Assembly: GCA_963793265.1 (NCBI GenBank)
Contig: CAWBZI010000007.1
Location: 64,001-128,000, forward strand
Direction: 5' to 3'
Origin: an uncultured cyanobacterium
GTDB lineage: Bacteria > Cyanobacteriota > Cyanobacteriia > Phormidesmidales > Phormidesmidaceae
DNA: 64,000 nucleotides
A program made the translations under genes and the position numbers. This document shows positions 1-64,000 of the stretch, piece by piece. How positions within the stretch are numbered: the stretch's first letter is position 1; each line of letters opens with the position of its first letter. Below the pieces are notes generated by a model. The model was not told where the DNA came from, did not search any database, and worked only from the letters and a program-made list of their open reading frames with translations.

Positions 1-612
1 GGGCAGCTTAATACTCCCCAAGTGAGCCCCTTGAGCATCCAATCCTTGAAGACTCACGCAGTCTGGGAAAAACCCGCCCACAAGTGGCATATCACTCATA
101 GCCTCAGAGGTAGGCATCCACTCCACTCGCGAGGAAATTTTAGTGAAGAAATTTCCACTACAGCCTTTCGTGAGCTTTTGCAGCGCGCCAATACGGCCAG
201 CACTAGAAGTTTCAACAGCTTTAACATCATTTAGTAGTCTCCAGGCTTCGTTGTGAGCAGCCTCACGACGATTATCGGCTTCCATTACAAAAAGAAAAAG
301 TCCTGAGAAAATAGTCAAATGACTTAAAATCGTACCGGCTCGCTTTACCAGGGGAATCACTTTCCCGACCACACGAACTCTTCTCTCTTTGTAGGCTGCA
401 AACATCTCTTTGTAGACGCTTGTCTCAATATCAGAAGCCTTGGCCTGCCTGATTAAAAGATAGTCGCGCGCCAGCCTATCTTTGACATTTAGCAAACCCT
501 CAAACTCTGCCCGCAAATGCTCAATATCTAGACTTTGACCTGTCTCTGCTGAAGGTTTTTTATCTGCCGAGTCAGCGTCAGGTTTAAATACCTTTGAAGG
601 CAACCGCTTCAT
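1..612 (-). CDS. Probable pentapeptide-repeat membrane protein, N-terminal part (runs off window start)
   Basis: Not in the ORF track. Manual translation from ATG 612 is open to base 1: MKRLPSKVF...TILSHLTIFSGLFLFVMEADNRREAAHNEAWRLL...SSAGRIGALQKL...CVSLQGLDAQGAHLGSIKLP (TM segment, then start of A/L-type pentapeptide repeats). Confidence 0.65.
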   Translation of the reverse strand, partial: MKRLPSKVFKPDADSADKKPSAETGQSLDIEHLRAEFEGLLNVKDRLARDYLLIRQAKASDIETSVYKEMFAAYKERRVRVVGKVIPLVKRAGTILSHLTIFSGLFLFVMEADNRREAAHNEAWRLLNDVKAVETSSAGRIGALQKLTKGCSGNFFTKISSRVEWMPTSEAMSDMPLVGGFFPDCVSLQGLDAQGAHLGSIKLP

Positions 613-872
613 ATGAGGTGTCCAGCTTGTTTTATTCGATCGAGGCTCAGAACTAACGTTTACCATCTTTCAAGTCCGCACTCGCGACACCTACTTATCA
701 GGGGCACAAGCAAACATTATGCAGTTCTTTCAAAAAGCTGGCTTTAAAGTCAGTTGCTAGGATAGTGGCGATCGCATATTACCCTACCGAGTACCTGACC
801 TCTGCCAGCTAACGCCATACATTAGAACCCAAGGACAACACATCAAATGCATCTACAAAAAAGGAACACACT

Positions 873-1415
873 ATGTCTTCAGTTACACTTCCAACAACAA
901 CTCTGAGCATTGGCAGCAACGGTGCTGAGGTGAAGGAACTGCAAACGCTTTTGCTTAAGCAAGTCAACATTCAGGGCCTTAGTGCAGACGGTGACTTTGG
1001 CGAAATTACTCAGCTAGCCGTCAGGGTTTTTCAGCTTCGTAACTTCTTAGCAGCAGATGGTATCGTTGGCCCACAAACGCGCGCTGTTTTGGTCAATGGA
1101 GGCGTCGGACACCTGCCTATCTTGCGTCGGAACAGTCAGGGCGAAATCGTAGAACGGTTGCAGCGAGCAATGTCGCTGGGTGATGAAACAGGCCCGGCAA
1201 ACGACATTCAACAGTTTGCAGGCACAAGGGGATTTTACTTTGGTAATATTGACGGCGACTTTGGCCCGGCGACTGAGAAAGCAGTAAAAGCGCTTCAGCA
1301 GTCACCCGTTGTCGGATCGCGCCAGCCCCTTTCTACGGTTGATGGCATTGTCGGGCCAAAAACCTGGGAGCAACTGAAATCGTTGGTTGCCCTAACTTCT
1401 CACGTCGGCCTCTAG
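873..1415 (+). CDS. Peptidoglycan-binding domain protein (two PG_binding_1 domains)
   Basis: Repeated LxxGSxGxxVxxLQ...DGDFGxxTxxAV...DGIVGPxT motifs; AAGGA RBS upstream. Confidence 0.85.
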   Translation: MSSVTLPTTTLSIGSNGAEVKELQTLLLKQVNIQGLSADGDFGEITQLAVRVFQLRNFLAADGIVGPQTRAVLVNGGVGHLPILRRNSQGEIVERLQRAMSLGDETGPANDIQQFAGTRGFYFGNIDGDFGPATEKAVKALQQSPVVGSRQPLSTVDGIVGPKTWEQLKSLVALTSHVGL

Positions 1416-1461
1416 AGGCAAATCACACACAGTCTATTGATTCAAGCTTGGATTTAACCTG

Positions 1462-1495
1462 TCTCTCCGCACAAGCACATGTGCGGAGAGATTTT
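1462..1495. terminator. Intrinsic terminator hairpin between convergent genes
   Basis: 12-bp perfect stem TCTCTCCGCACA/TGTGCGGAGAGA, 6-nt loop, followed by TTTT. Confidence 0.75.
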
Positions 1496-1509
1496 CTGAT
1501 TAAACCGCT

Positions 1510-2814
1510 TTAGTGATGGTGCGTGTGCTCAGCTCCAGCATGAGCGTGGCTCTTTTCAGCGTGCTCATGATGCTCGTTGTGAGCGTGCTCGTGGTGCTCA
1601 TGATGGTTGTTGTGAGCGTGCTCACCATGAGAATGTCCACTGTGAGCGCCAGCATGAACGCTTTGCTTATGGCCGTGATCATGACCGTGCGCGTGATCGT
1701 GGCTATGTGCATGATCAGAGGCTTCAAGCACACGCAGCTCAGGATTCACTGTAACAGGGGCAGATTCCAGTAGCGCCTGAATGTGCGTATCTGCCCAGTC
1801 GGCTACCATCTGCATAAACTCAGGATGGTCGTTTACGCAGTCCATTTGCACGTAAGTGACCTGCGGGTTCTTTCGGCGGAGCTGATGAATAATATGATCT
1901 ACATCTAGCAGCGTCTCGTGGTTCTCAGTAGCAAAGCCAATCGGCATCATCACCAGGGCAGTCGCGCCCAAGTCAATCACATTTTGACCGGCAACGGCCA
2001 TATTGGGCTGCGTCCAATCAATCAGTGGCGTGTCGTGGTTCATCCAGCCAATAGAGATGAGTGGATACTTGTAGATGAGCTTTTCGCGGACGGCTTCGTA
2101 GAGCTTTTGGCTCTCGTCAATACCGGAGGTGAAGCCTTTTGCCTTGTGAGGACAGCCGTGGTTTAGCAAGATAATGCCGGTTTGAGAAGGGAGGTGTGCA
2201 ACGGCAAGCTGCTTCTCAATTTTCTCTTCTACCATTTTGGCCAACAGAGAAATGTAGCGCTCCTCGTTGTAAAAAGAAGGAATGTAGCGGGTGCCTTTGA
2301 GCCAGTGCTCGCCTGCACCAGCAAGTTTAGTCAAGCCTTCGTTTACCTGCTCTACGGCAATGCCGCTGGTAAAAATAGAATCAACGACAAGTAGAGGATA
2401 GATCAGCAGCTTGCTGTAGCCTTCTTCTTTAATGGTGGCTAGCACTTGCTCAGGCAGATGAGGCGCACAAAAGTTAAATGCTTTGAATACCTTGACCTTA
2501 TCGCCCCAGCGCTGCTGCAAGCACTCTTCTACATTGGCGCGCTGGCTTTCAAAGATGGCGTTGTGAGGCGAGATAAAGTCGCCGTGCTGGTGGCTCCATT
2601 CGTGCAGATCAAACATCGCTAGCAGCTTTGCGAGCGGCGGATATATCCAGGTTGGAACCGGCGCAAATTTGGCCGTTAGCAGGTTCAGCGCTTGCTCGTT
2701 GTAGTTGGCAAAGTCTTCGTAGCTCTCGACTTCGCCGTAGCCCATGAGCAATACCGCCACGCGATCGTCAGTAGCAGTAGTCTCAGCAGCGTGATGGGTT
2801 TGAATAGCAGTCAT
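1510..2814 (-). CDS. Ferrochelatase-family (class II chelatase) protein with His-rich C-terminal tail
   Basis: VAVLLMGYGE start, NHGCP and GFATENHETLLDV motifs resemble HemH; about 70-aa His-rich tail; no CAB domain. Confidence 0.75.
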   Translation of the reverse strand: MTAIQTHHAAETTATDDRVAVLLMGYGEVESYEDFANYNEQALNLLTAKFAPVPTWIYPPLAKLLAMFDLHEWSHQHGDFISPHNAIFESQRANVEECLQQRWGDKVKVFKAFNFCAPHLPEQVLATIKEEGYSKLLIYPLLVVDSIFTSGIAVEQVNEGLTKLAGAGEHWLKGTRYIPSFYNEERYISLLAKMVEEKIEKQLAVAHLPSQTGIILLNHGCPHKAKGFTSGIDESQKLYEAVREKLIYKYPLISIGWMNHDTPLIDWTQPNMAVAGQNVIDLGATALVMMPIGFATENHETLLDVDHIIHQLRRKNPQVTYVQMDCVNDHPEFMQMVADWADTHIQALLESAPVTVNPELRVLEASDHAHSHDHAHGHDHGHKQSVHAGAHSGHSHGEHAHNNHHEHHEHAHNEHHEHAEKSHAHAGAEHTHHH

Positions 2815-3147
2815 ATACAGTTGTCTCAGTTCGGTGTTGTTTGCGGAATCGTCGGGTTGCTTTAGCCTTAAATAAAGCGAAGGCCGAAAGCATTTATTAA
2901 GCTGTTTCTAAAAGTATCTCAATCTCGTCTTTATATGAAGCTTTTTATGATTTGTCAGAGCAGTCGCCAATTGGTTATCTACGAGCAATAGAGATTAGGC
3001 TATCACTGAAAAAACGAAAGCATCGCATCACTATAGAAAGGCTTAACGATACTTTTTATCTATTGGAAGAAAATCTTTAGGTATTAGGAAAAAAGCCTGT
3101 TTTAGAGACAGCTAATCTCCGTTTAAAGGTAATCAATTTAAAGGCAG

Positions 3148-4278
3148 TTAATCTTCCCAGAGCCGTCTTCTTTTTTTACCGTTTAGCCGATGGTGAGTGT
3201 CTCGCAGCAGGTTTGGAATATCGAGCTGTTCAGGGCAGCGAGGTAAGCAATCGCCGCAGTCAGTGCAGCAGTTGCCTTTTTGGCCTGGAAACCAATGGCC
3301 CGCGTTTTCAAACATGCCGTAGCGATATTGGCCAAAGGCGGTCATGTCATAGGCGACAGCTAGGTTTCGTAAGCGCAATACTTCTGGAATGTTGATGGTC
3401 TCGGGGCAGGGCAGGCAGGCGTGACACTGGGAGCATAGGTCGCCTGCCAGAGTCTCCTGCTGCGTTTTGGTTAGTTGTGCGATCGCCCCCAATTCCCCCT
3501 CATCCAAAGGCCCCACATCATCCGCCACCTGCAAAGGCCAGTCCAGCTCAGCAGGCACCGCAGGCCCCATACTCAGCGTCGTAATTCTAGAATCACTCAG
3601 CAGCCAGCGGTAATTCAGCAGCAGCGGATCGTAAGGCGCGCAGAGGGCTTTGAGTTTTTCAGGTGGGGTGTAAAGCAGTCCGGCTTTGTCGGCAGGCGAA
3701 ATGATGAAAATGCCCATGTTTTGCTGATGGGCTCGTGCGATCGCTGCGGCGTTCCGCTGAAAAAAGTAGCTGTAGTGCAGGTTGATAAAGGAAAAAGACT
3801 GAGTAGCGATCGCCTTCAAAATCAAATCCAAAGGCCCATGCGTCGAAAACCCCACATGCCGAATTCGCCCGTCCGCCTGGGCCTGAGCCAGTGCGCCCAG
3901 CATTTTGTCTTGCGTCCATGCCAAATGAGCCGCCGTATTAATGCCGTGAATTGCCAGGCAGTCTATATAGTCTGTGTTGAGACGGGCTAAGGACTGATCG
4001 ATGGCGCGATCGGTTTCTTCAGCGGTGAGGGTGGGCGTTAGCTTGGTGGTTAAGAAAAGCTGCGCTCTGATGTTTATTGAACGGTTAAGGCGGGTGAGCG
4101 ATCGCCCAATATAGTCTTCACTAGCACCGTAGGCAGGGGCAGTTTCAAGATGGTTTATCCCACAGGCGATCGCCCGCTCAATCACCGCATCTGCAACATC
4201 TGCCGACTCGAACCGCATCGTGCCGAGCGAAAAAACGGACAGCCGCAAGCCGGTACTCCCAAACTGGCGATACTGCAT
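3148..4278 (-). CDS. Aldo/keto reductase with C-terminal 4Fe-4S dicluster domain
   Basis: MQYRQFGSTGLRLSVFSLGTMR, HLETAPAYG, VGFSTHG; CSQCHACLPCP and CTDCGDCLPRCP. Confidence 0.9.
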   Translation of the reverse strand: MQYRQFGSTGLRLSVFSLGTMRFESADVADAVIERAIACGINHLETAPAYGASEDYIGRSLTRLNRSINIRAQLFLTTKLTPTLTAEETDRAIDQSLARLNTDYIDCLAIHGINTAAHLAWTQDKMLGALAQAQADGRIRHVGFSTHGPLDLILKAIATQSFSFINLHYSYFFQRNAAAIARAHQQNMGIFIISPADKAGLLYTPPEKLKALCAPYDPLLLNYRWLLSDSRITTLSMGPAVPAELDWPLQVADDVGPLDEGELGAIAQLTKTQQETLAGDLCSQCHACLPCPETINIPEVLRLRNLAVAYDMTAFGQYRYGMFENAGHWFPGQKGNCCTDCGDCLPRCPEQLDIPNLLRDTHHRLNGKKRRRLWED

Positions 4279-4297
4279 AAGCGGTTAGGTAGACTGG

Positions 4298-4789
4298 TTA
4301 AGTAGATTGGCCGCGCTCAGCAAAATCAGCCGGGCTAATGTTTGAAAGGAAATCTTTAAAGGCTTCTTTCTCAGCCGTATCTGCGTCTCTATCAACCGGA
4401 TGCGCGGCGTCTAGCACCACCTCTTCCATCACCCAAATCGGTGCATTCACCCGCAGCGCTACCGAAATTGCATCGCTAGGACGCGCGTCTAGCTCCTTCT
4501 TTTTATCGCCTCGGCCTACCGTCATCACCGCATAGAACGTGTTGTCTCTCAGCGCGTGAATCACAATTCTTTGCAGCTTTAGCTCCCAGGCATTGAGCAT
4601 ATTCACAATCAAATCGTGCGTCATCGGACGAGAAGCCTTTTCGCCCTCTAGCACTGACTGGATGGCCCGCGCCTGCTCATGAGAAATAAAGATAGGAAGC
4701 TGCCGCCGCTGAGAGCTATCCCTTAACAAAACTATAGGGTTTCGACTGCCTGCATCTACGGCAATCCCTGCCACGTTCATCTCAATCAT
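4298..4789 (-). CDS. Bifunctional nuclease family protein (DUF151)
   Basis: LPIFI, RPMTHDL, DNTFYA, LDARPSDAI motifs. Confidence 0.9.
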   Translation of the reverse strand: MIEMNVAGIAVDAGSRNPIVLLRDSSQRRQLPIFISHEQARAIQSVLEGEKASRPMTHDLIVNMLNAWELKLQRIVIHALRDNTFYAVMTVGRGDKKKELDARPSDAISVALRVNAPIWVMEEVVLDAAHPVDRDADTAEKEAFKDFLSNISPADFAERGQST

Positions 4790-5129
4790 CGTTTAGTTCC
4801 TTGAACTCGCCAGGTAACGCTCACTAAACACGGCCTCATCAAAACAGAGTCGATATAAAATCAGGTTTTATATAGTCTATATAGGTTGGGATTATTTTCT
4901 CTATTAACTTGTCCTAATATCAACAATCCTTATCGAAAATATGACACAGGTAATTTGACTTGTCCATTGATTGTTGCAAGGGTTCACTGTAGAACTTAGG
5001 AGCAAGCAAGCGGAAAACAAAGAAAGCGCTAGCTACGTTACATTTTTTGTGCCGTCATCAAATGGATGAAAGCGGTAATATGAAGCTTCAAATACGCCAA
5101 AACTCCTATTCTATAAGGCCATCACAACC

Positions 5130-5807
5130 GTGTTTACAGGACTTGTTCAAAGCGTCGGGCAGCTTCAGCACTTGGGCCCCTACCAGCTCAAAATTACCTG
5201 CGCAACGCCAGGCGATCGCGTTCTACAAGGCATTGAACTAGGCGACAGTATTGCAGTCGATGGCGTGTGCCTCACCGTTGAGAAAATACTGTCCAAAGGG
5301 TTTGTTGCCTCTGCCTCGCCTGAAACGCTGGCAAAATCAACCCTGGGCGAAGTGGTGGATAACGGCCAGGTGAACTTAGAGCCTTCGCTGCGGGTGGGCG
5401 CTAAGATTGGCGGACATTTTGTGACCGGGCACGTGGACGGGATGGGTCAGCTAGAAAGGGCTGAGCGAGTGGCAAATGCGTGGGAAATTTCCTTTCGAGA
5501 AATCAGCGATCGCGTGGCTCGATACATCGTGAACAAAGGCAGCATCGCCGTCAACGGCATCAGCCTTACGGTGGCTGAATGCAGTCCTTCTGGCGACTGG
5601 TTCTCTACGGCGGTCATTCCGGTTACCTACGCAGAGACGAATCTGCAATACCTGAGTCCCGGTGATTGGGTGAATTTGGAGGGCGATGTGCTGGGTAAAT
5701 ATGTGGAGAAATTTGCCCTGGGTCGCGGCGATGCTGAAGTGCCTGTTAACGATCCAGCCGTAGGACTCTCGATGTCTTTTTTAGCTGAGAATGGCTATAT
5801 GTCCTAG
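5130..5807 (+). CDS. ribE: Riboflavin synthase (alpha chain)
   Basis: MFTGLV N-terminus, DSIAVDGVCLTV, GGHFVTGHVDG, KGSIAVNGISLTV, VNLEGD. Confidence 0.95.
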   Translation: MFTGLVQSVGQLQHLGPYQLKITCATPGDRVLQGIELGDSIAVDGVCLTVEKILSKGFVASASPETLAKSTLGEVVDNGQVNLEPSLRVGAKIGGHFVTGHVDGMGQLERAERVANAWEISFREISDRVARYIVNKGSIAVNGISLTVAECSPSGDWFSTAVIPVTYAETNLQYLSPGDWVNLEGDVLGKYVEKFALGRGDAEVPVNDPAVGLSMSFLAENGYMS

Positions 5808-5821
5808 CCGTGTGATCGCTC

Positions 5822-6394
5822 TCAAGGACAGTACAGCGTCTCTCGCGTCTCGCGTCCGGTCACCGGATTTACGCCGTCTGCCGTTTCGCACAGCATTCTA
5901 TTCACTCTCGGATCAAACAGCACATCGGTGAAGTCAGCGCCTTCGATATTGGCACCGCGAAAGTCAGCGCTGATTACGTACGCGCCTTCTAAAATAGCGT
6001 CTTTGAGATTGGCCTTAATCAGCGTTGCGCCGTCTAGCGTCGCGCCTGTGAGGTTAGCGCCTTCTAAATTAGCGCGGTCTAAATGGCTCGTGAACATCCT
6101 GACGCCCACTAAGTTCGTGCCGCTAAGATCCGATTCTGTTAGATCAGCGCGGGTGTAGTCGTTATCAGTCAGGTCTTGGCCGGAGAAGTCTTGCTGGCGA
6201 AGGTTTTTGCGGTCGTAGTTTTCAGCGTGAGCCGCGTCGGTGCTGATAGTAGCTGATCCGATGAGGAGGGCGATCGCTAGCACTAATGTCATCGTCAAAG
6301 GCAAAAGCCGCTTCAGGTTTATCGCCTGTCTGCTTAGCCTTGTGGTGGCAATCTTTAGACCCTTGAACACTGCTTTTATCAAAATAAACCTCAA
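5822..6394 (-). CDS. Exported/thylakoid-lumen pentapeptide repeat protein
   Basis: Signal peptide ending AHA, A(D/N)L repeats, C-terminal LCETADGVNPVTGRETRETLYCP typical of lumenal pentapeptide proteins; true start may be downstream. Confidence 0.85.
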   Translation of the reverse strand: MRFILIKAVFKGLKIATTRLSRQAINLKRLLPLTMTLVLAIALLIGSATISTDAAHAENYDRKNLRQQDFSGQDLTDNDYTRADLTESDLSGTNLVGVRMFTSHLDRANLEGANLTGATLDGATLIKANLKDAILEGAYVISADFRGANIEGADFTDVLFDPRVNRMLCETADGVNPVTGRETRETLYCP

Positions 6395-6610
6395 CCGCTT
6401 TAAGCTCCAGACCTTAGATCTTACTGGAGATTTTACCGGAGATGAGGCGATCGCTCCTTAGTTCCGACTCAAATATTTGTACAGCGCGTTACGTCTTTTT
6501 TCAGCAACGGTTAAGAATCAACGGTCTGATCGACCTAACATAATTCTGTATATGTATTTCTACACAAGTGCTTCTATCGCCTCATCCACGCCCAGTTTCC
6601 CAGCAATTCT

Positions 6611-7470
6611 ATGGATATCTCTTTAAATCAATCTTCTTTAGCTAGCACGCTAACGGCCAGCGAACTTCAGCAGCTTGCCAAAGCAGGTACCCTTGCAGCT
6701 ATTAAGTCCGGTATGGTTTTGCTCTCAGAAGGTCAGGTGTGCGACGCTTTGTATCTGCTACTGCAAGGCACCCTCAACGTATTTAAAACAGAAAAGCTAG
6801 AAAATGGTACAACTGTTGGCACCGAACAGCTAGGGCATCTAGAGCCCGGCGCGATGGCAGGCGAGGTGGGTCTTTTGATGCAAATGACTTCGCCTGTCAC
6901 CTACCGAGCAGCGACCGACTGCCAGGTATTTATACTTTCGCGTACAGCCTACGAGCAATGGGCAGTCACAGCGCCTGAGCTAAGCCGAAAGCTAGCTAGC
7001 AGCATCGCCCGCGAGTTTGATCAAAAGCTGGCGGCGATTATGGCGCAAGTTACCAGCCTGCTGAGCGACCACGAGAGCCTGGTGCAAACGGTGGCGCGGC
7101 TAAAAGAAAAAGGCGGTGCCCGGAATCTATTGAGCTGCAAAATCAGCTGCACTCACAGGTTCAAGAATGCCAAATGAAATCGAACTCGCTGAAGCGCCGC
7201 ACGTATTCGATGGCTCAAGAGCGCAATAAAGCCCGTTCGGTAGTGCAAAATACACAGCTTTTGGTTGGCGTGTTAGGAAGTGCGGTGGCGCTGCTGCTAG
7301 TCGGCAATATTTTAGGGTGGGCGAAGGCACTTTCTGGGCCTGGGGGTAGTGCGATCGCCCACCCCACAGAAGTCCCTTACGTCACATCCAAACCACAGTG
7401 CGAGAGGCGCTCGGGTTCAGTTTGGGCAAATGGAAAGTGCCTCGACTTCGAGCACGATCCTTCTTTTTGA
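6611..7470 (+). pseudogene. Cyclic-nucleotide-binding domain membrane protein split by a single frameshift (ORFs 6611-7177 and 7174-7470)
   Basis: cNMP domain (LYLLLQG...GEVGLL...RAATDC). Adding one C at GCCCGG (~7118-7121) joins KEKGGA to PESIELQNQLHSQVQECQMKSN..., then TM helix and a short Cys-pair domain. May be a sequencing error. Confidence 0.7.
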
Positions 7471-7476
7471 ATGCCT

Positions 7477-9150
7477 CTAGAAGATAGACTTGCCCAGTTC
7501 CTTAATTCTGTTCATAATCGGCTGCTCAGCATTTAGCACCGTACGCGCACAGTTACGACCCGGCATTCCTGAAATTGCACCGCCGGGATGAGTGCCTGCG
7601 CCCGTGAGATAAAGGCCATCAATCGGGGTGGTGTAGTTGGCAATCTCGGGCAGTGGGCGGAAAAACACCATCTGATCGAGGGTCATATCTACGTGGTAGT
7701 AGTTGCCTTTGTAAGCGCCGAGGCGATCGCCCAGCTCAGCCGGACTCTCCACATTACGCGCAATAATCGACTGCTTAATATTCGGCGCATAGTCAGCAAA
7801 CTTATCCATCACCCGATCAGCCGCCTTGTTCTTCAGCTCATCCGTCCAACCCGTGCCAAACTGCCCGGTGCCTTCTGCGCCCGCAATCTGATACGGCGCA
7901 AAAAACTCAATCCAAAGCGTATGCTGCCCGTCCGGTGCCATACTCGGATCGCGCACTGTCGGCACCACTGCATAGAAAGAAGGATCGTCTAGCGGAATAT
8001 TGCCAACTGACGGCTCGGTGTGAGCAATCTCTACATGGCGAACAGAATCAGCAATTAGCACAGAGCCAACCAGATACTCATCACGATGGTTGTGATGCTC
8101 AAACCTTGGCGCTTCTGAAAGGGCACAGTCAATCCGCATAATCGTCTCATTGTTGTTCACAATCCGGCGATCCAACCGTTCCCTTAGCTCCGTGTCTGCC
8201 GCCGCCACCTCGCCCGGCTCTAGTAGCTGCAAAAACACCCGTTTCGCATCAATATTAGAAATCACGCCTTTGGTCGCCCGGTACTCATCAATACCACCAG
8301 GGCCAGCCGCTTCAACGCCGACCGCCTTCTTCCCATCGACCAAGATGCGCTTCACCGTTTGCTCGGTAAAAATCTTGCCACCTTTATCAGTCACCAGCTT
8401 CACCAGTGCGCCTACTAACGCACCCGTGCCGCCCCTCGGCCTTGCCATACCCGGATCGTGACGCATAGACATCATCATGCCGCCGACTGAAATTGTCTTT
8501 TGCGACGGCGGTGCGCCAAATTCTGAAGCTAGACGAGCCAAGGGCGCTCTGATAAATTCAGAATCGAAATACTCTTCTAGCAAGTCTTTGGGACTTGTCA
8601 GCATTGTGCGAATGAGGTCAAGAGATTTATGAGGCCCGCCTAAAATGCTCAGCAGGTTTTGAATACTCTTGATATCGTAGTTGCCCAAGATGTCAAAGAT
8701 TGCCTGGGGTGGTGCGTTAAATACCGGTTGAATCGCCTTCGTAAAACGCTGCCAGAAGTCAATGAACTCTCTGTATTTTTCAGCATCGCGTTTGTTGAAC
8801 TGCGCGATTTCTTCACAGGTTTTATCGAGCGAACGGTGCGACAAAAAGTATTTGCCGTCAGGGTGCGGGCAAAAGACAGTCGGATCGCAAAACAGATATT
8901 CCAGACCATATTTGTTTAGCTCCAGTTCTTCAACAACCGGCCCCAAGTGAATAAATTCGTGGTCAATCGCGCATCGATTAAACTGAAAGCCAGGCGCTTC
9001 TTCGGGCATAAGTTCTTCGGTTGTTGCCGCACCGCCTGGAATAGAGCGCTTTTCTAGTAGCGCTACGCTATAGCCTGCTTTCAATAAGTAAGATGCGCAC
9101 ACCAGTCCGTTATGACCAGCGCCAATAACAACAAAATCGTAGGTTTGCAT
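7477..9150 (-). CDS. crtO: Beta-carotene ketolase CrtO (CrtI-family FAD oxidoreductase)
   Basis: IGAGHNGLVCA, PGGAATTEE...APGFQFNRCAIDHEFIHLGPVVEELEL, GAGTHPGGAISGMPGRNCA, as in cyanobacterial CrtO. Confidence 0.88.
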   Translation of the reverse strand: MQTYDFVVIGAGHNGLVCASYLLKAGYSVALLEKRSIPGGAATTEELMPEEAPGFQFNRCAIDHEFIHLGPVVEELELNKYGLEYLFCDPTVFCPHPDGKYFLSHRSLDKTCEEIAQFNKRDAEKYREFIDFWQRFTKAIQPVFNAPPQAIFDILGNYDIKSIQNLLSILGGPHKSLDLIRTMLTSPKDLLEEYFDSEFIRAPLARLASEFGAPPSQKTISVGGMMMSMRHDPGMARPRGGTGALVGALVKLVTDKGGKIFTEQTVKRILVDGKKAVGVEAAGPGGIDEYRATKGVISNIDAKRVFLQLLEPGEVAAADTELRERLDRRIVNNNETIMRIDCALSEAPRFEHHNHRDEYLVGSVLIADSVRHVEIAHTEPSVGNIPLDDPSFYAVVPTVRDPSMAPDGQHTLWIEFFAPYQIAGAEGTGQFGTGWTDELKNKAADRVMDKFADYAPNIKQSIIARNVESPAELGDRLGAYKGNYYHVDMTLDQMVFFRPLPEIANYTTPIDGLYLTGAGTHPGGAISGMPGRNCARTVLNAEQPIMNRIKELGKSIF

Positions 9151-9307
9151 AAAAAAGAGCTTCTCGAAGCGGGAGGGCAGTGCGGCATACGAACCGGCTC
9201 TTTTGTGATATCGAAGATTTTTAGTCGTCGGGTCTGTCGAAATACAGAGATGCTAGGCGTCTTAAGGCAGTAAGTGGGTAATAGAGCAATGGTCGATTAA
9301 GCAAGCT

Positions 9308-10345
9308 TCAGTTCAAAGTTTCGTCGAGATAGTGGTGATCTCGATGTCCGTTACTGTAACCGTTGCCGCTGTTGTAGCCGCTGCCGCTGCCATAGCCATT
9401 AGTAGACGTAGGGGTGTTACCAGAGCTGCCGCTGGTGAGCTGGCGCGGGCGACTAATCGGATGTGTAATATTGAACTGGTTAAAGTCAATCACGCGTCTG
9501 CCGTCGGCTTTGGTAAGTAAAACGTCAGCGAAGCGGTAGTCCCACTGGATGTCTTCGGCAGTGAAGGTATGGCGGGCGTGGATGGTTTGGGCCAGGGTTT
9601 CGTCGAGGCCAGTGAGGGTAACAATGATTTCGGCGCGATCGCGACTTAAAGTCGCCATCGTATCGCCATCTAGCAAACCACCCGGCAAAATTTGGTGCAT
9701 GGCCGTCCACGTAAGGCTAAATACTGGGGTATGCGATCGCACCAGTTGAATATCGTGAAAGCGCCGCATAAAATCGCCCTCAGTGCTGTATTCATCGCGC
9801 ACCAGCGTCACCCATAGCTGCGCTTCTAAAATATAGTTTTTACGCTTATTCGCCGTGCGAAACATCAGCGTCGGTACACCGTTAAAAGGCGCAATTACAG
9901 CCACATTGCTAAACAAAATGCGAGCCGTTGGCAAAGAGAACCGGGCAAATACCAGTCCGGTTGTCGTTGCAATAAAGAACAGTCCAACCAGCGACTCTAG
10001 CACCACTAGCCAGTGGGTGAACACGCTGTTGGGATACATCGCGCCGTAGCCAATCGAGGCCATCGTTTGGACGCTAAAAAAAAATAGCTCTTGAAACTCC
10101 TTTGGCCCTTCGCCATTTACCGTCGCAATGCCGTCGCCAAAGCTGTATAAAAAGGCAAATAGCGCGTTCACTAGCAAGTAGAGCACGCTGGTCAGGCTAA
10201 TAAACGACACCCACGGCATTGTTAGCAGCAGATGATAAATATCGCCCCAATATGAATGAGGATCGCCAATCCGCTCAATTTCTGGATAGGAGCTGTTCCC
10301 GACAAAGAACTTTTTAGACGCGCGCCGAAGCTGAGGCCGAAGCAT
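9308..10345 (-). CDS. Inward-rectifier potassium channel (KirBac family)
   Basis: DIYHLLLTMPW slide helix, FFFSVQTMASIGYG filter, FARFS, PTLMFR, TWTAMH. Confidence 0.92.
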   Translation of the reverse strand: MLRPQLRRASKKFFVGNSSYPEIERIGDPHSYWGDIYHLLLTMPWVSFISLTSVLYLLVNALFAFLYSFGDGIATVNGEGPKEFQELFFFSVQTMASIGYGAMYPNSVFTHWLVVLESLVGLFFIATTTGLVFARFSLPTARILFSNVAVIAPFNGVPTLMFRTANKRKNYILEAQLWVTLVRDEYSTEGDFMRRFHDIQLVRSHTPVFSLTWTAMHQILPGGLLDGDTMATLSRDRAEIIVTLTGLDETLAQTIHARHTFTAEDIQWDYRFADVLLTKADGRRVIDFNQFNITHPISRPRQLTSGSSGNTPTSTNGYGSGSGYNSGNGYSNGHRDHHYLDETLN

Positions 10346-10554
10346 GGTTTCTCCTAAAGAAGCGTAAGCCCAAGGGCAACCTACAAGATAACAACTACTG
10401 TCGATTTAGCGTATCAGCACTGCCTGTAGCCTAACTGCTCCGTACGAACGCTTGCTTTTGCGGCGTTACAAGGCCGTAATCGGCACGAGGGAGCATATTT
10501 TGATACGGCGATGGGTAATAATAGCCAAAAGTCGTTGGAGTTAATAAAGTCACT

Positions 10555-11403
10555 ATGAAGCAGCTTGCGGTTCGCAGTTTGGGTTGGGGCGTTGGGATGG
10601 TTGCGTTTTTTCAGCTCCCGATGCTCGCCAGCTATCAGGCACCAGGGCATCAGGCATCGAGCGTTCGTTTTGACGCTCAGCAGCCCCAGTTGATAGCCGT
10701 TGCGCTGAGCACGCGTGATTTGCGACCGGGCGATCGCGGCGCAGATGTTCGCGTTTTGCAGCGCTATCTCAGCCGCAACGGCCTCTATACCGGCAGCATT
10801 GACGGTGCCTACGGCGACGAAACAGTTGATGCGGTAGCCACCTATCAGCGCATCCGCAACCTACCGGCAACCGGCATCGCTGACGAAGAAACCCTCATAG
10901 ATATGGACTTCGACTTTTTGCCCGACGCTAGAGATACAACGGCACCCGTTTCCCAACCATCACGCAGAAACGCGCCTATCTCTAGAGGCGACCTAAGACT
11001 CGGTAGCACAGGTGAAGACGTTGCTAACCTTCAGCGCCGCCTTAACGACTACGGCATTCCTGTCGGCATTGACGGCGACTATGGATTTGAAACGCAGCAG
11101 GCCGTCCGCACCTATCAGCGCGTGCAGGGCTTGCCGGTAACCGGCAATGCCGATAGAGAAACGCTCAGAAGCATGGGGGTTTCAGCATCGTCAGTCAACG
11201 ACAGTCTGCCTTACGTGGCGGCTATCATTGCTGACGAGTCCCGACTAGCCGACGTGCAGCAGTTCTTTCCTGATGCCTATATCGATCGCGTTCGCAGAGG
11301 TCGGTTTATCAATATCGGTAACTTTGGCGATCGCTTCCCTGCCGAAGCTCGGGTGGACGCGGCTAAAGCACGAGGATTCAATACCCGCGTGCTCTATCGC
11401 TAA
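10555..11403 (+). CDS. Secreted peptidoglycan-binding domain protein
   Basis: Signal peptide, two PG_binding_1 domains, SPOR-like C-terminus. Confidence 0.85.
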   Translation: MKQLAVRSLGWGVGMVAFFQLPMLASYQAPGHQASSVRFDAQQPQLIAVALSTRDLRPGDRGADVRVLQRYLSRNGLYTGSIDGAYGDETVDAVATYQRIRNLPATGIADEETLIDMDFDFLPDARDTTAPVSQPSRRNAPISRGDLRLGSTGEDVANLQRRLNDYGIPVGIDGDYGFETQQAVRTYQRVQGLPVTGNADRETLRSMGVSASSVNDSLPYVAAIIADESRLADVQQFFPDAYIDRVRRGRFINIGNFGDRFPAEARVDAAKARGFNTRVLYR

Positions 11404-11410
11404 CTCGCTA

Positions 11411-14020
11411 CTATGCGGCGTTGTTCCAGATCGCATCGACATCCATCACCAGCGATCGCCCGAGCCTGACCCAAAGGCTCCAACGAGGCGCTAACCGCAT
11501 ATCCTCAGTACGCTCCTCACTTAGTCGGGCCTCCATCAAGTAGCCGTAGTAAAGCTCTTGAGCCCGATAGAGCGCTGAGGAAATCGACAGCTTACGCCCT
11601 AAAGAAATCAGCCGTTCTAAGCCTTCAATTGCAGCTTCTAACTCACGATAGTCATTTGATGCAGCACCCTGAAGCGTCTGCGAAAGGCCCTGCAAAATTA
11701 GCCGCTCTAAAACCGGCTTAGCGCCCGGCAGCTTCAGCTCGCTGCGGAAGTGATGGGCCTCTACCGCAATTCCCTCTAGCTCAGCAATCCGACCCACCGT
11801 AATTTTGAGCAGGTTGCCTTCGGGTTCGGTAATGTCCTGCTCTAGCGCTTTGATCACGTCTAAGGCGCGATGGCTGAGGGTAATATCAGCGGCGACCTGT
11901 AGGGCTTGAGGAACAGCGAGGCGATCGCGGTGAAACGCCATCAGCACACCATAGTTCTCTCGATACACCTGCTCGTAAAGCTGATCGAGCCGTTGCAGCG
12001 TCTCCTGGTTGAGCTGCTGCATAATCTGCTGACGTTCTTCTGCAAACAGATCTTGCAGCGTGTAGGTAGGGCTAAAGTAGCGCGAGATAGAGAGTACGCT
12101 TTGAGCAATGCTGTTGCTGGTAAAAGCAGAGATCACCGCAGACTTGGCTTTGCTGTAGGCCGAATGACTAGGGAACGCCTGCACTCCACAGTGAAAGTCC
12201 CAGCCGCCTAAATGCAGCACCGCAAACGCCAGGGTTGTCGTCTCTTGCGTCATCGCAGCGGTAATTTTGACCTGTCCAATCGCTAGCGTCAGTGCGCCTA
12301 AAGGCTGCTGGTAGTAGTCTTTACGGTCTAGCGTGTAGCAATAGAGCTGATGCTGGGGCCGGTAATTATTAAACAGCGAGGCCATCGCATAGTGAGCCAC
12401 CACCTGCTCTATGCTGACCCGGTTAGGCTGCACCTGCTTGAGATATACGCCTGCGCCGTCTTTGAAGTAGTCCACATTGCTCGGTGCGCTCTCTAGTCGC
12501 CCGATGAACTCGGCTTCTAAGCTATTGCCAGAGATCACCTCAGCTAGCTCAATGGCTCGCGCTGCATATTGCAAAAGCTGAGTGCCCTCGGGTCTAGAAA
12601 TTTCGTCAAAGAACCAGCCGCAGCTTGTGTACATCAGCAGGGCGTGACGCTGCATTTCTAGCAGGCGTAGGGCTACTGTGCGCTCGGCGCTGTCGAGTGG
12701 GTGGGTTTGGTGCTGCTCAAAGAAGGCGTCTAGGGTTTGTTGGGTGCGATCGCTCACCACCATTACATAGTCATTTCTTGCCGCCCAGGGATCGCGCAGC
12801 AGCCGTTCGCCGTACTTTTCATAGAGGGAAGAGAGGCGATCGCGTAGCCAGTCCAAAGACTCTCGCAAAGGCGCGCGCCACTGCTGCTGCCAGCCACCGC
12901 CACCGCCGCAGCCGCAGTCGGCCTTCCAACGGTCTACCCCGTGCGAACAGCTCCATGCAGTAACCGGCTTTAGCTGCACCTCCCACGTCGGCTGACAAAT
13001 ACTGAGATAGTGCGCGTAGCTCGTCACCTGCCAGCCTCGCGCTGGAAACTCGTCTGTGAGCGCGTAGGCCAGCGCCTTTTCCGCCCCGGCTCTATGGTGA
13101 CCAAAGGTTTCACCGTCCGTCGCCACAGAAATAATCTGCGCCTGACTGGGCTCATTGCCCTGAAAATCTAGCTGATCGTCCCAGGGCCGTACGGCCTGAC
13201 CGATGCGATCGGCAAAGTACTGCGAGGAGCGCAAAATGTCGTCAAAGCCCATATCACCAGAGATCGGGCCGTCATAAAAGAAAATATCTAGATAGTTACG
13301 GCCATTGGCCTGCGTCGGTACAAAGCAGCGATAGGGTCGTGTGGGATCGATATTGGCGCTGCCCACATCCTGCCACTGATCGAAGCCGTCACTGCGGCCA
13401 AACTGACGACAGCGCCCGGCCTGCGTAGGAGCCAGCACAATAAACTTGATGCCCTCATTCACCAGCACCTCTAAAGAGGCATTATCAACCGCAGTTTCAG
13501 CTAGCCACATGCCTTCTGGGTCGCGGCCAAAGCGGCGCTGAAAGTCAGCAATGCCCCAGCGAACCTGCGTGACCTTATCGCGCTCGTTAGCCAGCGGTAA
13601 AATGATGTGATTGTAGGCTTGCGCGATCGCGTTTCCATGCCCCTGATTGCGCTGACAGCTCGCTCTATCAGCAGCTAAAATTCGCTGGTACGTCTCTAAA
13701 TCATGACGCTCTAGCCAGCTCATGAGCGTAGGGCCAATATTGAAGCTGATATGCTCGTAGCTATTAACGATACGAACCACCTCACCCTGCTCATTCAGCA
13801 CGCGAGCGAAGGCGTTAGGCCGATAGGACTCATGTAAAATCCGCTCGTTCCAGTCGTGAAAAGGGGCCGCGCTAGGCTGACGACCCACCACATCCAGGGA
13901 AGGGTTTTCGCGCGGTGGCTGATAAAAATGCCCATGAACGCAAACGTACACACCCGCCGCAACCGACTGATTCGGTTCGTTCACAGTCTCTACAGGAGAG
14001 ATTAATGAAGGCATAGCCAT
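11411..14020 (-). CDS. Glycoside hydrolase family 57 protein with DUF3536
   Basis: HGHFYQPPRENP, YNHIILPLA, GMWLAETAVD, ATDGETFGHH, MYTSCGWFFDE. Confidence 0.92.
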   Translation of the reverse strand: MAMPSLISPVETVNEPNQSVAAGVYVCVHGHFYQPPRENPSLDVVGRQPSAAPFHDWNERILHESYRPNAFARVLNEQGEVVRIVNSYEHISFNIGPTLMSWLERHDLETYQRILAADRASCQRNQGHGNAIAQAYNHIILPLANERDKVTQVRWGIADFQRRFGRDPEGMWLAETAVDNASLEVLVNEGIKFIVLAPTQAGRCRQFGRSDGFDQWQDVGSANIDPTRPYRCFVPTQANGRNYLDIFFYDGPISGDMGFDDILRSSQYFADRIGQAVRPWDDQLDFQGNEPSQAQIISVATDGETFGHHRAGAEKALAYALTDEFPARGWQVTSYAHYLSICQPTWEVQLKPVTAWSCSHGVDRWKADCGCGGGGGWQQQWRAPLRESLDWLRDRLSSLYEKYGERLLRDPWAARNDYVMVVSDRTQQTLDAFFEQHQTHPLDSAERTVALRLLEMQRHALLMYTSCGWFFDEISRPEGTQLLQYAARAIELAEVISGNSLEAEFIGRLESAPSNVDYFKDGAGVYLKQVQPNRVSIEQVVAHYAMASLFNNYRPQHQLYCYTLDRKDYYQQPLGALTLAIGQVKITAAMTQETTTLAFAVLHLGGWDFHCGVQAFPSHSAYSKAKSAVISAFTSNSIAQSVLSISRYFSPTYTLQDLFAEERQQIMQQLNQETLQRLDQLYEQVYRENYGVLMAFHRDRLAVPQALQVAADITLSHRALDVIKALEQDITEPEGNLLKITVGRIAELEGIAVEAHHFRSELKLPGAKPVLERLILQGLSQTLQGAASNDYRELEAAIEGLERLISLGRKLSISSALYRAQELYYGYLMEARLSEERTEDMRLAPRWSLWVRLGRSLVMDVDAIWNNAA

Positions 14021-14301
14021 AGAATTTTTATGAGGTGTAAGGAGGAGGGGCGATCGCCAGTGAGAAAAACCCGTTGGCAGAGTTTAGGTGCTCGATCACA
14101 AAGGACTATAAAGATAGCGCTAGTGTAGCGACATCTCTCTAAGAAAAGATATTCAGATTGCAAAAAATACGGCTACTTGTACTAGGTACCCGTATTCCAC
14201 CCTTGCCATTTGCAGATTTTCAGCGATCCCCTACTTCACCTTAAGAATCTGACAGCGAGAATGATCAATCCTTTCCTCAGCCCACTTCCTTGTGTTTTCG
14301 T

Positions 14302-14790
14302 ATGCGATCGCAGCCACCCTCCAAAAACGACTCATCCAAGCCTCAAATCACGACCGTCAGCGGTACGGTCGTCTCAGGGCACCAAGTCGCCTCCGGGCAA
14401 TCATCGCAAAGCCCTTACCCCAAAGGCACCATCGAAATGCAAACGCCGCATTTCCTGGCCCTCGGCGTCGATCTCACCCCTTTCTACCCCGGCACACTCA
14501 ACGTTTCCATTGCGCCACATCGCTTTGAACTCATCCCCAAAGTCACGCTGCCTCACGTGAAATGGTCTGCTAACCACGACGCTGAAAGCTTTTCGTTTGT
14601 GCCGATTAGTCTCACCTGGCAGCAGCAGACCCATTCTGGCCTCATCTACTACCCACGCCCCGAAACCAAAATCAATCACTTCCAAGACCCTTCGGTACTA
14701 GAGCTGCTGCTGCCTTTTGTAACAGGAATGACTTACAGCCAGCAGGTTACGCTCTCTGCTTCGGCCAGCGAACTTATAATAAAGCCGTAA
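14302..14790 (+). CDS. Conserved hypothetical protein, CTP-dependent riboflavin-kinase-like fold
   Basis: GTVVSGHQVASG and FYPGTLNV resemble archaeal RibK motifs; ATG 14302 preferred over TTG 14290. Confidence 0.55.
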   Translation: MRSQPPSKNDSSKPQITTVSGTVVSGHQVASGQSSQSPYPKGTIEMQTPHFLALGVDLTPFYPGTLNVSIAPHRFELIPKVTLPHVKWSANHDAESFSFVPISLTWQQQTHSGLIYYPRPETKINHFQDPSVLELLLPFVTGMTYSQQVTLSASASELIIKP

Positions 14791-14816
14791 GCCCTTCCGT
14801 CCCACACTTTTCTCCT

Positions 14817-15497
14817 ATGACGCAGCCTGACATCAACTTTCTCTCTCAGCAGCTCGAAACAGGCGATCTTAAAGATCGCAAGCTGGCACTGGCTGCGCTG
14901 CGTGAAGTCCCGGCTGAGCAGGCAGTGCCGTTAATTAAGAAGGTGTTGACGGATAAAAACGATCAGGTGCGCTCGATGGCGATTTTTGCGCTGGGCGTAA
15001 AGCAAACCGATGAGTGCTACGACCTACTGTTGAATATTTTAGAAAACGATCCTGACTACGGCATTCGCGCAGATGCCGCCGGAGCGTTGGGATATTTAGA
15101 AGATCCCCGCGCGTTCGATCCGTTAGTAAAAGCGTTTTACGAGGACGTTGACTGGCTGGTACGGTTTAGTGCGGCGGTTTCTTTAGGCAACCTCAAAAAC
15201 CCAGCGGCCCACGATGCATTAATTTCGGCCTTAGATAGTAAGGAAGTTGTGATTCAGCAGGCCGCGATCGCAGCGCTAGGCGAAATCAAAGACCTTTCTG
15301 CCATCGACAACATTCTCAACTTTGCCCAATCCGACGACTGGCTCGTTCGCCAGCGTTTGGCCGAAGCCCTCGGCAATCTACCCAGCGACAAAAGCCTTTC
15401 TGCCCTGCGCTACCTCGCTAAAGACGAGCACTCGCAAGTCTCCGAAGCAGCGCAAATTTCGATCAAACGTTTAGAAGCGTTAGATTCAGCAGAGTAA
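14817..15497 (+). CDS. nblB: HEAT-repeat phycobilin-lyase-like protein NblB
   Basis: VRSMAIFALG, DPDYGIRADAAGALGYLED, DWLVRFSAAVSLGNL, DWLVRQRLAEALG. Confidence 0.85.
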   Translation: MTQPDINFLSQQLETGDLKDRKLALAALREVPAEQAVPLIKKVLTDKNDQVRSMAIFALGVKQTDECYDLLLNILENDPDYGIRADAAGALGYLEDPRAFDPLVKAFYEDVDWLVRFSAAVSLGNLKNPAAHDALISALDSKEVVIQQAAIAALGEIKDLSAIDNILNFAQSDDWLVRQRLAEALGNLPSDKSLSALRYLAKDEHSQVSEAAQISIKRLEALDSAE

Positions 15498-15559
15498 GAG
15501 ATTATAGCTTGACATAAAGGGAAACTTAGGCATAGGTAAAACAATTTCTTCGCATACCC

Positions 15560-15727
15560 ATGTCCAAATCCAGTTCTTCTTTATCAGCTAAAGCGCTTTC
15601 TTCTATTAGATGGCCTTGGTTTGTAACTGGGTGCATCAGCTTAATCATCGGCAGTCTTTATCTTGGCGCAATAGACTCAACCACTGCGCCACCTGAGGTT
15701 AAGTATTCTTCAACCTCACAAAAGTAA
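15560..15727 (+). CDS. Small (55 aa) single-TM hypothetical protein
   Basis: Manual translation MSKSSSSLSAKALSSIRWPWFVTGCISLIIGSLYLGAIDSTTAPPEVKYSSTSQK*; fills the nblB-SDR gap. Confidence 0.45.
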   Translation: MSKSSSSLSAKALSSIRWPWFVTGCISLIIGSLYLGAIDSTTAPPEVKYSSTSQK

Positions 15728-15736
15728 TGCTTACAG

Positions 15737-16741
15737 TTAGCTTTTAGGCGCATTGGAAAATAGGAGGGCGGCAGTCGCGATCGCTGCCATCCCCAAAACC
15801 GTCACCGGATTCCGACGCGCCCAATCTGAAACACTCGGCACCGTCAGCTCGTTGTAGTCGCCGTCGGCCTGCTCATAGCCGGGCATCGGCTCGAATAGGT
15901 TATCCGGTGCTTGTTCGCTTTTAGGAATATCAGTCGTTTGCCCCTTAAACCCAAGCGGTGTGGTTAATAGGCGATCAAGCAGACCTGGCGCAAGTCTTTG
16001 GGCAATATCTAAAACTCTACCAACGTCGCCAACGATATAGTCGCGCGTAGGATGCTCAGCGGCATATAGAATAGCCGCGACAACGAGCTGAGGATCGTAG
16101 TAAGGCGGTACGCCAGTCGGCTTGTATCCAACTTTTGTGCGAGCGTGGTTATAGAAAGGCGTATTAATCACAGCAGGCTTGATACTAGCAACGTTGATGT
16201 TTGCGCCCTCATGCTGCAATTCAACGCGAATTGATTCGAGAAAGCCTTCTACGCCATGTTTGGCAGTCGAATAGGCGCTTTGCAACGGAATCGAACGAAT
16301 GCCTTCTACTGAAGAAATAGAGATAAATGAACCCTGACCTTCTTTTTTGAGATGTGGCAGTGCGGCCTTTGCGCCGTAGACCTGGCCCATAAGGGTCACA
16401 TCAATCACCCGGCGGAATTCATCTAAATCTGTGTCGCTAAAAGGGGCAACAATGCCAACGGCTGCGTTTTGAACCCAGGTGTCAATGCGTCCGAAGATAG
16501 CTATGGCGGTTTGGGCGATCGCCTCTACCTGCTCAAAGTCAGCCACATCAGCCACCACTGATACCGCCTCGCCCCCCTGCGCCTTGATCTGTTTAACCAG
16601 CGAATCTAAGGCGTGCTGATTACGCGCTGCGGCCACCACCTTAGCGCCTTGCTTAGCAAAGTCTAGGGCAGCGCCTCGTCCAATGCCGGTAGAAGCGCCG
16701 ACGATAACAACAACTTGTTGACTGATTGGCTTGAGATTCAT
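15737..16741 (-). CDS. Short-chain dehydrogenase/reductase
   Basis: GASTGIG, IDTWVQNAA, YSTAK catalytic motif. Confidence 0.92.
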   Translation of the reverse strand: MNLKPISQQVVVIVGASTGIGRGAALDFAKQGAKVVAAARNQHALDSLVKQIKAQGGEAVSVVADVADFEQVEAIAQTAIAIFGRIDTWVQNAAVGIVAPFSDTDLDEFRRVIDVTLMGQVYGAKAALPHLKKEGQGSFISISSVEGIRSIPLQSAYSTAKHGVEGFLESIRVELQHEGANINVASIKPAVINTPFYNHARTKVGYKPTGVPPYYDPQLVVAAILYAAEHPTRDYIVGDVGRVLDIAQRLAPGLLDRLLTTPLGFKGQTTDIPKSEQAPDNLFEPMPGYEQADGDYNELTVPSVSDWARRNPVTVLGMAAIATAALLFSNAPKS

Positions 16742-16768
16742 AAGACAATTTTGAGGAGGTTAAAGAGA

Positions 16769-17356
16769 TTATGGAATTTGAGTTTCGCCAGGGCCGACGA
16801 TGCCGACCTTGTGGCGAAAGGTGAGTTCTCCGCCGTACCAGCCGCTGATCATCAACAGCGCGGCGACGATTAAAGAGAGAGTAATGCCAAAAGGTAAGAT
16901 GATAGCGTTTGTACCGATTAGACGAAGGCCAAAGTTAACCAGCGTTAGCGCCAGTACGCCAACGTTCAGCCACATGTGCGCCCAGCCTGCGCGGCGGTTG
17001 CGGACTCTCGGAATGCGAATAAAGTCAAACATGCCGATGATGGCGGCGGCGATCGCCGTTAATAATCCTGCCCCCAGTAGCCACACCGAAGCCTGCGCCC
17101 AAAACTCTCCTTTTGTAAGCCAGTAGCCCAAATCTGTGCCAGCAACTGTGCTTAAAAACGCAACGGGGAAGATGACAATAACCGGGTGGATAGGATGGCC
17201 TAATATAGCGACTGAGCTAGTGATGCCGGTGTCTCTATATTCTGTTTCACGGCTATCAATCAGCGGTGGAACGTTAGGATAGGGCGTGCCGGTGTCGTTT
17301 GAGTCGGAGCGAGTTTGTGAGGTTGTCATGTTAAGAAGGCTGCTTACGATGGACAA
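16769..17356 (-). CDS. DUF2231 family membrane protein
   Basis: GHPIHPVIVIFP, four TM helices, GWYGGELTFRH. Confidence 0.85.
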   Translation of the reverse strand: MSIVSSLLNMTTSQTRSDSNDTGTPYPNVPPLIDSRETEYRDTGITSSVAILGHPIHPVIVIFPVAFLSTVAGTDLGYWLTKGEFWAQASVWLLGAGLLTAIAAAIIGMFDFIRIPRVRNRRAGWAHMWLNVGVLALTLVNFGLRLIGTNAIILPFGITLSLIVAALLMISGWYGGELTFRHKVGIVGPGETQIP

Positions 17357-17540
17357 CGGGCTTGAGTTGCTATGGTAGAAACTTTCTAGAAGTGCTTGCT
17401 CTACCTACAGAGCTAAGCGGTTAGCATCATCAGGCGTGAAGGCGATCGCACCCATACCTTCCTTAAGACGTGCCGAAAGAGAATTGTCGTGCGATCGCCA
17501 CTTTGATACACAATAAGGACAATCACTTAAAGGCCAAATT

Positions 17541-18131
17541 ATGAAATTCTTTGAAAAGCCCGGTGCCGACGTAGCCGATCGTGTTCCGCCTGGTCAACAT
17601 CTTGCCAAAGGCTTTCCAGTACTCACCTATGGCGACACGCCGCAAATTAGCACAAACGACTGGCAGTTTACGGTGTCGGGCTTAGCCACCCCCAAGACGT
17701 TTTCCTGGCAAGACTTTATGGACATGCCGCAAAGTGAATTTACCGCTGACTTTCACTGCGTCACCACCTGGAGCAAGCTGGATGTGAAATGGCAGGGTAT
17801 AAAAGTAACAGATTTTTTGAAAGCTATTGAAGTTGATCCGAAAGCAGCTCATGTGATGGAGCACTGCTACGGCGACTACACGACTAACATTTCAATGGAA
17901 GATTTTGCTAGAGAAGAGAATTTCTTCGCCCATACGCTGTTTGGCGAACCTTTACCGGCTGAGCACGGCGGGCCAATGCGACTTGTTGTTCCTCATTTGT
18001 ATGCGTGGAAGAGCGCGAAATGGATTAATGGACTGGAGTTTTTGGCAGAGATGGAGCTGGGATTTTGGGAGCGTAATGGCTATCACAAGCGCGGTGAGCC
18101 TTTTTCAGAAGAGAGATATAGCGATCGCTAA
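17541..18131 (+). CDS. Sulfite oxidase-like molybdopterin oxidoreductase
   Basis: RVPPGQ, ADFHCVTTWS, EHGGPMRLVVPHLYAWKSAKW, GFWERNGYH. Confidence 0.92.
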   Translation: MKFFEKPGADVADRVPPGQHLAKGFPVLTYGDTPQISTNDWQFTVSGLATPKTFSWQDFMDMPQSEFTADFHCVTTWSKLDVKWQGIKVTDFLKAIEVDPKAAHVMEHCYGDYTTNISMEDFAREENFFAHTLFGEPLPAEHGGPMRLVVPHLYAWKSAKWINGLEFLAEMELGFWERNGYHKRGEPFSEERYSDR

Positions 18132-18240
18132 TACGGTAGATTTGTTTGCGTAACGATATAAGGGTTAGCAGGCAGTTGCTAAGGCTGGGAAATATAGGGG
18201 TGACGGTTTTTGCGCGATCGCCCATTCCCTCCCATTCCCT

Positions 18241-19017
18241 ATGGCTACCTTCGATCTCAACAGCACCATTCCCATTCTCTCTAGCCTACCACCCGAGGCC
18301 CGAGACTGGCTCACTAGCTTGCCCTGGCAGCAGCGTCGCTACGTCCTTTCACTGTGTCATTTAGCCTGCGCAACGCCCTCAGCCCAGCAGGCCGAATTTT
18401 TAGATGCTTACACGGCTGAAGGTCTGCTGTCGAGAATTGTAGATGATGCTGATACGCGGCAAAGGGTGAATGAGCACCTGGCGCGCTTTCGTAGCGATGC
18501 TGAAATTGACGATGCCACCGTGAGGAAATATATTCGTCAGGTGTATGTGCATTCTGTTCAAGATGCTCGGCAGCGGCCCGATCTGTATTTAGAAACCGCG
18601 CTCATGCTAATGGGTAGCGCTCAGGAGCACAGCAGCGTACTCAGCTACATATTAGGTTTTGAAATCTTGAAACTGTTGTTTGATATGAGCTGGGCGCAGC
18701 ACGAACGACTCTATCATTTGCAGCCCAATCAAGACGAATTTACACGCGAGTTCATTCGCCCTGTACAGCAGGCCCACAAACGCTACGGCATTGTAAAACC
18801 CAGGGACGAAAAGAACTTTTTCGCCCGCCGCGATTACTTTATCCAACAGCCTAAAATTCACCGACAGCGGATAGTCGGCCTGATTATTGAATTCTTTACC
18901 GCTAATAAAATTATTGAGCTAGGGTTTTCAGTTCTTCGTCACCCCAACGCCATCCATTTTGACTACGAATATATATACGCACCTGATGATGCCGCGTTAG
19001 GAAGCCCCCATAAATAA
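18241..19017 (+). CDS. Conserved cyanobacterial hypothetical protein
   Basis: 258-aa ORF (LPWQQRRYVLSLCHL, FFARRDYFIQ); no function assignable from sequence. Confidence 0.7.
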   Translation: MATFDLNSTIPILSSLPPEARDWLTSLPWQQRRYVLSLCHLACATPSAQQAEFLDAYTAEGLLSRIVDDADTRQRVNEHLARFRSDAEIDDATVRKYIRQVYVHSVQDARQRPDLYLETALMLMGSAQEHSSVLSYILGFEILKLLFDMSWAQHERLYHLQPNQDEFTREFIRPVQQAHKRYGIVKPRDEKNFFARRDYFIQQPKIHRQRIVGLIIEFFTANKIIELGFSVLRHPNAIHFDYEYIYAPDDAALGSPHK

Positions 19018-19039
19018 ATTGTAGGGGTGTCATATCTCA

Positions 19040-20131
19040 CTAGCTAGCCTTTCGTCTAAAAAAGGGTTTCTTCGCAGTCTTTGGAGCCTCACTACTAAAT
19101 CTTTCCATAGGCGTCACGTCTACCTGTAGCGACACCGGACGATTCAGCTCCTGAGAGAGCAAATTGCGAACGACATCGACTTGACTGGCTGAAATAGTAT
19201 CAGGAACAGCCTCTACCCCTAAGTCAACCGCAACCGTCTTGCCCTCTTTTTGAACAGAAAGAGAATTGATTTTAGCGTTTGCAAACGTCTCACTGCGGCG
19301 GCGAATAACATCGTTGACCGTTATGCTAGCCTGCTTTGTGAGCACCAAGTCCTGAAAAGAAAAGCTCAGCGGAATACCTAAACATAGCAGCGTAACAATC
19401 GCGACTGTCATACCGCGTTTTGCTCGTTCGATTGAGCCGTAGCGCTGCGCCAAAAAGACCAGTCCGCCGCTGAAGATGATGCCTGCCAGGTTCGTTAAGA
19501 ACAACAGCAGTGCGCCAGAAAATACCTGCCAGGAGGCAAAGGCAATGCCGACACCGACCACGCTTAGCGGTGGGACTAACGCAACTGCGATCGCAACCCC
19601 CGGTAGCGCATCCGAAATCCCTCTACGAGACTTCGCCAGCGCCCCCGTAGCACCTGCCGCTAAAGCAACTCCCAAATCTATCAGCGTCGGCCTAGTTCGC
19701 GCTGAAATCTCAGCCGTCAGCGAATCGATCCCCACAACATTAGAAATAATAGCCGCTGTCACAATCGTCAGCAGTGCGCCAAGCACCAAAGACAGGCTCG
19801 CCCGCTTCAGCAGCCTGCGGTTAGCCATCACGATTGCAAACGACATGCCCTCGATTGGGCCCATCAAAGGCGCAACAATCATCGCTCCAATGACCGTAGC
19901 GCTGCTGTTAGACAATAATCCTAACGTCGCAATGGTGCCTGAAAAGAACAACAACAGATAATAGTTAGAAGAAGATTCAGCACTTCGCCATAGGCTACGG
20001 TTGAGGCTAGGCAGTGGGACGGCTCTTGTTTCCATCCAGTGCCAGTTGCCCTTATTTCGCTCTTTTAGCGAAACCACTTGACGAGAACTCCAGGCAAATA
20101 AATTCTTACTAATAGTAGCTAACATACACAA
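19040..20131 (-). CDS. DUF389 / TIGR00341-type membrane protein
   Basis: IATLGLLSNS, VIGAMIVAPLMGPI, RTRPTLIDL, LPGVAIAVALVPPL. Confidence 0.9.
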   Translation of the reverse strand: MCMLATISKNLFAWSSRQVVSLKERNKGNWHWMETRAVPLPSLNRSLWRSAESSSNYYLLLFFSGTIATLGLLSNSSATVIGAMIVAPLMGPIEGMSFAIVMANRRLLKRASLSLVLGALLTIVTAAIISNVVGIDSLTAEISARTRPTLIDLGVALAAGATGALAKSRRGISDALPGVAIAVALVPPLSVVGVGIAFASWQVFSGALLLFLTNLAGIIFSGGLVFLAQRYGSIERAKRGMTVAIVTLLCLGIPLSFSFQDLVLTKQASITVNDVIRRRSETFANAKINSLSVQKEGKTVAVDLGVEAVPDTISASQVDVVRNLLSQELNRPVSLQVDVTPMERFSSEAPKTAKKPFFRRKAS

Positions 20132-20325
20132 AAAATCCTCAAGGGGTGCGCGAAGCGATAAAGAAGATGAGGCAATGCCGTTGCTACCGGCTATATAAGT
20201 ACGGCTACAGAGAGCTATACGCTAAAAGAAAGCATCCGAAACGCGAGCACAGAAAACCGTGCTCATGAAAGAGTATACAAGTATTTACTTTTGTTAAACT
20301 ATCTAACTTGAGAGGTATTTGCGGC

Positions 20326-21285
20326 TTAGCAGCGAATAGGCGGTACGCTTGGCCCTGCGTTGATGCGGTTCAAACCTTCCAGGTTTAGCAGTGTGCTGTC
20401 GTAGCGGACGATGTTGGCTTCCTGCCTACTACCCACTTGGCGACCTCGGCGGAGCTTTAGGCGATCGCTAGCATTAAAGCTCTCAAACGTCTCACCTGTG
20501 CTAATAGGAACTGCACCTGGCGCTGCTTGAACCGAAATACCCGTCACGGTGTCTCCGTTGATTTGCCCCTGTACGCAGATGGTTTCGTCATTGACGTAGC
20601 CAAATATACCCGTGAAGTTGTTGCCTTGCTTTTTAAATCTCACAACTAGGGTACGCTCACCGCTAGCTAAAAGATCGTCATCTGAAACAATGCCATCTGT
20701 AGGTGAGCCATTCCAATAGCGATAGTTACCATCTGGCAAGCTACTGACAGTGGGTTGATTGGCAGCTACGGGTCTATCAATCACCTCGGCTTCGGTGATG
20801 ATAGTCGCGGCCTCGCTCCTACCGCAGTCTACGTCTCCCCGGCAAGAATAAGGCAGAATGTTTGCAGAACCGTAGGTGAGCCGAACCGTGGCCCCTTCTA
20901 GATCTTGGTTGCAAATTGAGAAGTCGGCAAGCTGTACAAATGTGTTGCTCTCGGCATCTGTTAGGCCGACGTAGCACGTGCGATCGCCCGCTTCTAATCT
21001 AGTAATCGTGCCTGTTTCTGGCGATGGCAGCACCGCTAGCTGAGTGACTTCGCGCGTAAGCTGAATTCTGTTACCGACGAGAACTTGCTCGCAGGTTGCA
21101 GCGTCCGTGACTTCTGTTGTGGTTTGGCCTTCACTGGTCAGGGTGATGGTGCAGCGATCGCCCTCAACCTCCAAGCCTAAAACGCTCCCCGTAAACGTTT
21201 GCTGTGCGCGAACAGTTTGAGCCGTCACCAAAACAGTGCCCAGCGCGACCAATGCAAAAGTCTTTATCTTTATTTGAATACTCAT
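20326..21285 (-). CDS. Secreted hypothetical protein with Cys pairs
   Basis: Signal peptide (..AQTVRA), duplicated GDRxC motif. Confidence 0.75.
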   Translation of the reverse strand: MSIQIKIKTFALVALGTVLVTAQTVRAQQTFTGSVLGLEVEGDRCTITLTSEGQTTTEVTDAATCEQVLVGNRIQLTREVTQLAVLPSPETGTITRLEAGDRTCYVGLTDAESNTFVQLADFSICNQDLEGATVRLTYGSANILPYSCRGDVDCGRSEAATIITEAEVIDRPVAANQPTVSSLPDGNYRYWNGSPTDGIVSDDDLLASGERTLVVRFKKQGNNFTGIFGYVNDETICVQGQINGDTVTGISVQAAPGAVPISTGETFESFNASDRLKLRRGRQVGSRQEANIVRYDSTLLNLEGLNRINAGPSVPPIRC

Positions 21286-21311
21286 TATTTAATAGATGAC
21301 TGCAACAAACG

Positions 21312-21348
21312 AAAAACCGTCCAAGAGCAGCATAGCCTTGAACGGTTT
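21312..21348 (-). terminator. Intrinsic terminator of eno
   Basis: Minus strand AAACCGTTCAAG-loop-CTTGGACGGTTT followed by T-tract, about 40 nt after the eno stop. Confidence 0.7.
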
Positions 21349-21387
21349 ATTCTTTGATGTTCAGTTGTCTAAACGTTATATTTTGGC

Positions 21388-22740
<1,353 letters not shown>

Positions 22741-22793
22741 TCACGTCAAAATAGACCATATACAGAATAGGGCACAACGAGAGGATCAGTACA

Positions 22794-23180
22794 ATGCGCT
22801 TACTACACACGATGTTACGAGTCGGTAACTTAGAAAAATCGCTGGCTTTTTACTGCGACGTGCTGGGTATGAAACGCCTGCGCCAAAAGGATTACCCCGG
22901 CGGCAAGTTCACCAATGCCTTCGTCGGCTATGGCGATGAGGCTGACCATACGGTGCTAGAGCTGACGCACAACTGGGAAACCGATAGCTACGATTTGGGC
23001 GACGGCTACGGTCATATTGCGCTGGGCGTGGAGGATATCTATGCGACCTGTGAGGCGATTCGGAAGCAGGGGGGCAATGTGACGCGGGAGCCAGGGCCGA
23101 TGAAGCACGGCACGACGGTGATTGCGTTTGTGACTGACCCTGATGGCTATAAGATTGAGCTGATTGAGGGACGGGGGTAA
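22794..23180 (+). CDS. gloA: Lactoylglutathione lyase (glyoxalase I)
   Basis: [35 protein letters not shown]. Confidence 0.97.
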
Positions 23181-23218
23181 GATACGGCGACTAAGTAGAA
23201 GTGATCATTATGCGGCCA

Positions 23219-23611
23219 TCAGCAGCACTGGCTTATAACCATTTCTACATGTCTGTATAGAACTTGAACCTGGTCGATCGACTGCTCCCGATCGACCGCG
23301 CTGTCTTCTTCAATCATGTCTGCGTATCGTAGCTGAACTGCAAAAGGCGCAAAGTCTGCTAGCTGACGATACTCGGAAACGTCGCAGTCTAGGTCTTCTA
23401 AAAGCTGAAGTAGTAAATCTAAATTGTGAGTGAGCGGATAGACCTGGCCTAATGCTGACAGCCAAGCCTTCAGAAGTTTCTCTACGGCTTGCTGTACATG
23501 AAATCCAAATATCTCATCTACGAATATATCGGCATCTAGCATTCCAGCCAATGCTCTTAGGTCGCGCTGAGCAATGCCTAAAAGGTTTCTCGCCTGGTTA
23601 ATGTCGCTCAT
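23219..23611 (-). CDS. HEPN domain protein (MNT-HEPN module partner)
   Basis: AQRDL, FHVQQAVEKLLKA, THNL, LRY motifs; likely start ATG 23611 overlapping the MNT 3' end. Confidence 0.88.
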   Translation of the reverse strand: MSDINQARNLLGIAQRDLRALAGMLDADIFVDEIFGFHVQQAVEKLLKAWLSALGQVYPLTHNLDLLLQLLEDLDCDVSEYRQLADFAPFAVQLRYADMIEEDSAVDREQSIDQVQVLYRHVEMVISQCC

Positions 23612-23969
23612 ACAAGACGGTTCCTTCTCGCAGGGCTCGGCCAATGACGTGATTGAGGCTCAAGCTCCAGTAATCCACTTCATCGATACTGTGAATCAAA
23701 AGGTCAATTGAAACCCTGAATGAAGCCAGCGCACGGGAAACTTTCGATATTTCTTGGCGGCGGCTGCGGTCTTTACCAAAAGGGTTAGCATCAATGATTA
23801 AAAAGTCATAGTCGGCATCGTCTTTCGCTGTTCCCTTTGCTCTAGAGCCAAAAAGGATGACTTTCTCGGGCTTCGTTACCTCAACGATAACCCTAACCAT
23901 TTGCTCTAGCATTGGCTGAACATTTGGTAGTTGGGTATTAGGCTGTTCGTTATCTATGTGGGCAATCAT
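23598..23969 (-). CDS. Minimal nucleotidyltransferase (MNT) antitoxin-type protein
   Basis: VILFGSRAKG...DYDFLII, IDLL, ALREGTVLYE. Confidence 0.9.
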   Translation of the reverse strand: MIAHIDNEQPNTQLPNVQPMLEQMVRVIVEVTKPEKVILFGSRAKGTAKDDADYDFLIIDANPFGKDRSRRQEISKVSRALASFRVSIDLLIHSIDEVDYWSLSLNHVIGRALREGTVLYERH

Positions 23970-24117
23970 TGGATATGAGCTGATGCTGCGTCTATTTATA
24001 CCAGGGTATTGTTGGGGGCATTACGCGATCGCTTGCATCCATACTACTATGCTCACAGAATAGGCGGTTCTGGCAAACGCTACACTTGTCTCTTAGTAAC
24101 CATCTGGATGTATAAGC

Positions 24118-27100
24118 ATGGTCGAGCTTAGCAAACTTATTCCGATCGTTTTAAAGCTTGTGGCAAGTGGCATAAAAGCACCGCTGCAAAAAAATACGAC
24201 CTTGATTAAAGCGCTGAAAAAGGCGGGCTGGAATCGAGAGCATCCACCGGCTGACTTTAGTAGTATTTATGCGCATACCATAGTGGAATATGCTTTAGGC
24301 GGAGAGGTTGTTAAGACGGAGCCTCTTGTTAAACTATTTGGTGAGCCTGAAATTAAGCAGGCTTTTCGTACAGCCTTTGATCATGGCGATTTAACGCCGC
24401 TTGTAAAAGCCTTCGATCAGCGGCTCAACTGGCAGGATGAGGATGACGACTGGAACTTTGCAGCGTAGGCTATCCGTGATGAAGGTATTGATATTCAACA
24501 GGAGGTTGATAGCTTTCACCATTTGTTTTTGAAGGTAGTGGAGCTGAGTGAAACGCCTAAAGAACGTTATCAGACGCTATTGATAACCGACTTGCAACAG
24601 CGTTTAAGTCAGATAGAACTGAAGCCTATTCAGGAAGAACAGCTTTGTGCGGCTAGAGAGCTAGCAGATCAGCTAAATGGCTGGTTCAAGTCGCTGAAGT
24701 ATGGCCGTGAGTCTTACGAATGCGTCGAAGAACTGTACTGTGAGTGGATTATTACAATTCCTGCACGAAGAGGGTTTGACCGAATTTTAGTGCGTTGTAT
24801 TGAAGGAGAGGCTGGACTCTCTCATATTCAGGATTTACGAACATCTTTTGAACATCACAAGCCAGATGAGGGCTGGCTAGTTTCTACAAGACGGATTAGT
24901 TCTGCTGTAAAGGAACGATTGGAAGATCGCTCATATCGAGGGATTTATTGCTACACCCTGGATGATGTTATCGATCAGGTAGCTGATTTTAGCAAGTATC
25001 TAGAGTGGCTAGAAGCTGAGATAACCACGAGAGGCATTGATACCGACTATATTTCGTTGGGATGCACTAAAGAGGAGATTGATCCGAAGACTAAGGCACC
25101 TTTAGGAATTAGCCGCTATGGAGAGGATGAAGGCTGGATCGAAGGATATGTAGGCCAGTGGCTAGCGGATTCTTCTAAGGAGCATCTGTCGGTATTAGGA
25201 GAGTTTGGCACGGGAAAGACTTGGTTTGTGATGCACTATGCCTGGCTAGCTTTGCAGGAGTATAAGGTGGCAAAAGAGAGAGGTGTAGCGCGGCCTCGAC
25301 TACCCCTGGTGGTTCCGCTGCGTGACTATGCAAAGGCGGTCAGTATGGAGTCGCTGTTTTCGGAGTTTTTCTTTCGGAAGCATGAGATTCCGCTACCGGG
25401 GTACACGGCGTTTGAGCAGCTAAACAAGATGGGCAAGCTGCTGCTGATTTTCGATGGATTTGATGAAATGGCGGCAAGGGTGGACTTGCAGTCTATGGTT
25501 GATAACTTTTGGGAAATGGCGCGGGTGGTGGTGCCGGGGGCTAAGGCAATACTCACCTGTCGTACGGAGCATTTTCCAGATGCTATTGAGGGGCGGGCAA
25601 CACTGAGCGCAGAGAAAAAAGCTTCGACCGCAAATTTGACGGGGGAGCCGCCGCAGTTTGAGGTGTTGGAGCTAGTGAAGTTTAATGATGAGCAGATTGC
25701 TGAGCTGTTGACGCAAAAGGTGCAGCGAATTGCAGCGGCAGAAGGCCGTGAATCTAGGCCGGAGACGATACAGAAGGTGATGGGTAACGCACAGCTATTG
25801 GACTTAGCGCGGCGTCCGGTGATGGTGGATTTGATATTGGAGGCGCTGCCGGACATTGAGGCGGGGAAGCCGGTGGATATGGCGCGGGTGTATTTGTATG
25901 CGGTGACGCGCAAGATGCAGACGGATATTCGCAGCGAGCGGACGTTTACATCGCTGGCGGATAAGCTTTACTTTTTGTGTGAGCTGTCTTGGGAGATGCT
26001 GTCTACCAATCAGATGAGCTTGAACTATCGAGCGTTTCCTGAGAAGTTGCAGCAGATGTTTGCAGGTCGAGTAAATAAAGAGAAGGAGCTGGATCACTGG
26101 CGCTACGACATGATGGGTCAGACGATGCTGATTCGGAACTCGGAAGGAGACTATAGTCCGGCGCATCGGTCGCTGTTAGAGTTTTTTGTGGCGTATAAGA
26201 TTGTTGCTTCGCTAGGGGCGATGGCTGAGGACTTTTTAGAAGTTGCGCAGGATCAGTCGCATTTGCATAAGACGCTGCCGAGTCAGGACTATATTTGGGA
26301 CGGCTACTTTAAAAGAGAGTGTGATGAAAATGGTGAGCCAATAGAGATAGCACGGCTAGGTGAGTTTGTAGGCATAGGGTTTGATGCACTGTTACCGTTG
26401 CTAGGACAAGCGAAGCTCGCAAAGGCAGTACTGGACTTAGCGCATCCTATGTTGGATGGAGCGACAATGAGAGAAAGGTTGCTACCGTTGTTGCAAGCGA
26501 CTGCGAACAAAACAATGCAGGAAAGCGGCTATCTGGGTGGGAATGCAGCGCAGCTCATGCTAGCCAAAACGTCTCATGCGCTAATAGATGCTGACTTGCA
26601 CGGAGCTAAGTTGCAAGGCGTGGACTTTACCAAAACTTTTTTACGCCGGGTGAGCTTGCAGGGGGCGCAGCTAGCTGAGGCTCCTTTTTCCAAGGTATTG
26701 AGCGCTGTTAATTCTGTTGCATATAGTCCAGATGGGCTCCATTTGGCAATTAGCGATGATAAGGGCGTCTTACAGGTTTGGGAGATTGCAACAGGGCAGG
26801 TAGCTTTGTTTTGCATGGGACATACGGCAGCCATACAATCGGTGGTGTACCGCCCCGATGGGCGGCAGCTTGCAACGGGTAGTGATGACAGCACAGTGAA
26901 GCTATGGAACCCTGAGACAGGCACCTGCACCCGCACACTCGAAGGCCATGGGGATTTGGTTAGGTCGGTGGTGTACCGCCCTGATGGGCAGCAGCTTGCA
27001 ACGGGTAGTGATGACAGTACAGTGAAGCTATGGAACCCTGAGACAGGCACCTGCATCGCACACTCGAAGGCCATGGGGATTTGGTTAGGTCGGTGGTGTA

Positions 27101-27803
27101 CCGCCCTGATGGGCAGCAGCTTGCAACGGGTAGTGATGACAGTACAGTGAAGCTATGGAACCCTGAGACAGGCACCTGCACTCACACACTTGAAGGCCAT
27201 GAGAATTGGGTTTTGTCAGTGGTGTACCGCCCTGATGGGCAGCAGCTTGCAACGGGCAGCTACGACAACACGGTGAAGCTATGGAACCCTGAAACAGGCA
27301 CCTGCACCCGCACACTCGAAGGCCATGAAAGTTCGGTTTCGTCAGTGGTGTACCGCCCTGATGGACAGCAGCTTGCAACGGGCAGTACTGACAACACGGT
27401 GAAGCTATGGAACCTAGAGACAAGCACCTGCATTCACACACTCGAAGGCCATGAGGATTGGGTTAGGTCGGTGGTGTACCGCCCCGATGGGCAGCAGCTT
27501 GCAACGGGCAGCTACGACAACAAGGTGAAGCTATGGAACCCTGAAACAGGCACCTGCACCCGCACACTTGAAGGCCATGAGAGTTGTGTTTCGTCAGTGG
27601 TGTACCGCCCCGATGGGCAGCAGCTTGCGACAGGCAGTGACGACAATACTATTCGTATCTGGGACGCGAATACGGGCGAGTGCCTGCGCGTAATGGACGA
27701 TCACGTGTGCGCAGGGCTAAACATTACAGGCACGGTGGGCCTTAGTGAGGGACAGCGTACGGCGCTGAAGCTAATGGGGGCAATAGATGAAGGCGACGAA
27801 TGA
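24118..27803 (+). pseudogene. NLR-like STAND protein: N-terminal helical domain, REase-like domain, NACHT, pentapeptide, WD40; broken by in-frame TAG (24466-24468) and 1-bp deletion (~27057)
   Basis: ORFs 24118-24468 and 24523-27150 are in the same frame, separated only by one TAG. Walker A GEFGTGKT, Walker B LLIFDGFDE, LTCR. The WD40 frame switches to ORF 27081-27803 in a 125-bp repeat unit. Confidence 0.85.
26841..27645 (+). repeat. Near-identical 126-bp tandem repeats encoding WD40 blades (about 6.5 units)
   Basis: Unit anchor (G/A)GTGGTGTACCGCCC at 26841, 26967, 27092, 27218, 27344, 27470, 27596 (spacings 126, 125, 126, 126, 126, 126). Confidence 0.95.
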
Positions 27804-28086
27804 TGGCGATCACACCAGGATTCCAAACGATGCCAACATTCCACTAGCCAAGCTAACTCGCTATCTATCAGTACAGCGCGATCACAATGACAAATCTAAA
27901 TTCTTAGCTCAAGCGGGTTTCACTCCTGACAATCACGAAGCTTTAGACAGCGCATTAGGCGAGCTAATTGTGGCTGTCAAAGCGGCTGAGAAGCGCACAG
28001 ATGAGCACGGTACGCTTTACCAGGCGACAGGCTGCTTAAAGGGAGTCAGTGGCGTCAGCCTTATCGTTGTCACGGTTTGGCTATAG
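27787..28086 (+). pseudogene. C-terminally truncated DUF6883-like protein
   Basis: ANIPLAKLTRYL...DKSKFLAQAGFT..N...L...HGTLY...G.L.G..G..L.VVTVW matches my recollection of this family; it stops at VWL* before the usual C-terminal strand, and no partner gene follows. Confidence 0.5.
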
Positions 28087-28175
28087 TCTCATGATATGGA
28101 TAACGAACTCTCTAAAGCCGTCGAAGCCTGCATAGCGATCGCTCTAGCGTGTCGTTGCCGTTACCCCCTTGCAGG

Positions 28176-28919
28176 TTATTCAATTCTTTCTGACTCTTCA
28201 AAGACTCGCGATTCATCGTTATACTCGTCGATGAGCGCAATAATCTCATCAAGGTCGATTCGATTATTCTTAACTGCAAAAGATAGATTGCTAATTTCTT
28301 CTGCGGATACACCTGGGCTACCGTCAAGGCCACGTGTACCATCTAAGCCTGCTTTTCCTTCCACTCCAGACTCGCCCTGCAGGCCACGCTCTCCGGGGTC
28401 GCCCTTTTCGCCAGTCTCACCTTTAGGTCCAGTGTCGCCCTTTGGACCAGATTTACCCTGCTCTCCACGCAGACCTCTCTCTCCTTTTTCTCCACGCGGT
28501 CCAGATTCACCCCTAGCCCCTGGTCTGCCATCTTCACCTTTAAGGCCCGCTGGGCCTGATGGCCCTCGTAAAACTTCGAGTTCTGGCAAATCGCTAATAG
28601 CAGATGCAGTGAGCTGACCGTCCTGGCTGAGCTTTTCGACCTGACGAGCAATTTGCAGGTTAAGCATTGCCATCTCGGGCGTGCAAATACCTTCGCTGGT
28701 GAGTCCGTCGTTGGCCATCATGTTGATAGTGGTGCGATGGGCGGCTTTGGCAGTAGTCCCTAGCCCCAAGACAACAAAAGCAATCACCAGCGCGTTGAGG
28801 GCAACTACGCCCCAGTTACCTGCACTAATATTGTAGGAGATATATTTGATGTAGTCGCGGCCTACCTGCGTAAGATTTTTACCAGCGCTGCCGGATTGAA
28901 TGGGAGATTTGGAAGACAT
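28176..28919 (-). CDS. Membrane-anchored collagen-like protein
   Basis: N-terminal QVGRD motif, TM helix, 29 uninterrupted Gly-X-Y triplets (~28305-28565), acidic helical C-terminus. Confidence 0.9.
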   Translation of the reverse strand: MSSKSPIQSGSAGKNLTQVGRDYIKYISYNISAGNWGVVALNALVIAFVVLGLGTTAKAAHRTTINMMANDGLTSEGICTPEMAMLNLQIARQVEKLSQDGQLTASAISDLPELEVLRGPSGPAGLKGEDGRPGARGESGPRGEKGERGLRGEQGKSGPKGDTGPKGETGEKGDPGERGLQGESGVEGKAGLDGTRGLDGSPGVSAEEISNLSFAVKNNRIDLDEIIALIDEYNDESRVFEESERIE

Positions 28920-28968
28920 AGAACGATGCTTGATAGATAGGTTTGATTAAGCTATACAAGAGATTGTT

Positions 28969-29217
28969 TTACGGCGAGTTGGTTTCGGAACTGTTAGCAC
29001 CTTCAATCAGCTCGCCGTTGCCGGATGCATTAGGCCCAACGTTGATAGCCCACGCCAGGCCGCCGAGCGCGAGTACGCTAATGACGAAGACAGAGATAAA
29101 GACGCTGATAGTCGTTGAGTTGCCGCTATCCTGACTGAAATCTCTGCCAACTTGAACAGAGTTGCCACGAACGTTTTTAGCAGATTGCTTGGGTGGATTA
29201 GGCTGTTGCTCAGACAT
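28969..29217 (-). CDS. Small single-TM protein with N-terminal VQVGRD motif
   Basis: 82 aa; AAGGA RBS; hydrophobic ISVFISVFVISVLALGGLAWAINV; directly upstream of and co-oriented with the collagen gene. Confidence 0.8.
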   Translation of the reverse strand: MSEQQPNPPKQSAKNVRGNSVQVGRDFSQDSGNSTTISVFISVFVISVLALGGLAWAINVGPNASGNGELIEGANSSETNSP

Positions 29218-29406
29218 GAAATTTTTCCTTAAAACGGGGTTTTAGTAGAAAGTTATCAAAGGGAATAGCTGAGATGCACCTCGTTTTTGCTGCCCCCTTG
29301 TACATCTATCAGAGACGGTTAGAAATTTTATGCATGAGGTTTGCAAAGGAAGATCTTTTACAACATAGATGTATATGTTGTAACTTTTCCTAAACTCAGC
29401 AGCCTC

Positions 29407-29438
29407 TCCATATCTTCTCCATCTTTCTTATTTACGCT
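29407..29438 (+). promoter_or_regulatory. Candidate RfpB box plus -10 element, chlF-psa operon
   Basis: TCCAT-atcttc-TCCAT-N10-TACGCT. Confidence 0.7.
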
Positions 29439-29497
29439 GACTTCAATCAATCGAGAAAAGACAGTTTGCTTAAAGCTGTCCTCGACAGCGCAGGAAA

Positions 29498-30634
29498 ATG
29501 AAGATGACACAGATAGGCTTTGGGAGAACGAGCGCACTGGATCGCTTTGAACCACAGGTGTCTCCAACAGCGGCTAATATCGAGAGCCACTTTAGCTACC
29601 CAGTCAGTGCTGAAAATACTGCAACAGAGTCGGGCCGCTTGCGGCTTTGGCGTCGATTTTGCCTGTGGGTTACTAGCACTGAAAACCGGATATATATCGG
29701 TTGGTTTGGCATGATTGCGATTCCAACCCTTTCTACTGCGGCCATTGTGTTTTTGCTGGCTATTATCGCGGCCCCGGCTGTCGATATGAACGGTACAGGG
29801 CAAATGGTTTCAGGCGCTTTGCTGGATGGCAACAATCTGATTACGGCTGCTGTTGTACCCACGTCAGCGGCCATTGGTACGCACTTCTACCCGATTTGGG
29901 AAGCTGCCTCTATGGACGAATGGCTGATGAACGGTGGGCCTTATCAGCTCATTGTGCTGCATTTTATTATCGGCATTATCAGCTATCAAGATAGAGAGTG
30001 GGAGCTGAGCTATCGGCTAGGAATGCGTCCATGGATCTCGCTGGCCTTTACTGCGCCTGTAGCAGCGGCGGTGTCGGTGCTGTTGGTTTATCCGGTGGGT
30101 CAGGGTGGATTTGCTTCGGGGATGCCCCTCGGCATTTCAGGCACGTTCACTTTTATGATGCAGTTTCAGGCCGATCACAACATTTTGGCCAGTCCGTTTC
30201 ACCAGGCGGGTGTTGTTGGCGTGCTGGGTGGAGCCTTGCTGTGCGCGGTTCATGGGTCTTTGGTGACTTCGACGCTGACGCGCCCTGAAGACAGATCGTC
30301 TGGAGACTACAGCTTTGAACACGCCCAGCGCTTTCAACAAAAGTTCTTTTGGCGCGGCGCTCAGTTCGACAGCTCGCGGGCCGTACACTTTGTCCTTGCA
30401 GCGATTCCGGTTGCGGGTATTTGGTCGGCGGCGCTGGGTGTGGATATGGCGGCTTTTGACTTTGACCATTTTCCACTGATGAGAGGGTCGGTGCAAAAGA
30501 CGGTTGCGCCTACTTGGTCTGATCGAGTGCTACGCGCCAATCTTGGCATCCAGGCGATGAAAGAAGTGAATCAAACAAAGTTTCCAGCGCTGATTACACC
30601 GTTGACAATAAAGGAGAGTTCTCATGACCGCTAG
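29498..30634 (+). CDS. chlF: Chlorophyll f synthase (super-rogue D1, PsbA4)
   Basis: D1 homolog with the diagnostic YQDREW (QD site), lacking Mn-cluster ligands and the [14 protein letters not shown]-terminus; first gene of the FaRLiP cluster. Confidence 0.96.
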
Positions 30635-32975
30635 TCCTCCGAAGCCGGAGACGCCTACTCGGGTTGTTACTGATAACAATCCGGTGCCAACCTCTTTTGA
30701 GAAGTGGGCAAAGCCGGGACACTTTGATCGAACGCTGGCACGTGGGCCTAAAACCACTACCTGGATTTGGAACCTACACGCTGACGCGCACGACTTTGAT
30801 ACGCATACGGCTGATTTGCAAGATGTCTCTCGCAAAATCTTTTCTGCTCACTTTGGGCATTTGGCCGTTGTTTTTGTTTGGCTGAGTGGAATGTATTTCC
30901 ACGGGGCTCGCTTTTCTAATTTTTCGTCCTGGATGAGCGATCCGGTTCATATTAACCCGAGCGCTCAGGTGGTGTGGCCGCTGGTTGGGCAAGACATTTT
31001 GAATGCTGATATGGGCGATGGTTTTAGAGGGATTCAGATTACCTCTGGGCTGTTTCAGATGTGGCGCGGTGAAGGGTTTACGAACGAGTTTCAGCTTTAT
31101 TGCACCGCAGTCGGGGCGCTGGTAATGGCAGCGCTGATGATTTTTGCGGGCTGGTTTCACTACCATGTGCGATCGCCCAAACTAGAATGGTTCCAAAATG
31201 TCGAGTCGATGCTCAACCACCATTTAGCCGGGCTGCTGGGCCTGGGCAGTTTGGGCTGGGCCGGGCACCTCATTCACGTGGCTTTGCCGACCAACAAACT
31301 GTTAGATGCTGGAGTGGCACTCAAAGACATTCCGCTGCCGCACGAGTTTATTCTAGACAAAGCGGTGATGGCCGAGCTTTATCCTGGATTTGCGCAAGGG
31401 CTGAAGCCTTTGTTCACGCTTAACTGGGGGGCCTATGCTGACTTTCTTACCTTTAAGGGGGGATTGAACCCGGTGACTGGGGGCTTGTGGATGACGGATA
31501 TTGCGCATCATCATGTTGCGATCGCTGTCCTCTTCCTGGTCGCAGGCCACATGTACCGCACTAACTGGGGCATTGGGCACAGTATCAAAACGATGCTAGA
31601 CGATGCCAGAAACCCAAAGATGCTGCCGTTTTTGAGCTTCATTGGCCCAGAAGGACACAGGGGACTCTACAAAGTACTCACTACCTCCTGGCACGCGCAG
31701 CTTTCGATTAACCTGGCTTTGTTGGGTTCGCTGAGCATCATTGTGGCTCAGCACATGTATGCCATGCCGCCCTATCCGTATTTGGCGACTGACTACGGCA
31801 CCGTGACCTCGCTCTTTACGCATCACATGTGGATTGGCGGCTTCCTGATTGTCGGCGCTGCGGCTCACGCGTCTATCTTCTTAGTGCGTGACTATGTTCC
31901 GGCTGAAAACGTTAACAACGTGCTCGATCGCGTCCTGCGCCATCGAGATGCGATTATCTCTCACTTAGTTTGGGTCTGTCAGTTCTTAGGCTTCCATAGC
32001 TTCGCCATTTACTGTCATAACGACACGATGCGAGCGTTTGGGCGGCCTCAGGATATGTTCTCTGATACAGGGATTCAGCTACAGCCTATTTTTGCCCAGT
32101 GGGTGCAACAGGTTCAGACTATGGCCGTTGGCGGTATGCAGGCCGCAGAACCCTTGGGCAATGCGTTTGGTGGGGCAAAAGATATTGTTCTATCGGGCGT
32201 GGGCACAACGGCTCCTGGGGTGATCAATCCCGTCAGCTATGCGTTCGGTGGCGGTGTTGTGGCCGTGGGTAACAAAGTTGCGATGATGCCAATATCCCTG
32301 GGCACAGCCGACTTTATGATCCATCACATCCACGCTTTTACCATTCACGTGACGGTGCTGGTGCTATTGAAAGGCGTGTTGTTTTCTCGCAGCTCTCGGT
32401 TGATTCCTGATAAGGCTGAGCTAGGGTTCCGCTTTCCTTGTGATGGCCCCGGACGCGGCGGCACCTGCCAGGTTTCCGGCTGGGATCATATCTTCCTTGG
32501 GTTGTTCTGGATGTATAACTCGATTGCGATGGTGATCTTTCACTTCTTTTGGAAGATGCAGTCGGACGTGTGGGGTACGGTGAACGCCGATGGCAGTATC
32601 TCGCATATTACGGGCGGAAACTTTGCGCAGTCGTCGATTACGATTAACGGCTGGCTCAGAGACTTTCTGTGGGCTCAGGCGACTCAGGTGATTAGCTCTT
32701 ATGGGTCGGCTATTTCGGCTTACGGGCTGATGTTTTTAGCGGGGCACTTTGTCTTTGCCTTTAGCCTGATGTTCTTGTTTAGCGGTCGTGGCTACTGGCA
32801 GGAGCTAATCGAGTCGATTGTGTGGGCGCATAACAAGCTGAGAATTACGACAGCGATTCAGCCTCGGGCGCTGAGCATTACGCAAGGCCGCGCGGTGGGC
32901 GTTGCACACTATTTGCTTGGCAGTATTGTCACGACCTGGGCCTTCTTTTTGGCTCGGATGGCATCACTGGGCTGA
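30624..32975 (+). CDS. psaA2: Far-red PSI core protein PsaA2
   Basis: [34 protein letters not shown]-type loop insertions; FaRLiP context. Confidence 0.97.
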
Positions 32976-32998
32976 TAGATCTATTTATCAGAAGAAAG

Positions 32999-33033
32999 AT
33001 CACGCAATCACGCAATCACGCAATCACGCAATC
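32999..33033 (+). repeat. 8-bp tandem repeat (ATCACGCA x4 plus partial)
   Basis: ATCACGCA ATCACGCA ATCACGCA ATCACGCA ATC. Confidence 0.9.
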
Positions 33034-33035
33034 GC

Positions 33036-33064
33036 GTAGGGGCATAGCATTGCTATGCCCCTAC
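33036..33064. repeat. GTAG-type REP-like palindrome
   Basis: GTAGGGGCATAGCA-T-TGCTATGCCCCTAC, perfect 14-bp arms. Confidence 0.8.
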
Positions 33065-33101
33065 CCGGAAATCATGAAAAACTCATTACCTATTTCGAAC
33101 C

Positions 33102-35333
33102 ATGGCGACAAAATTTCCAAAATTTAGTCAGGAGTTGCAGCAAGATCCGACCACCCGGCGGATCTTCTATTCCATCGCCACGGCACATGACTTTGAAAGC
33201 CACGATGGCATGAATGAGGAAAGTCTTTATCAAAGGATTTTCGCTTCCCATTTTGGCCATATTGCCATTATCTTTTTATGGACTTCTGGCACTCTCTTTC
33301 ATGTGGCCTGGCAGGGCAACTTTGAACAGTGGATTCAAGATCCGCTTGGGCGATCGCCCATTGCTCACGCCATCTGGGATCCTCAGTTCGGCCCGGCAGC
33401 GATGGAAGCCTTCACAGTGGCGGGGGCACGTAACCCAGTTGATCTGTGCTATTCGGGGGTTTATCACTGGTGGTATACCATCGGAATGCGGACGAATAAC
33501 GATTTGTTTTCAGGCGCGATGTTTTTACTGCTGCTAGCAGCGATGATGCTCTTTGCGGGCTGGCTGCATTTGCAGCCCAGGTTCCGCCCTGGTTTGGCCT
33601 GGTTTAAGAATGCCGAATCTCGGCTGAACCATCACCTGGCCGGTTTGTTCGGCGTGAGCGCCCTGGCCTGGACAGGTCACCTCGTACATGTGGCAATTCC
33701 CGAGTCTCGCGGTCAGCATGTGGGCTGGGATAATTTTCTCTCGATGCCGCCGCATCCTGAAGGGCTCAAGCCTTTCTTTACGGGTGACTGGGGAGCCTAT
33801 GCGCTTAATCCCGATTCCGCAGAGCACGTGTTCAACAGTTCTCAGGGCGCAGGCACGGCGATTCTTACCTTTTTGGGTGGGTTTCATCCGCAAACGGAGT
33901 CGCTGTGGCTGACGGATATGGCGCATCACCATTTGGCGATCGCAGTCATATTCATCATCGCGGGCCATATGTACCGCACCAACTTTGGCATCGGGCACAA
34001 CATCAAAGAGATGACCGAATCGCTTCAGGGCCCCGGCCCCGATGGGTTCTTCATTGCGCCTAATACAGGGCGCGGTCACCAAGGCATCTACGACACCTAC
34101 AACAACTCTTTGCACTTCCAGCTTGCGTGGCATTTGGCCTGCCTGGGTGTGGTGTGTTCGCTAGTGGCTCAGCATATGTATGCCATGCCGCCCTATGCCT
34201 TCATAGCACGTGACTACACGACTACGGCCTCGCTCTACACCCATCACCAGTACATCGCTGGCTTCATTATGCTGGGGGCGTTCGCCCATGGCGCTATTTT
34301 CTTAGTGCGAGACTACGATCCGGTTCTAAATGAGAACAACGTGCTCGCTAGAGTGCTAGACCATAAAGAAGCGATTATCTCTCACCTGAGCTGGGTGTCT
34401 TTGTTTCTAGGTTTTCACACGCTGGCGCTATATGTGCATAACGACTGTGAGGTGGCTTTTGGTAGCCCCGACAAGCAGATTCTAGTAGAGCCTGTGTTTG
34501 CGCAGTGGATTCAAGCTTTTCACGGCAAAACGCTGTACGGGATTAATTCGCTGCTCTCTAATTCAGATAGCATTGCTTCAACGGCCTGGCCGAATCATGC
34601 AAACGTGTGGCTACCAGGCTGGCTAGAGGGGATCAATAGCGGCACGAACTCGCTGTTTTTAGCGATTGGGCCGGGAGACTTTTTAGTGCATCATGCGATC
34701 GCCCTCGGTCTGCATGTCACCACCCTTATCCTGGTAAAAGGCGCACTAGACGCCCGTGGCTCTAAGCTAATGCCCGACAAAAAAGACTTTGGCTACGCAT
34801 TTCCCTGCGATGGCCCCGGTCGTGGCGGCACCTGCGATATCTCCGCCTGGGATTCTGTTTACCTTGCAACTTTCTGGATGCTCAACACGCTGGGCTGGGT
34901 GACCTTTTACTGGCACTGGAAGCACCTTGCCATTTGGAGCGGCAACGTAGCCCAGTTTAACGAAGGCTCTACCTATCTCATGGGCTGGTTTAGAGACTAT
35001 CTGTGGCTCAACTCCGCTCAGCTAATCAATGGCTATAACCCGTACGGTACCAATAACCTCGCCATCTGGGCTTGGATCTTTCTGTTTGGTCATCTGGTTT
35101 GGGCGATTAGCTTTATGTTCCTCATTACCTGGCGCGGGTACTGGCAAGAGCTAATTGAAACGCTGATGTGGGCGCACGAAAACACGCCGCTCTCCTTTGG
35201 CTATCCCAAAGACAAGCCGGTTGCCCTGTCGATTGTGCAGGCAAGGCTGGTCGGGCTCACCCATTTCACCGTCGGCTACATCGCGACCTATGGAGCCTTT
35301 CTAATTGCCTCCACCAGTAGTCGATTCCCGTGA
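33102..35333 (+). CDS. psaB2: Far-red PSI core protein PsaB2
   Basis: [28 protein letters not shown]; FaRLiP context. Confidence 0.97.
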
Positions 35334-35531
35334 TACGCATTGCCGGAAGCGTCTCCTTCTAGTTTTTTCTGGAGTTCTCTTCTGGCACCCATTCTGTGGA
35401 CTCTCCTCGTCCCAGACACACGTCCTGATTGCTAGACCGATCAGGACTTTCTTTCCCCTTTTTCTGCTTTCAACTGTCCGCTTTTAACTGTTCGCTTTTA
35501 ACCTCTGCTATTCGCGTATCGAGGCAAACAC

Positions 35532-36074
35532 ATGACCTCCACATTCACCAGTACTCTGCCCGATCTCTCGGGTAAAAACGATCCCATTGGGCCCTATAAA
35601 GGCGATCCACAGCTAGGCAATTTAGCAACGCCTATCAACAGCTCTAATCTGGTTAAGGCATACATTAATAACCTACCGGCCTATCGCCCTGGCCTAACGC
35701 CTTTTTTGAGGGGTCTAGAGATTGGCATGGCCCACGGCTACTTTTTAATTGGGCCAGAAATTGTAGTTGGCCCGCTGCGAGAGACGAGCCACGGCGCTAA
35801 TTTAGGTGGCTTAATTACGGCTATCTATATCACCGTATCGGCCTGCTTAGGTATTTCTATCTTCGCGCTAGCGACTTTCCAAAACGATCCTAGAGGCGCT
35901 TATAACTCTCATTCTAACGATCGACTGCGACCGCTTCGTAGCAAAGAAGACTGGTATCAGCTCAGCGGCGGTATTTTGCTTGGCTCTATGGGTGGCGCTA
36001 TTTTTGCCTATGGGCTATTGGAAAATTTTGACGCGCTAGATGCCATTTTGAGAGGGGCTGTTAATGCTGGTTGA
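35532..36074 (+). CDS. psaL2: Far-red PSI subunit XI
   Basis: GNLATPINSS, NLPAYRPGL, RGLEIGMAHGYFL. Confidence 0.95.
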   Translation: MTSTFTSTLPDLSGKNDPIGPYKGDPQLGNLATPINSSNLVKAYINNLPAYRPGLTPFLRGLEIGMAHGYFLIGPEIVVGPLRETSHGANLGGLITAIYITVSACLGISIFALATFQNDPRGAYNSHSNDRLRPLRSKEDWYQLSGGILLGSMGGAIFAYGLLENFDALDAILRGAVNAG

Positions 36075-36116
36075 CGGCTTTGTTGGATTGCTTACTTTAT
36101 AGAATAGATAAATACC

Positions 36117-36290
36117 ATGGCTGATATCACACAACTGACGGGCGACTATGCGGCTTCCTGGCTGCCCTGGATCTTTATTCCGATGCTTACCTATATTCTT
36201 CCTTTTCCAGTCTTTGCGATTCTCTTTCTTTGGATCGAAAGAGAAGTTCCAGGCGAAGAAGAGATGGGTCAGGATGTTTCTTCTTTGTAA
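36117..36290 (+). CDS. psaI2: Far-red PSI subunit VIII (57 aa, not in ORF track)
   Basis: Manual translation MADITQLTGDYAASWLPWIFIPMLTYILPFPVFAILFLWIEREVPGEEEMGQDVSSL*. Confidence 0.92.
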   Translation: MADITQLTGDYAASWLPWIFIPMLTYILPFPVFAILFLWIEREVPGEEEMGQDVSSL

Positions 36291-36347
36291 GTAGGTTTAT
36301 CCGATTAACGCCCCTACGAGTTTTTGTTTCTTGCGAGGATATTTTCA

Positions 36348-36851
36348 ATGCGAAGGATATTTTCAATGCTGTTGATAGGGTCTATTTGGCTCGGTATGGC
36401 CTTTATAGCTCCGGTGGCTACGGCTGCTCAGCTTCCTGGTCAAAGCACTCATTTAGTGCCTTGCAGTCAGTCACCAGCATTTTTAGATCGAATGAAAGCT
36501 GCGCCGCAGACTTACTATTTCGATACACCCTATCAGTCTTATTCGTCTAACTTGCTCTGTGGGGCTGAAGGATTACCTCACTTGCAGCTAAGGTTTGATC
36601 GGGCGGTTGATATTGCCATTCCCTTTGCTATTTTCTTTTATGTCACTGGCTTTATTGGCTGGTCAGGCCGAGCCTACTTGATTGGAAGTAAAGACGATAA
36701 AAAGCCGGAAGAAATGGAGATCTTTATTAGTCCGGCGCTGGCTGCTCGCTCATTTTTGCAGGGGTTGCTCTGGCCACTAGCAGCGCTCAAAGCGCTAACC
36801 TCTGGCGAGCTGACGGCTGAGAAATCTAAGATCTCTGTATCACCTCGATAA
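36348..36851 (+). CDS. psaF2: Far-red PSI subunit III
   Basis: LVPCSQSPAF, LCGAEGLPHL, GFIGWSGRAYL, ISVSPR C-terminus; ATG 36348 with GAGG RBS. Confidence 0.95.
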   Translation: MRRIFSMLLIGSIWLGMAFIAPVATAAQLPGQSTHLVPCSQSPAFLDRMKAAPQTYYFDTPYQSYSSNLLCGAEGLPHLQLRFDRAVDIAIPFAIFFYVTGFIGWSGRAYLIGSKDDKKPEEMEIFISPALAARSFLQGLLWPLAALKALTSGELTAEKSKISVSPR

Positions 36852-36894
36852 CGTATCGCTACTGGCTACTTTAGCTACTTTCTAGGAGAACGCT

Positions 36895-37032
36895 ATGAAA
36901 TACCTTGCAAAATACATAACCAGTGCGCCAATTATGGCGACGCTTACACTGGTTTCTTTGTCTATCGTTTTGATTGAGTTAAATCACGTTTTTCCAGGTT
37001 TGCAGTACGGCACATACTTTCACACGCCTTGA
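36895..37032 (+). CDS. psaJ2: Far-red PSI subunit IX (45 aa, not in ORF track)
   Basis: Manual translation MKYLAKYITSAPIMATLTLVSLSIVLIELNHVFPGLQYGTYFHTP*; AGGAG RBS. Confidence 0.92.
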   Translation: MKYLAKYITSAPIMATLTLVSLSIVLIELNHVFPGLQYGTYFHTP

Positions 37033-37280
37033 ATAAGTTCTTCGCTTACAGACGCGATGAGGGCTCGCTTGAACTGTGTAGGAAGATGAACAAATGTTGC
37101 AGGCAATATTTTTCATAACACGCTATTGCCTGTAGCATCGAGCCTGTCGGTATTCTGGCAGGCTCAACTTTTATAAATTTTGGTGAGATTTTAATCGATG
37201 CCGTTACAATCGGCTCATATGGAGTTCTTACTTTAGGCTCTGTAAGAGAATGTTGGATCACTTTTGATAGGCTGCGAATC

Positions 37281-39209
37281 ATGAGAATTCTACTTGTAGA
37301 GGATGATGAGTCAGTTGCTAAAGTGCTGAAAAATCTGCTGAGCAGTGAGGGCTATACGGTAGATGCTGCGCACGATGGTTTTTTGGGCTGGCAGCTAGCA
37401 AGTGCTTCCCATTACGATCTAGTAATTTTAGATGTTGTTTTACCCAATATCGGCGGGCTGGAATTTTGTCGGCGGCTGCGCGAGCAGTCTTATAATATGC
37501 CGGTGCTGCTGGCGACTGCGCTTGACTCTAGCGATAAGAAGATAGATGGGCTAGACGCGGGTGCGGATGATTATATTACAAAACCTTTTGAGCCTAAGGA
37601 GCTGTTGGCTCGGGTGCGGGCGCTATTAAGGCGCACTCAAACGTCTATTTCTCTGGCTTTTGATTGGGGCAAGCTGCGGTTGGAGCCCCATAGTCGAAAT
37701 GTGGTTTATGCAGAGAATGTGCTAAGCCTGACGCCGAAAGAGTATTCGCTGTTGGAGCTGTTTTTAAGAAATTCGTCTCAGGTGTTTAGCAGAAGGGCAA
37801 TTTTGGATAACCTGTGGAGCTACAGCGAAGCGCCGGGCGAGGAAACGGTGACTTCTCATATTAAAGGGTTGCGACGGAAGCTCTCGGCGGCGGGTGCTCC
37901 GGCTGATTTTATTGAAACGGTTTATGGGGTGGGCTATCGGCTAAAGCCAATGGCGGAGGCTGTTTGCGTTCAAGAAGACGCGAATAAGGCGGCCGCGGAT
38001 CGTCGTCAAAAAACGAAGGTTGCGCTGGCGACTTTGTGGAAGTCGGTGAAAGTTCATCAGGTTAAAAGATTAAATCTGTTGAAGACATCACTTGAGGCGC
38101 TACAAACTAACCAGCTTTCTGCACAGTCGAGAGTGTCTGCCTATCGGGCGGCGCATAGTCTGATTGGCGTGCTGGGAATTTTTGGATTCAAAGCAGCTTC
38201 TGATCTGGCGATAGAAATTCAAGATTTGCTGGCGGGCAATCTGCCGATTGGGCCAGAAGATCAAGAACAGTTGCGATCGCTCATTCGCAAAATAGAAATG
38301 CAGCTCAATGAGGCCGTGCAGCTATCAGAATCAACCTCGAATACAAACTGTATTCCGCTATTGGTGCTCATGGATTCTCAGCTAACGCTAGCGCCTAAGA
38401 TGGTCAGCGCACTTTGGCAAAAAGGGTTAACCGTCAAAATAGCGCCTCATATAGAGGCGCTGCAAAATCTTTTGGTTGCCTCTAGGAGCATTCAGCCTCA
38501 GACAGTTCAAGCGGGTTCTCAAGAACAGGCTTTTGTAGGTGTGAAGGAGTCTGAGTTAAAAGGTATTTTACCAGATGTCGTGCTGCTTGATTTTTCGGTT
38601 GATAAAGCGACCGCTGAGGAGATAGCTCAGCTATCGGATCTTATTCAACAGGTGCCGTCTTTGATGGTTTTGACCTGTAGTGCTGACGGGTCGCTGATGA
38701 CTCGGGCTAAGGCTTCTAAGCTGGGTAACTATCCTTTTCTCTACAATCCAAATGCAGCCGGTATCATTGCAGGCATTGAGATACTGAGATCGCACGCTCA
38801 TCAGACCTCAAGCAAGATTTTAGCAGTGGATGACGATCCTAAAATCTTAGCGGCCTTGCGGGCTCAGCTAGAGCCTCAGGGCTTCGAGATTGTGACGCTA
38901 AATGAGCCGCTTGATTTTTGGCGATCGCTCCAAGAAGCCGCGCCCGATCTGCTGCTGCTTGATATTTCCATGCCTGAGTTTGACGGCCTTGAGCTGTGTC
39001 AGATTGTTCGCCAGGCCCCAGACTGGAACCATCTGCCGATTGTGTTCTTTACCTCTCACGCCGACGCTCGCACAAAGCAAGCCGCGTTTCGAGCAGGTGC
39101 AGATGATTTAGTTGAAAAGTCTTCTCATAGCGCGGAGCTGTCTGCGCACCTTTGCAATCAAATTAAGCGATCGCACCTCCAGCAGGCAATATCAGCGATC
39201 GCCTCTTAG
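37281..39209 (+). CDS. rfpB: FaRLiP transcriptional activator (REC, OmpR wHTH, Hpt, REC-like, REC)
   Basis: MRILLVEDD, GADDYITKPF, LTPKEY, IETVYGVGY, AHSLIG (Hpt), C-terminal REC. Confidence 0.93.
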   Translation: MRILLVEDDESVAKVLKNLLSSEGYTVDAAHDGFLGWQLASASHYDLVILDVVLPNIGGLEFCRRLREQSYNMPVLLATALDSSDKKIDGLDAGADDYITKPFEPKELLARVRALLRRTQTSISLAFDWGKLRLEPHSRNVVYAENVLSLTPKEYSLLELFLRNSSQVFSRRAILDNLWSYSEAPGEETVTSHIKGLRRKLSAAGAPADFIETVYGVGYRLKPMAEAVCVQEDANKAAADRRQKTKVALATLWKSVKVHQVKRLNLLKTSLEALQTNQLSAQSRVSAYRAAHSLIGVLGIFGFKAASDLAIEIQDLLAGNLPIGPEDQEQLRSLIRKIEMQLNEAVQLSESTSNTNCIPLLVLMDSQLTLAPKMVSALWQKGLTVKIAPHIEALQNLLVASRSIQPQTVQAGSQEQAFVGVKESELKGILPDVVLLDFSVDKATAEEIAQLSDLIQQVPSLMVLTCSADGSLMTRAKASKLGNYPFLYNPNAAGIIAGIEILRSHAHQTSSKILAVDDDPKILAALRAQLEPQGFEIVTLNEPLDFWRSLQEAAPDLLLLDISMPEFDGLELCQIVRQAPDWNHLPIVFFTSHADARTKQAAFRAGADDLVEKSSHSAELSAHLCNQIKRSHLQQAISAIAS

Positions 39210-39242
39210 CCTCATTTGATACCGCATTTGGCTTCTTTAACG

Positions 39243-41795
39243 ATGCAATCCTCTTACCTTCCTGTCAAAAATCTAGAAGATCTGGTGCATCGGATGACCG
39301 ATCGCATTCGGCGATCGCTTGAGCTGCCCGAAATCTTAGAGGCGACAGCAGATGAACTCAGGCGGTTTTTAAAAGTCGATCGGGTGAAGGTTTATCGGTT
39401 TCATGATGACGCGAGTGGAGAAGTGGTTGCAGAGGCGATTAAACGCCAGCGGCTGCCTTCGCTGCTAGGCCAAAGATTTCCGGCAGGAGATATTCCAGAG
39501 GACGCTCGCGAGCTTTTTTTGGCGGTACGCCAGCGCAGCATTGTGAACGTTGCTAGGCACGAGATTGGCGTTAGCCCGCTGTTGAGCGAGCAAAAAGTAA
39601 GCGAGCCGCAAAATGCTCTATTGGCCAATCTCTCTTTTCGCAAGGTCGATCCCTGCCATATTGAGTATTTGAAGGCAATGGGCGTGCAGGCGTCTTTGGT
39701 GGTGCCAATTCTGCATCGGCACAAGCTTTGGGGCCTTTTGGTCGCTCACCATAGCGTGGCCCGGCGGTTTGGCAACAAAGAGTTGGAGATAGTGCAGCTC
39801 ATTGCCGATCAGGTGACAGTGGCGATCGCGCACGCTAATTTGCTACAGATTACGCGATCGCAGGGCCAGCATGAGTCTGTGATTAATCAAACAGTTTCGC
39901 ACCTGCACTCCACGGGTAATAATCCGCTTAAAAACGCCTTATCCCAGATGGTAAGCGCGCTAGGGTGCGTAGGCGGTCGGCTGTATATACCCACAGACAA
40001 AGCTGGCTTTCGGCTGATTACCGACGGCATACAGCCACAGACGCTCAAGACCTCGATTGAAAGCGGACTTGAACCGTCAGGTGCCGCCACTGTTTTGGAG
40101 CGGCAGTCTAGCTGGAAAACCTGGCTAGAAGCTGAAGCCGATAGCCAAATTGTTGCTAACTTATGGGCTATTGCCGATATAGAACATCCTCGTGTTTCTT
40201 CGGGGATTGTTTCAGCTTTTTCGCGGAGCCATATACGAGGCGTTTTGGTGGCCAAGCTGGTGCATCGAAACCGATTTTTAGGCTACTTGAGTCTGTTTCG
40301 TCAGGCAATAGATACAGAGACAATTTGGGCCGGGCGGCTAGATGCGAGTGACGCTAGGCAGCAGCGCCCGCGCGAGTCCTTTGAGGCATGGCGAGAGATT
40401 AAAAAGGAGCAGCCGCAGCCCTGGCGATCAAGAGAGATTGGCTTAGCCCAAGATTTGGCCGACCGGTTTGCTTCTGCTATTTATCAAATGCAGCTATACG
40501 AGAAGGTGCAGGCGCTCAATGCTAATTTGGAAGCGCATGTGCTGCAGCGGACGGCGCAGCTTGAGCAGGCAAATGAAAGCTTAAAGCAAGAAATTACTGA
40601 GCGGGAGCGAGCGTTTGATGAGCTGCAAAAGGCGCGGGATGCGCTGAAGCGTTTGAGCCATCAAAACGAACTGATTCTTGATTCAGCCGGAGAAGGTATT
40701 TATGGCATTGATCCTAAAGGCAAAATAGTCTTTGTTAATCCGGCAGCACTCAAGGCTTTGGGCCGCTCAAAGAAGGCTGTGATTAATTATTTTATGCACG
40801 ACCTTATCTGTCACTCAAAGCCTGATGGTACTCGCTATCCCTGGCGACAAAGCCCTATATACAACACGCTAAAGCACGGACAAACGCAGCACGTAGCGGG
40901 TGATTTGTTTCAGCGGCAAGGGCAGAGCTTTCCGGTTGAATACGTGAGTACTTCGATTTGGGAGCAGGGCAAGATTATTGGGGCTGTGGTTGTCTTTCAA
41001 GATATTACGGAAAGGCAGGAAATAGAGCTGATGAGGGATGAGTTTATTGCGGTGGTGAGCCATGAGCTGAGAACGCCTTTGACCTCTATTCGGGCTGCTT
41101 TGGGCCTGCTTGCGCAAAAGAAGCTAGAGGTTCCGGCAGCTCAGCGTCAGCGGATGGTCGAGATTGCATTTTCCAATACAAACCGGCTGGTTCGGCTGGT
41201 TAGCGATATTCTCGATGTGGAGCGTATTAAGCTAGGGAAAATTACGCTGAGCCCGCAAACTTGCGACTTGGCTGAGATTATGACTCAGGCGGCTGATGAG
41301 ATGAGAGCGATGGCTGAGAACCGCAATATCTCTTTGAAGGTGTCACCGCTTTCGATTCAGATTGAGGTGGATCGCGATCGCATCGTTCAAACGCTTACAA
41401 ACCTGCTGAGCAATGCCATTAAGTTTTCACCCACGGGCCGCGCGGTCGCGGTGAGTGCTCAGCAGGTTGATGCAACTGGCCAACTGCAAATAGCGCATGA
41501 ATTAAGCGCTGCTGGCGAAAAGGCAATTCAGGCGACGCTGGCGCAGGCTCCTTCAATACTGTTAATTCAGGTGAAAGATCAGGGCGAGGGCATTCCTGAA
41601 GATAAGCTAGAAGCTGTTTTTGGACAGTTTGAGCAGCTCAACACGTCAGATGCGGCGCATCAGGGTGGAACCGGGCTAGGACTGGCGATTTGTCGCAGTA
41701 TTGTGCAGCAGCATCGGGGCAAAATTTGGGCGCAGAGTGTGCCGGGTGTAGGTAGCACTTTTTGCTTTACGCTGCCGCTGCCGTGGACTAATTAG
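39243..41795 (+). CDS. rfpA: Knotless red/far-red phytochrome histidine kinase (GAF-PHY-PAS-HK)
   Basis: GDIPEDAR, PCHIEYL (bilin Cys), PRESF tongue, SHELRTP, GTGLGL; ATG 39243 preferred over TTG 39216. Confidence 0.95.
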   Translation: MQSSYLPVKNLEDLVHRMTDRIRRSLELPEILEATADELRRFLKVDRVKVYRFHDDASGEVVAEAIKRQRLPSLLGQRFPAGDIPEDARELFLAVRQRSIVNVARHEIGVSPLLSEQKVSEPQNALLANLSFRKVDPCHIEYLKAMGVQASLVVPILHRHKLWGLLVAHHSVARRFGNKELEIVQLIADQVTVAIAHANLLQITRSQGQHESVINQTVSHLHSTGNNPLKNALSQMVSALGCVGGRLYIPTDKAGFRLITDGIQPQTLKTSIESGLEPSGAATVLERQSSWKTWLEAEADSQIVANLWAIADIEHPRVSSGIVSAFSRSHIRGVLVAKLVHRNRFLGYLSLFRQAIDTETIWAGRLDASDARQQRPRESFEAWREIKKEQPQPWRSREIGLAQDLADRFASAIYQMQLYEKVQALNANLEAHVLQRTAQLEQANESLKQEITERERAFDELQKARDALKRLSHQNELILDSAGEGIYGIDPKGKIVFVNPAALKALGRSKKAVINYFMHDLICHSKPDGTRYPWRQSPIYNTLKHGQTQHVAGDLFQRQGQSFPVEYVSTSIWEQGKIIGAVVVFQDITERQEIELMRDEFIAVVSHELRTPLTSIRAALGLLAQKKLEVPAAQRQRMVEIAFSNTNRLVRLVSDILDVERIKLGKITLSPQTCDLAEIMTQAADEMRAMAENRNISLKVSPLSIQIEVDRDRIVQTLTNLLSNAIKFSPTGRAVAVSAQQVDATGQLQIAHELSAAGEKAIQATLAQAPSILLIQVKDQGEGIPEDKLEAVFGQFEQLNTSDAAHQGGTGLGLAICRSIVQQHRGKIWAQSVPGVGSTFCFTLPLPWTN

Positions 41796-41818
41796 GGCGG
41801 CTTCAGAAGAATATCAGA

Positions 41819-42247
41819 TTGTTTGTTTATACATCGGAGGAAAGACCTGTGAGGACTGTGACCGTGGCGACTAAGCGAATTTTGATTGTGGACGATGATC
41901 CTGATATTCGTGAGGCTACTCAGCTATGCCTTGAAATTACGGGGCAGTGGGAAGTGCTAAAGGCGGCAAATGGGCCGGATGGGATAGCGATCGCGCGGCA
42001 AGAAAAACCTGATGCGATTCTTTTGGACATGATGCTACCGGGTATGGACGGGCTAACAATCTTGCAGCGGCTGCGAGAAAATCCTGAGACGCGGCAGATT
42101 CCGATTGTTATTCTTACCGCTAAAGCGCAGTCTCATGAGCAGCAGTATTTCGGTCAGCTAAAAGTGGCTTCTGTGATTACAAAGCCATACGATCCGCTCA
42201 CTATCTCAGACCAGATCGCAACAGCGCTCACGGCTTCAGTTGATTAG
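41819..42247 (+). CDS. rfpC: CheY-like response regulator
   Basis: ILIVDDD, AILLDMMLPGMDG, ITKPYDP; true start probably a downstream GTG. Confidence 0.92.
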   Translation: MFVYTSEERPVRTVTVATKRILIVDDDPDIREATQLCLEITGQWEVLKAANGPDGIAIARQEKPDAILLDMMLPGMDGLTILQRLRENPETRQIPIVILTAKAQSHEQQYFGQLKVASVITKPYDPLTISDQIATALTASVD

Positions 42248-42428
42248 TATGACCCGCGTTCAAAACTCAACCTATCCTCAACCTATTGAAACATAGCCAG
42301 TACTTATATATCTCTTTCAAAATCAGCATCGTCCATGTGCTGTCAGTTTAGATATTATTTTATTGAAATCTCCAGAACATCAATATTTCTCTAAAGAGAA
42401 ACCTTTGATTTCTAAATTGCGTCAACAA

Positions 42429-42462
42429 CGCTCTCCATACCCTTAATGGAGAGCGCTTTCTT
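42429..42462 (+). terminator. Hairpin downstream of rfpC
   Basis: CGCTCTCCAT-acccTTA-ATGGAGAGCG 10-bp stem followed by CTTTCTTT. Confidence 0.5.
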
Positions 42463-42570
42463 TAAAGAGCACTTTCAGCTAGGCATCCTCCGTAACTTTT
42501 CTAAAGATGGGTAGTTGCCTGACTAAAAAGCCTTTAAAGTAACCATATCCATTTATATTTATGTCGCTGT

Positions 42571-42798
42571 ATGCCTGTACAAACCGTTGGAACGCCGCCG
42601 CCCGAAGCCGATCAGCTACGCGCAGATGTTGAAAAGCAGCTCCCGAATATCATCGCTAGCTTTAGCGAGGTATTGCAAAAGCAGTTCGGCTTTGAGAATT
42701 TGAGAGTTGGTGGGTTCACCGTTGTTCCAGGATCCGCTGTTCCAGAAGCTGCCGAAAACAACATTTCTTGTGATGAGGAAGGCTGCTCTCTCGACTAG
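42571..42798 (+). CDS. Small acidic hypothetical protein with C-terminal CxxxxC
   Basis: 75-aa ATG ORF with protein-like composition, ending ISCDEEGCSLD. Confidence 0.7.
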   Translation: MPVQTVGTPPPEADQLRADVEKQLPNIIASFSEVLQKQFGFENLRVGGFTVVPGSAVPEAAENNISCDEEGCSLD

Positions 42799-42837
42799 CA
42801 CAGCCAAACGGCAGCGTTAGGAAAGTCTTTGGAACGC

Positions 42838-42869
42838 TTCATAACATCTCCATTTTGCTTTGTTCTAAT
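42838..42869 (+). promoter_or_regulatory. Candidate RfpB box plus -10 element, psbA3
   Basis: TTCAT-aacatc-TCCAT-N10-TCTAAT. Confidence 0.7.
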
Positions 42870-42907
42870 AGGCGTGGTCACTTAAATAACCCATCCTACA
42901 AAACAAA

Positions 42908-43987
42908 ATGACTATTTCTATCCAACGTCCTAACACAACCCAGTGGGAGAGATTCTGCCGCTGGATTACTAGCACCGAAAACCGACTGTATATCGGCTGG
43001 TTTGGCGTTTTGATGCTGCCGCTTTTGGGCGTTTCAATTACCGTTTTTGTCACGGCTTTTATTGCCGCGCCCCCGGTTGATATTGACGGCATTCGCGAGC
43101 CGCTATCGGGCTCACTGCTGTATGGCAACAATATTATTACCGCCGCTGTAGTCCCAACCTCTAACGCGGTCGGACTGCATTTTTACCCCATTTGGGAGGC
43201 TGCTACGCTTGATGAATGGCTCTATAACGGTGGGCCTTACCAGATGATCGCCTTCCACTATATTCCAGCGCTGCTCTGCTATTTAGGGCGAGAGTGGGAG
43301 TTGAGCTATCGATTAGGAATGCGCCCTTGGATTTGCATTGCCTACTCTGCACCCGTGGCGGCGACAATCTCAGTTTTTCTGATCTATCCGATTGGTCAGG
43401 GCAGCTTTTCTGACGGCCTGCCTATGGGCATCAGCGGCACTTTCAACTTCATGTTCGTTTTCCAGGCGGAGCACAACATTCTGATGCACCCGTTTCATAT
43501 GATCGGAGTTGCAGGTGTGCTGGGCGGTTCGCTCTTTTGTGCCATGCACGGTTCTCTGGTCACATCTAGTTTAATTAGAGAAACCTCTGACGTTGAGTCT
43601 CAAAACCAGGGCTATAAGTTTGGTCAGGAAGAAGAGACTTATAACATCCTTGCGGCTCACGGCTACTTTGGCCGGTTGATTTTTCAATACGCCAGCTTTA
43701 ATAACTCTCGCCAGCTACACTTTTTCTTAGCAGCGTGGCCTGTTATTTGCATTTGGATTGTGGCTCTGGGCATTAGCACCATGGCGTTCAACCTCAATGG
43801 CTTTAACTTCAACCATTCCGTGCTCGACTCTCAGGGCCGGGTGCTACCAAGCTGGGCAGATGTCGTGAATCGTGCAAGTTTGGGCTTTGAAGTGATGCAC
43901 GAGCGCAATGCTCATAACTTCCCGCTAGATTTGGCTAGTGGTGAGGCAACGCCTATCGCCCTGCAAGCGCCTGATATTCAGGCTTAG
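42908..43987 (+). CDS. psbA3: Far-red D1 protein
   Basis: Mn ligands retained ([24 protein letters not shown]); FRL-type AFHYIP and DGLPMG. Confidence 0.96.
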
Positions 43988-44102
43988 CTTACGTTTGAAT
44001 TGGCGCTAGTTTAGCTTTCGCGGATACCTCCACAGCGGCGCTTTCCTTTTGCGAGAGCGCTTTCTTTGCCTTGGGAAAGATGCAGCTTCAATTCTGTTGC
44101 TG

Positions 44103-44140
44103 ACACCCAGTCAACACCCAGTCAACACCCAGTCAACACC
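44103..44140 (+). repeat. 11-bp tandem repeat (ACACCCAGTCA x3 plus partial)
   Basis: ACACCCAGTCA ACACCCAGTCA ACACCCAGTCA ACACC. Confidence 0.85.
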
Positions 44141-44256
44141 TACTTGGCACCTATCTTTGGCCGCAGATAGCTCTCTATCTAACGACAGATCATAAGCGAT
44201 CGCTATAACAACAGCCATATATCCTAATGCATATTGTTCTCATTTAGGGGGCGTCC

Positions 44257-44288
44257 TCCATAAGTTCTCCATATTTGTTTTTTAAATT
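44257..44288 (+). promoter_or_regulatory. Candidate RfpB box plus -10 element, USP/CBS unit
   Basis: TCCAT-aagttc-TCCAT-N10-TAAATT. Confidence 0.68.
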
Positions 44289-44296
44289 CTAAAGTA

Positions 44297-44326
44297 ACTA
44301 TCTACAGACGTACTATCTACAGACGT
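44297..44326 (+). repeat. 15-bp exact tandem duplication
   Basis: ACTATCTACAGACGT x2. Confidence 0.9.
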
Positions 44327-44341
44327 AAAGAGACTCCCCTG

Positions 44342-44461
44342 ATGCCTTCTTCCCTTGAAAGCCCACCTATTAGCGCCTGTCAGTTCTTAGTGATTAGCTA
44401 CGGTAGTCAGCTACAGGGCGACGGCTCAGCGGGGATGCGATCGCGCCCTCGTCACAATTGA
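44342..44461 (+). pseudogene. Possible 5' remnant of a hydrogenase maturation protease (HoxW-like)
   Basis: 39-aa ORF MPSSLESPPISACQFLVISYGSQLQGDGSAGMRSRPRHN*; FLVISYGSQLQGDGSAG resembles the LVIGYGNxLRGDDGxG family motif. Confidence 0.45.
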
Positions 44462-44581
44462 GCAATTCTTCAAAACCTACGGTCAAAGGCCATGACGTAC
44501 TAGCGAAGCGCTATGTGCATAAGCCGCTTCAAAAATTAAAATGCACCGTTGAACTCATTTTCTTTTACCCCTTCTAACACC

Positions 44582-45169
44582 ATGTTCAAAAGAATTCTAG
44601 TTGCGCTCGACTCAGGGGATACCTGCTACGCTCTGTTTGATAAAGCATTAGCGTTAGCCCAAGCTACGGGTGCAAGTCTAATTTTGTTTAGTGCCCTAAA
44701 CGCAGAAGAAGATGCCAGTGTGCCTTCTGCTTACGCGCTTGTAGGCTATCCAATCGGGATTAATGACAGCGCTTGGAACAACTACCAGCAGCGCTACAAA
44801 GCCTATGAAGCTAGAGAGCTAGCGAAGCTACGAAATTTTGTTAAACGCGCTAAGACCGCGGGAATTCAGGCAGAGTTTGCTCAAACCTCGGGCCTTCCAG
44901 GACAGGCTATTTGCGATCGCGCCAAAGCCTGTAGGGTAGATTTGGTGATGGTAGGCAGTCATCGACGCCTGGGCATTAAAGAGCTGCTACTCGGCAGCGT
45001 AAGCAACTACGTTATGCATCATGCACCTTGCTCAGTCATGGTTGTTCATAATCAATCCACGACGCGACTGACCACTGGCATTTCAAACTCGCAAACTTCA
45101 AACTCGCAAACTTCAAACTTGCAAGCTTCAAACTTACAGAAGGAAATCTATCATGTTGACAGTCGCTGA
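44582..45169 (+). CDS. Universal stress protein
   Basis: MFKRILVALD, DLVMVGSH, LLLGSVSNYVMHHAPCSV; C-terminal SNSQT-type repeats overlap the next gene. Confidence 0.93.
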   Translation: MFKRILVALDSGDTCYALFDKALALAQATGASLILFSALNAEEDASVPSAYALVGYPIGINDSAWNNYQQRYKAYEARELAKLRNFVKRAKTAGIQAEFAQTSGLPGQAICDRAKACRVDLVMVGSHRRLGIKELLLGSVSNYVMHHAPCSVMVVHNQSTTRLTTGISNSQTSNSQTSNLQASNLQKEIYHVDSR

Positions 45170-45668
45170 TATTATGACCCCTAAAGTTTTTACGATTCGT
45201 AGCTCTGCAAAACTGACGCAGGCGATCTTGCTGATGCAACAAAAGCAGGTGCGATCGCTAATTGTTGAAAGAGAAGTTCAGGGCGGTGCTTATGGCATCT
45301 TAACCGGGCAGGACATTGTTTATAAAGCGACAGCTCGGTGCGTAGATCCTAGTAGCACGATGGTTTGTGAGCTGATGAGTTCGCCCTGTGTAGCCGTTGA
45401 GCCTGACTTGAGTTTGTCAGCACTTGCTAAGCGCTTTTTAGCAGCGGGTATACGAAGGGCTCCGGTGATTGAAGACAGTCAATTACTGGGCGTTGTTTCT
45501 ATTACAGATATCCTTATGAATAGCAATGTGGATTCGGTTCATTTGCCGTGCGATTTGTCTGAGCAGATTGAAGTTGCTTTGCGTCACAATCGGCTTAACT
45601 GGGCTGAAGATAATCAGATTGAGCGGGAGTGCGAAGCGGCTAGAAATGTGCTGAGCGAACTGAGCTAA
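45153..45668 (+). CDS. CBS-pair protein with degenerate CP12-like tail
   Basis: Two CBS motifs (VADIMT, YGILT..DI, IRRAPV, LLGVVSITDI), then LSEQIEVAL...ECEAARNVLSEL. Confidence 0.82.
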   Translation: MLTVADIMTPKVFTIRSSAKLTQAILLMQQKQVRSLIVEREVQGGAYGILTGQDIVYKATARCVDPSSTMVCELMSSPCVAVEPDLSLSALAKRFLAAGIRRAPVIEDSQLLGVVSITDILMNSNVDSVHLPCDLSEQIEVALRHNRLNWAEDNQIERECEAARNVLSELS

Positions 45669-45674
45669 ATGCTA

Positions 45675-45708
45675 AGCCCCTACGGAAACAGCAATCTCCG
45701 TAGGGGCT
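45675..45708. terminator. Hairpin between convergent CBS and pentapeptide genes
   Basis: AGCCCCTACGGA-10nt-TCCGTAGGGGCT 12-bp perfect stem. Confidence 0.7.
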
Positions 45709-45719
45709 ATAGCCGTTTA

Positions 45720-46259
45720 TTACGAACCTATATGAGCGCCCCAAGAAACCCAATTTTGAGCGTTTGAAGACGTTCCACAGGTTGTAACTTTTGTTAGATT
45801 TTTTAGGATTGCACCTTCGTAATCGGCAGATTCTAGCTCGCGAGCGTCTATATGAGCGCCCGTTAAATCGGCTTCGCACAGGTTAGCGCCGCTCAGTCGC
45901 ACGTTGCTAAGATCCGCGCCTCTCAAGTCAGCGCGCCTTAGATCAGCGGCTCGCAAATCAGCATTTGAGAAGTTTGCCCCTATAAGACTGGCCGCCTGTA
46001 AGTCAGCGCCAATAAAGTTTGTACTTTGGAGATTAGCGCCGTTCAGAGTTACACCCGTAAGATCAGCATCGGTAAGGTTGGCCTCTGAGAGGTTAGCCCG
46101 GCTGAGATCGGTATTGGTAAAGTCTGCGCTGCTAAGATCGCAACGACTGAAGTTAATACCAACAAGAGAGGTATTGTGCAGTATTACCCCTCGTAATGAC
46201 ATTTTTGCGAAGTTGCGATCGCCTTTGTTGAATTCTTGAATGAGCTGTCGAAATACCAT
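45720..46259 (-). CDS. Pentapeptide repeat protein
   Basis: GDRNF then tandem A(D/N)L repeats; ATG 46259 preferred. Confidence 0.9.
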   Translation of the reverse strand: MVFRQLIQEFNKGDRNFAKMSLRGVILHNTSLVGINFSRCDLSSADFTNTDLSRANLSEANLTDADLTGVTLNGANLQSTNFIGADLQAASLIGANFSNADLRAADLRRADLRGADLSNVRLSGANLCEADLTGAHIDARELESADYEGAILKNLTKVTTCGTSSNAQNWVSWGAHIGS

Positions 46260-46363
46260 GAGAGTTTGCCTCAATAACACGTCTGTATGAGTGATTACCT
46301 ATCAACGCACCACTTGCCGAAACGATGCGCATGTAGGTCTGGCTATACAGCTTGCACATGCGG

Positions 46364-46400
46364 ATAGAGCGGTGTGTTTTCTCTCTTCACACCGCTCTAT
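46364..46400. other. 13-bp perfect inverted repeat overlapping the predicted pentapeptide-gene -10/TSS
   Basis: ATAGAGCGGTGTG-11nt-CACACCGCTCTAT. Confidence 0.7.
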
Positions 46401-46430
46401 TGTATACGCAGAATATGGAGAACTTATGAG
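46399..46430 (-). promoter_or_regulatory. Candidate RfpB box plus -10 element, pentapeptide gene
   Basis: Minus strand CTCAT-aagttc-TCCAT-N10-TACAAT. Confidence 0.68.
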
Positions 46431-46462
46431 GTTTCTTCAAACAGTGTTACTTAGCAAGGTAT

Positions 46463-46494
46463 CGCAAAAGTGCGAATGCATCCGCACTTTTGCG
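46463..46494 (-). terminator. Hairpin after psbH2, probable end of the apc-psb operon
   Basis: CGCAAAAGTGCG-8nt-CGCACTTTTGCG 12-bp perfect stem, about 50 nt after the psbH2 stop. Confidence 0.65.
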
Positions 46495-46546
46495 CGCCGC
46501 TTAGCCCACAGTGCACAAAGACTTTAACGACTACTAATGTAGTAAG

Positions 46547-46738
46547 CTAAGTGGCCAAAACGATAGTACCGTTATAGAGCTGCAAGAGAATCAGCATGAA
46601 AACCAGCAGCAAAACCAGCATAACCGCCATAATCGGCGCTGTTCCCCAGCCAGGAGATACCCGGCCTGCTTCAGAGTTAAGCTTTCTCAAGGGGTATTGA
46701 AGCGGGGCAGCTTTGTTAGAAACGTACTTTTGAGCCAT
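46547..46738 (-). CDS. psbH2: Far-red PSII subunit H
   Basis: [29 protein letters not shown]. Confidence 0.93.
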
Positions 46739-46751
46739 GATCTAGTCTCTA

Positions 46752-48281
46752 TTAAACAACTTTCTGACGAGAGGTCGGATCGCCTACTTTTGTGAAATAG
46801 CCCCACTCCACTTGTTCGGGGCTTAGCGTAGGGTCGATACCAGAGAATACGTCTTGGAAGATGGCTCGTAGGCCGTGCCAGATATGACCGAAAAACCAGA
46901 GTAGGGCAAAGCAGACATGGAAGAAGGCAAAGAAGCCGCGATTGCTGGTTCTAAACAGACCGTCTGAGTCGTAAACGTCGCGGTCGAACTCGAAGGGTTC
47001 TCCGAGCTGAGCTTTGCGAGCGTATTTTTCGACCGTTTTAGGATCGGTGAACGTTTGGCCGTCTAAATCGCCACCGGAGAAGCTGACGGTTACCCCAGTT
47101 TGTTCAATACCGTATTTGGCTTCTGCCTGACGGAAGGGAATATCGGCTCTCACTACACCGTCTTTGTCGAATAAGACAACTGGAAAGTTTTCAAAGAAGT
47201 TGGGTATTCGACGAACGATAAGCTCTCTGTTTTCGCCGTCTTTAAAGGTGGGATGGCCGAGCCAGGTTGTTGGAAGCCCGTCGCCATCCACCATACGACC
47301 TACCCGAAACAATCCCCCCTTAGCAGGACTGTTGCCTACATAGTCATAAAAAGCAAGCTTAGTCGGTACGCTATCCCAGGCTTGTGAAGGCGTTTTACCC
47401 TCGTTAAGATCGGCGTTTACCCGGCGGCTAATTTCTTGCTGAAAGTAGCCCTGATCCCACTGGTAGCGCGTGGGCCCCCACAGTTCGATTGGGGTTGTTG
47501 CTGTGCCGTACCACATGGTACCAGCGGCGATGAACGCGCCTGAGAAGAACACGGCCAGGCCGCTGGCAAGAACGCTTTCGATGTTGCCCATTCTAAGCAT
47601 TTGATAGAGGTATTGAGGCGGCCGCACTAGAATATGGAACAGTCCGCCAAGAATGGCAACAATGCCCAGGGCAATATGGTGCGCGACTACGCCACCTGGG
47701 TTTTGCGGATCAAATCCAGCAGGGCCCCAGTCTGGAGCGACGCCCTGAACGTGTCCGATGAGGCCGAAGGGATCGGAAACCCACATGCCGGGCCCGAAGA
47801 TGCCGGTTAGGTGAAATGCGCCAAAGCCGAAACACAGCAGCCCGGCGAGGGTGAGATGAATGCCGAAGACTTTGGGAAGATCGATCACAGGTTCGTTGGT
47901 TTTGGGATCGAAAAAGGTGGCAATGTCCCAGTAGACCCAGTGCCAGCAGGCGGCTAGGAAGGAGAGTCCAGAAAAGAGAATGTGGGCGATCGCAACCGTT
48001 TCAAATGTCCAAAAGCCTGGATTGATAAATGTCTCTCCGGTGACGCTCCAACCCTGCCAAGAGTTGACGACGCCTAAGCGAGCAACAAAGGGCATTAGGA
48101 AGCATCCCTGCCGCCACATTGGATTTAAGATTGCATCGCTAGGGTCGTAACGAGAGAGTTCAAACAGCAGCGTTGAACCGGCAAATCCAGCGCAGAGTGC
48201 GTTGTGCATCAGGTGCACGGCGATAAGTCGGCCTGGGTCGTTGAGAACAGAGGTGTGTACGCGATACCAGGGAAGTCCCAT
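46752..48281 (-). CDS. psbB2: Far-red CP47
   Basis: [34 protein letters not shown]. Confidence 0.97.
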
Positions 48282-48329
48282 GGCGTTTTCTCCTATGAGT
48301 TCAGGGCGGGTTGTGAGGATTGTTACCGA

Positions 48330-49778
48330 TTAGTCCGAGCGCATACTCGGATCGATAGGAGCCATCGAGAGTACGGGTTCGTTCTCTCGATCTAGACCAG
48401 TTTCAAAGCCAGCCGCAGCGGCTCTAGCTCGACCAGCGTGCCAAAGGTGGCCAACTAAAAAGAAGAAGCCAAAGATAAAATGAGCAGAGGCAAGCCAGGT
48501 TCTGGGCGAAACGTAGTTGAAGGCGTTAGACTCGGTGGCGAGCCCTGCAACAGAGTTGAGTGAGCCAATCGGGGAATGGGTCATGTATTCAGCGGCGCGG
48601 CGAACCTGCCAGGGCTGAACGTCGTTTTGCAGCCGTTCTAAGTCGAGGCCGTTGGTGCCGCGTAGTGGTTCGATCCAGGGGGCGCGGGCATCCCAAAAGC
48701 GCATGGTTTCGCCGCCAAAGATGATTTCTCCTGTGGGCGATCGCTGTAAATATTTCCCTAAGCCAGTTGGCCCCTGCGCTGAGGCTACGTCTGCCCCCAT
48801 ACCCTGATCTCTCATCAAGAACACAAACGATTGAGCCTGTGATGCTTCAGGTACGGTCGGCCCGTAAAAGGCACTTGGATACACCGTGTTGTTGAACCAA
48901 ATAAACGCTGTTGCAATAAACGCCTGCCCAGCGACGTTACCTAAGCTTTGAGAGAGATAGGTTTCGCCTGTCCAAGGAAAGAGATTATAAGTCCAGCGGA
49001 GGGGCGGTACTAAAATGTGCCATATGCCGCCGGCAATCAGGATGCAGCCAATCCAAATATGACCGCCGATGACATCTTCTAAGTTGTTGACGCTGACAAT
49101 CCAGCCTTCGCCGCCAGTTGGCTTCTTAATTAGATAGCCGAAGATAATTCGTGGATCTAGCGTAGGATGGCTGATCAGGCGAACGTCGCCGCCGCCAGGA
49201 GCCCAAGGATCGTATAGACCGCCCCAGTACATCGCTTTGGCTGAAAACAGTAGCGCAAAGACACCTAGAAGGGCAATGTGAAAGCCCAGAATTTGAGCAA
49301 CTTTGGCTTTGTCTGTCCAGTCAAACTGAAAGAAGCCGTACAGTTTTTCGGGCCCCTGGATCGCGTGATATAGGCCACCAATGCCGAGCACTGCCGAGCC
49401 GATCAGGTGTGCAACACCAATAGCAAAGAAGGGGAAGATACTGGTGATTTCTCCGTTCTGGCCAACGCCGATGCCGAGCGTGGCGATGTGGGGCATGAGG
49501 ATGCACCCTTGCTCGTACATTGGCTTGTACAGGCTGTAGTGAGAGACTTCAAATAGCAGCATTCCGCCTGCCCACAGGGCAACAAGGCCCGCATGAGCGA
49601 CATGGGCTCCTAAGAACCGACCCGTGAGTTCGGGGGTGATAAAGCGGGCGTTGCCTGCCCACCAGGCGTAGCCGCTAGAGGCTTCGTCGTAGCCAGCGCT
49701 TTGGGGCGCGAGGATAGAGCTGGTTTCAGCGGGGATAGTAATAGATAGATCTGGGATGGTTTCGATCGGCGTTTCCAT
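48330..49778 (-). CDS. psbC2: Far-red CP43
   Basis: [46 protein letters not shown]. Confidence 0.97.
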
Positions 49779-49849
49779 GGGGGTTAGAACCTCTTAGGAT
49801 TGATTGTCTGGAGCATAGTTCTGGGTATTGTCCTAAAATTTGTTGAGCT

Positions 49850-50908
49850 TTATTCGGAGAAGCCACGGGGTAAGACTTCATCTGGAAAGACAAACTTTTT
49901 AGCGGGCTGATCCATTTCTGAAAGCCAGGCGCGAAGACCTTCATTGAGCAGAATGTTCTTGGTGTAGAAAGTCTCGAACTCGGGGTCTTCAGCGGCTCTA
50001 ATCTCCTGACTAACAAAGTCGTAGGCTCGTAGGTTAAACGCCAGCCCGGCCATACCGATTGCACTCATCCATAGGCCCGTGACGGGTACAAATAGCATGA
50101 AGAAATGCAGCCACCGTTTGTTAGAAAAGGCAATGCCGAAAATCTGCGACCAGAAGCGATTGGCAGTCACCATAGAGTAGGTTTCTTCTGCCTGATCGGT
50201 CGCAAAGCCTTTAAAGGTGTTCTTCCCTCGATTGTCTTCAAACAGCGTGTTTTGCACGGTGGCTCCGTGAATGGCGCACAGCAAAGCGCCTCCTAACACG
50301 CCCGTAACGCCCATCATGTGAAAGGGGTTGAGAGTGTAGTTGTGGAAGCCCTGAAAGAACAATAGGAATCGGAAGATTGCGGAGACGCCAAAGCCGGGGC
50401 CAAAGAACCAGCTTGATTGGCCGAGCGGATAGATGAGGAAGGTGGCAACAAAGACGGCAATTGGAGCAGAAAAGGCGATCGCATTATAAGGCCGAATGCC
50501 GACTAGCCTAGCCACTTCAATCTGTCGCAGCATAAATCCCATCAGGCCAAAAATGCCGTGGAAGGCGACAAACGTCCACAGTCCGCCGACTTGGAACCAG
50601 CGAACCAGACTACCCCCGGCTTCTGGGCCCCACAAAAGTAGGAGAGAATGGCCCATGCTTTCGGCAGGTGTAGAGACGGCAACCGTCAGAAAGTTGCAGC
50701 CTTCTAAATAAGACGAAACGAGGCCGTGAGTGTACCAGGAAGTAACAAACGTGGTGCCGGTAAACCAGCCGCCAAGTGCAAGAAATGAGCAGGGGAAAAG
50801 TAAAAGACCCGACCAGCCGATGAACACGAAGCGATCACGCTTCAGCCAGTCGTCAATCCCCCTTACCCAGTTTCCTCGGGAGGTAGGCAATCCTATTGTA
50901 ATGGTCAT
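49850..50908 (-). CDS. psbD3: Far-red D2 protein
   Basis: [50 protein letters not shown]. Confidence 0.97.
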
Positions 50909-50942
50909 GATGATGTCCTTAAACTTAACTAATTAGGCGCGT

Positions 50943-51473
50943 TCAGGCAGCTTTGCGAACGCTGCTGTCTTTAATCCCAAAGTAGGAGGGGCCTGGCCGC
51001 ACCAGCTCTTGAATGATCTGGTCGAAGTAGGGGATAATGGCGGCGGCTTCGGGCTCTGAGAGAAGTGCGATCGCCTCAGCTCTTAGGCAGCGTAGGTACT
51101 GCAAAATGTTGTCTAAGGGAATGCCGATATTGGTATAGAGTTCTTTCATACCCAGCAGGCCGATCTCTCTTAGGGGGCGATCGCTTCCGGCTAATAAACA
51201 ATAGCTAATCAGCCGAACGTACCAGCTCATATCGCGCTGAGCTGCCTCAGTTTTTTTGCGGCTACCGCTATTGCTAGGCGTACGCGGGCATATCTGCCAG
51301 AATTTGCGAGTGCCTCTTTCTACAATAGCAGGCGCATGTTGTTCTAAAACCTTGGCGAGCTGAATTCGCTCTGTTCCTGTTTTACAAAAGCTGCGAATGG
51401 TCTGTAGCTCTCCGGGGGTTGGGTAGCGGAGTTCTTCGTCGGCGTCGATAATGACCTGTTTGACGATGCTCAT
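50943..51473 (-). CDS. apcD3: Far-red allophycocyanin ApcD3
   Basis: MSIVKQVI start at 51473; canonical bilin Cys replaced (TEAAQRD), as expected for ApcD3. Confidence 0.9.
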   Translation of the reverse strand: MSIVKQVIIDADEELRYPTPGELQTIRSFCKTGTERIQLAKVLEQHAPAIVERGTRKFWQICPRTPSNSGSRKKTEAAQRDMSWYVRLISYCLLAGSDRPLREIGLLGMKELYTNIGIPLDNILQYLRCLRAEAIALLSEPEAAAIIPYFDQIIQELVRPGPSYFGIKDSSVRKAA

Positions 51474-51684
51474 AGGTTTAACCTCATCTAAACTTTGGGT
51501 AGATATGCACGCCGCCAAACCAGCTAATTGAGATGCGGTAGGCAAAAGGATTGATGTAGTGATGGGTTGTTTGGCTAGAGAGATTTGTGCTGGTAGCTGA
51601 TGTGACGATTAGCGGAACTTCTAGCGTGGAATGGGCTGGATTGTTTTGTTTGTTGTTCATGGTTTTGTTGATGAAAGACGACAC

Positions 51685-53889
51685 CTAAGCCGTCACAACC
51701 TCAGACTCAACGCTTTCTTCGGCACTCTCTTCTTCAGCAACAATCGGGTCAGAAGCCACAAACTGATCTTCCTCAATAGGAACAGGCGACGGCGACGCGC
51801 TATGCGCTGAACCTATCAGTTTGTCACGGTCTGAAAGCGGCGAACTTGGTGCTTGCCCATTCCCATTTTCGCTGACGAGCCTATCTTTAGACGGCACATA
51901 GCGCATCATATAGGCTTCGACAGTCAGCGGATTCTCTCTTTGTTTCGCAAAGGCCGCTGGCCCCTGCGGATGTCTGGCACTAAGCCCGCGCGGCGTTATA
52001 TAGCGTTCGTAGGGAACCGTATCTTCCCCAAAGGCTTTCGCATATTCATCGCTATCAATAATGGCATCGATTAGGGCGTAGAAACCTTGACGACCACAGA
52101 TATCGTAGTATTTGTTGGTTTCTCTGCGGTCGTAAGTTGGTCTGCCGAGCAGCCGCCTGTGAATGACTTCAGCGGCTTTGGTTACATACAGATTTTCCCA
52201 GTAAGCCCGACGGAAAGCTTTTGTTTTTGCGAGCTTTCGGACAAACTCACGCATCGTAATACGGCCCCCTCTAAACTCGGTTTCGGCCACTAAGTCTCGC
52301 TGACTTGCCGAGATATCGCGGCCAAATACCTGACGGTAAGTCGCTAAGATAACGGCCTCAGTAGAATGGTGAGCGATGTGCCTGTGATGGCTACTGATTA
52401 AAATGCGACGGCTGTCTTCACTGAAGTGAGCAGGCTGAGCGTTTGGATGACGATTTTCCTGCGGGAAGATTGCGCCAAACTGAATCTCTAATGGGTCATT
52501 ACCGACACCGTAGGCGTGCTGGTTGGGTAAAGGCTGCTGATAGCCTGCAAAGGTGGTTACAAACTGTGGCACTTTGCGAACGGGCGCGCTGTATTTGAAC
52601 AGATCTAGCTGCGGCCCCCAGTTACGACACGCTTGAGCCTCTAAACCGATTCCTCTAAGGAAGGGAACGGTTTCTTCTCCAAAATAATCAGCGTATTCTT
52701 GAGAATCAACAAAGGCATCTACAACAGCCGGAAAACCCTTGTCTGCTATCAGTTCAAAGTACTTTTGGAATTCTTCCATACAGCTTAGGCCGCGCCCGAG
52801 AAAGTGGCGACAGGCTAGCTCGATAGATCGGCTAATGGTGTAGGGCTCGTAGTATAGCTGCCGGTAAAGCCGCGATTTCCCAAGCTGACGAACGAATGTT
52901 TTCATTGAACCTTGTTCGCTTTTTACCTGCGAGATTGGCTCGGCTAATACCCTATTGCCTACGTGAGACACATCTCGCTCAAGCACCTGTCGATAGGCTG
53001 CTTTTATCACTTCATCTTTTTCAATGTCGGGCAGCTCGTGCCGCATAATCCACCGCGGCTGAAGGCGACCGCTTTCTTCGTAGCTATCGGGGAGATACAG
53101 CCCTTGATGATGCTTGGAAACGCCTGGGCGCAAGCGATCCGAGGGCTTTTCAACGGTGTAGTCAGCAATCAGCACATCGAAGTATCGCTTTACCAAAGAA
53201 GCTGCTGCTGATTCAGGCCGGAAAAAAGAAAGAGACTTCCACTGCATTTCTCGTAAAGCAACAGCTGTAGCAACCGTGACGTTCTCGGGAATAACGCCTC
53301 GAAGCCCTTTTGTATTAATGGTGATAATGCTAGTGTCACCAGCGACAATTGCATAGGTGATATATCGCAAAAACCAGCCTAAGTCTCTCATAGAGCGCTT
53401 CATTCGCACCGCACCGTAGTCAGAGATGCTAATGGCCTGAAAGTTGCTCGGAAGGCTAGGCTTGCCACTAAAGAACAGCCCTTTAACCCAATCAAGCGGA
53501 CTCTCAAAGGTATTTACTTTCGTATGGTCGTCTGTTCCACCGTGCTCTTTACGAACCCTATCTGCCGCAGAGAGGTAGTCTTCGGCTATGTAGTATCCTG
53601 ACCCTGGCAGTCCTAGCGGGTCTTCTGGCTTTTCAAAGTAATCCATTGGATTGCCGCCGACAAAAATGCGCTTGCCGCCAGCAGCTACGATGGTATCGGC
53701 ATGCTCACTCAGGGTTTGGGCAATCGACAGGCGGGCTCTGCCTGAAGATAAAAAAGCCGAGAGTTCTTTTATTTCATTTTGGGTGAGGTAGCGATCGCGC
53801 TGTTGCGCACTATCAATTACAGTGGTCGGCACCGTACGATACTGTTGCGGGCATACCACCGGGCTGCCCCCATTAATCCGATCAGCCAT
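51685..53889 (-). CDS. apcE2: Far-red core-membrane linker ApcE2
   Basis: Phycobiliprotein domain with VIPENV (no bilin Cys) plus two REP domains; ATG 53889 (MADRING). Confidence 0.95.
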   Translation of the reverse strand: MADRINGGSPVVCPQQYRTVPTTVIDSAQQRDRYLTQNEIKELSAFLSSGRARLSIAQTLSEHADTIVAAGGKRIFVGGNPMDYFEKPEDPLGLPGSGYYIAEDYLSAADRVRKEHGGTDDHTKVNTFESPLDWVKGLFFSGKPSLPSNFQAISISDYGAVRMKRSMRDLGWFLRYITYAIVAGDTSIITINTKGLRGVIPENVTVATAVALREMQWKSLSFFRPESAAASLVKRYFDVLIADYTVEKPSDRLRPGVSKHHQGLYLPDSYEESGRLQPRWIMRHELPDIEKDEVIKAAYRQVLERDVSHVGNRVLAEPISQVKSEQGSMKTFVRQLGKSRLYRQLYYEPYTISRSIELACRHFLGRGLSCMEEFQKYFELIADKGFPAVVDAFVDSQEYADYFGEETVPFLRGIGLEAQACRNWGPQLDLFKYSAPVRKVPQFVTTFAGYQQPLPNQHAYGVGNDPLEIQFGAIFPQENRHPNAQPAHFSEDSRRILISSHHRHIAHHSTEAVILATYRQVFGRDISASQRDLVAETEFRGGRITMREFVRKLAKTKAFRRAYWENLYVTKAAEVIHRRLLGRPTYDRRETNKYYDICGRQGFYALIDAIIDSDEYAKAFGEDTVPYERYITPRGLSARHPQGPAAFAKQRENPLTVEAYMMRYVPSKDRLVSENGNGQAPSSPLSDRDKLIGSAHSASPSPVPIEEDQFVASDPIVAEEESAEESVESEVVTA

Positions 53890-53951
53890 AGCGGCCTCCA
53901 AACAAATTCAACACATTATTTTCAGCAATCAGCTTTAGACTCGTCAGCCGC

Positions 53952-54431
53952 TCAGGGCATTAAGCCTGCAATGAGATAGTCAAAGTACGGGCCGACTTCA
54001 GCGACATCTTCTAAGCTCAACATTTCTAGCGTCACCTCTTTAAGCGCGCGCATACAGTCTGCTAGGTTCCTGAGCGGAACGCCGAGAGACTGATACATTT
54101 CTTTTGCGCCTCTGACGCCGCTATCTTCAAGCGGATCTACGTCGCCTGCGGCTACCGCATAAGAAATCAGCCTAATAAACCACGCCTGGTCGCGCAGACA
54201 CGAAGCCTGGAATCGCTCGTTTTCAGCATTGCTAGGGGTAATGGGGCATCGCTGCCAAAACCTTTGGCTTCCCTTTTGAACAATCTCTTCTACATTACTG
54301 TTGAGAATTGAGACAATTCTCAATCGCTGCGATCCGTTATGGAAAAATCTCTCAACGGCGTCAAGTTCGCCTTTAGACAAGTAGCGAACTTCGCGGTCGG
54401 CGGTTGCGATCGCCTGAGTAATCACGCTCAT
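53952..54431 (-). CDS. apcD2: Far-red allophycocyanin ApcD2
   Basis: MSVITQAIATAD start; FWQRCP, ASCLRDQAW; lies between apcB2 and apcE2. Confidence 0.88.
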   Translation of the reverse strand: MSVITQAIATADREVRYLSKGELDAVERFFHNGSQRLRIVSILNSNVEEIVQKGSQRFWQRCPITPSNAENERFQASCLRDQAWFIRLISYAVAAGDVDPLEDSGVRGAKEMYQSLGVPLRNLADCMRALKEVTLEMLSLEDVAEVGPYFDYLIAGLMP

Positions 54432-54488
54432 AATAAACAGCCCTAACACAGCATAGACATTAACAAAGGCGATGCAATACTTCTACTA

Positions 54489-54974
54489 CTAGCTCAGCCC
54501 AGAGCCAATGTGATCAAAGTAAGCGCCCACTTCTCGACCGGCTTCAGCGCCTATCATATCGGTGACTACTTCTTTCATGGCCTGCACCGAACGCACAGTT
54601 GCGCCTACGGGTACGCCCAAAGAGTTGTAAGTCTCTTTCAGACCGTTCAGTACACGCTCATCTAGAATTGACGGATCGCCTGCTAGCATGGCATAGGTCG
54701 CGTAGCGTAGAAAGAAATCCATATCCCGAACGCAGGCAGCGTAACGACGACAGGTGTACATGTTGCCACCAGGCGCGGTGATATCGGTGTATAGCAATGA
54801 TTTTGCGACTGTTTTAGTCACAATCACAGAGGCATTAGCGCTGATTGTCATAGCGGCTCTTGCTCTTAAGTCGCCGCTGCGAAAGTATTGCTGCAGCGTG
54901 TCTAAAGATGAGTCATCTAAATACTTGCCTTGAGCGTCAGAAGCGTTAATGAGCGTGGTGATAGCGTCTTGCAT
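54489..54974 (-). CDS. apcB2: Far-red allophycocyanin beta subunit
   Basis: [27 protein letters not shown]. Confidence 0.95.
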
Positions 54975-55028
54975 GGGCGTTCTCCTACAGGGGGTAATCA
55001 AAATAGGTAGTTGCTGAAAGAAAGGCTT

Positions 55029-55505
55029 TTAGGACAGAGATTGGATGATCAGATCGAAGTAGGCAGAGACTTCTTGAGCATCTTCATCGCTCAGCACTGC
55101 CATGGCTTCTTCTTTTAAACAGCGCATACACTCGGCAATATTCCGAATAGGAATCTCTAAGTTGTTGTACATCTCTTTGATGCCTACTGTACCAATATCT
55201 TCTAGCGGGCGTTCGCTGCCTGCTAAAACAGCGTATGCAATCAAACGCACGTACCAGCCCTGATCGCGCTGGCAGGAAGCGGTTTTACGGTCATTGCCGC
55301 TATTGCTAGGCGTGTTGGGGCATCGCTCCCAAAACTTTTGGCTACCGCGCTCAACAATCTGCTGTTCGTTTTCAGCGAGGGCCTTAGCAATGCGTACCCG
55401 CTGTTCTCCTGTTTTCACGAAGTCTTGAAAAATGCGGAGTTCTTTAGGGGCAGGATAACGAGCTTCACTGTCTGCGCTCAAGATGAGTTCTGTAACTAGG
55501 CTCAT
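55029..55505 (-). CDS. apcD5: Far-red allophycocyanin alpha-type ApcD5
   Basis: MSLVTELILSAD start at 55505 with AAGGA RBS; FWERCP, ASCQRDQGW; first gene of the operon. Confidence 0.85.
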   Translation of the reverse strand: MSLVTELILSADSEARYPAPKELRIFQDFVKTGEQRVRIAKALAENEQQIVERGSQKFWERCPNTPSNSGNDRKTASCQRDQGWYVRLIAYAVLAGSERPLEDIGTVGIKEMYNNLEIPIRNIAECMRCLKEEAMAVLSDEDAQEVSAYFDLIIQSLS

Positions 55506-55536
55506 AACAACGTGTCCTTTTATGGAAGTGGCTATT

Positions 55537-55568
55537 ACCCTAAACAACAAACATGAAGAACCTATGAA
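55537..55568 (-). promoter_or_regulatory. Candidate RfpB box plus -10 element, apcD5...psbH2 operon
   Basis: Minus strand TTCAT-aggttc-TTCAT-N10-TAGGGT. Confidence 0.72.
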
Positions 55569-55635
55569 AAGAAAAAGATATCTTCCAAGCTCTGTTGACT
55601 TAAGTTAAACCAAGGAAAAGCTGTACGCTTTCCTC

Positions 55636-55667
55636 TTCATAGGTTTTTCATGTTTTCACGCTATATC
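55636..55667 (+). promoter_or_regulatory. Candidate RfpB box plus -10 element, psbO2-nblA-psbV2 operon
   Basis: TTCAT-aggttt-TTCAT-N10-TATATC. Confidence 0.68.
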
Positions 55668-55717
55668 TGTTAGGTGAGCCACTGAGCTAAACCTTTAAAA
55701 CTCACCTAACAAAGCCT

Positions 55718-56578
55718 ATGTTTTTAACTAAAAAGATACCGTACAAAGCGATCGCCGTATCATTCTTAGCCCTTTGCTTAGGACTGCTAACGGCCTGTAG
55801 CAATAGCCCAACGATAGGCAGTGGCTCACTTAGCTATGACGATATTAAGGGTAGCGGACTAGCGAATAACTGCCCTCAGCTTACAGGCACCAATATGGAT
55901 TCGATAGCTGTAGAAGGAGAGCAGCCTTACCAGCTCAAAGCGCTTTGCATACATCCTGAAACGTTCTTAGTGAAGCGGGAGAGTCCGTTAACCCGCCAGG
56001 GAAAACGTCAGGAAGGTAAGTTTGTAGAAAGTAAGCTGTTGACCCGCGAGAGTTCTACGCTCGATCAGGTTAGTGGTGTGCTGCAAAGTGCTCCCGACGG
56101 CAGCTTGACTTTTATCGAGCGAGGCGGATTTGACTTTCAGCCGATTACCGTTCAGCTACCGGATGGTGAACGTGTGCCTGTTTTGTTTACGGTGAAGGGA
56201 CTGGTGGCGAATACTCAAGCAGCGATCACAGCACTTACTCCATCTACCCGGCTATCAGGAAGCTTTGACGTACCGCCCTATCGAACCTCTAGCTTTATCG
56301 ATCCAAAGGGTCGTGGGCTTGCGGTGGGTTACGATGCGGCAGTTGGCATTCCTATTCAGGCGGATAGAGACAAGTTTTCTAAGCAAAACAACAAGTCTTT
56401 TGACATGGCGAAAGGACGTATTGTGCTGCAAATAGAAAAAGTGAATCAGAGAACCGGAGAACTTTCGGGTCAGTTCGAGAGTCAGCAGCCTTCGGATACT
56501 GATTTTGGCACGAAAGAAGCCATGACCGTCAAGATTCAAGGGACATTTTACGGACGTGTTGAGCCAGAGATTGCGTAG
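55718..56578 (+). CDS. psbO2: PSII manganese-stabilizing protein paralog
   Basis: LLTAC signal, YDDIKGSGLANNCP, GFDFQPITVQLPDGERVPVLFTVK, SFIDPKGRG, QPSDTDFG. Confidence 0.93.
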   Translation: MFLTKKIPYKAIAVSFLALCLGLLTACSNSPTIGSGSLSYDDIKGSGLANNCPQLTGTNMDSIAVEGEQPYQLKALCIHPETFLVKRESPLTRQGKRQEGKFVESKLLTRESSTLDQVSGVLQSAPDGSLTFIERGGFDFQPITVQLPDGERVPVLFTVKGLVANTQAAITALTPSTRLSGSFDVPPYRTSSFIDPKGRGLAVGYDAAVGIPIQADRDKFSKQNNKSFDMAKGRIVLQIEKVNQRTGELSGQFESQQPSDTDFGTKEAMTVKIQGTFYGRVEPEIA

Positions 56579-56605
56579 TTTATATTCATTGAGGGACGTT
56601 TTACC

Positions 56606-56836
56606 ATGATTGGGAAACTAAGCCTAGAACAAGAACTTGAGCTGAAGATTTTGAGCGATCAAGCCCAGCGGCTGTCTCTTGATCAGGCTCAAAGGTATAT
56701 CGTTGAAGTAATGCGGCAAATGATGGTTAGAGACAATCTATTAAGCCATCTATTAACAGAAACCGGGCTTCCTCAAGAACAGTATACGCAGTCTATTATT
56801 TTTCAGGGAAAGTCTTCCTGGTACGAAGGAACTTAA
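56606..56836 (+). CDS. nblA: Phycobilisome degradation adaptor NblA paralog
   Basis: LSLEQEL...LSLDQAQRYIVEVMRQMMVRDN matches the NblA helix-loop-helix pattern; GAGG RBS. Confidence 0.85.
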   Translation: MIGKLSLEQELELKILSDQAQRLSLDQAQRYIVEVMRQMMVRDNLLSHLLTETGLPQEQYTQSIIFQGKSSWYEGT

Positions 56837-56890
56837 GCAGTTTAAGTTAGATAGCCACAGAGAAGAAAAAACGTAGAGGGGACAATAGCA

Positions 56891-57406
56891 ATGATTCGTG
56901 TTCTTAAAAAGATTCTGGCTAGTGCCGCCGCTTTGTATGCGATTGTAACGGCTTTGATGATAGCGTTTGCCTGGACGAGTAGTGCGATCGCACTTGAAAT
57001 CGACGCCCCCCTTCGCACGGTACCGCTCAATGATACGGGTGAACAAACGACGCTGACCATTGAGCAGATTATGCTCGGACAGCAAAAGTTTAATAGTAGC
57101 TGCGCTCAGTGCCATATAGACGGCAGCACAAAGCCTAATCCCGATGTAGATTTGAGCACTCAAACGCTTGCGCTCGCCACACCTTCGCGCGACAGCGTTA
57201 GCAGCCTGCTGGACTATCTCGATCATCCCACTACTTATGACGGGCTGCGATCGCTAGCCGATCTGCACCCGTCTACGCTGAATCTCGATCTTTTTCCTAG
57301 AATGCAGGGTTTGTCTAGGAGTGATTTGGAGGCGATCGCAGGCTACATTTTAGCGGAGCCTAATATTGTTGGAGAGCGGTGGGGCGGCGGTAAACCCAAG
57401 CGGTAA
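56891..57406 (+). CDS. psbV2: Cytochrome c550 paralog
   Basis: Signal peptide, CAQCH haem motif, LALATP, PTTYDG..LADLHPS, RWGGGK. Confidence 0.92.
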   Translation: MIRVLKKILASAAALYAIVTALMIAFAWTSSAIALEIDAPLRTVPLNDTGEQTTLTIEQIMLGQQKFNSSCAQCHIDGSTKPNPDVDLSTQTLALATPSRDSVSSLLDYLDHPTTYDGLRSLADLHPSTLNLDLFPRMQGLSRSDLEAIAGYILAEPNIVGERWGGGKPKR

Positions 57407-57418
57407 ATGTTATGTACG

Positions 57419-60400
57419 CTATTCTCCTAACCGCGTTAGTTCTTCTAAAAGTAGAGCTTCGGCTTCGGCATCTGAAAGATTGTCTATGTCTTGAGTTTGT
57501 TCAGTAGAGTCTATGAAGAAGTCAGCCGCTTCAAGAGATGAGATCGGAGGCGCAATGAGCGCTACGAGATAGTCTTTGAGAAGCGATGGCGTTGGGTAGT
57601 CGTAGATGAGGGTGACAGGTAGAGGGCTCTGAAGGTTGGTTTGTAGGCGGTTGCGCAGCTCTACGGCGGTGAGCGAGTCTAGGCCGAGTTCGGTAAAGCT
57701 GCTGCTGAAGTCGGATAGCGGAACAAGATCTGTCCCTAACACTATGGCAATTTGTTGCTGTAGGTGATGCGATATTAGAGCCTGTCGCTCTGGCTGGGTG
57801 GCCTGCTCGATTTTAGTTCTGAAAGCGGTGGGTGCAGCGGATGTTTTCGCAACACTCATTTGTGCTGTGTTGTCGGCAAAGAGCGTGTTACTGTTTGCTA
57901 TGCTTGTCCAGTTTTTGATATCTCCTGGTAGAATGCCGATTTGAGGCGCTTCAGCAGCGTTAATCATGATCTGGCTCAAGAGAGACAGTCCGATTTCAGG
58001 CTCAATTAAAGGAATGTTTGCTTTGTCCAAACGCTGTTTTACGGCTGGATTGTTGGCTAAGTCTGTGCCTGCCCAAGCCGCCCAGTTAATGCTCAGCGCA
58101 GGAAGCTCTAGCTGATGGCGTAGGGTAGCTACGGCGTCTAAAAAGCTGTTAGCGGCGGCGTAGTTTGCCTGTCCAGCCGATCCGAGAAGAGAGGCGGCCG
58201 AGGAGAACATAACGAAGTGATCGAGTGGTAGGCTTCGGGTGAGCTGGTGTAGGTGCCAGGTGCCAGTGACTTTAGCTGACATGGCACGCTCGAAGTGAGG
58301 CCAGGTTTGTTGTGATAGAGCGCTGTCGTCGGTTTGGCCTGCTAGGTGGAAGATTCCTTTGAGCGGATTTGTTGCAGAAAACTCAAGCATATGGGCGAGG
58401 GCTGCTGTTAGAATAGGTAAGTTGGAGAGGTCGGCCTGGATAGTTTGAATAGTGATACCAGACTCGGTGAGCTGTGCGATCGCCTCCTCAGCTTGGGCAG
58501 AAGGCTGTTGTCTTCCTAATAGCGTAATGTGGCGGGCACCTTGACTAGCTAACCATTGGGCGACCTGTAAACCGAGCGCGCCTAAGCCGCCTGTAATGAG
58601 GTAATTTGCGTCGGAGCGAATAATGGATTTTGACTCTATAGCAGGCGGCGTAACTACGACTTTGCCAATATGTTTGGCTTGTTGCATCGTGCGGAAGGCG
58701 TCTATGGCGCGCTCAGCGGTGAATAATTGTAGAGGTAGCGGGCGTAGTTCTGCCTGCTGTAGCTGAGCGACTACGCACTGTAGCATTGATTGAATGAGCT
58801 GCGGCTGGTTATGGGTAATGCTGACAAGATCGACAATGTGATAGCTTACGTCAGGGCGGCTGGCGGACATTTCTTCGGTTGACCAGATGTCTGTTTTGCC
58901 GATTTCTATGAACTGGCCGTTAGGGGCTAGGGTAGAGAGACTTTTAGCGATCGCCTCTCCCGAAAAAGAGTTCAATACAAAATTAACCCCTTCACCGTCT
59001 GTCTGCTGCATAATCTTGTCTGCAAAGTCAAGTGCACGAGAATTAAAGATATGCTTGATTCCTTGACTTTCAAGGAGATTCCATTTGGGCAGGGAGGCAG
59101 TGGCAAAGACTTCCGCGCCGATATGCTGAGCGATTTGGACTGCGGCTTGCCCAACACCGCCTGCGGCTGAGTGGATGAGGATGCGATTGCCTTTTTTAAG
59201 CTGTCCTAACTGACATAACGCGTAGTGAGCTGTGAGAAAAGCGGTGGGAATGGTGGCGGCTTCTGTTGCGCTGATGCCGGTTGGCTTTGGAATGACGAGC
59301 TGAGCAGATACAGTGGTGAACTGGCTGAAGCTGGCAGGGGCGATCGCAATGACAATATCTCCCACCTGCACGTTTTGCACCTCTGCACCTTTCGCCACAA
59401 CCTCACCAACACACTCAAGCCCTAAAGCGCCCGCATCACCGGGATATAGCCCTAGCGCGTTAAGCACATCTCTAAAGTTCAAACCAGTTGCCTGTACGCG
59501 CAGCTCTACCTCATGTGATTTGGGCGGCTGTCGCAGCACTTTGTTCCAGTGGAGCTGTTCTAATGTGCCGCGATCAGGAATTTGAAGCTGTAAGGCTGTG
59601 TCGGCTAACTGGCTATTCGCAGGTTTGCGAATGAGCGCCGCGCTGTATCGGACGTTTTGTCGGTATGCAACTTGAGAGCTGTTTACCTCAGCAGTCGAAA
59701 GTTTTATTTCAGCGAAGAGGTTCTGTAGCGGTTGGCGATCGCTATCTTCTAAACCCAAATCCACACAGGTGCAGTTTAAGTCTGGATGCTCCAAGGAGAT
59801 CGTTTTGCCTAATCCCCATAGTGGCGCTGTCGATACGTTGATGTGATCAGTAGGGAGAACAGACTGAGCTTGATTCGTGACTAACCACAGACGCGCAGGA
59901 TTTGTACGATTAATGAGAGCTTGGGCGAGATGAAGTGCGCTTTGGCAGCTTTGTTTGATCTGGCTGTTGATGGTTTCAATCGTTGAAGGGTTGCGATCGC
60001 TAGCAAGATAGATAACGTTATGAACTGTTTCAAAGGTCTGTGGATTATTTGAAATGTAGCTGTCGATTGATTGAGGGATGTCGATCAACAGCTTGTGGCA
60101 GGTTTGGTTTTGAGATGTTAGAAGGGTGGCGATCGCATCTATTTTTTCATTGTCATGCCCTGCTATTAGCCAAGTTGAGGGCGATAAGGGATGGTCATTC
60201 TCTACGGGTGTAGCTTTCCAAATAGGCTGATAGAGCCAATTCTGCCATGGCTTGAGAGATGTATTTGCCAAGCACTTTGCAGATATACCTGAGAGGTAGG
60301 CGATCGCCCGTCCGCTATCATCAACGATCTGAATATTGGCAGTGACGATATCGTTCTCGACTGGATGAAGTGTGATGTGGCTCCAAACAGTGCTGCCAGA

Positions 60401-63400
60401 TTTAGCGGGGAATGACTGGTAGTAAGTAAGAAATTCTAAACCCATCGGAACGTAGGCATTAATTCGTTCGGCTTCGGGTAGGGCGGCGAGTATGCACTGA
60501 AAGCAACTGTCTAGGATTGCGGGATGTAAGTGGTTTTGTTGTTGATCAATGGATTTGGGGATTTCTATTTGGCCTAAAGCTTGAGAGTCAGCGCACCACA
60601 GCGCTTGGATGCTGCGGAAGGGGCCGCTATAGCTGAGGTTGGCTTGCTCGCACTGGGCATAGTGGACTTCAGGCGATCGCATCTCAGGAAGGGAGCGTTT
60701 GACTGCCTGAATATCTATAGGCTCGGGAGAAATATTACTGTTGGACGCAATTATTCCTTCACAGTGAAATGTCCAGTCTTCAGATTGTTCTTCTTTGCTA
60801 TAAATTTGAAAGCGATGATCGTTGAGATGAGGCGTGAGAATTGTTTGGATAGTGACGGGGCGATCTGTGAGCGTAAGAGATTGGGGAATGGCTACTTTTG
60901 TGAGACTCACTGAGTCGGTCTTTAGTAGGGACTTACCGGCTGCGATCGCTATTTCAAGATAGGCTGCACCAGGAAATACGACCTGATTATGGACTTGGTG
61001 GTTTTGAAGATAAGCGGGCTGAGTTGCCGTTAGCGTCTGTTGAAAGAGATTTTGTTGTAAAGGGGTTGAAATAGGTGAGCCTAATAGAAAATGGCTAAGC
61101 TGAGTATTTGAAACAAAGGGTATGTGAGGGACGGGCTCTCTATCTATCCAGTGGCGCTGGCGTTGGAAGGGATAGGTGGGTAGCGGAATGCGGTGGCGGG
61201 GGCGATCGCTGTAAAAGGTGTCCCAATCAATGAGATGGCCCTGGGTGTACAGAGTGGCAAGCGTGGTAAGACTTTGTTCGGTGTCGGATTGTTTGGGGCT
61301 GAGAGTGGGGAGCCAGCGGTGGGTGGTGTTGGGCAGTGTGGTTTGAGCGAGGGTGAGGAGGACAGGGCGAGGGCCAAGCTCTAAGAAGGTGTTGTAGTTT
61401 TGAGCGTGGAGAGTTTGAATGCTTTGCGAGAACTGTACGGGATGGCGGATGTGGTTAACCCAGTAGTCGGGGGTGGCAATTTGTTCGGGAGGAGCAACCT
61501 GACCAGTTTGGTTTGAGATGATGTCCAGGGTGGGCGGCTGGTAGGTGATGGTGACTGCAATTTTGCTGAATTCCGCTAGCATAGGCTCTATGAGCGGCGA
61601 GTGGAAAGCGTGAGAGACTTTTAAGGGACGATGTTTAATGCTTTGTTGTTCTAGCTGCTGAGCGATTTGGGCGATCGCACGCTCATCCCCAGAAATCACA
61701 ACGTTCTGCGGGCTATTGATAGCGGCTAACGAGACGCGATCGCTATAGGGCAATATCAACTTTGCACAATATGCCTCGTCTGCAACCACCGAGAGCATCA
61801 CACCGCCTGCTGGCAGCGATTGCATGAGCCCACCTCTAGCCACAACGAGTTTTAGTGCATCTTCTAGGCTGAATACATTAGCAATGCAGGCTGCCACATA
61901 TTCACCCAAACTATGGCCGAGAACGGCTGACGGGCGAACGCCCCATGATAGCCAAAGCTGAGCGAGGGCATATTCAAAGCTAAAAAGAACTGGCTGTGTA
62001 TAGGCTGTTTGATGAATGCTTTCTTCTCCTCCATAGAGAACTTCGAGAAGAGGAATATCATATTGTTTAAGAATCTCTTCACAGTGGCCTAGTGCTTTGC
62101 GAAAGATAGGCTGAGTGTTGTAAAGTTCTTGCCCCATACCGGCTGACTGAGCACCTTGGCCAGTGAAGAGAAAGGCTGTTTTAGCGGTGCTTGAGGTGGT
62201 TTAGGACTGGATAACCATTGCTGTAGCTGGGTTTGTAGGTGCTGGATGGAGCGGGCGGTGAAGGCTAGGCGATGGGGGAAGTGCGATCGCCCAACGGCGG
62301 CTGTAAAGCACAAGTCGGCAATGGATAGATCGGGATGGTCTGCTAGAAATGAGATGTATTTCTGGGTGAGTGATCGCAGCACAGACTCACTTTTAGCTGA
62401 GAGCACGAATATTTCAGGGCGATCGCTAGCAACTGTTGTTTGATTCTGAACAGCTTCTTCTAACACCATATGCACGTTCGTTCCACCGATGCCAAGTGAG
62501 TTAACACAGGCGCGTCTGGGCGTTTTTTGCTGCGGCCATTCGGTGAGCGAGGTGTTGACGTAAAAAGGACTGTTGGAGAAGTCTATCTGTGGATTAGATT
62601 GTTCAAAATGAAGGCTAGGGGGAATTTGAGCGTGGTGGACGGCAAGGGCGGTTTTGATAAAGCCGACGATGCCGGAGGCGATGTTGAGATGGCCGACGTT
62701 GGTTTTTACCGAGCCGATAGGGCAGAACTGTTTTGCTTTTGTGCTGAGGCGAAAGGCTTGGGTGAGGCCGGTGATCTCAACCGGATCGCCAAGCTGAGTG
62801 CCAGTGCCGTGGGCTTCTAGGTAGCCGATACTGTCAGCGGGAATATCAGCGGTGGCGATTGCTTCAGCGGCGACTCTGGCCTGACCTTCGCTTAAAGGGG
62901 CCAGGTAGCCGACTTTTTGCCCGCCATCATTGCCGATTGCTGAGCCTTTGATAACGGCGTAGATGAAGTCTTTGTGAGCGATCGCCTCATCCAATCGCTT
63001 CAACACCACTAGCCCAACGCCGCTACCAAAAAGCGTCCCCTGCGAGCTAGCATCAAAGGCCCGACAGTGCCCGTCTGCCGAGAGAATCATGCCTTCCTGA
63101 TACAGGTAGCCTGCTTTTTGCGGCGTTTCAACCGATACCCCACCAGCTAGGGCGATATCACATTCTCCTTGTATCAGGCTTTGGGCGGCGAGGTGAATAG
63201 AAACGAGAGACGTGGAGCAGGCGGTTTGGACGTTGATGCTGGGGCCGCGTAGATTGAGCTTATAGGAGACTCGGGTGGTGAGATAGTCTTTGTCGTTGGC
63301 GACGGTGGCCTGAAAGCCGCCCATGGAGCTGAGGGTGAAGACGTTGAGGGTGTCGTTAGGATCGAGAGTGTGGCGCTGAGGGTAGACGTGATTGAGCAGA

Positions 63401-64000
63401 TAGGTGTTGGTGGTGGCTCCGGCGTATAGGGCGATCGCGCCTGGATAGGTATGGGGGTTGTAGCCCGCGGTTTCAAGGCTTTCCCAGGCACATTCTAGTA
63501 GAAGGCGCTGCTGAGGGTCGATGAGTTTAGCTTCTTTGGGGCTGTAGCCGAAAAAGTCGGCGTCGAAGCAGTCAACATCGGTGAGGGTGGGGCTGGCTTT
63601 GACGTAGTTTGGATTCTGTATGAGGGCAGGATCGATGCCTGAAGCTAGGAGTTCTTCGTCGGTGAAGAAGGTGATAGATTCTACACCGTTTTGAAGGTTT
63701 TGCCAGAAGGTATCTAGGTCGGGCGCTCCTGGAAAACGACCGGCCATACCGATAATGGCGATGTTGTTGGAGACTGTCGTTTTGGGACGTGAGCGAATCT
63801 GTAGGGTAGGCTCAGCGGCGTCTGATAGGTGGGTGGCAAGCGAGGCGATAGTGGGATGTTGAAATAGGGTGACGGCGGTGAGGGTAGGGTCTATTTGGTT
63901 TTGAAGGTGGCCGAGCACCTGCATGAGGCTTAGAGAATTGCCGCCAAGGTCGAAGAAGCTTTCTTGAATACCGATATCTGTTGTTTTAAGGACGGACTGC
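57419..64000 (-). CDS. Hybrid NRPS/PKS, 3' part: PCP-KS-AT-DH-ER-KR-ACP-docking; 5' truncated by window; frameshift at ~62200
   Basis: PCP FFDLGGNSL (63999-63925, upstream of the listed ATG); KS QTACSTS/HGTGT/NVGH; AT GHSLG/HAFHS; DH HQVHNQVVFP; ER LIHSAAGGVG; KR GGLGALG/YAAAN; ACP LGLDSL. ORFs 62089-63924 and 57419-62137 join by restoring one base. Confidence 0.9.

Follow-up and report, generated by a model that had tools for sequence, protein, structure and literature searches.

Six promoters in a 64,000-nucleotide stretch of cyanobacterial DNA (the window) share a single design, in which two RfpB-type winged-helix domains likely bind in tandem to a TCTTCAT-like direct repeat with a 7-4-7 arrangement; they would replace the missing -35 element and recruit RNA polymerase to a -10 hexamer placed 10 nucleotides further on. 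At chlF, psbA3, apcD5, and psbO2, the binder is likely RfpB, switched in far-red light by the phytochrome RfpA. The box itself would be a family-level operator, with a sister variant that is likely read by adjoining RfpB-like paralogs; the two remaining boxes probably arrived with a cassette from the sister regulon, and a reversed HLR1-like site near -60 may let RpaB add a low-light input at chlF. Taken as a whole, we regard this explanation as fairly probable.

All six boxes named by the sequence-only reading proved real, with letters, coordinates, and strands as given there and each box oriented toward its named gene (Table 1). The pattern used to describe them, YYCAT-N6-TYCAT, matches the window seven times, against an expectation of 0.87 ± 1.04 (100 shuffles, none reaching 7); the seventh match (26471, minus strand), absent from the earlier list, lies within a coding region and lacks a -10 hexamer. 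Genome-wide (5.68 Mb), the bare pattern has 53 matches, 6 of them inside the 28.5-kb cluster, while other spacers (3 to 5 and 7 to 12) give 45 to 100 genome matches each, with 0 to 1 in the cluster, so that the bare pattern is not specific, yet its clustering is. A FaRLiP matrix built from 113 boxes, all from other genomes, produced 14 genome hits scoring at least 14, among which five window sites ranked 1 to 5 and the pentapeptide site 7th; the top score, 37.6, was that of the USP box. Two details had to be amended. The direct repeat of five-base half-sites is genuine, but its true unit is the longer TCTTCAT, the two halves flanking a conserved RGT, and only four of the six -10 hexamers fit TANNNT, those of psbA3 (TCTAAT) and psbO2 (TATATC) missing one key base each.

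Table 1. Features of the window; box strings are those of the sequence-only reading, each present at the start position given, and scores compare the FaRLiP with the sister type of box.
Feature	Position	Strand	Box string (start)	Description	Score
Reversed HLR1-like 18-mer	29377..29394	-		Candidate RpaB site, corresponding to the 5' part of the preprint's "chlF" motif; 3 mismatches in 16 informative positions	
chlF promoter	29405..29438	+	TCCAT.atcttc.TCCAT.N10.TACGCT (29407)	7-4-7 box at 29405-29422, T-rich 10-nt spacer, -10 TACGCT at 29433-29438; heads chlF-psaA2-psaB2-psaL2-psaF2 and neighbors	+12.4
rfpB	37281..39209	+		Receiver, Trans_reg_C winged helix, Hpt, receiver; likely binder; upstream box absent	
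rfpA and rfpC	39216..42247	+		GAF-PHY-PAS histidine kinase (rfpA); single receiver domain (rfpC)	
psbA3 promoter	42836..42869	+	TTCAT.aacatc.TCCAT.N10.TCTAAT (42838)	Box and noncanonical -10 TCTAAT; "short" type without 5' element	+7.5
USP/CBS-cassette promoter	44255..44288	+	TCCAT.aagttc.TCCAT.N10.TAAATT (44257)	Box and -10 TAAATT	+10.2
Hydrogenase-maturation-protease-like gene remnant	44342..44486	+		Large internal deletion	
Universal stress protein and CBS-domain genes	44549..45668	+			
Pentapeptide-repeat gene	45720..46280	-			
Pentapeptide promoter	46399..46432	-	CTCAT.aagttc.TCCAT.N10.TACAAT (46430)	Box and -10 TACAAT; directly behind psbH2	+0.5
apcD5 promoter	55537..55570	-	TTCAT.aggttc.TTCAT.N10.TAGGGT (55568)	Box and -10 TAGGGT; heads apc-psbD3-psbC2-psbB2-psbH2 run	+5.9
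psbO2 promoter	55634..55667	+	TTCAT.aggttt.TTCAT.N10.TATATC (55636)	Back to back with apcD5 box; noncanonical -10 TATATC	+3.2

A phylum-wide search for chlF found 4 among 400, and families were searched instead; this gave 72 chlF-bearing genomes, 64 of which entered the box comparison, leaving out 8 of family f7. Across these 64 FaRLiP genomes, the motif resolves to a 7-4-7 direct repeat of TCTTCAT, followed downstream by TANNNT after exactly 10 nucleotides. When the box alone supplied the matrix, relatives yielded 108 distinct boxes, of which 94 had TANNNT at precisely that distance, and every other offset between 4 and 17 had 0 to 8 occurrences; homologous sites are not independent, and counts such as these are therefore overstated. 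At loci of genomes without detected FaRLiP, the corresponding figures were 32 of 37 at 10 nucleotides and 0 at the other offsets from 5 to 15. Likeness to a -35 element was absent at 16 to 18 nucleotides (mean, 0.4 to 1.7 of 6), and a generic sigma-70 scan of positions 42200 to 46800 returned 4 sites against 5.6 expected, none of them at the boxes. TANNNT was found in none of the nine psbO2 boxes of relatives and in none of their three same-order psbA3 boxes. The OmpR/PhoB-type repeat in the place of a -35 element, at a fixed 10 nucleotides from the -10, is borne out as a conserved property of FaRLiP operon leaders.

Placement of the box moves with operon starts as gene order changes. It precedes chlF in 52 of 53 cases where chlF leads and in 0 of 11 where chlF follows psbA3, an order in which psbA3 carries it every time (11/11); psaA2 has it in 14 of 17 cases where it stands separate and in 0 of 32 behind chlF. 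Internal genes of relatives were without it (psaL2, 0/44; psaF2, 0/42; psbC2, 0/25), and so were psbD3 (0/24) and psbV2 (0/23). For psbO2, a box was present in just 9 of 15 cases. The same placement pattern was seen in held-out clusters, and across four families the box follows FaRLiP operons and, elsewhere, RfpB-like genes.

RfpB does contain the Trans_reg_C domain ascribed to it and is, genetically, the activator of the cluster (PMC4658448). The domain matches PhoB structures (E value, 2e-12), and 47 relatives conserve the predicted recognition helix of RfpB. As the sequence-only reading had noticed, rfpB itself has no upstream box in the window; the rfpB genes of relatives have none either (0 of 48). 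With the PHO box of Escherichia coli PhoB (unit CTGTCAT), the FaRLiP box, a candidate RfpB site, shares the 7-4-7 direct repeat, the 11-bp period, and a position 10 bp upstream of the -10, but the half-site letters, the recognition helix, and the signal (phosphate for PhoB, light for RfpB) differ. Direct-repeat TTCAT half-sites also make up the CopR site of Synechocystis PCC 6803 (TTCATN4-5TTCAT; PMC4182526); however, its spacer is printed as N4-5, in contrast to the strict N6 found here, and its targets are other genes (cop), so we rejected identity with that site. As far as the available description of the RcaC L-box goes, it resembles the proposed role of the box, since L-boxes serve a response regulator under light control as its sites in promoters.

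The motif class and the RfpB hypothesis, whose novelty the sequence-only reading had left undecided, are already in print: section 9 of a 2024 preprint (bioRxiv 10.1101/2024.05.15.594131) describes conserved FaRLiP intergenic motifs, termed "chlF," "long," and "short," and proposes RfpB. According to that section, the motif is T-rich, precedes chlF, psbA3, apc, psa, rfpD, and psbO, and is absent before rfpABC. The window sites at chlF, psbA3, apcD5, and psbO2 match this description. In size, box to hexamer spans 33 to 34 bp here versus 33 bp for the published short motif, and at chlF the whole with the 5' element spans about 62 bp versus 61 bp, the two parts lying about 12 bp apart; the columns conserved in our alignment run from -1 to +31, and the 5' element starts at -31 ± 1. 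The section's text does not parse the motif into direct repeat, spacer, and -10 and assigns neither half to a known motif (Tomtom, none), and the accessible parts of PMC11424453 and PMC10294691 contain nothing on the motif. With the motif published, its headline adds little; the sister regulon, the cassette origin, and the HLR1 reading are new and testable, though unproven.

In the preprint section, the motif is described as confined to FaRLiP species, a specificity that is contradicted by look-alikes in genomes without detected FaRLiP. This sister set comprises 41 distinct boxes in 18 same-genus genomes without chlF or RfpB-ortholog hits (genomes with no chlF hit but with an RfpB ortholog or apcE2 were excluded); five of these genomes, checked further, had ordinary apcE only and no chlF-level match. 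Sister boxes precede USP, CBS, pentapeptide, protease-like, PEP-synthase, and isoamylase genes, and 14 RfpB-like regulators are spread over 13 of the 20 sister loci. The two variants can be separated by their letters, with 50 of 51 FaRLiP and 41 of 41 sister boxes assigned correctly in a leave-one-out test; in particular, the first base of the second half-site is T in 100 of 100 FaRLiP boxes and C in 29 of 41 sister boxes. A sister matrix applied to the window genome gave 16 hits, all intergenic, against 0 to 4 for permuted matrices, and this genome encodes four RfpB-like paralogs that have the helix core H-[IV]-K-G-L-R in common with RfpB. Upstream boxes were present at 14 of 14 same-genus pentapeptide homologs examined; beyond the genus, the sister box was absent before both pentapeptide homologs and before all 30 family-f7 homologs of the small protein (probably another paralog). 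These boxes appear to mark a separate, apparently undescribed regulon.

The proposal that all six sites belong to the FaRLiP regulon is consequently not supported, because near-identical boxes precede USP and pentapeptide homologs in genomes without a detected chlF or RfpB ortholog. Occurrence of the motif in non-FaRLiP intergenic DNA had been named beforehand as evidence against it, and the sister boxes are such an occurrence in part. Since these boxes stand before stress genes in relatives without detected FaRLiP, the USP/CBS and pentapeptide genes of the window, and thus two of its six boxes, likely came with a sister-regulon cassette. The protease-like remnant at the start of the USP unit matches just the start and end of an intact paralog. 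By its letters, the USP box now appears to be of the FaRLiP type, though the cassette seems sister derived, and RfpB too likely reads it now. By contrast, the pentapeptide box looks ambiguous, intermediate between the two types, and may be readable by either regulator.

We consider it unlikely that all six sites are RfpB operators and the USP, CBS, and pentapeptide proteins true far-red regulon members. The leading genome rank of the USP box and its positive score, where all 41 sister boxes fall below 0, do point that way, and in a close FaRLiP relative (G136) the pentapeptide gene also lies behind psbH2 with a FaRLiP-type box. However, USP/CBS had no match between psbA3 and psbB2 in the four other same-genus clusters examined over that stretch (G141, G131, G115, and G140), the USP unit begins with a decayed gene, homologs have boxes in genomes without detected FaRLiP, and the pentapeptide box scores low, at -7.9 in an earlier form of the test that also took in spacer and -10. 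Somewhat doubtful, too, is the reading in which an RfpB-like paralog alone recognizes the USP and pentapeptide boxes, the cassette being a passenger and the RfpB operators numbering four. It draws on the sister origin of the cassette, on scores above 20 for both sites with the sister matrix (23.0 and 20.8), and on the helix core of the four paralogs, but in both boxes the second half-site begins with the FaRLiP-type T, and the sister matrix discriminates poorly, given that it scores the core four sites at 19.9 to 28.4 or misses them. A very improbable third possibility is an indirect role for RfpB, with the box recognized instead by an alternative sigma factor (as a -35 element) or by another OmpR-family regulator, of the CopR, ManR, or NrsR type. 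CopR has been reported on TTCAT repeats, found also at the mntC and nrs promoters, sigma-factor pools shift in far-red light according to the literature, and we found no report of RfpB binding; yet an 11-bp direct repeat is the signature of a winged-helix dimer and not of a sigma -35, the published CopR spacing and the published SphR and RpaB consensus sequences differ from the box, and the box tracks FaRLiP operons and RfpB-like genes.

By its letters, the long motif of the preprint has a 5' half that fits a reversed HLR1 site of RpaB near -60. HLR1 consists of two (G/T)TTACA(T/A)(T/A) octamers 2 nucleotides apart, with an activating window from -66 to -45 (PMC6525291). For 76 long motifs, the mean was 3.05 mismatches in 16 positions, against 5.88 ± 0.63 after permutation (0 of 300 as good), while 37 short motifs had about 7.2; the best octamer gap was 2 nucleotides, and the fit held in each of four classes separately (0 of 200 permutations as good in each). 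The HLR1 consensus is loose and AT rich. Within the window, the element was found only at chlF, where matches with 3 or fewer mismatches have a background rate of 0.4%; the apcD5 copy lacks it, yet in relatives such an element accompanies 7 of 9 apcD5 boxes. Like HLR1, the element is an octamer pair 2 nucleotides apart, and its center, at about -60 from the predicted start site, would fall within the activating window if that prediction is right; unlike HLR1, it is reversed, carries about three mismatches, and has a second activator box beside it instead of a plain core promoter. In this genome, 450 nucleotides at the main psaA gene for visible light showed no HLR1 match at 3-mismatch stringency, and we found no literature report of HLR1 at FaRLiP promoters. 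An RpaB-like gene lies at C5:144262-144990.

UP elements, contacted by the polymerase alpha subunit, occupy the position where the 5' element sits, and the NtcA palindrome is GTA-N8-TAC. That the 5' half is an AT-rich UP element, an NtcA site, or a second RfpB site instead is a substantial possibility, although not the reading that we favor: the element is AT rich, contains GTA-N8-TAA (one base off the NtcA palindrome), and in family-f7 chlF promoters resembles an inverted TTCAT pair (1.5 mismatches in 10). Nevertheless, the NtcA palindrome itself occurs in 0 of 113 upstream regions, and the remaining three classes bear little resemblance to an inverted TTCAT pair (2.1 to 3.4 mismatches in 10), so we rejected an NtcA site and a second or inverted RfpB box, which fits one class only. 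Column order and the 10-bp period, moreover, matter to the HLR1 fit. The low-intensity optimum of a chlF reporter was dropped as support for RpaB, as its authors invoke red photons and filtered light only saturates.

Reporter data bear on the combined design. Read by eye, the sole far-red-induced fragment of ten (PMC10127269) has both the box and an HLR1-like element, and three PCC 7335 fragments with a box gave no induction in Chlorogloeopsis, which argues that the box is insufficient in a foreign host. All three carry C at a position that is T in 32 of 32 boxes from the presumed host family; this lineage difference in the second half-site as the cause of failure is a post hoc interpretation, but one that offers a testable reason. 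The DNA site of RfpB is needed for far-red-switchable promoters and for transferring chlorophyll f synthesis to other hosts, and the parse given here supplies the exact bases and spacings to mutate. If the HLR1 reading is true, full induction of chlF would require RpaB plus RfpB. The sister boxes, for their part, mean that motif scans alone cannot define the FaRLiP regulon; they predict cross talk between RfpB paralogs and hint at the origin of the FaRLiP switch.

Only tentatively, the FaRLiP promoter might be seen as a two-input device assembled from older parts, with this genome showing the sister-regulon cassette in the midst of its capture into far-red control through a few base changes in its box. 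Equally speculative is the idea that the RfpB box was borrowed from paralog operators of an undescribed stress and carbon-mobilization regulon and that RpaB, acting through the reversed HLR1 site, makes chlorophyll f synthase dependent on low light. The genes of that regulon would be those for USP, CBS/CP12, PEP synthase, isoamylase, and the pentapeptide protein.

All six strings that the sequence-only reading had proposed as RfpB operators were found at their positions in the window, and its gene names (chlF, rfpB, psbA3, USP, pentapeptide, and psbO2 among them) were confirmed; the names of the FaRLiP paralogues are assigned from context. Its -10 hexamers held up in part, TANNNT fitting four of the six and failing at the other two. 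The underlying pattern, YYCAT-N6-TYCAT, occurs seven times in the window, against 0.87 matches expected from shuffled windows (none of 100 shuffles reached 7), the seventh match falling within a coding region. Across the whole 5.68-Mb genome, the bare pattern has 53 occurrences, 6 of them inside the FaRLiP cluster (chlF, psaA2/B2/L2, rfpB/A/C, psbA3, USP, CBS, pentapeptide, psbH2/B2/C2/D3, an apc run, psbO2, and psbV2).

A search for chlF was positive in 33 of the order's 172 other genomes and, in three further families, in 1 of 52, 11 of 61, and 27 of 360, which makes 72 chlF-bearing genomes; 64 of these were fetched and annotated. Relatives were scanned with a matrix built from the six window boxes, with the -10 left out. 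Upstream of chlF, this placed a box in 32 of the 33 same-order genomes (in the single exception, the site lies near a contig end), in 19/19 genomes of f7, a family whose size and gene order lead us to take it for Nostocaceae, and in the single chlF-bearing genome scanned from family f2. Before psbA3, a box was found in 3/3 same-order genomes, in 11/11 of family f17, where psbA3 leads chlF, and in 3/14 of f7, where it mostly lies behind chlF. Boxes preceded apcD5 in 10/10 same-order genomes and 0/25 elsewhere, psaA2 in 14/17 in f7 and f2 and 0/38 elsewhere, psbO2 in 9/15 cases, and rfpD-like genes in 14/22; none of 48 rfpB genes had one, in agreement with the earlier remark that rfpB lacks it. 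With TANNNT exactly 10 nt downstream in 94 of 108 distinct boxes, the consensus (n = 113 boxes) reads tC-TTCAT-nRGTTc-TYCAK-nTTT-N6-TAnnnT, i.e., a TCTTCAT direct repeat of 7-4-7 layout. At E 1e-150, the chlF search missed eight same-genus genomes having RfpB orthologues or FaRLiP genes (loci L200-L201 [genome G117], L202-L203 [G131], L204-L208, and L211-L213); FaRLiP is commoner in the genus than that search suggests.

The sequence-only reading had assigned the box to the FaRLiP regulon, but a look-alike ("sister") variant also occurs in intergenic DNA of same-genus genomes in which no FaRLiP was found. After removal of genomes with RfpB orthologues, the sister set comprised 41 distinct boxes from 18 genomes, many of them fragmented assemblies in which absence means "not found"; the five sister genomes checked (one a single contig) held an ordinary apcE only and no chlF-level match. 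Twenty sister loci (344 kb) contained 35 boxes, before USP, CBS, pentapeptide, PEP-synthase, and unnamed genes, and 13 of these loci contained a total of 14 RfpB-like regulators. In the loci of genomes without detected FaRLiP, TANNNT followed at 10 nt in 32 of 37 box-only hits and at none of offsets 5 to 9 or 11 to 15. A sense box lay 71 to 159 nt upstream in 14/14 fetched pentapeptide homologues and within 600 nt in 8/19 USP homologues.

The genome holding the window carries such sites too. A relatives-only matrix ranked five window sites first, then the box on contig C6, then the pentapeptide site; the C6 box and a box on contig C1 each adjoin a 631-residue RfpB-like regulator. The C6 box reads TTCAT-AATTTA-CTCAG, a variant strongly conserved upstream of the gene for a 130-aa protein. 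Homologues of this protein, which matches nothing in Pfam or NCBIfam, occur in 168 of the order's 173 genomes; a box scoring at least 14 was kept before homologues in 25 of 29 fetched relatives. A sister matrix gave 16 hits, all intergenic (permuted matrices, 0 to 4): five window sites (psbA3 being missed), two identical unrelated hits, and nine sites grouped in three clusters, each of them close to an RfpB-like gene. Eight of these nine precede USP, CBS, two protease-like, isoamylase, hybrid kinase, and two unnamed genes, and the ninth has no gene close behind. The boxes of the contig C7 cluster precede USP, an unnamed 205-aa gene, a GAF-PAS hybrid kinase, isoamylase, and a protease-like/PEP-synthase-fragment/CBS-CP12 run, surrounding a regulator of receiver-winged helix-Hpt-GGDEF make-up and a CBS-PAS kinase; the cluster has the look of a regulon that senses energy or oxygen. 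A thin literature search returned no description of such a sister regulon, and the putative regulon is new to the literature searched.

The two variants are separable by letters (50/51 FaRLiP and 41/41 sister boxes assigned correctly, leave-one-out). The second half-site opens with C in 29/41 sister boxes and in 0/100 FaRLiP boxes. On a score positive for FaRLiP-type and negative for sister-type letters, the window boxes gave +12.4 (chlF), +10.2 (USP), +7.5 (psbA3), +5.9 (apcD5), +3.2 (psbO2), and +0.5 (pentapeptide). Between the USP box and its gene, a hydrogenase-maturation-protease-like gene survives as a remnant; a 23-residue stretch of it aligns at 74% identity with the end of an intact paralogue, which carries a sister box of its own. 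Because of this remnant, because USP, CBS, and pentapeptide genes adjoin one another in sister clusters, and because four other same-genus clusters have no USP/CBS match at the same position, we read the USP/CBS unit from sequence as a transplanted cassette, whose box, given its score, looks converted to the FaRLiP type. The pentapeptide box is intermediate, though in genome G136 the same gene likewise follows psbH2, and its box there is of the FaRLiP type. It is unsafe to hold, as the earlier reading did, that each of the six sites is a FaRLiP operator. The available part of PMC6424891 does not mention the USP, CBS, or pentapeptide genes, and the putative captured cassette is new to the literature searched.

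Features in the window and at sister-type sites on other contigs of the same genome
Feature	Position	Strand	Remark
Collagen-like repeat protein and short upstream frame	window 28176-28919 and 29000-29220	-	just before chlF promoter, divergent
HLR1-like 5' element	window 29377-29394		chlF only within window
Terminator-like hairpin	window 44037-44061		behind psbA3
Short tandem repeats (11-mer x3, 15-mer x2)	window about 44100-44140 and 44300-44335		both sides of USP box
Protease-like gene remnant	window 44342-44486		large internal deletion
Long inverted repeat	window about 46370-46395	-	begins right after pentapeptide -10; would be extreme 5' end of predicted transcript
Type I polyketide synthase	window 57419-63924	-	directly adjoins cluster; two abutting frames (ketosynthase within 62089-63924, remainder within 57419-62137)
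Further RfpB-like regulator, sister box alongside	C6:438147-440442 (L110)		box at 438147
Further RfpB-like regulator, sister box alongside	C1:284819-289872 (L113)		box at 289872
Cluster of six sister-type boxes	C7:420755-437382 (partly L196, L114)

T-rich motifs of 61, 59, and 33 bp have been described before chlF, psbA3, apc, psa, rfpD, and psbO, with rfpABC lacking them, RfpB put forward as the binder, and a conserved region required by a chlF reporter credited to a 2021 thesis (bioRxiv 10.1101/2024.05.15.594131, available part); in 2023, RfpABC promoter sequences were called unknown, with work on an RfpB motif in progress (PMC10127269, available part). The RfpB reading of the box is already published as a hypothesis. 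A journal version of the motif preprint reportedly exists. Among the titles and abstract beginnings of openly accessible papers, no report of RfpB binding was found. Among the ten reporter fragments in the available part of PMC10127269, inspected by eye, the sole induced one (JSC-1 chlF, 30-fold) combines the box with TACGCT 10 nt downstream and with the 5' element, and six uninduced fragments show no box, but three uninduced PCC 7335 fragments do carry boxes, which weakens the case for box sufficiency. At base 2 of the second half-site, all three of these carry C, whereas 32/32 f7 boxes carry T; C also stands there in 28/51 same-order boxes. Invoking this letter to account for their failure is a post hoc fit.

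In 76 long motifs (box plus 5' element), a 10-bp-period repeat starts 30 to 32 nt before the box. Fitted to reversed HLR1, the RpaB site, it averages 3.05 mismatches in 16 (permuted consensus, 5.88 ± 0.63, 0/300 as good), a likeness noticed by eye before testing and among sequences related by descent. A gap of 2 nt gives the best fit, and the mismatches rise to about 7.2 in 37 short motifs (box alone); taken class by class, the fit is upheld for chlF in each of two lineages, for psaA2, and for apcD5. The element would center near -60 from the predicted start site, and RpaB is reported to activate in low light from -66 to -45 (PMC6525291, available part). In this genome, loose HLR1-like matches also precede several genes of visible-light photosynthesis, but none lies upstream of psaA1. 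We rate the chances that the 5' element would be an HLR1 site as roughly even; a literature search found no link between HLR1 and FaRLiP, and this tentative reading is new to the literature searched.

As for the box itself, RfpB is its likely reader. The 7-4-7 layout is that of the PHO box (PMC4415409), which likewise lies 10 bp before the -10 (PMC1906773), and RfpB genetically activates the entire cluster (PMC4658448; all three in their available parts). CopR- or RcaC-type regulators might be considered instead, CopR being reported on TTCAT repeats spaced 4 to 5 nt (PMC4182526) and RcaC binding L-boxes (PMC5737509 and PMC8256508; available parts), but none explains the distribution of the box as well as RfpB and its paralogues do. 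No -35 likeness was found at the boxes, and RfpB has a domain matching an OmpR/PhoB-type site. An arginine of PhoB reads the G of the PHO half-site; RfpB has glycine at that position, which would suit T replacing G. In f17 (e.g., L068-L069), the RfpB recognition helix is altered, with aspartate where others have glycine, and nearly all boxes end in TTCAG; the two changes possibly covary, but TTCAG occurs in further lineages too.
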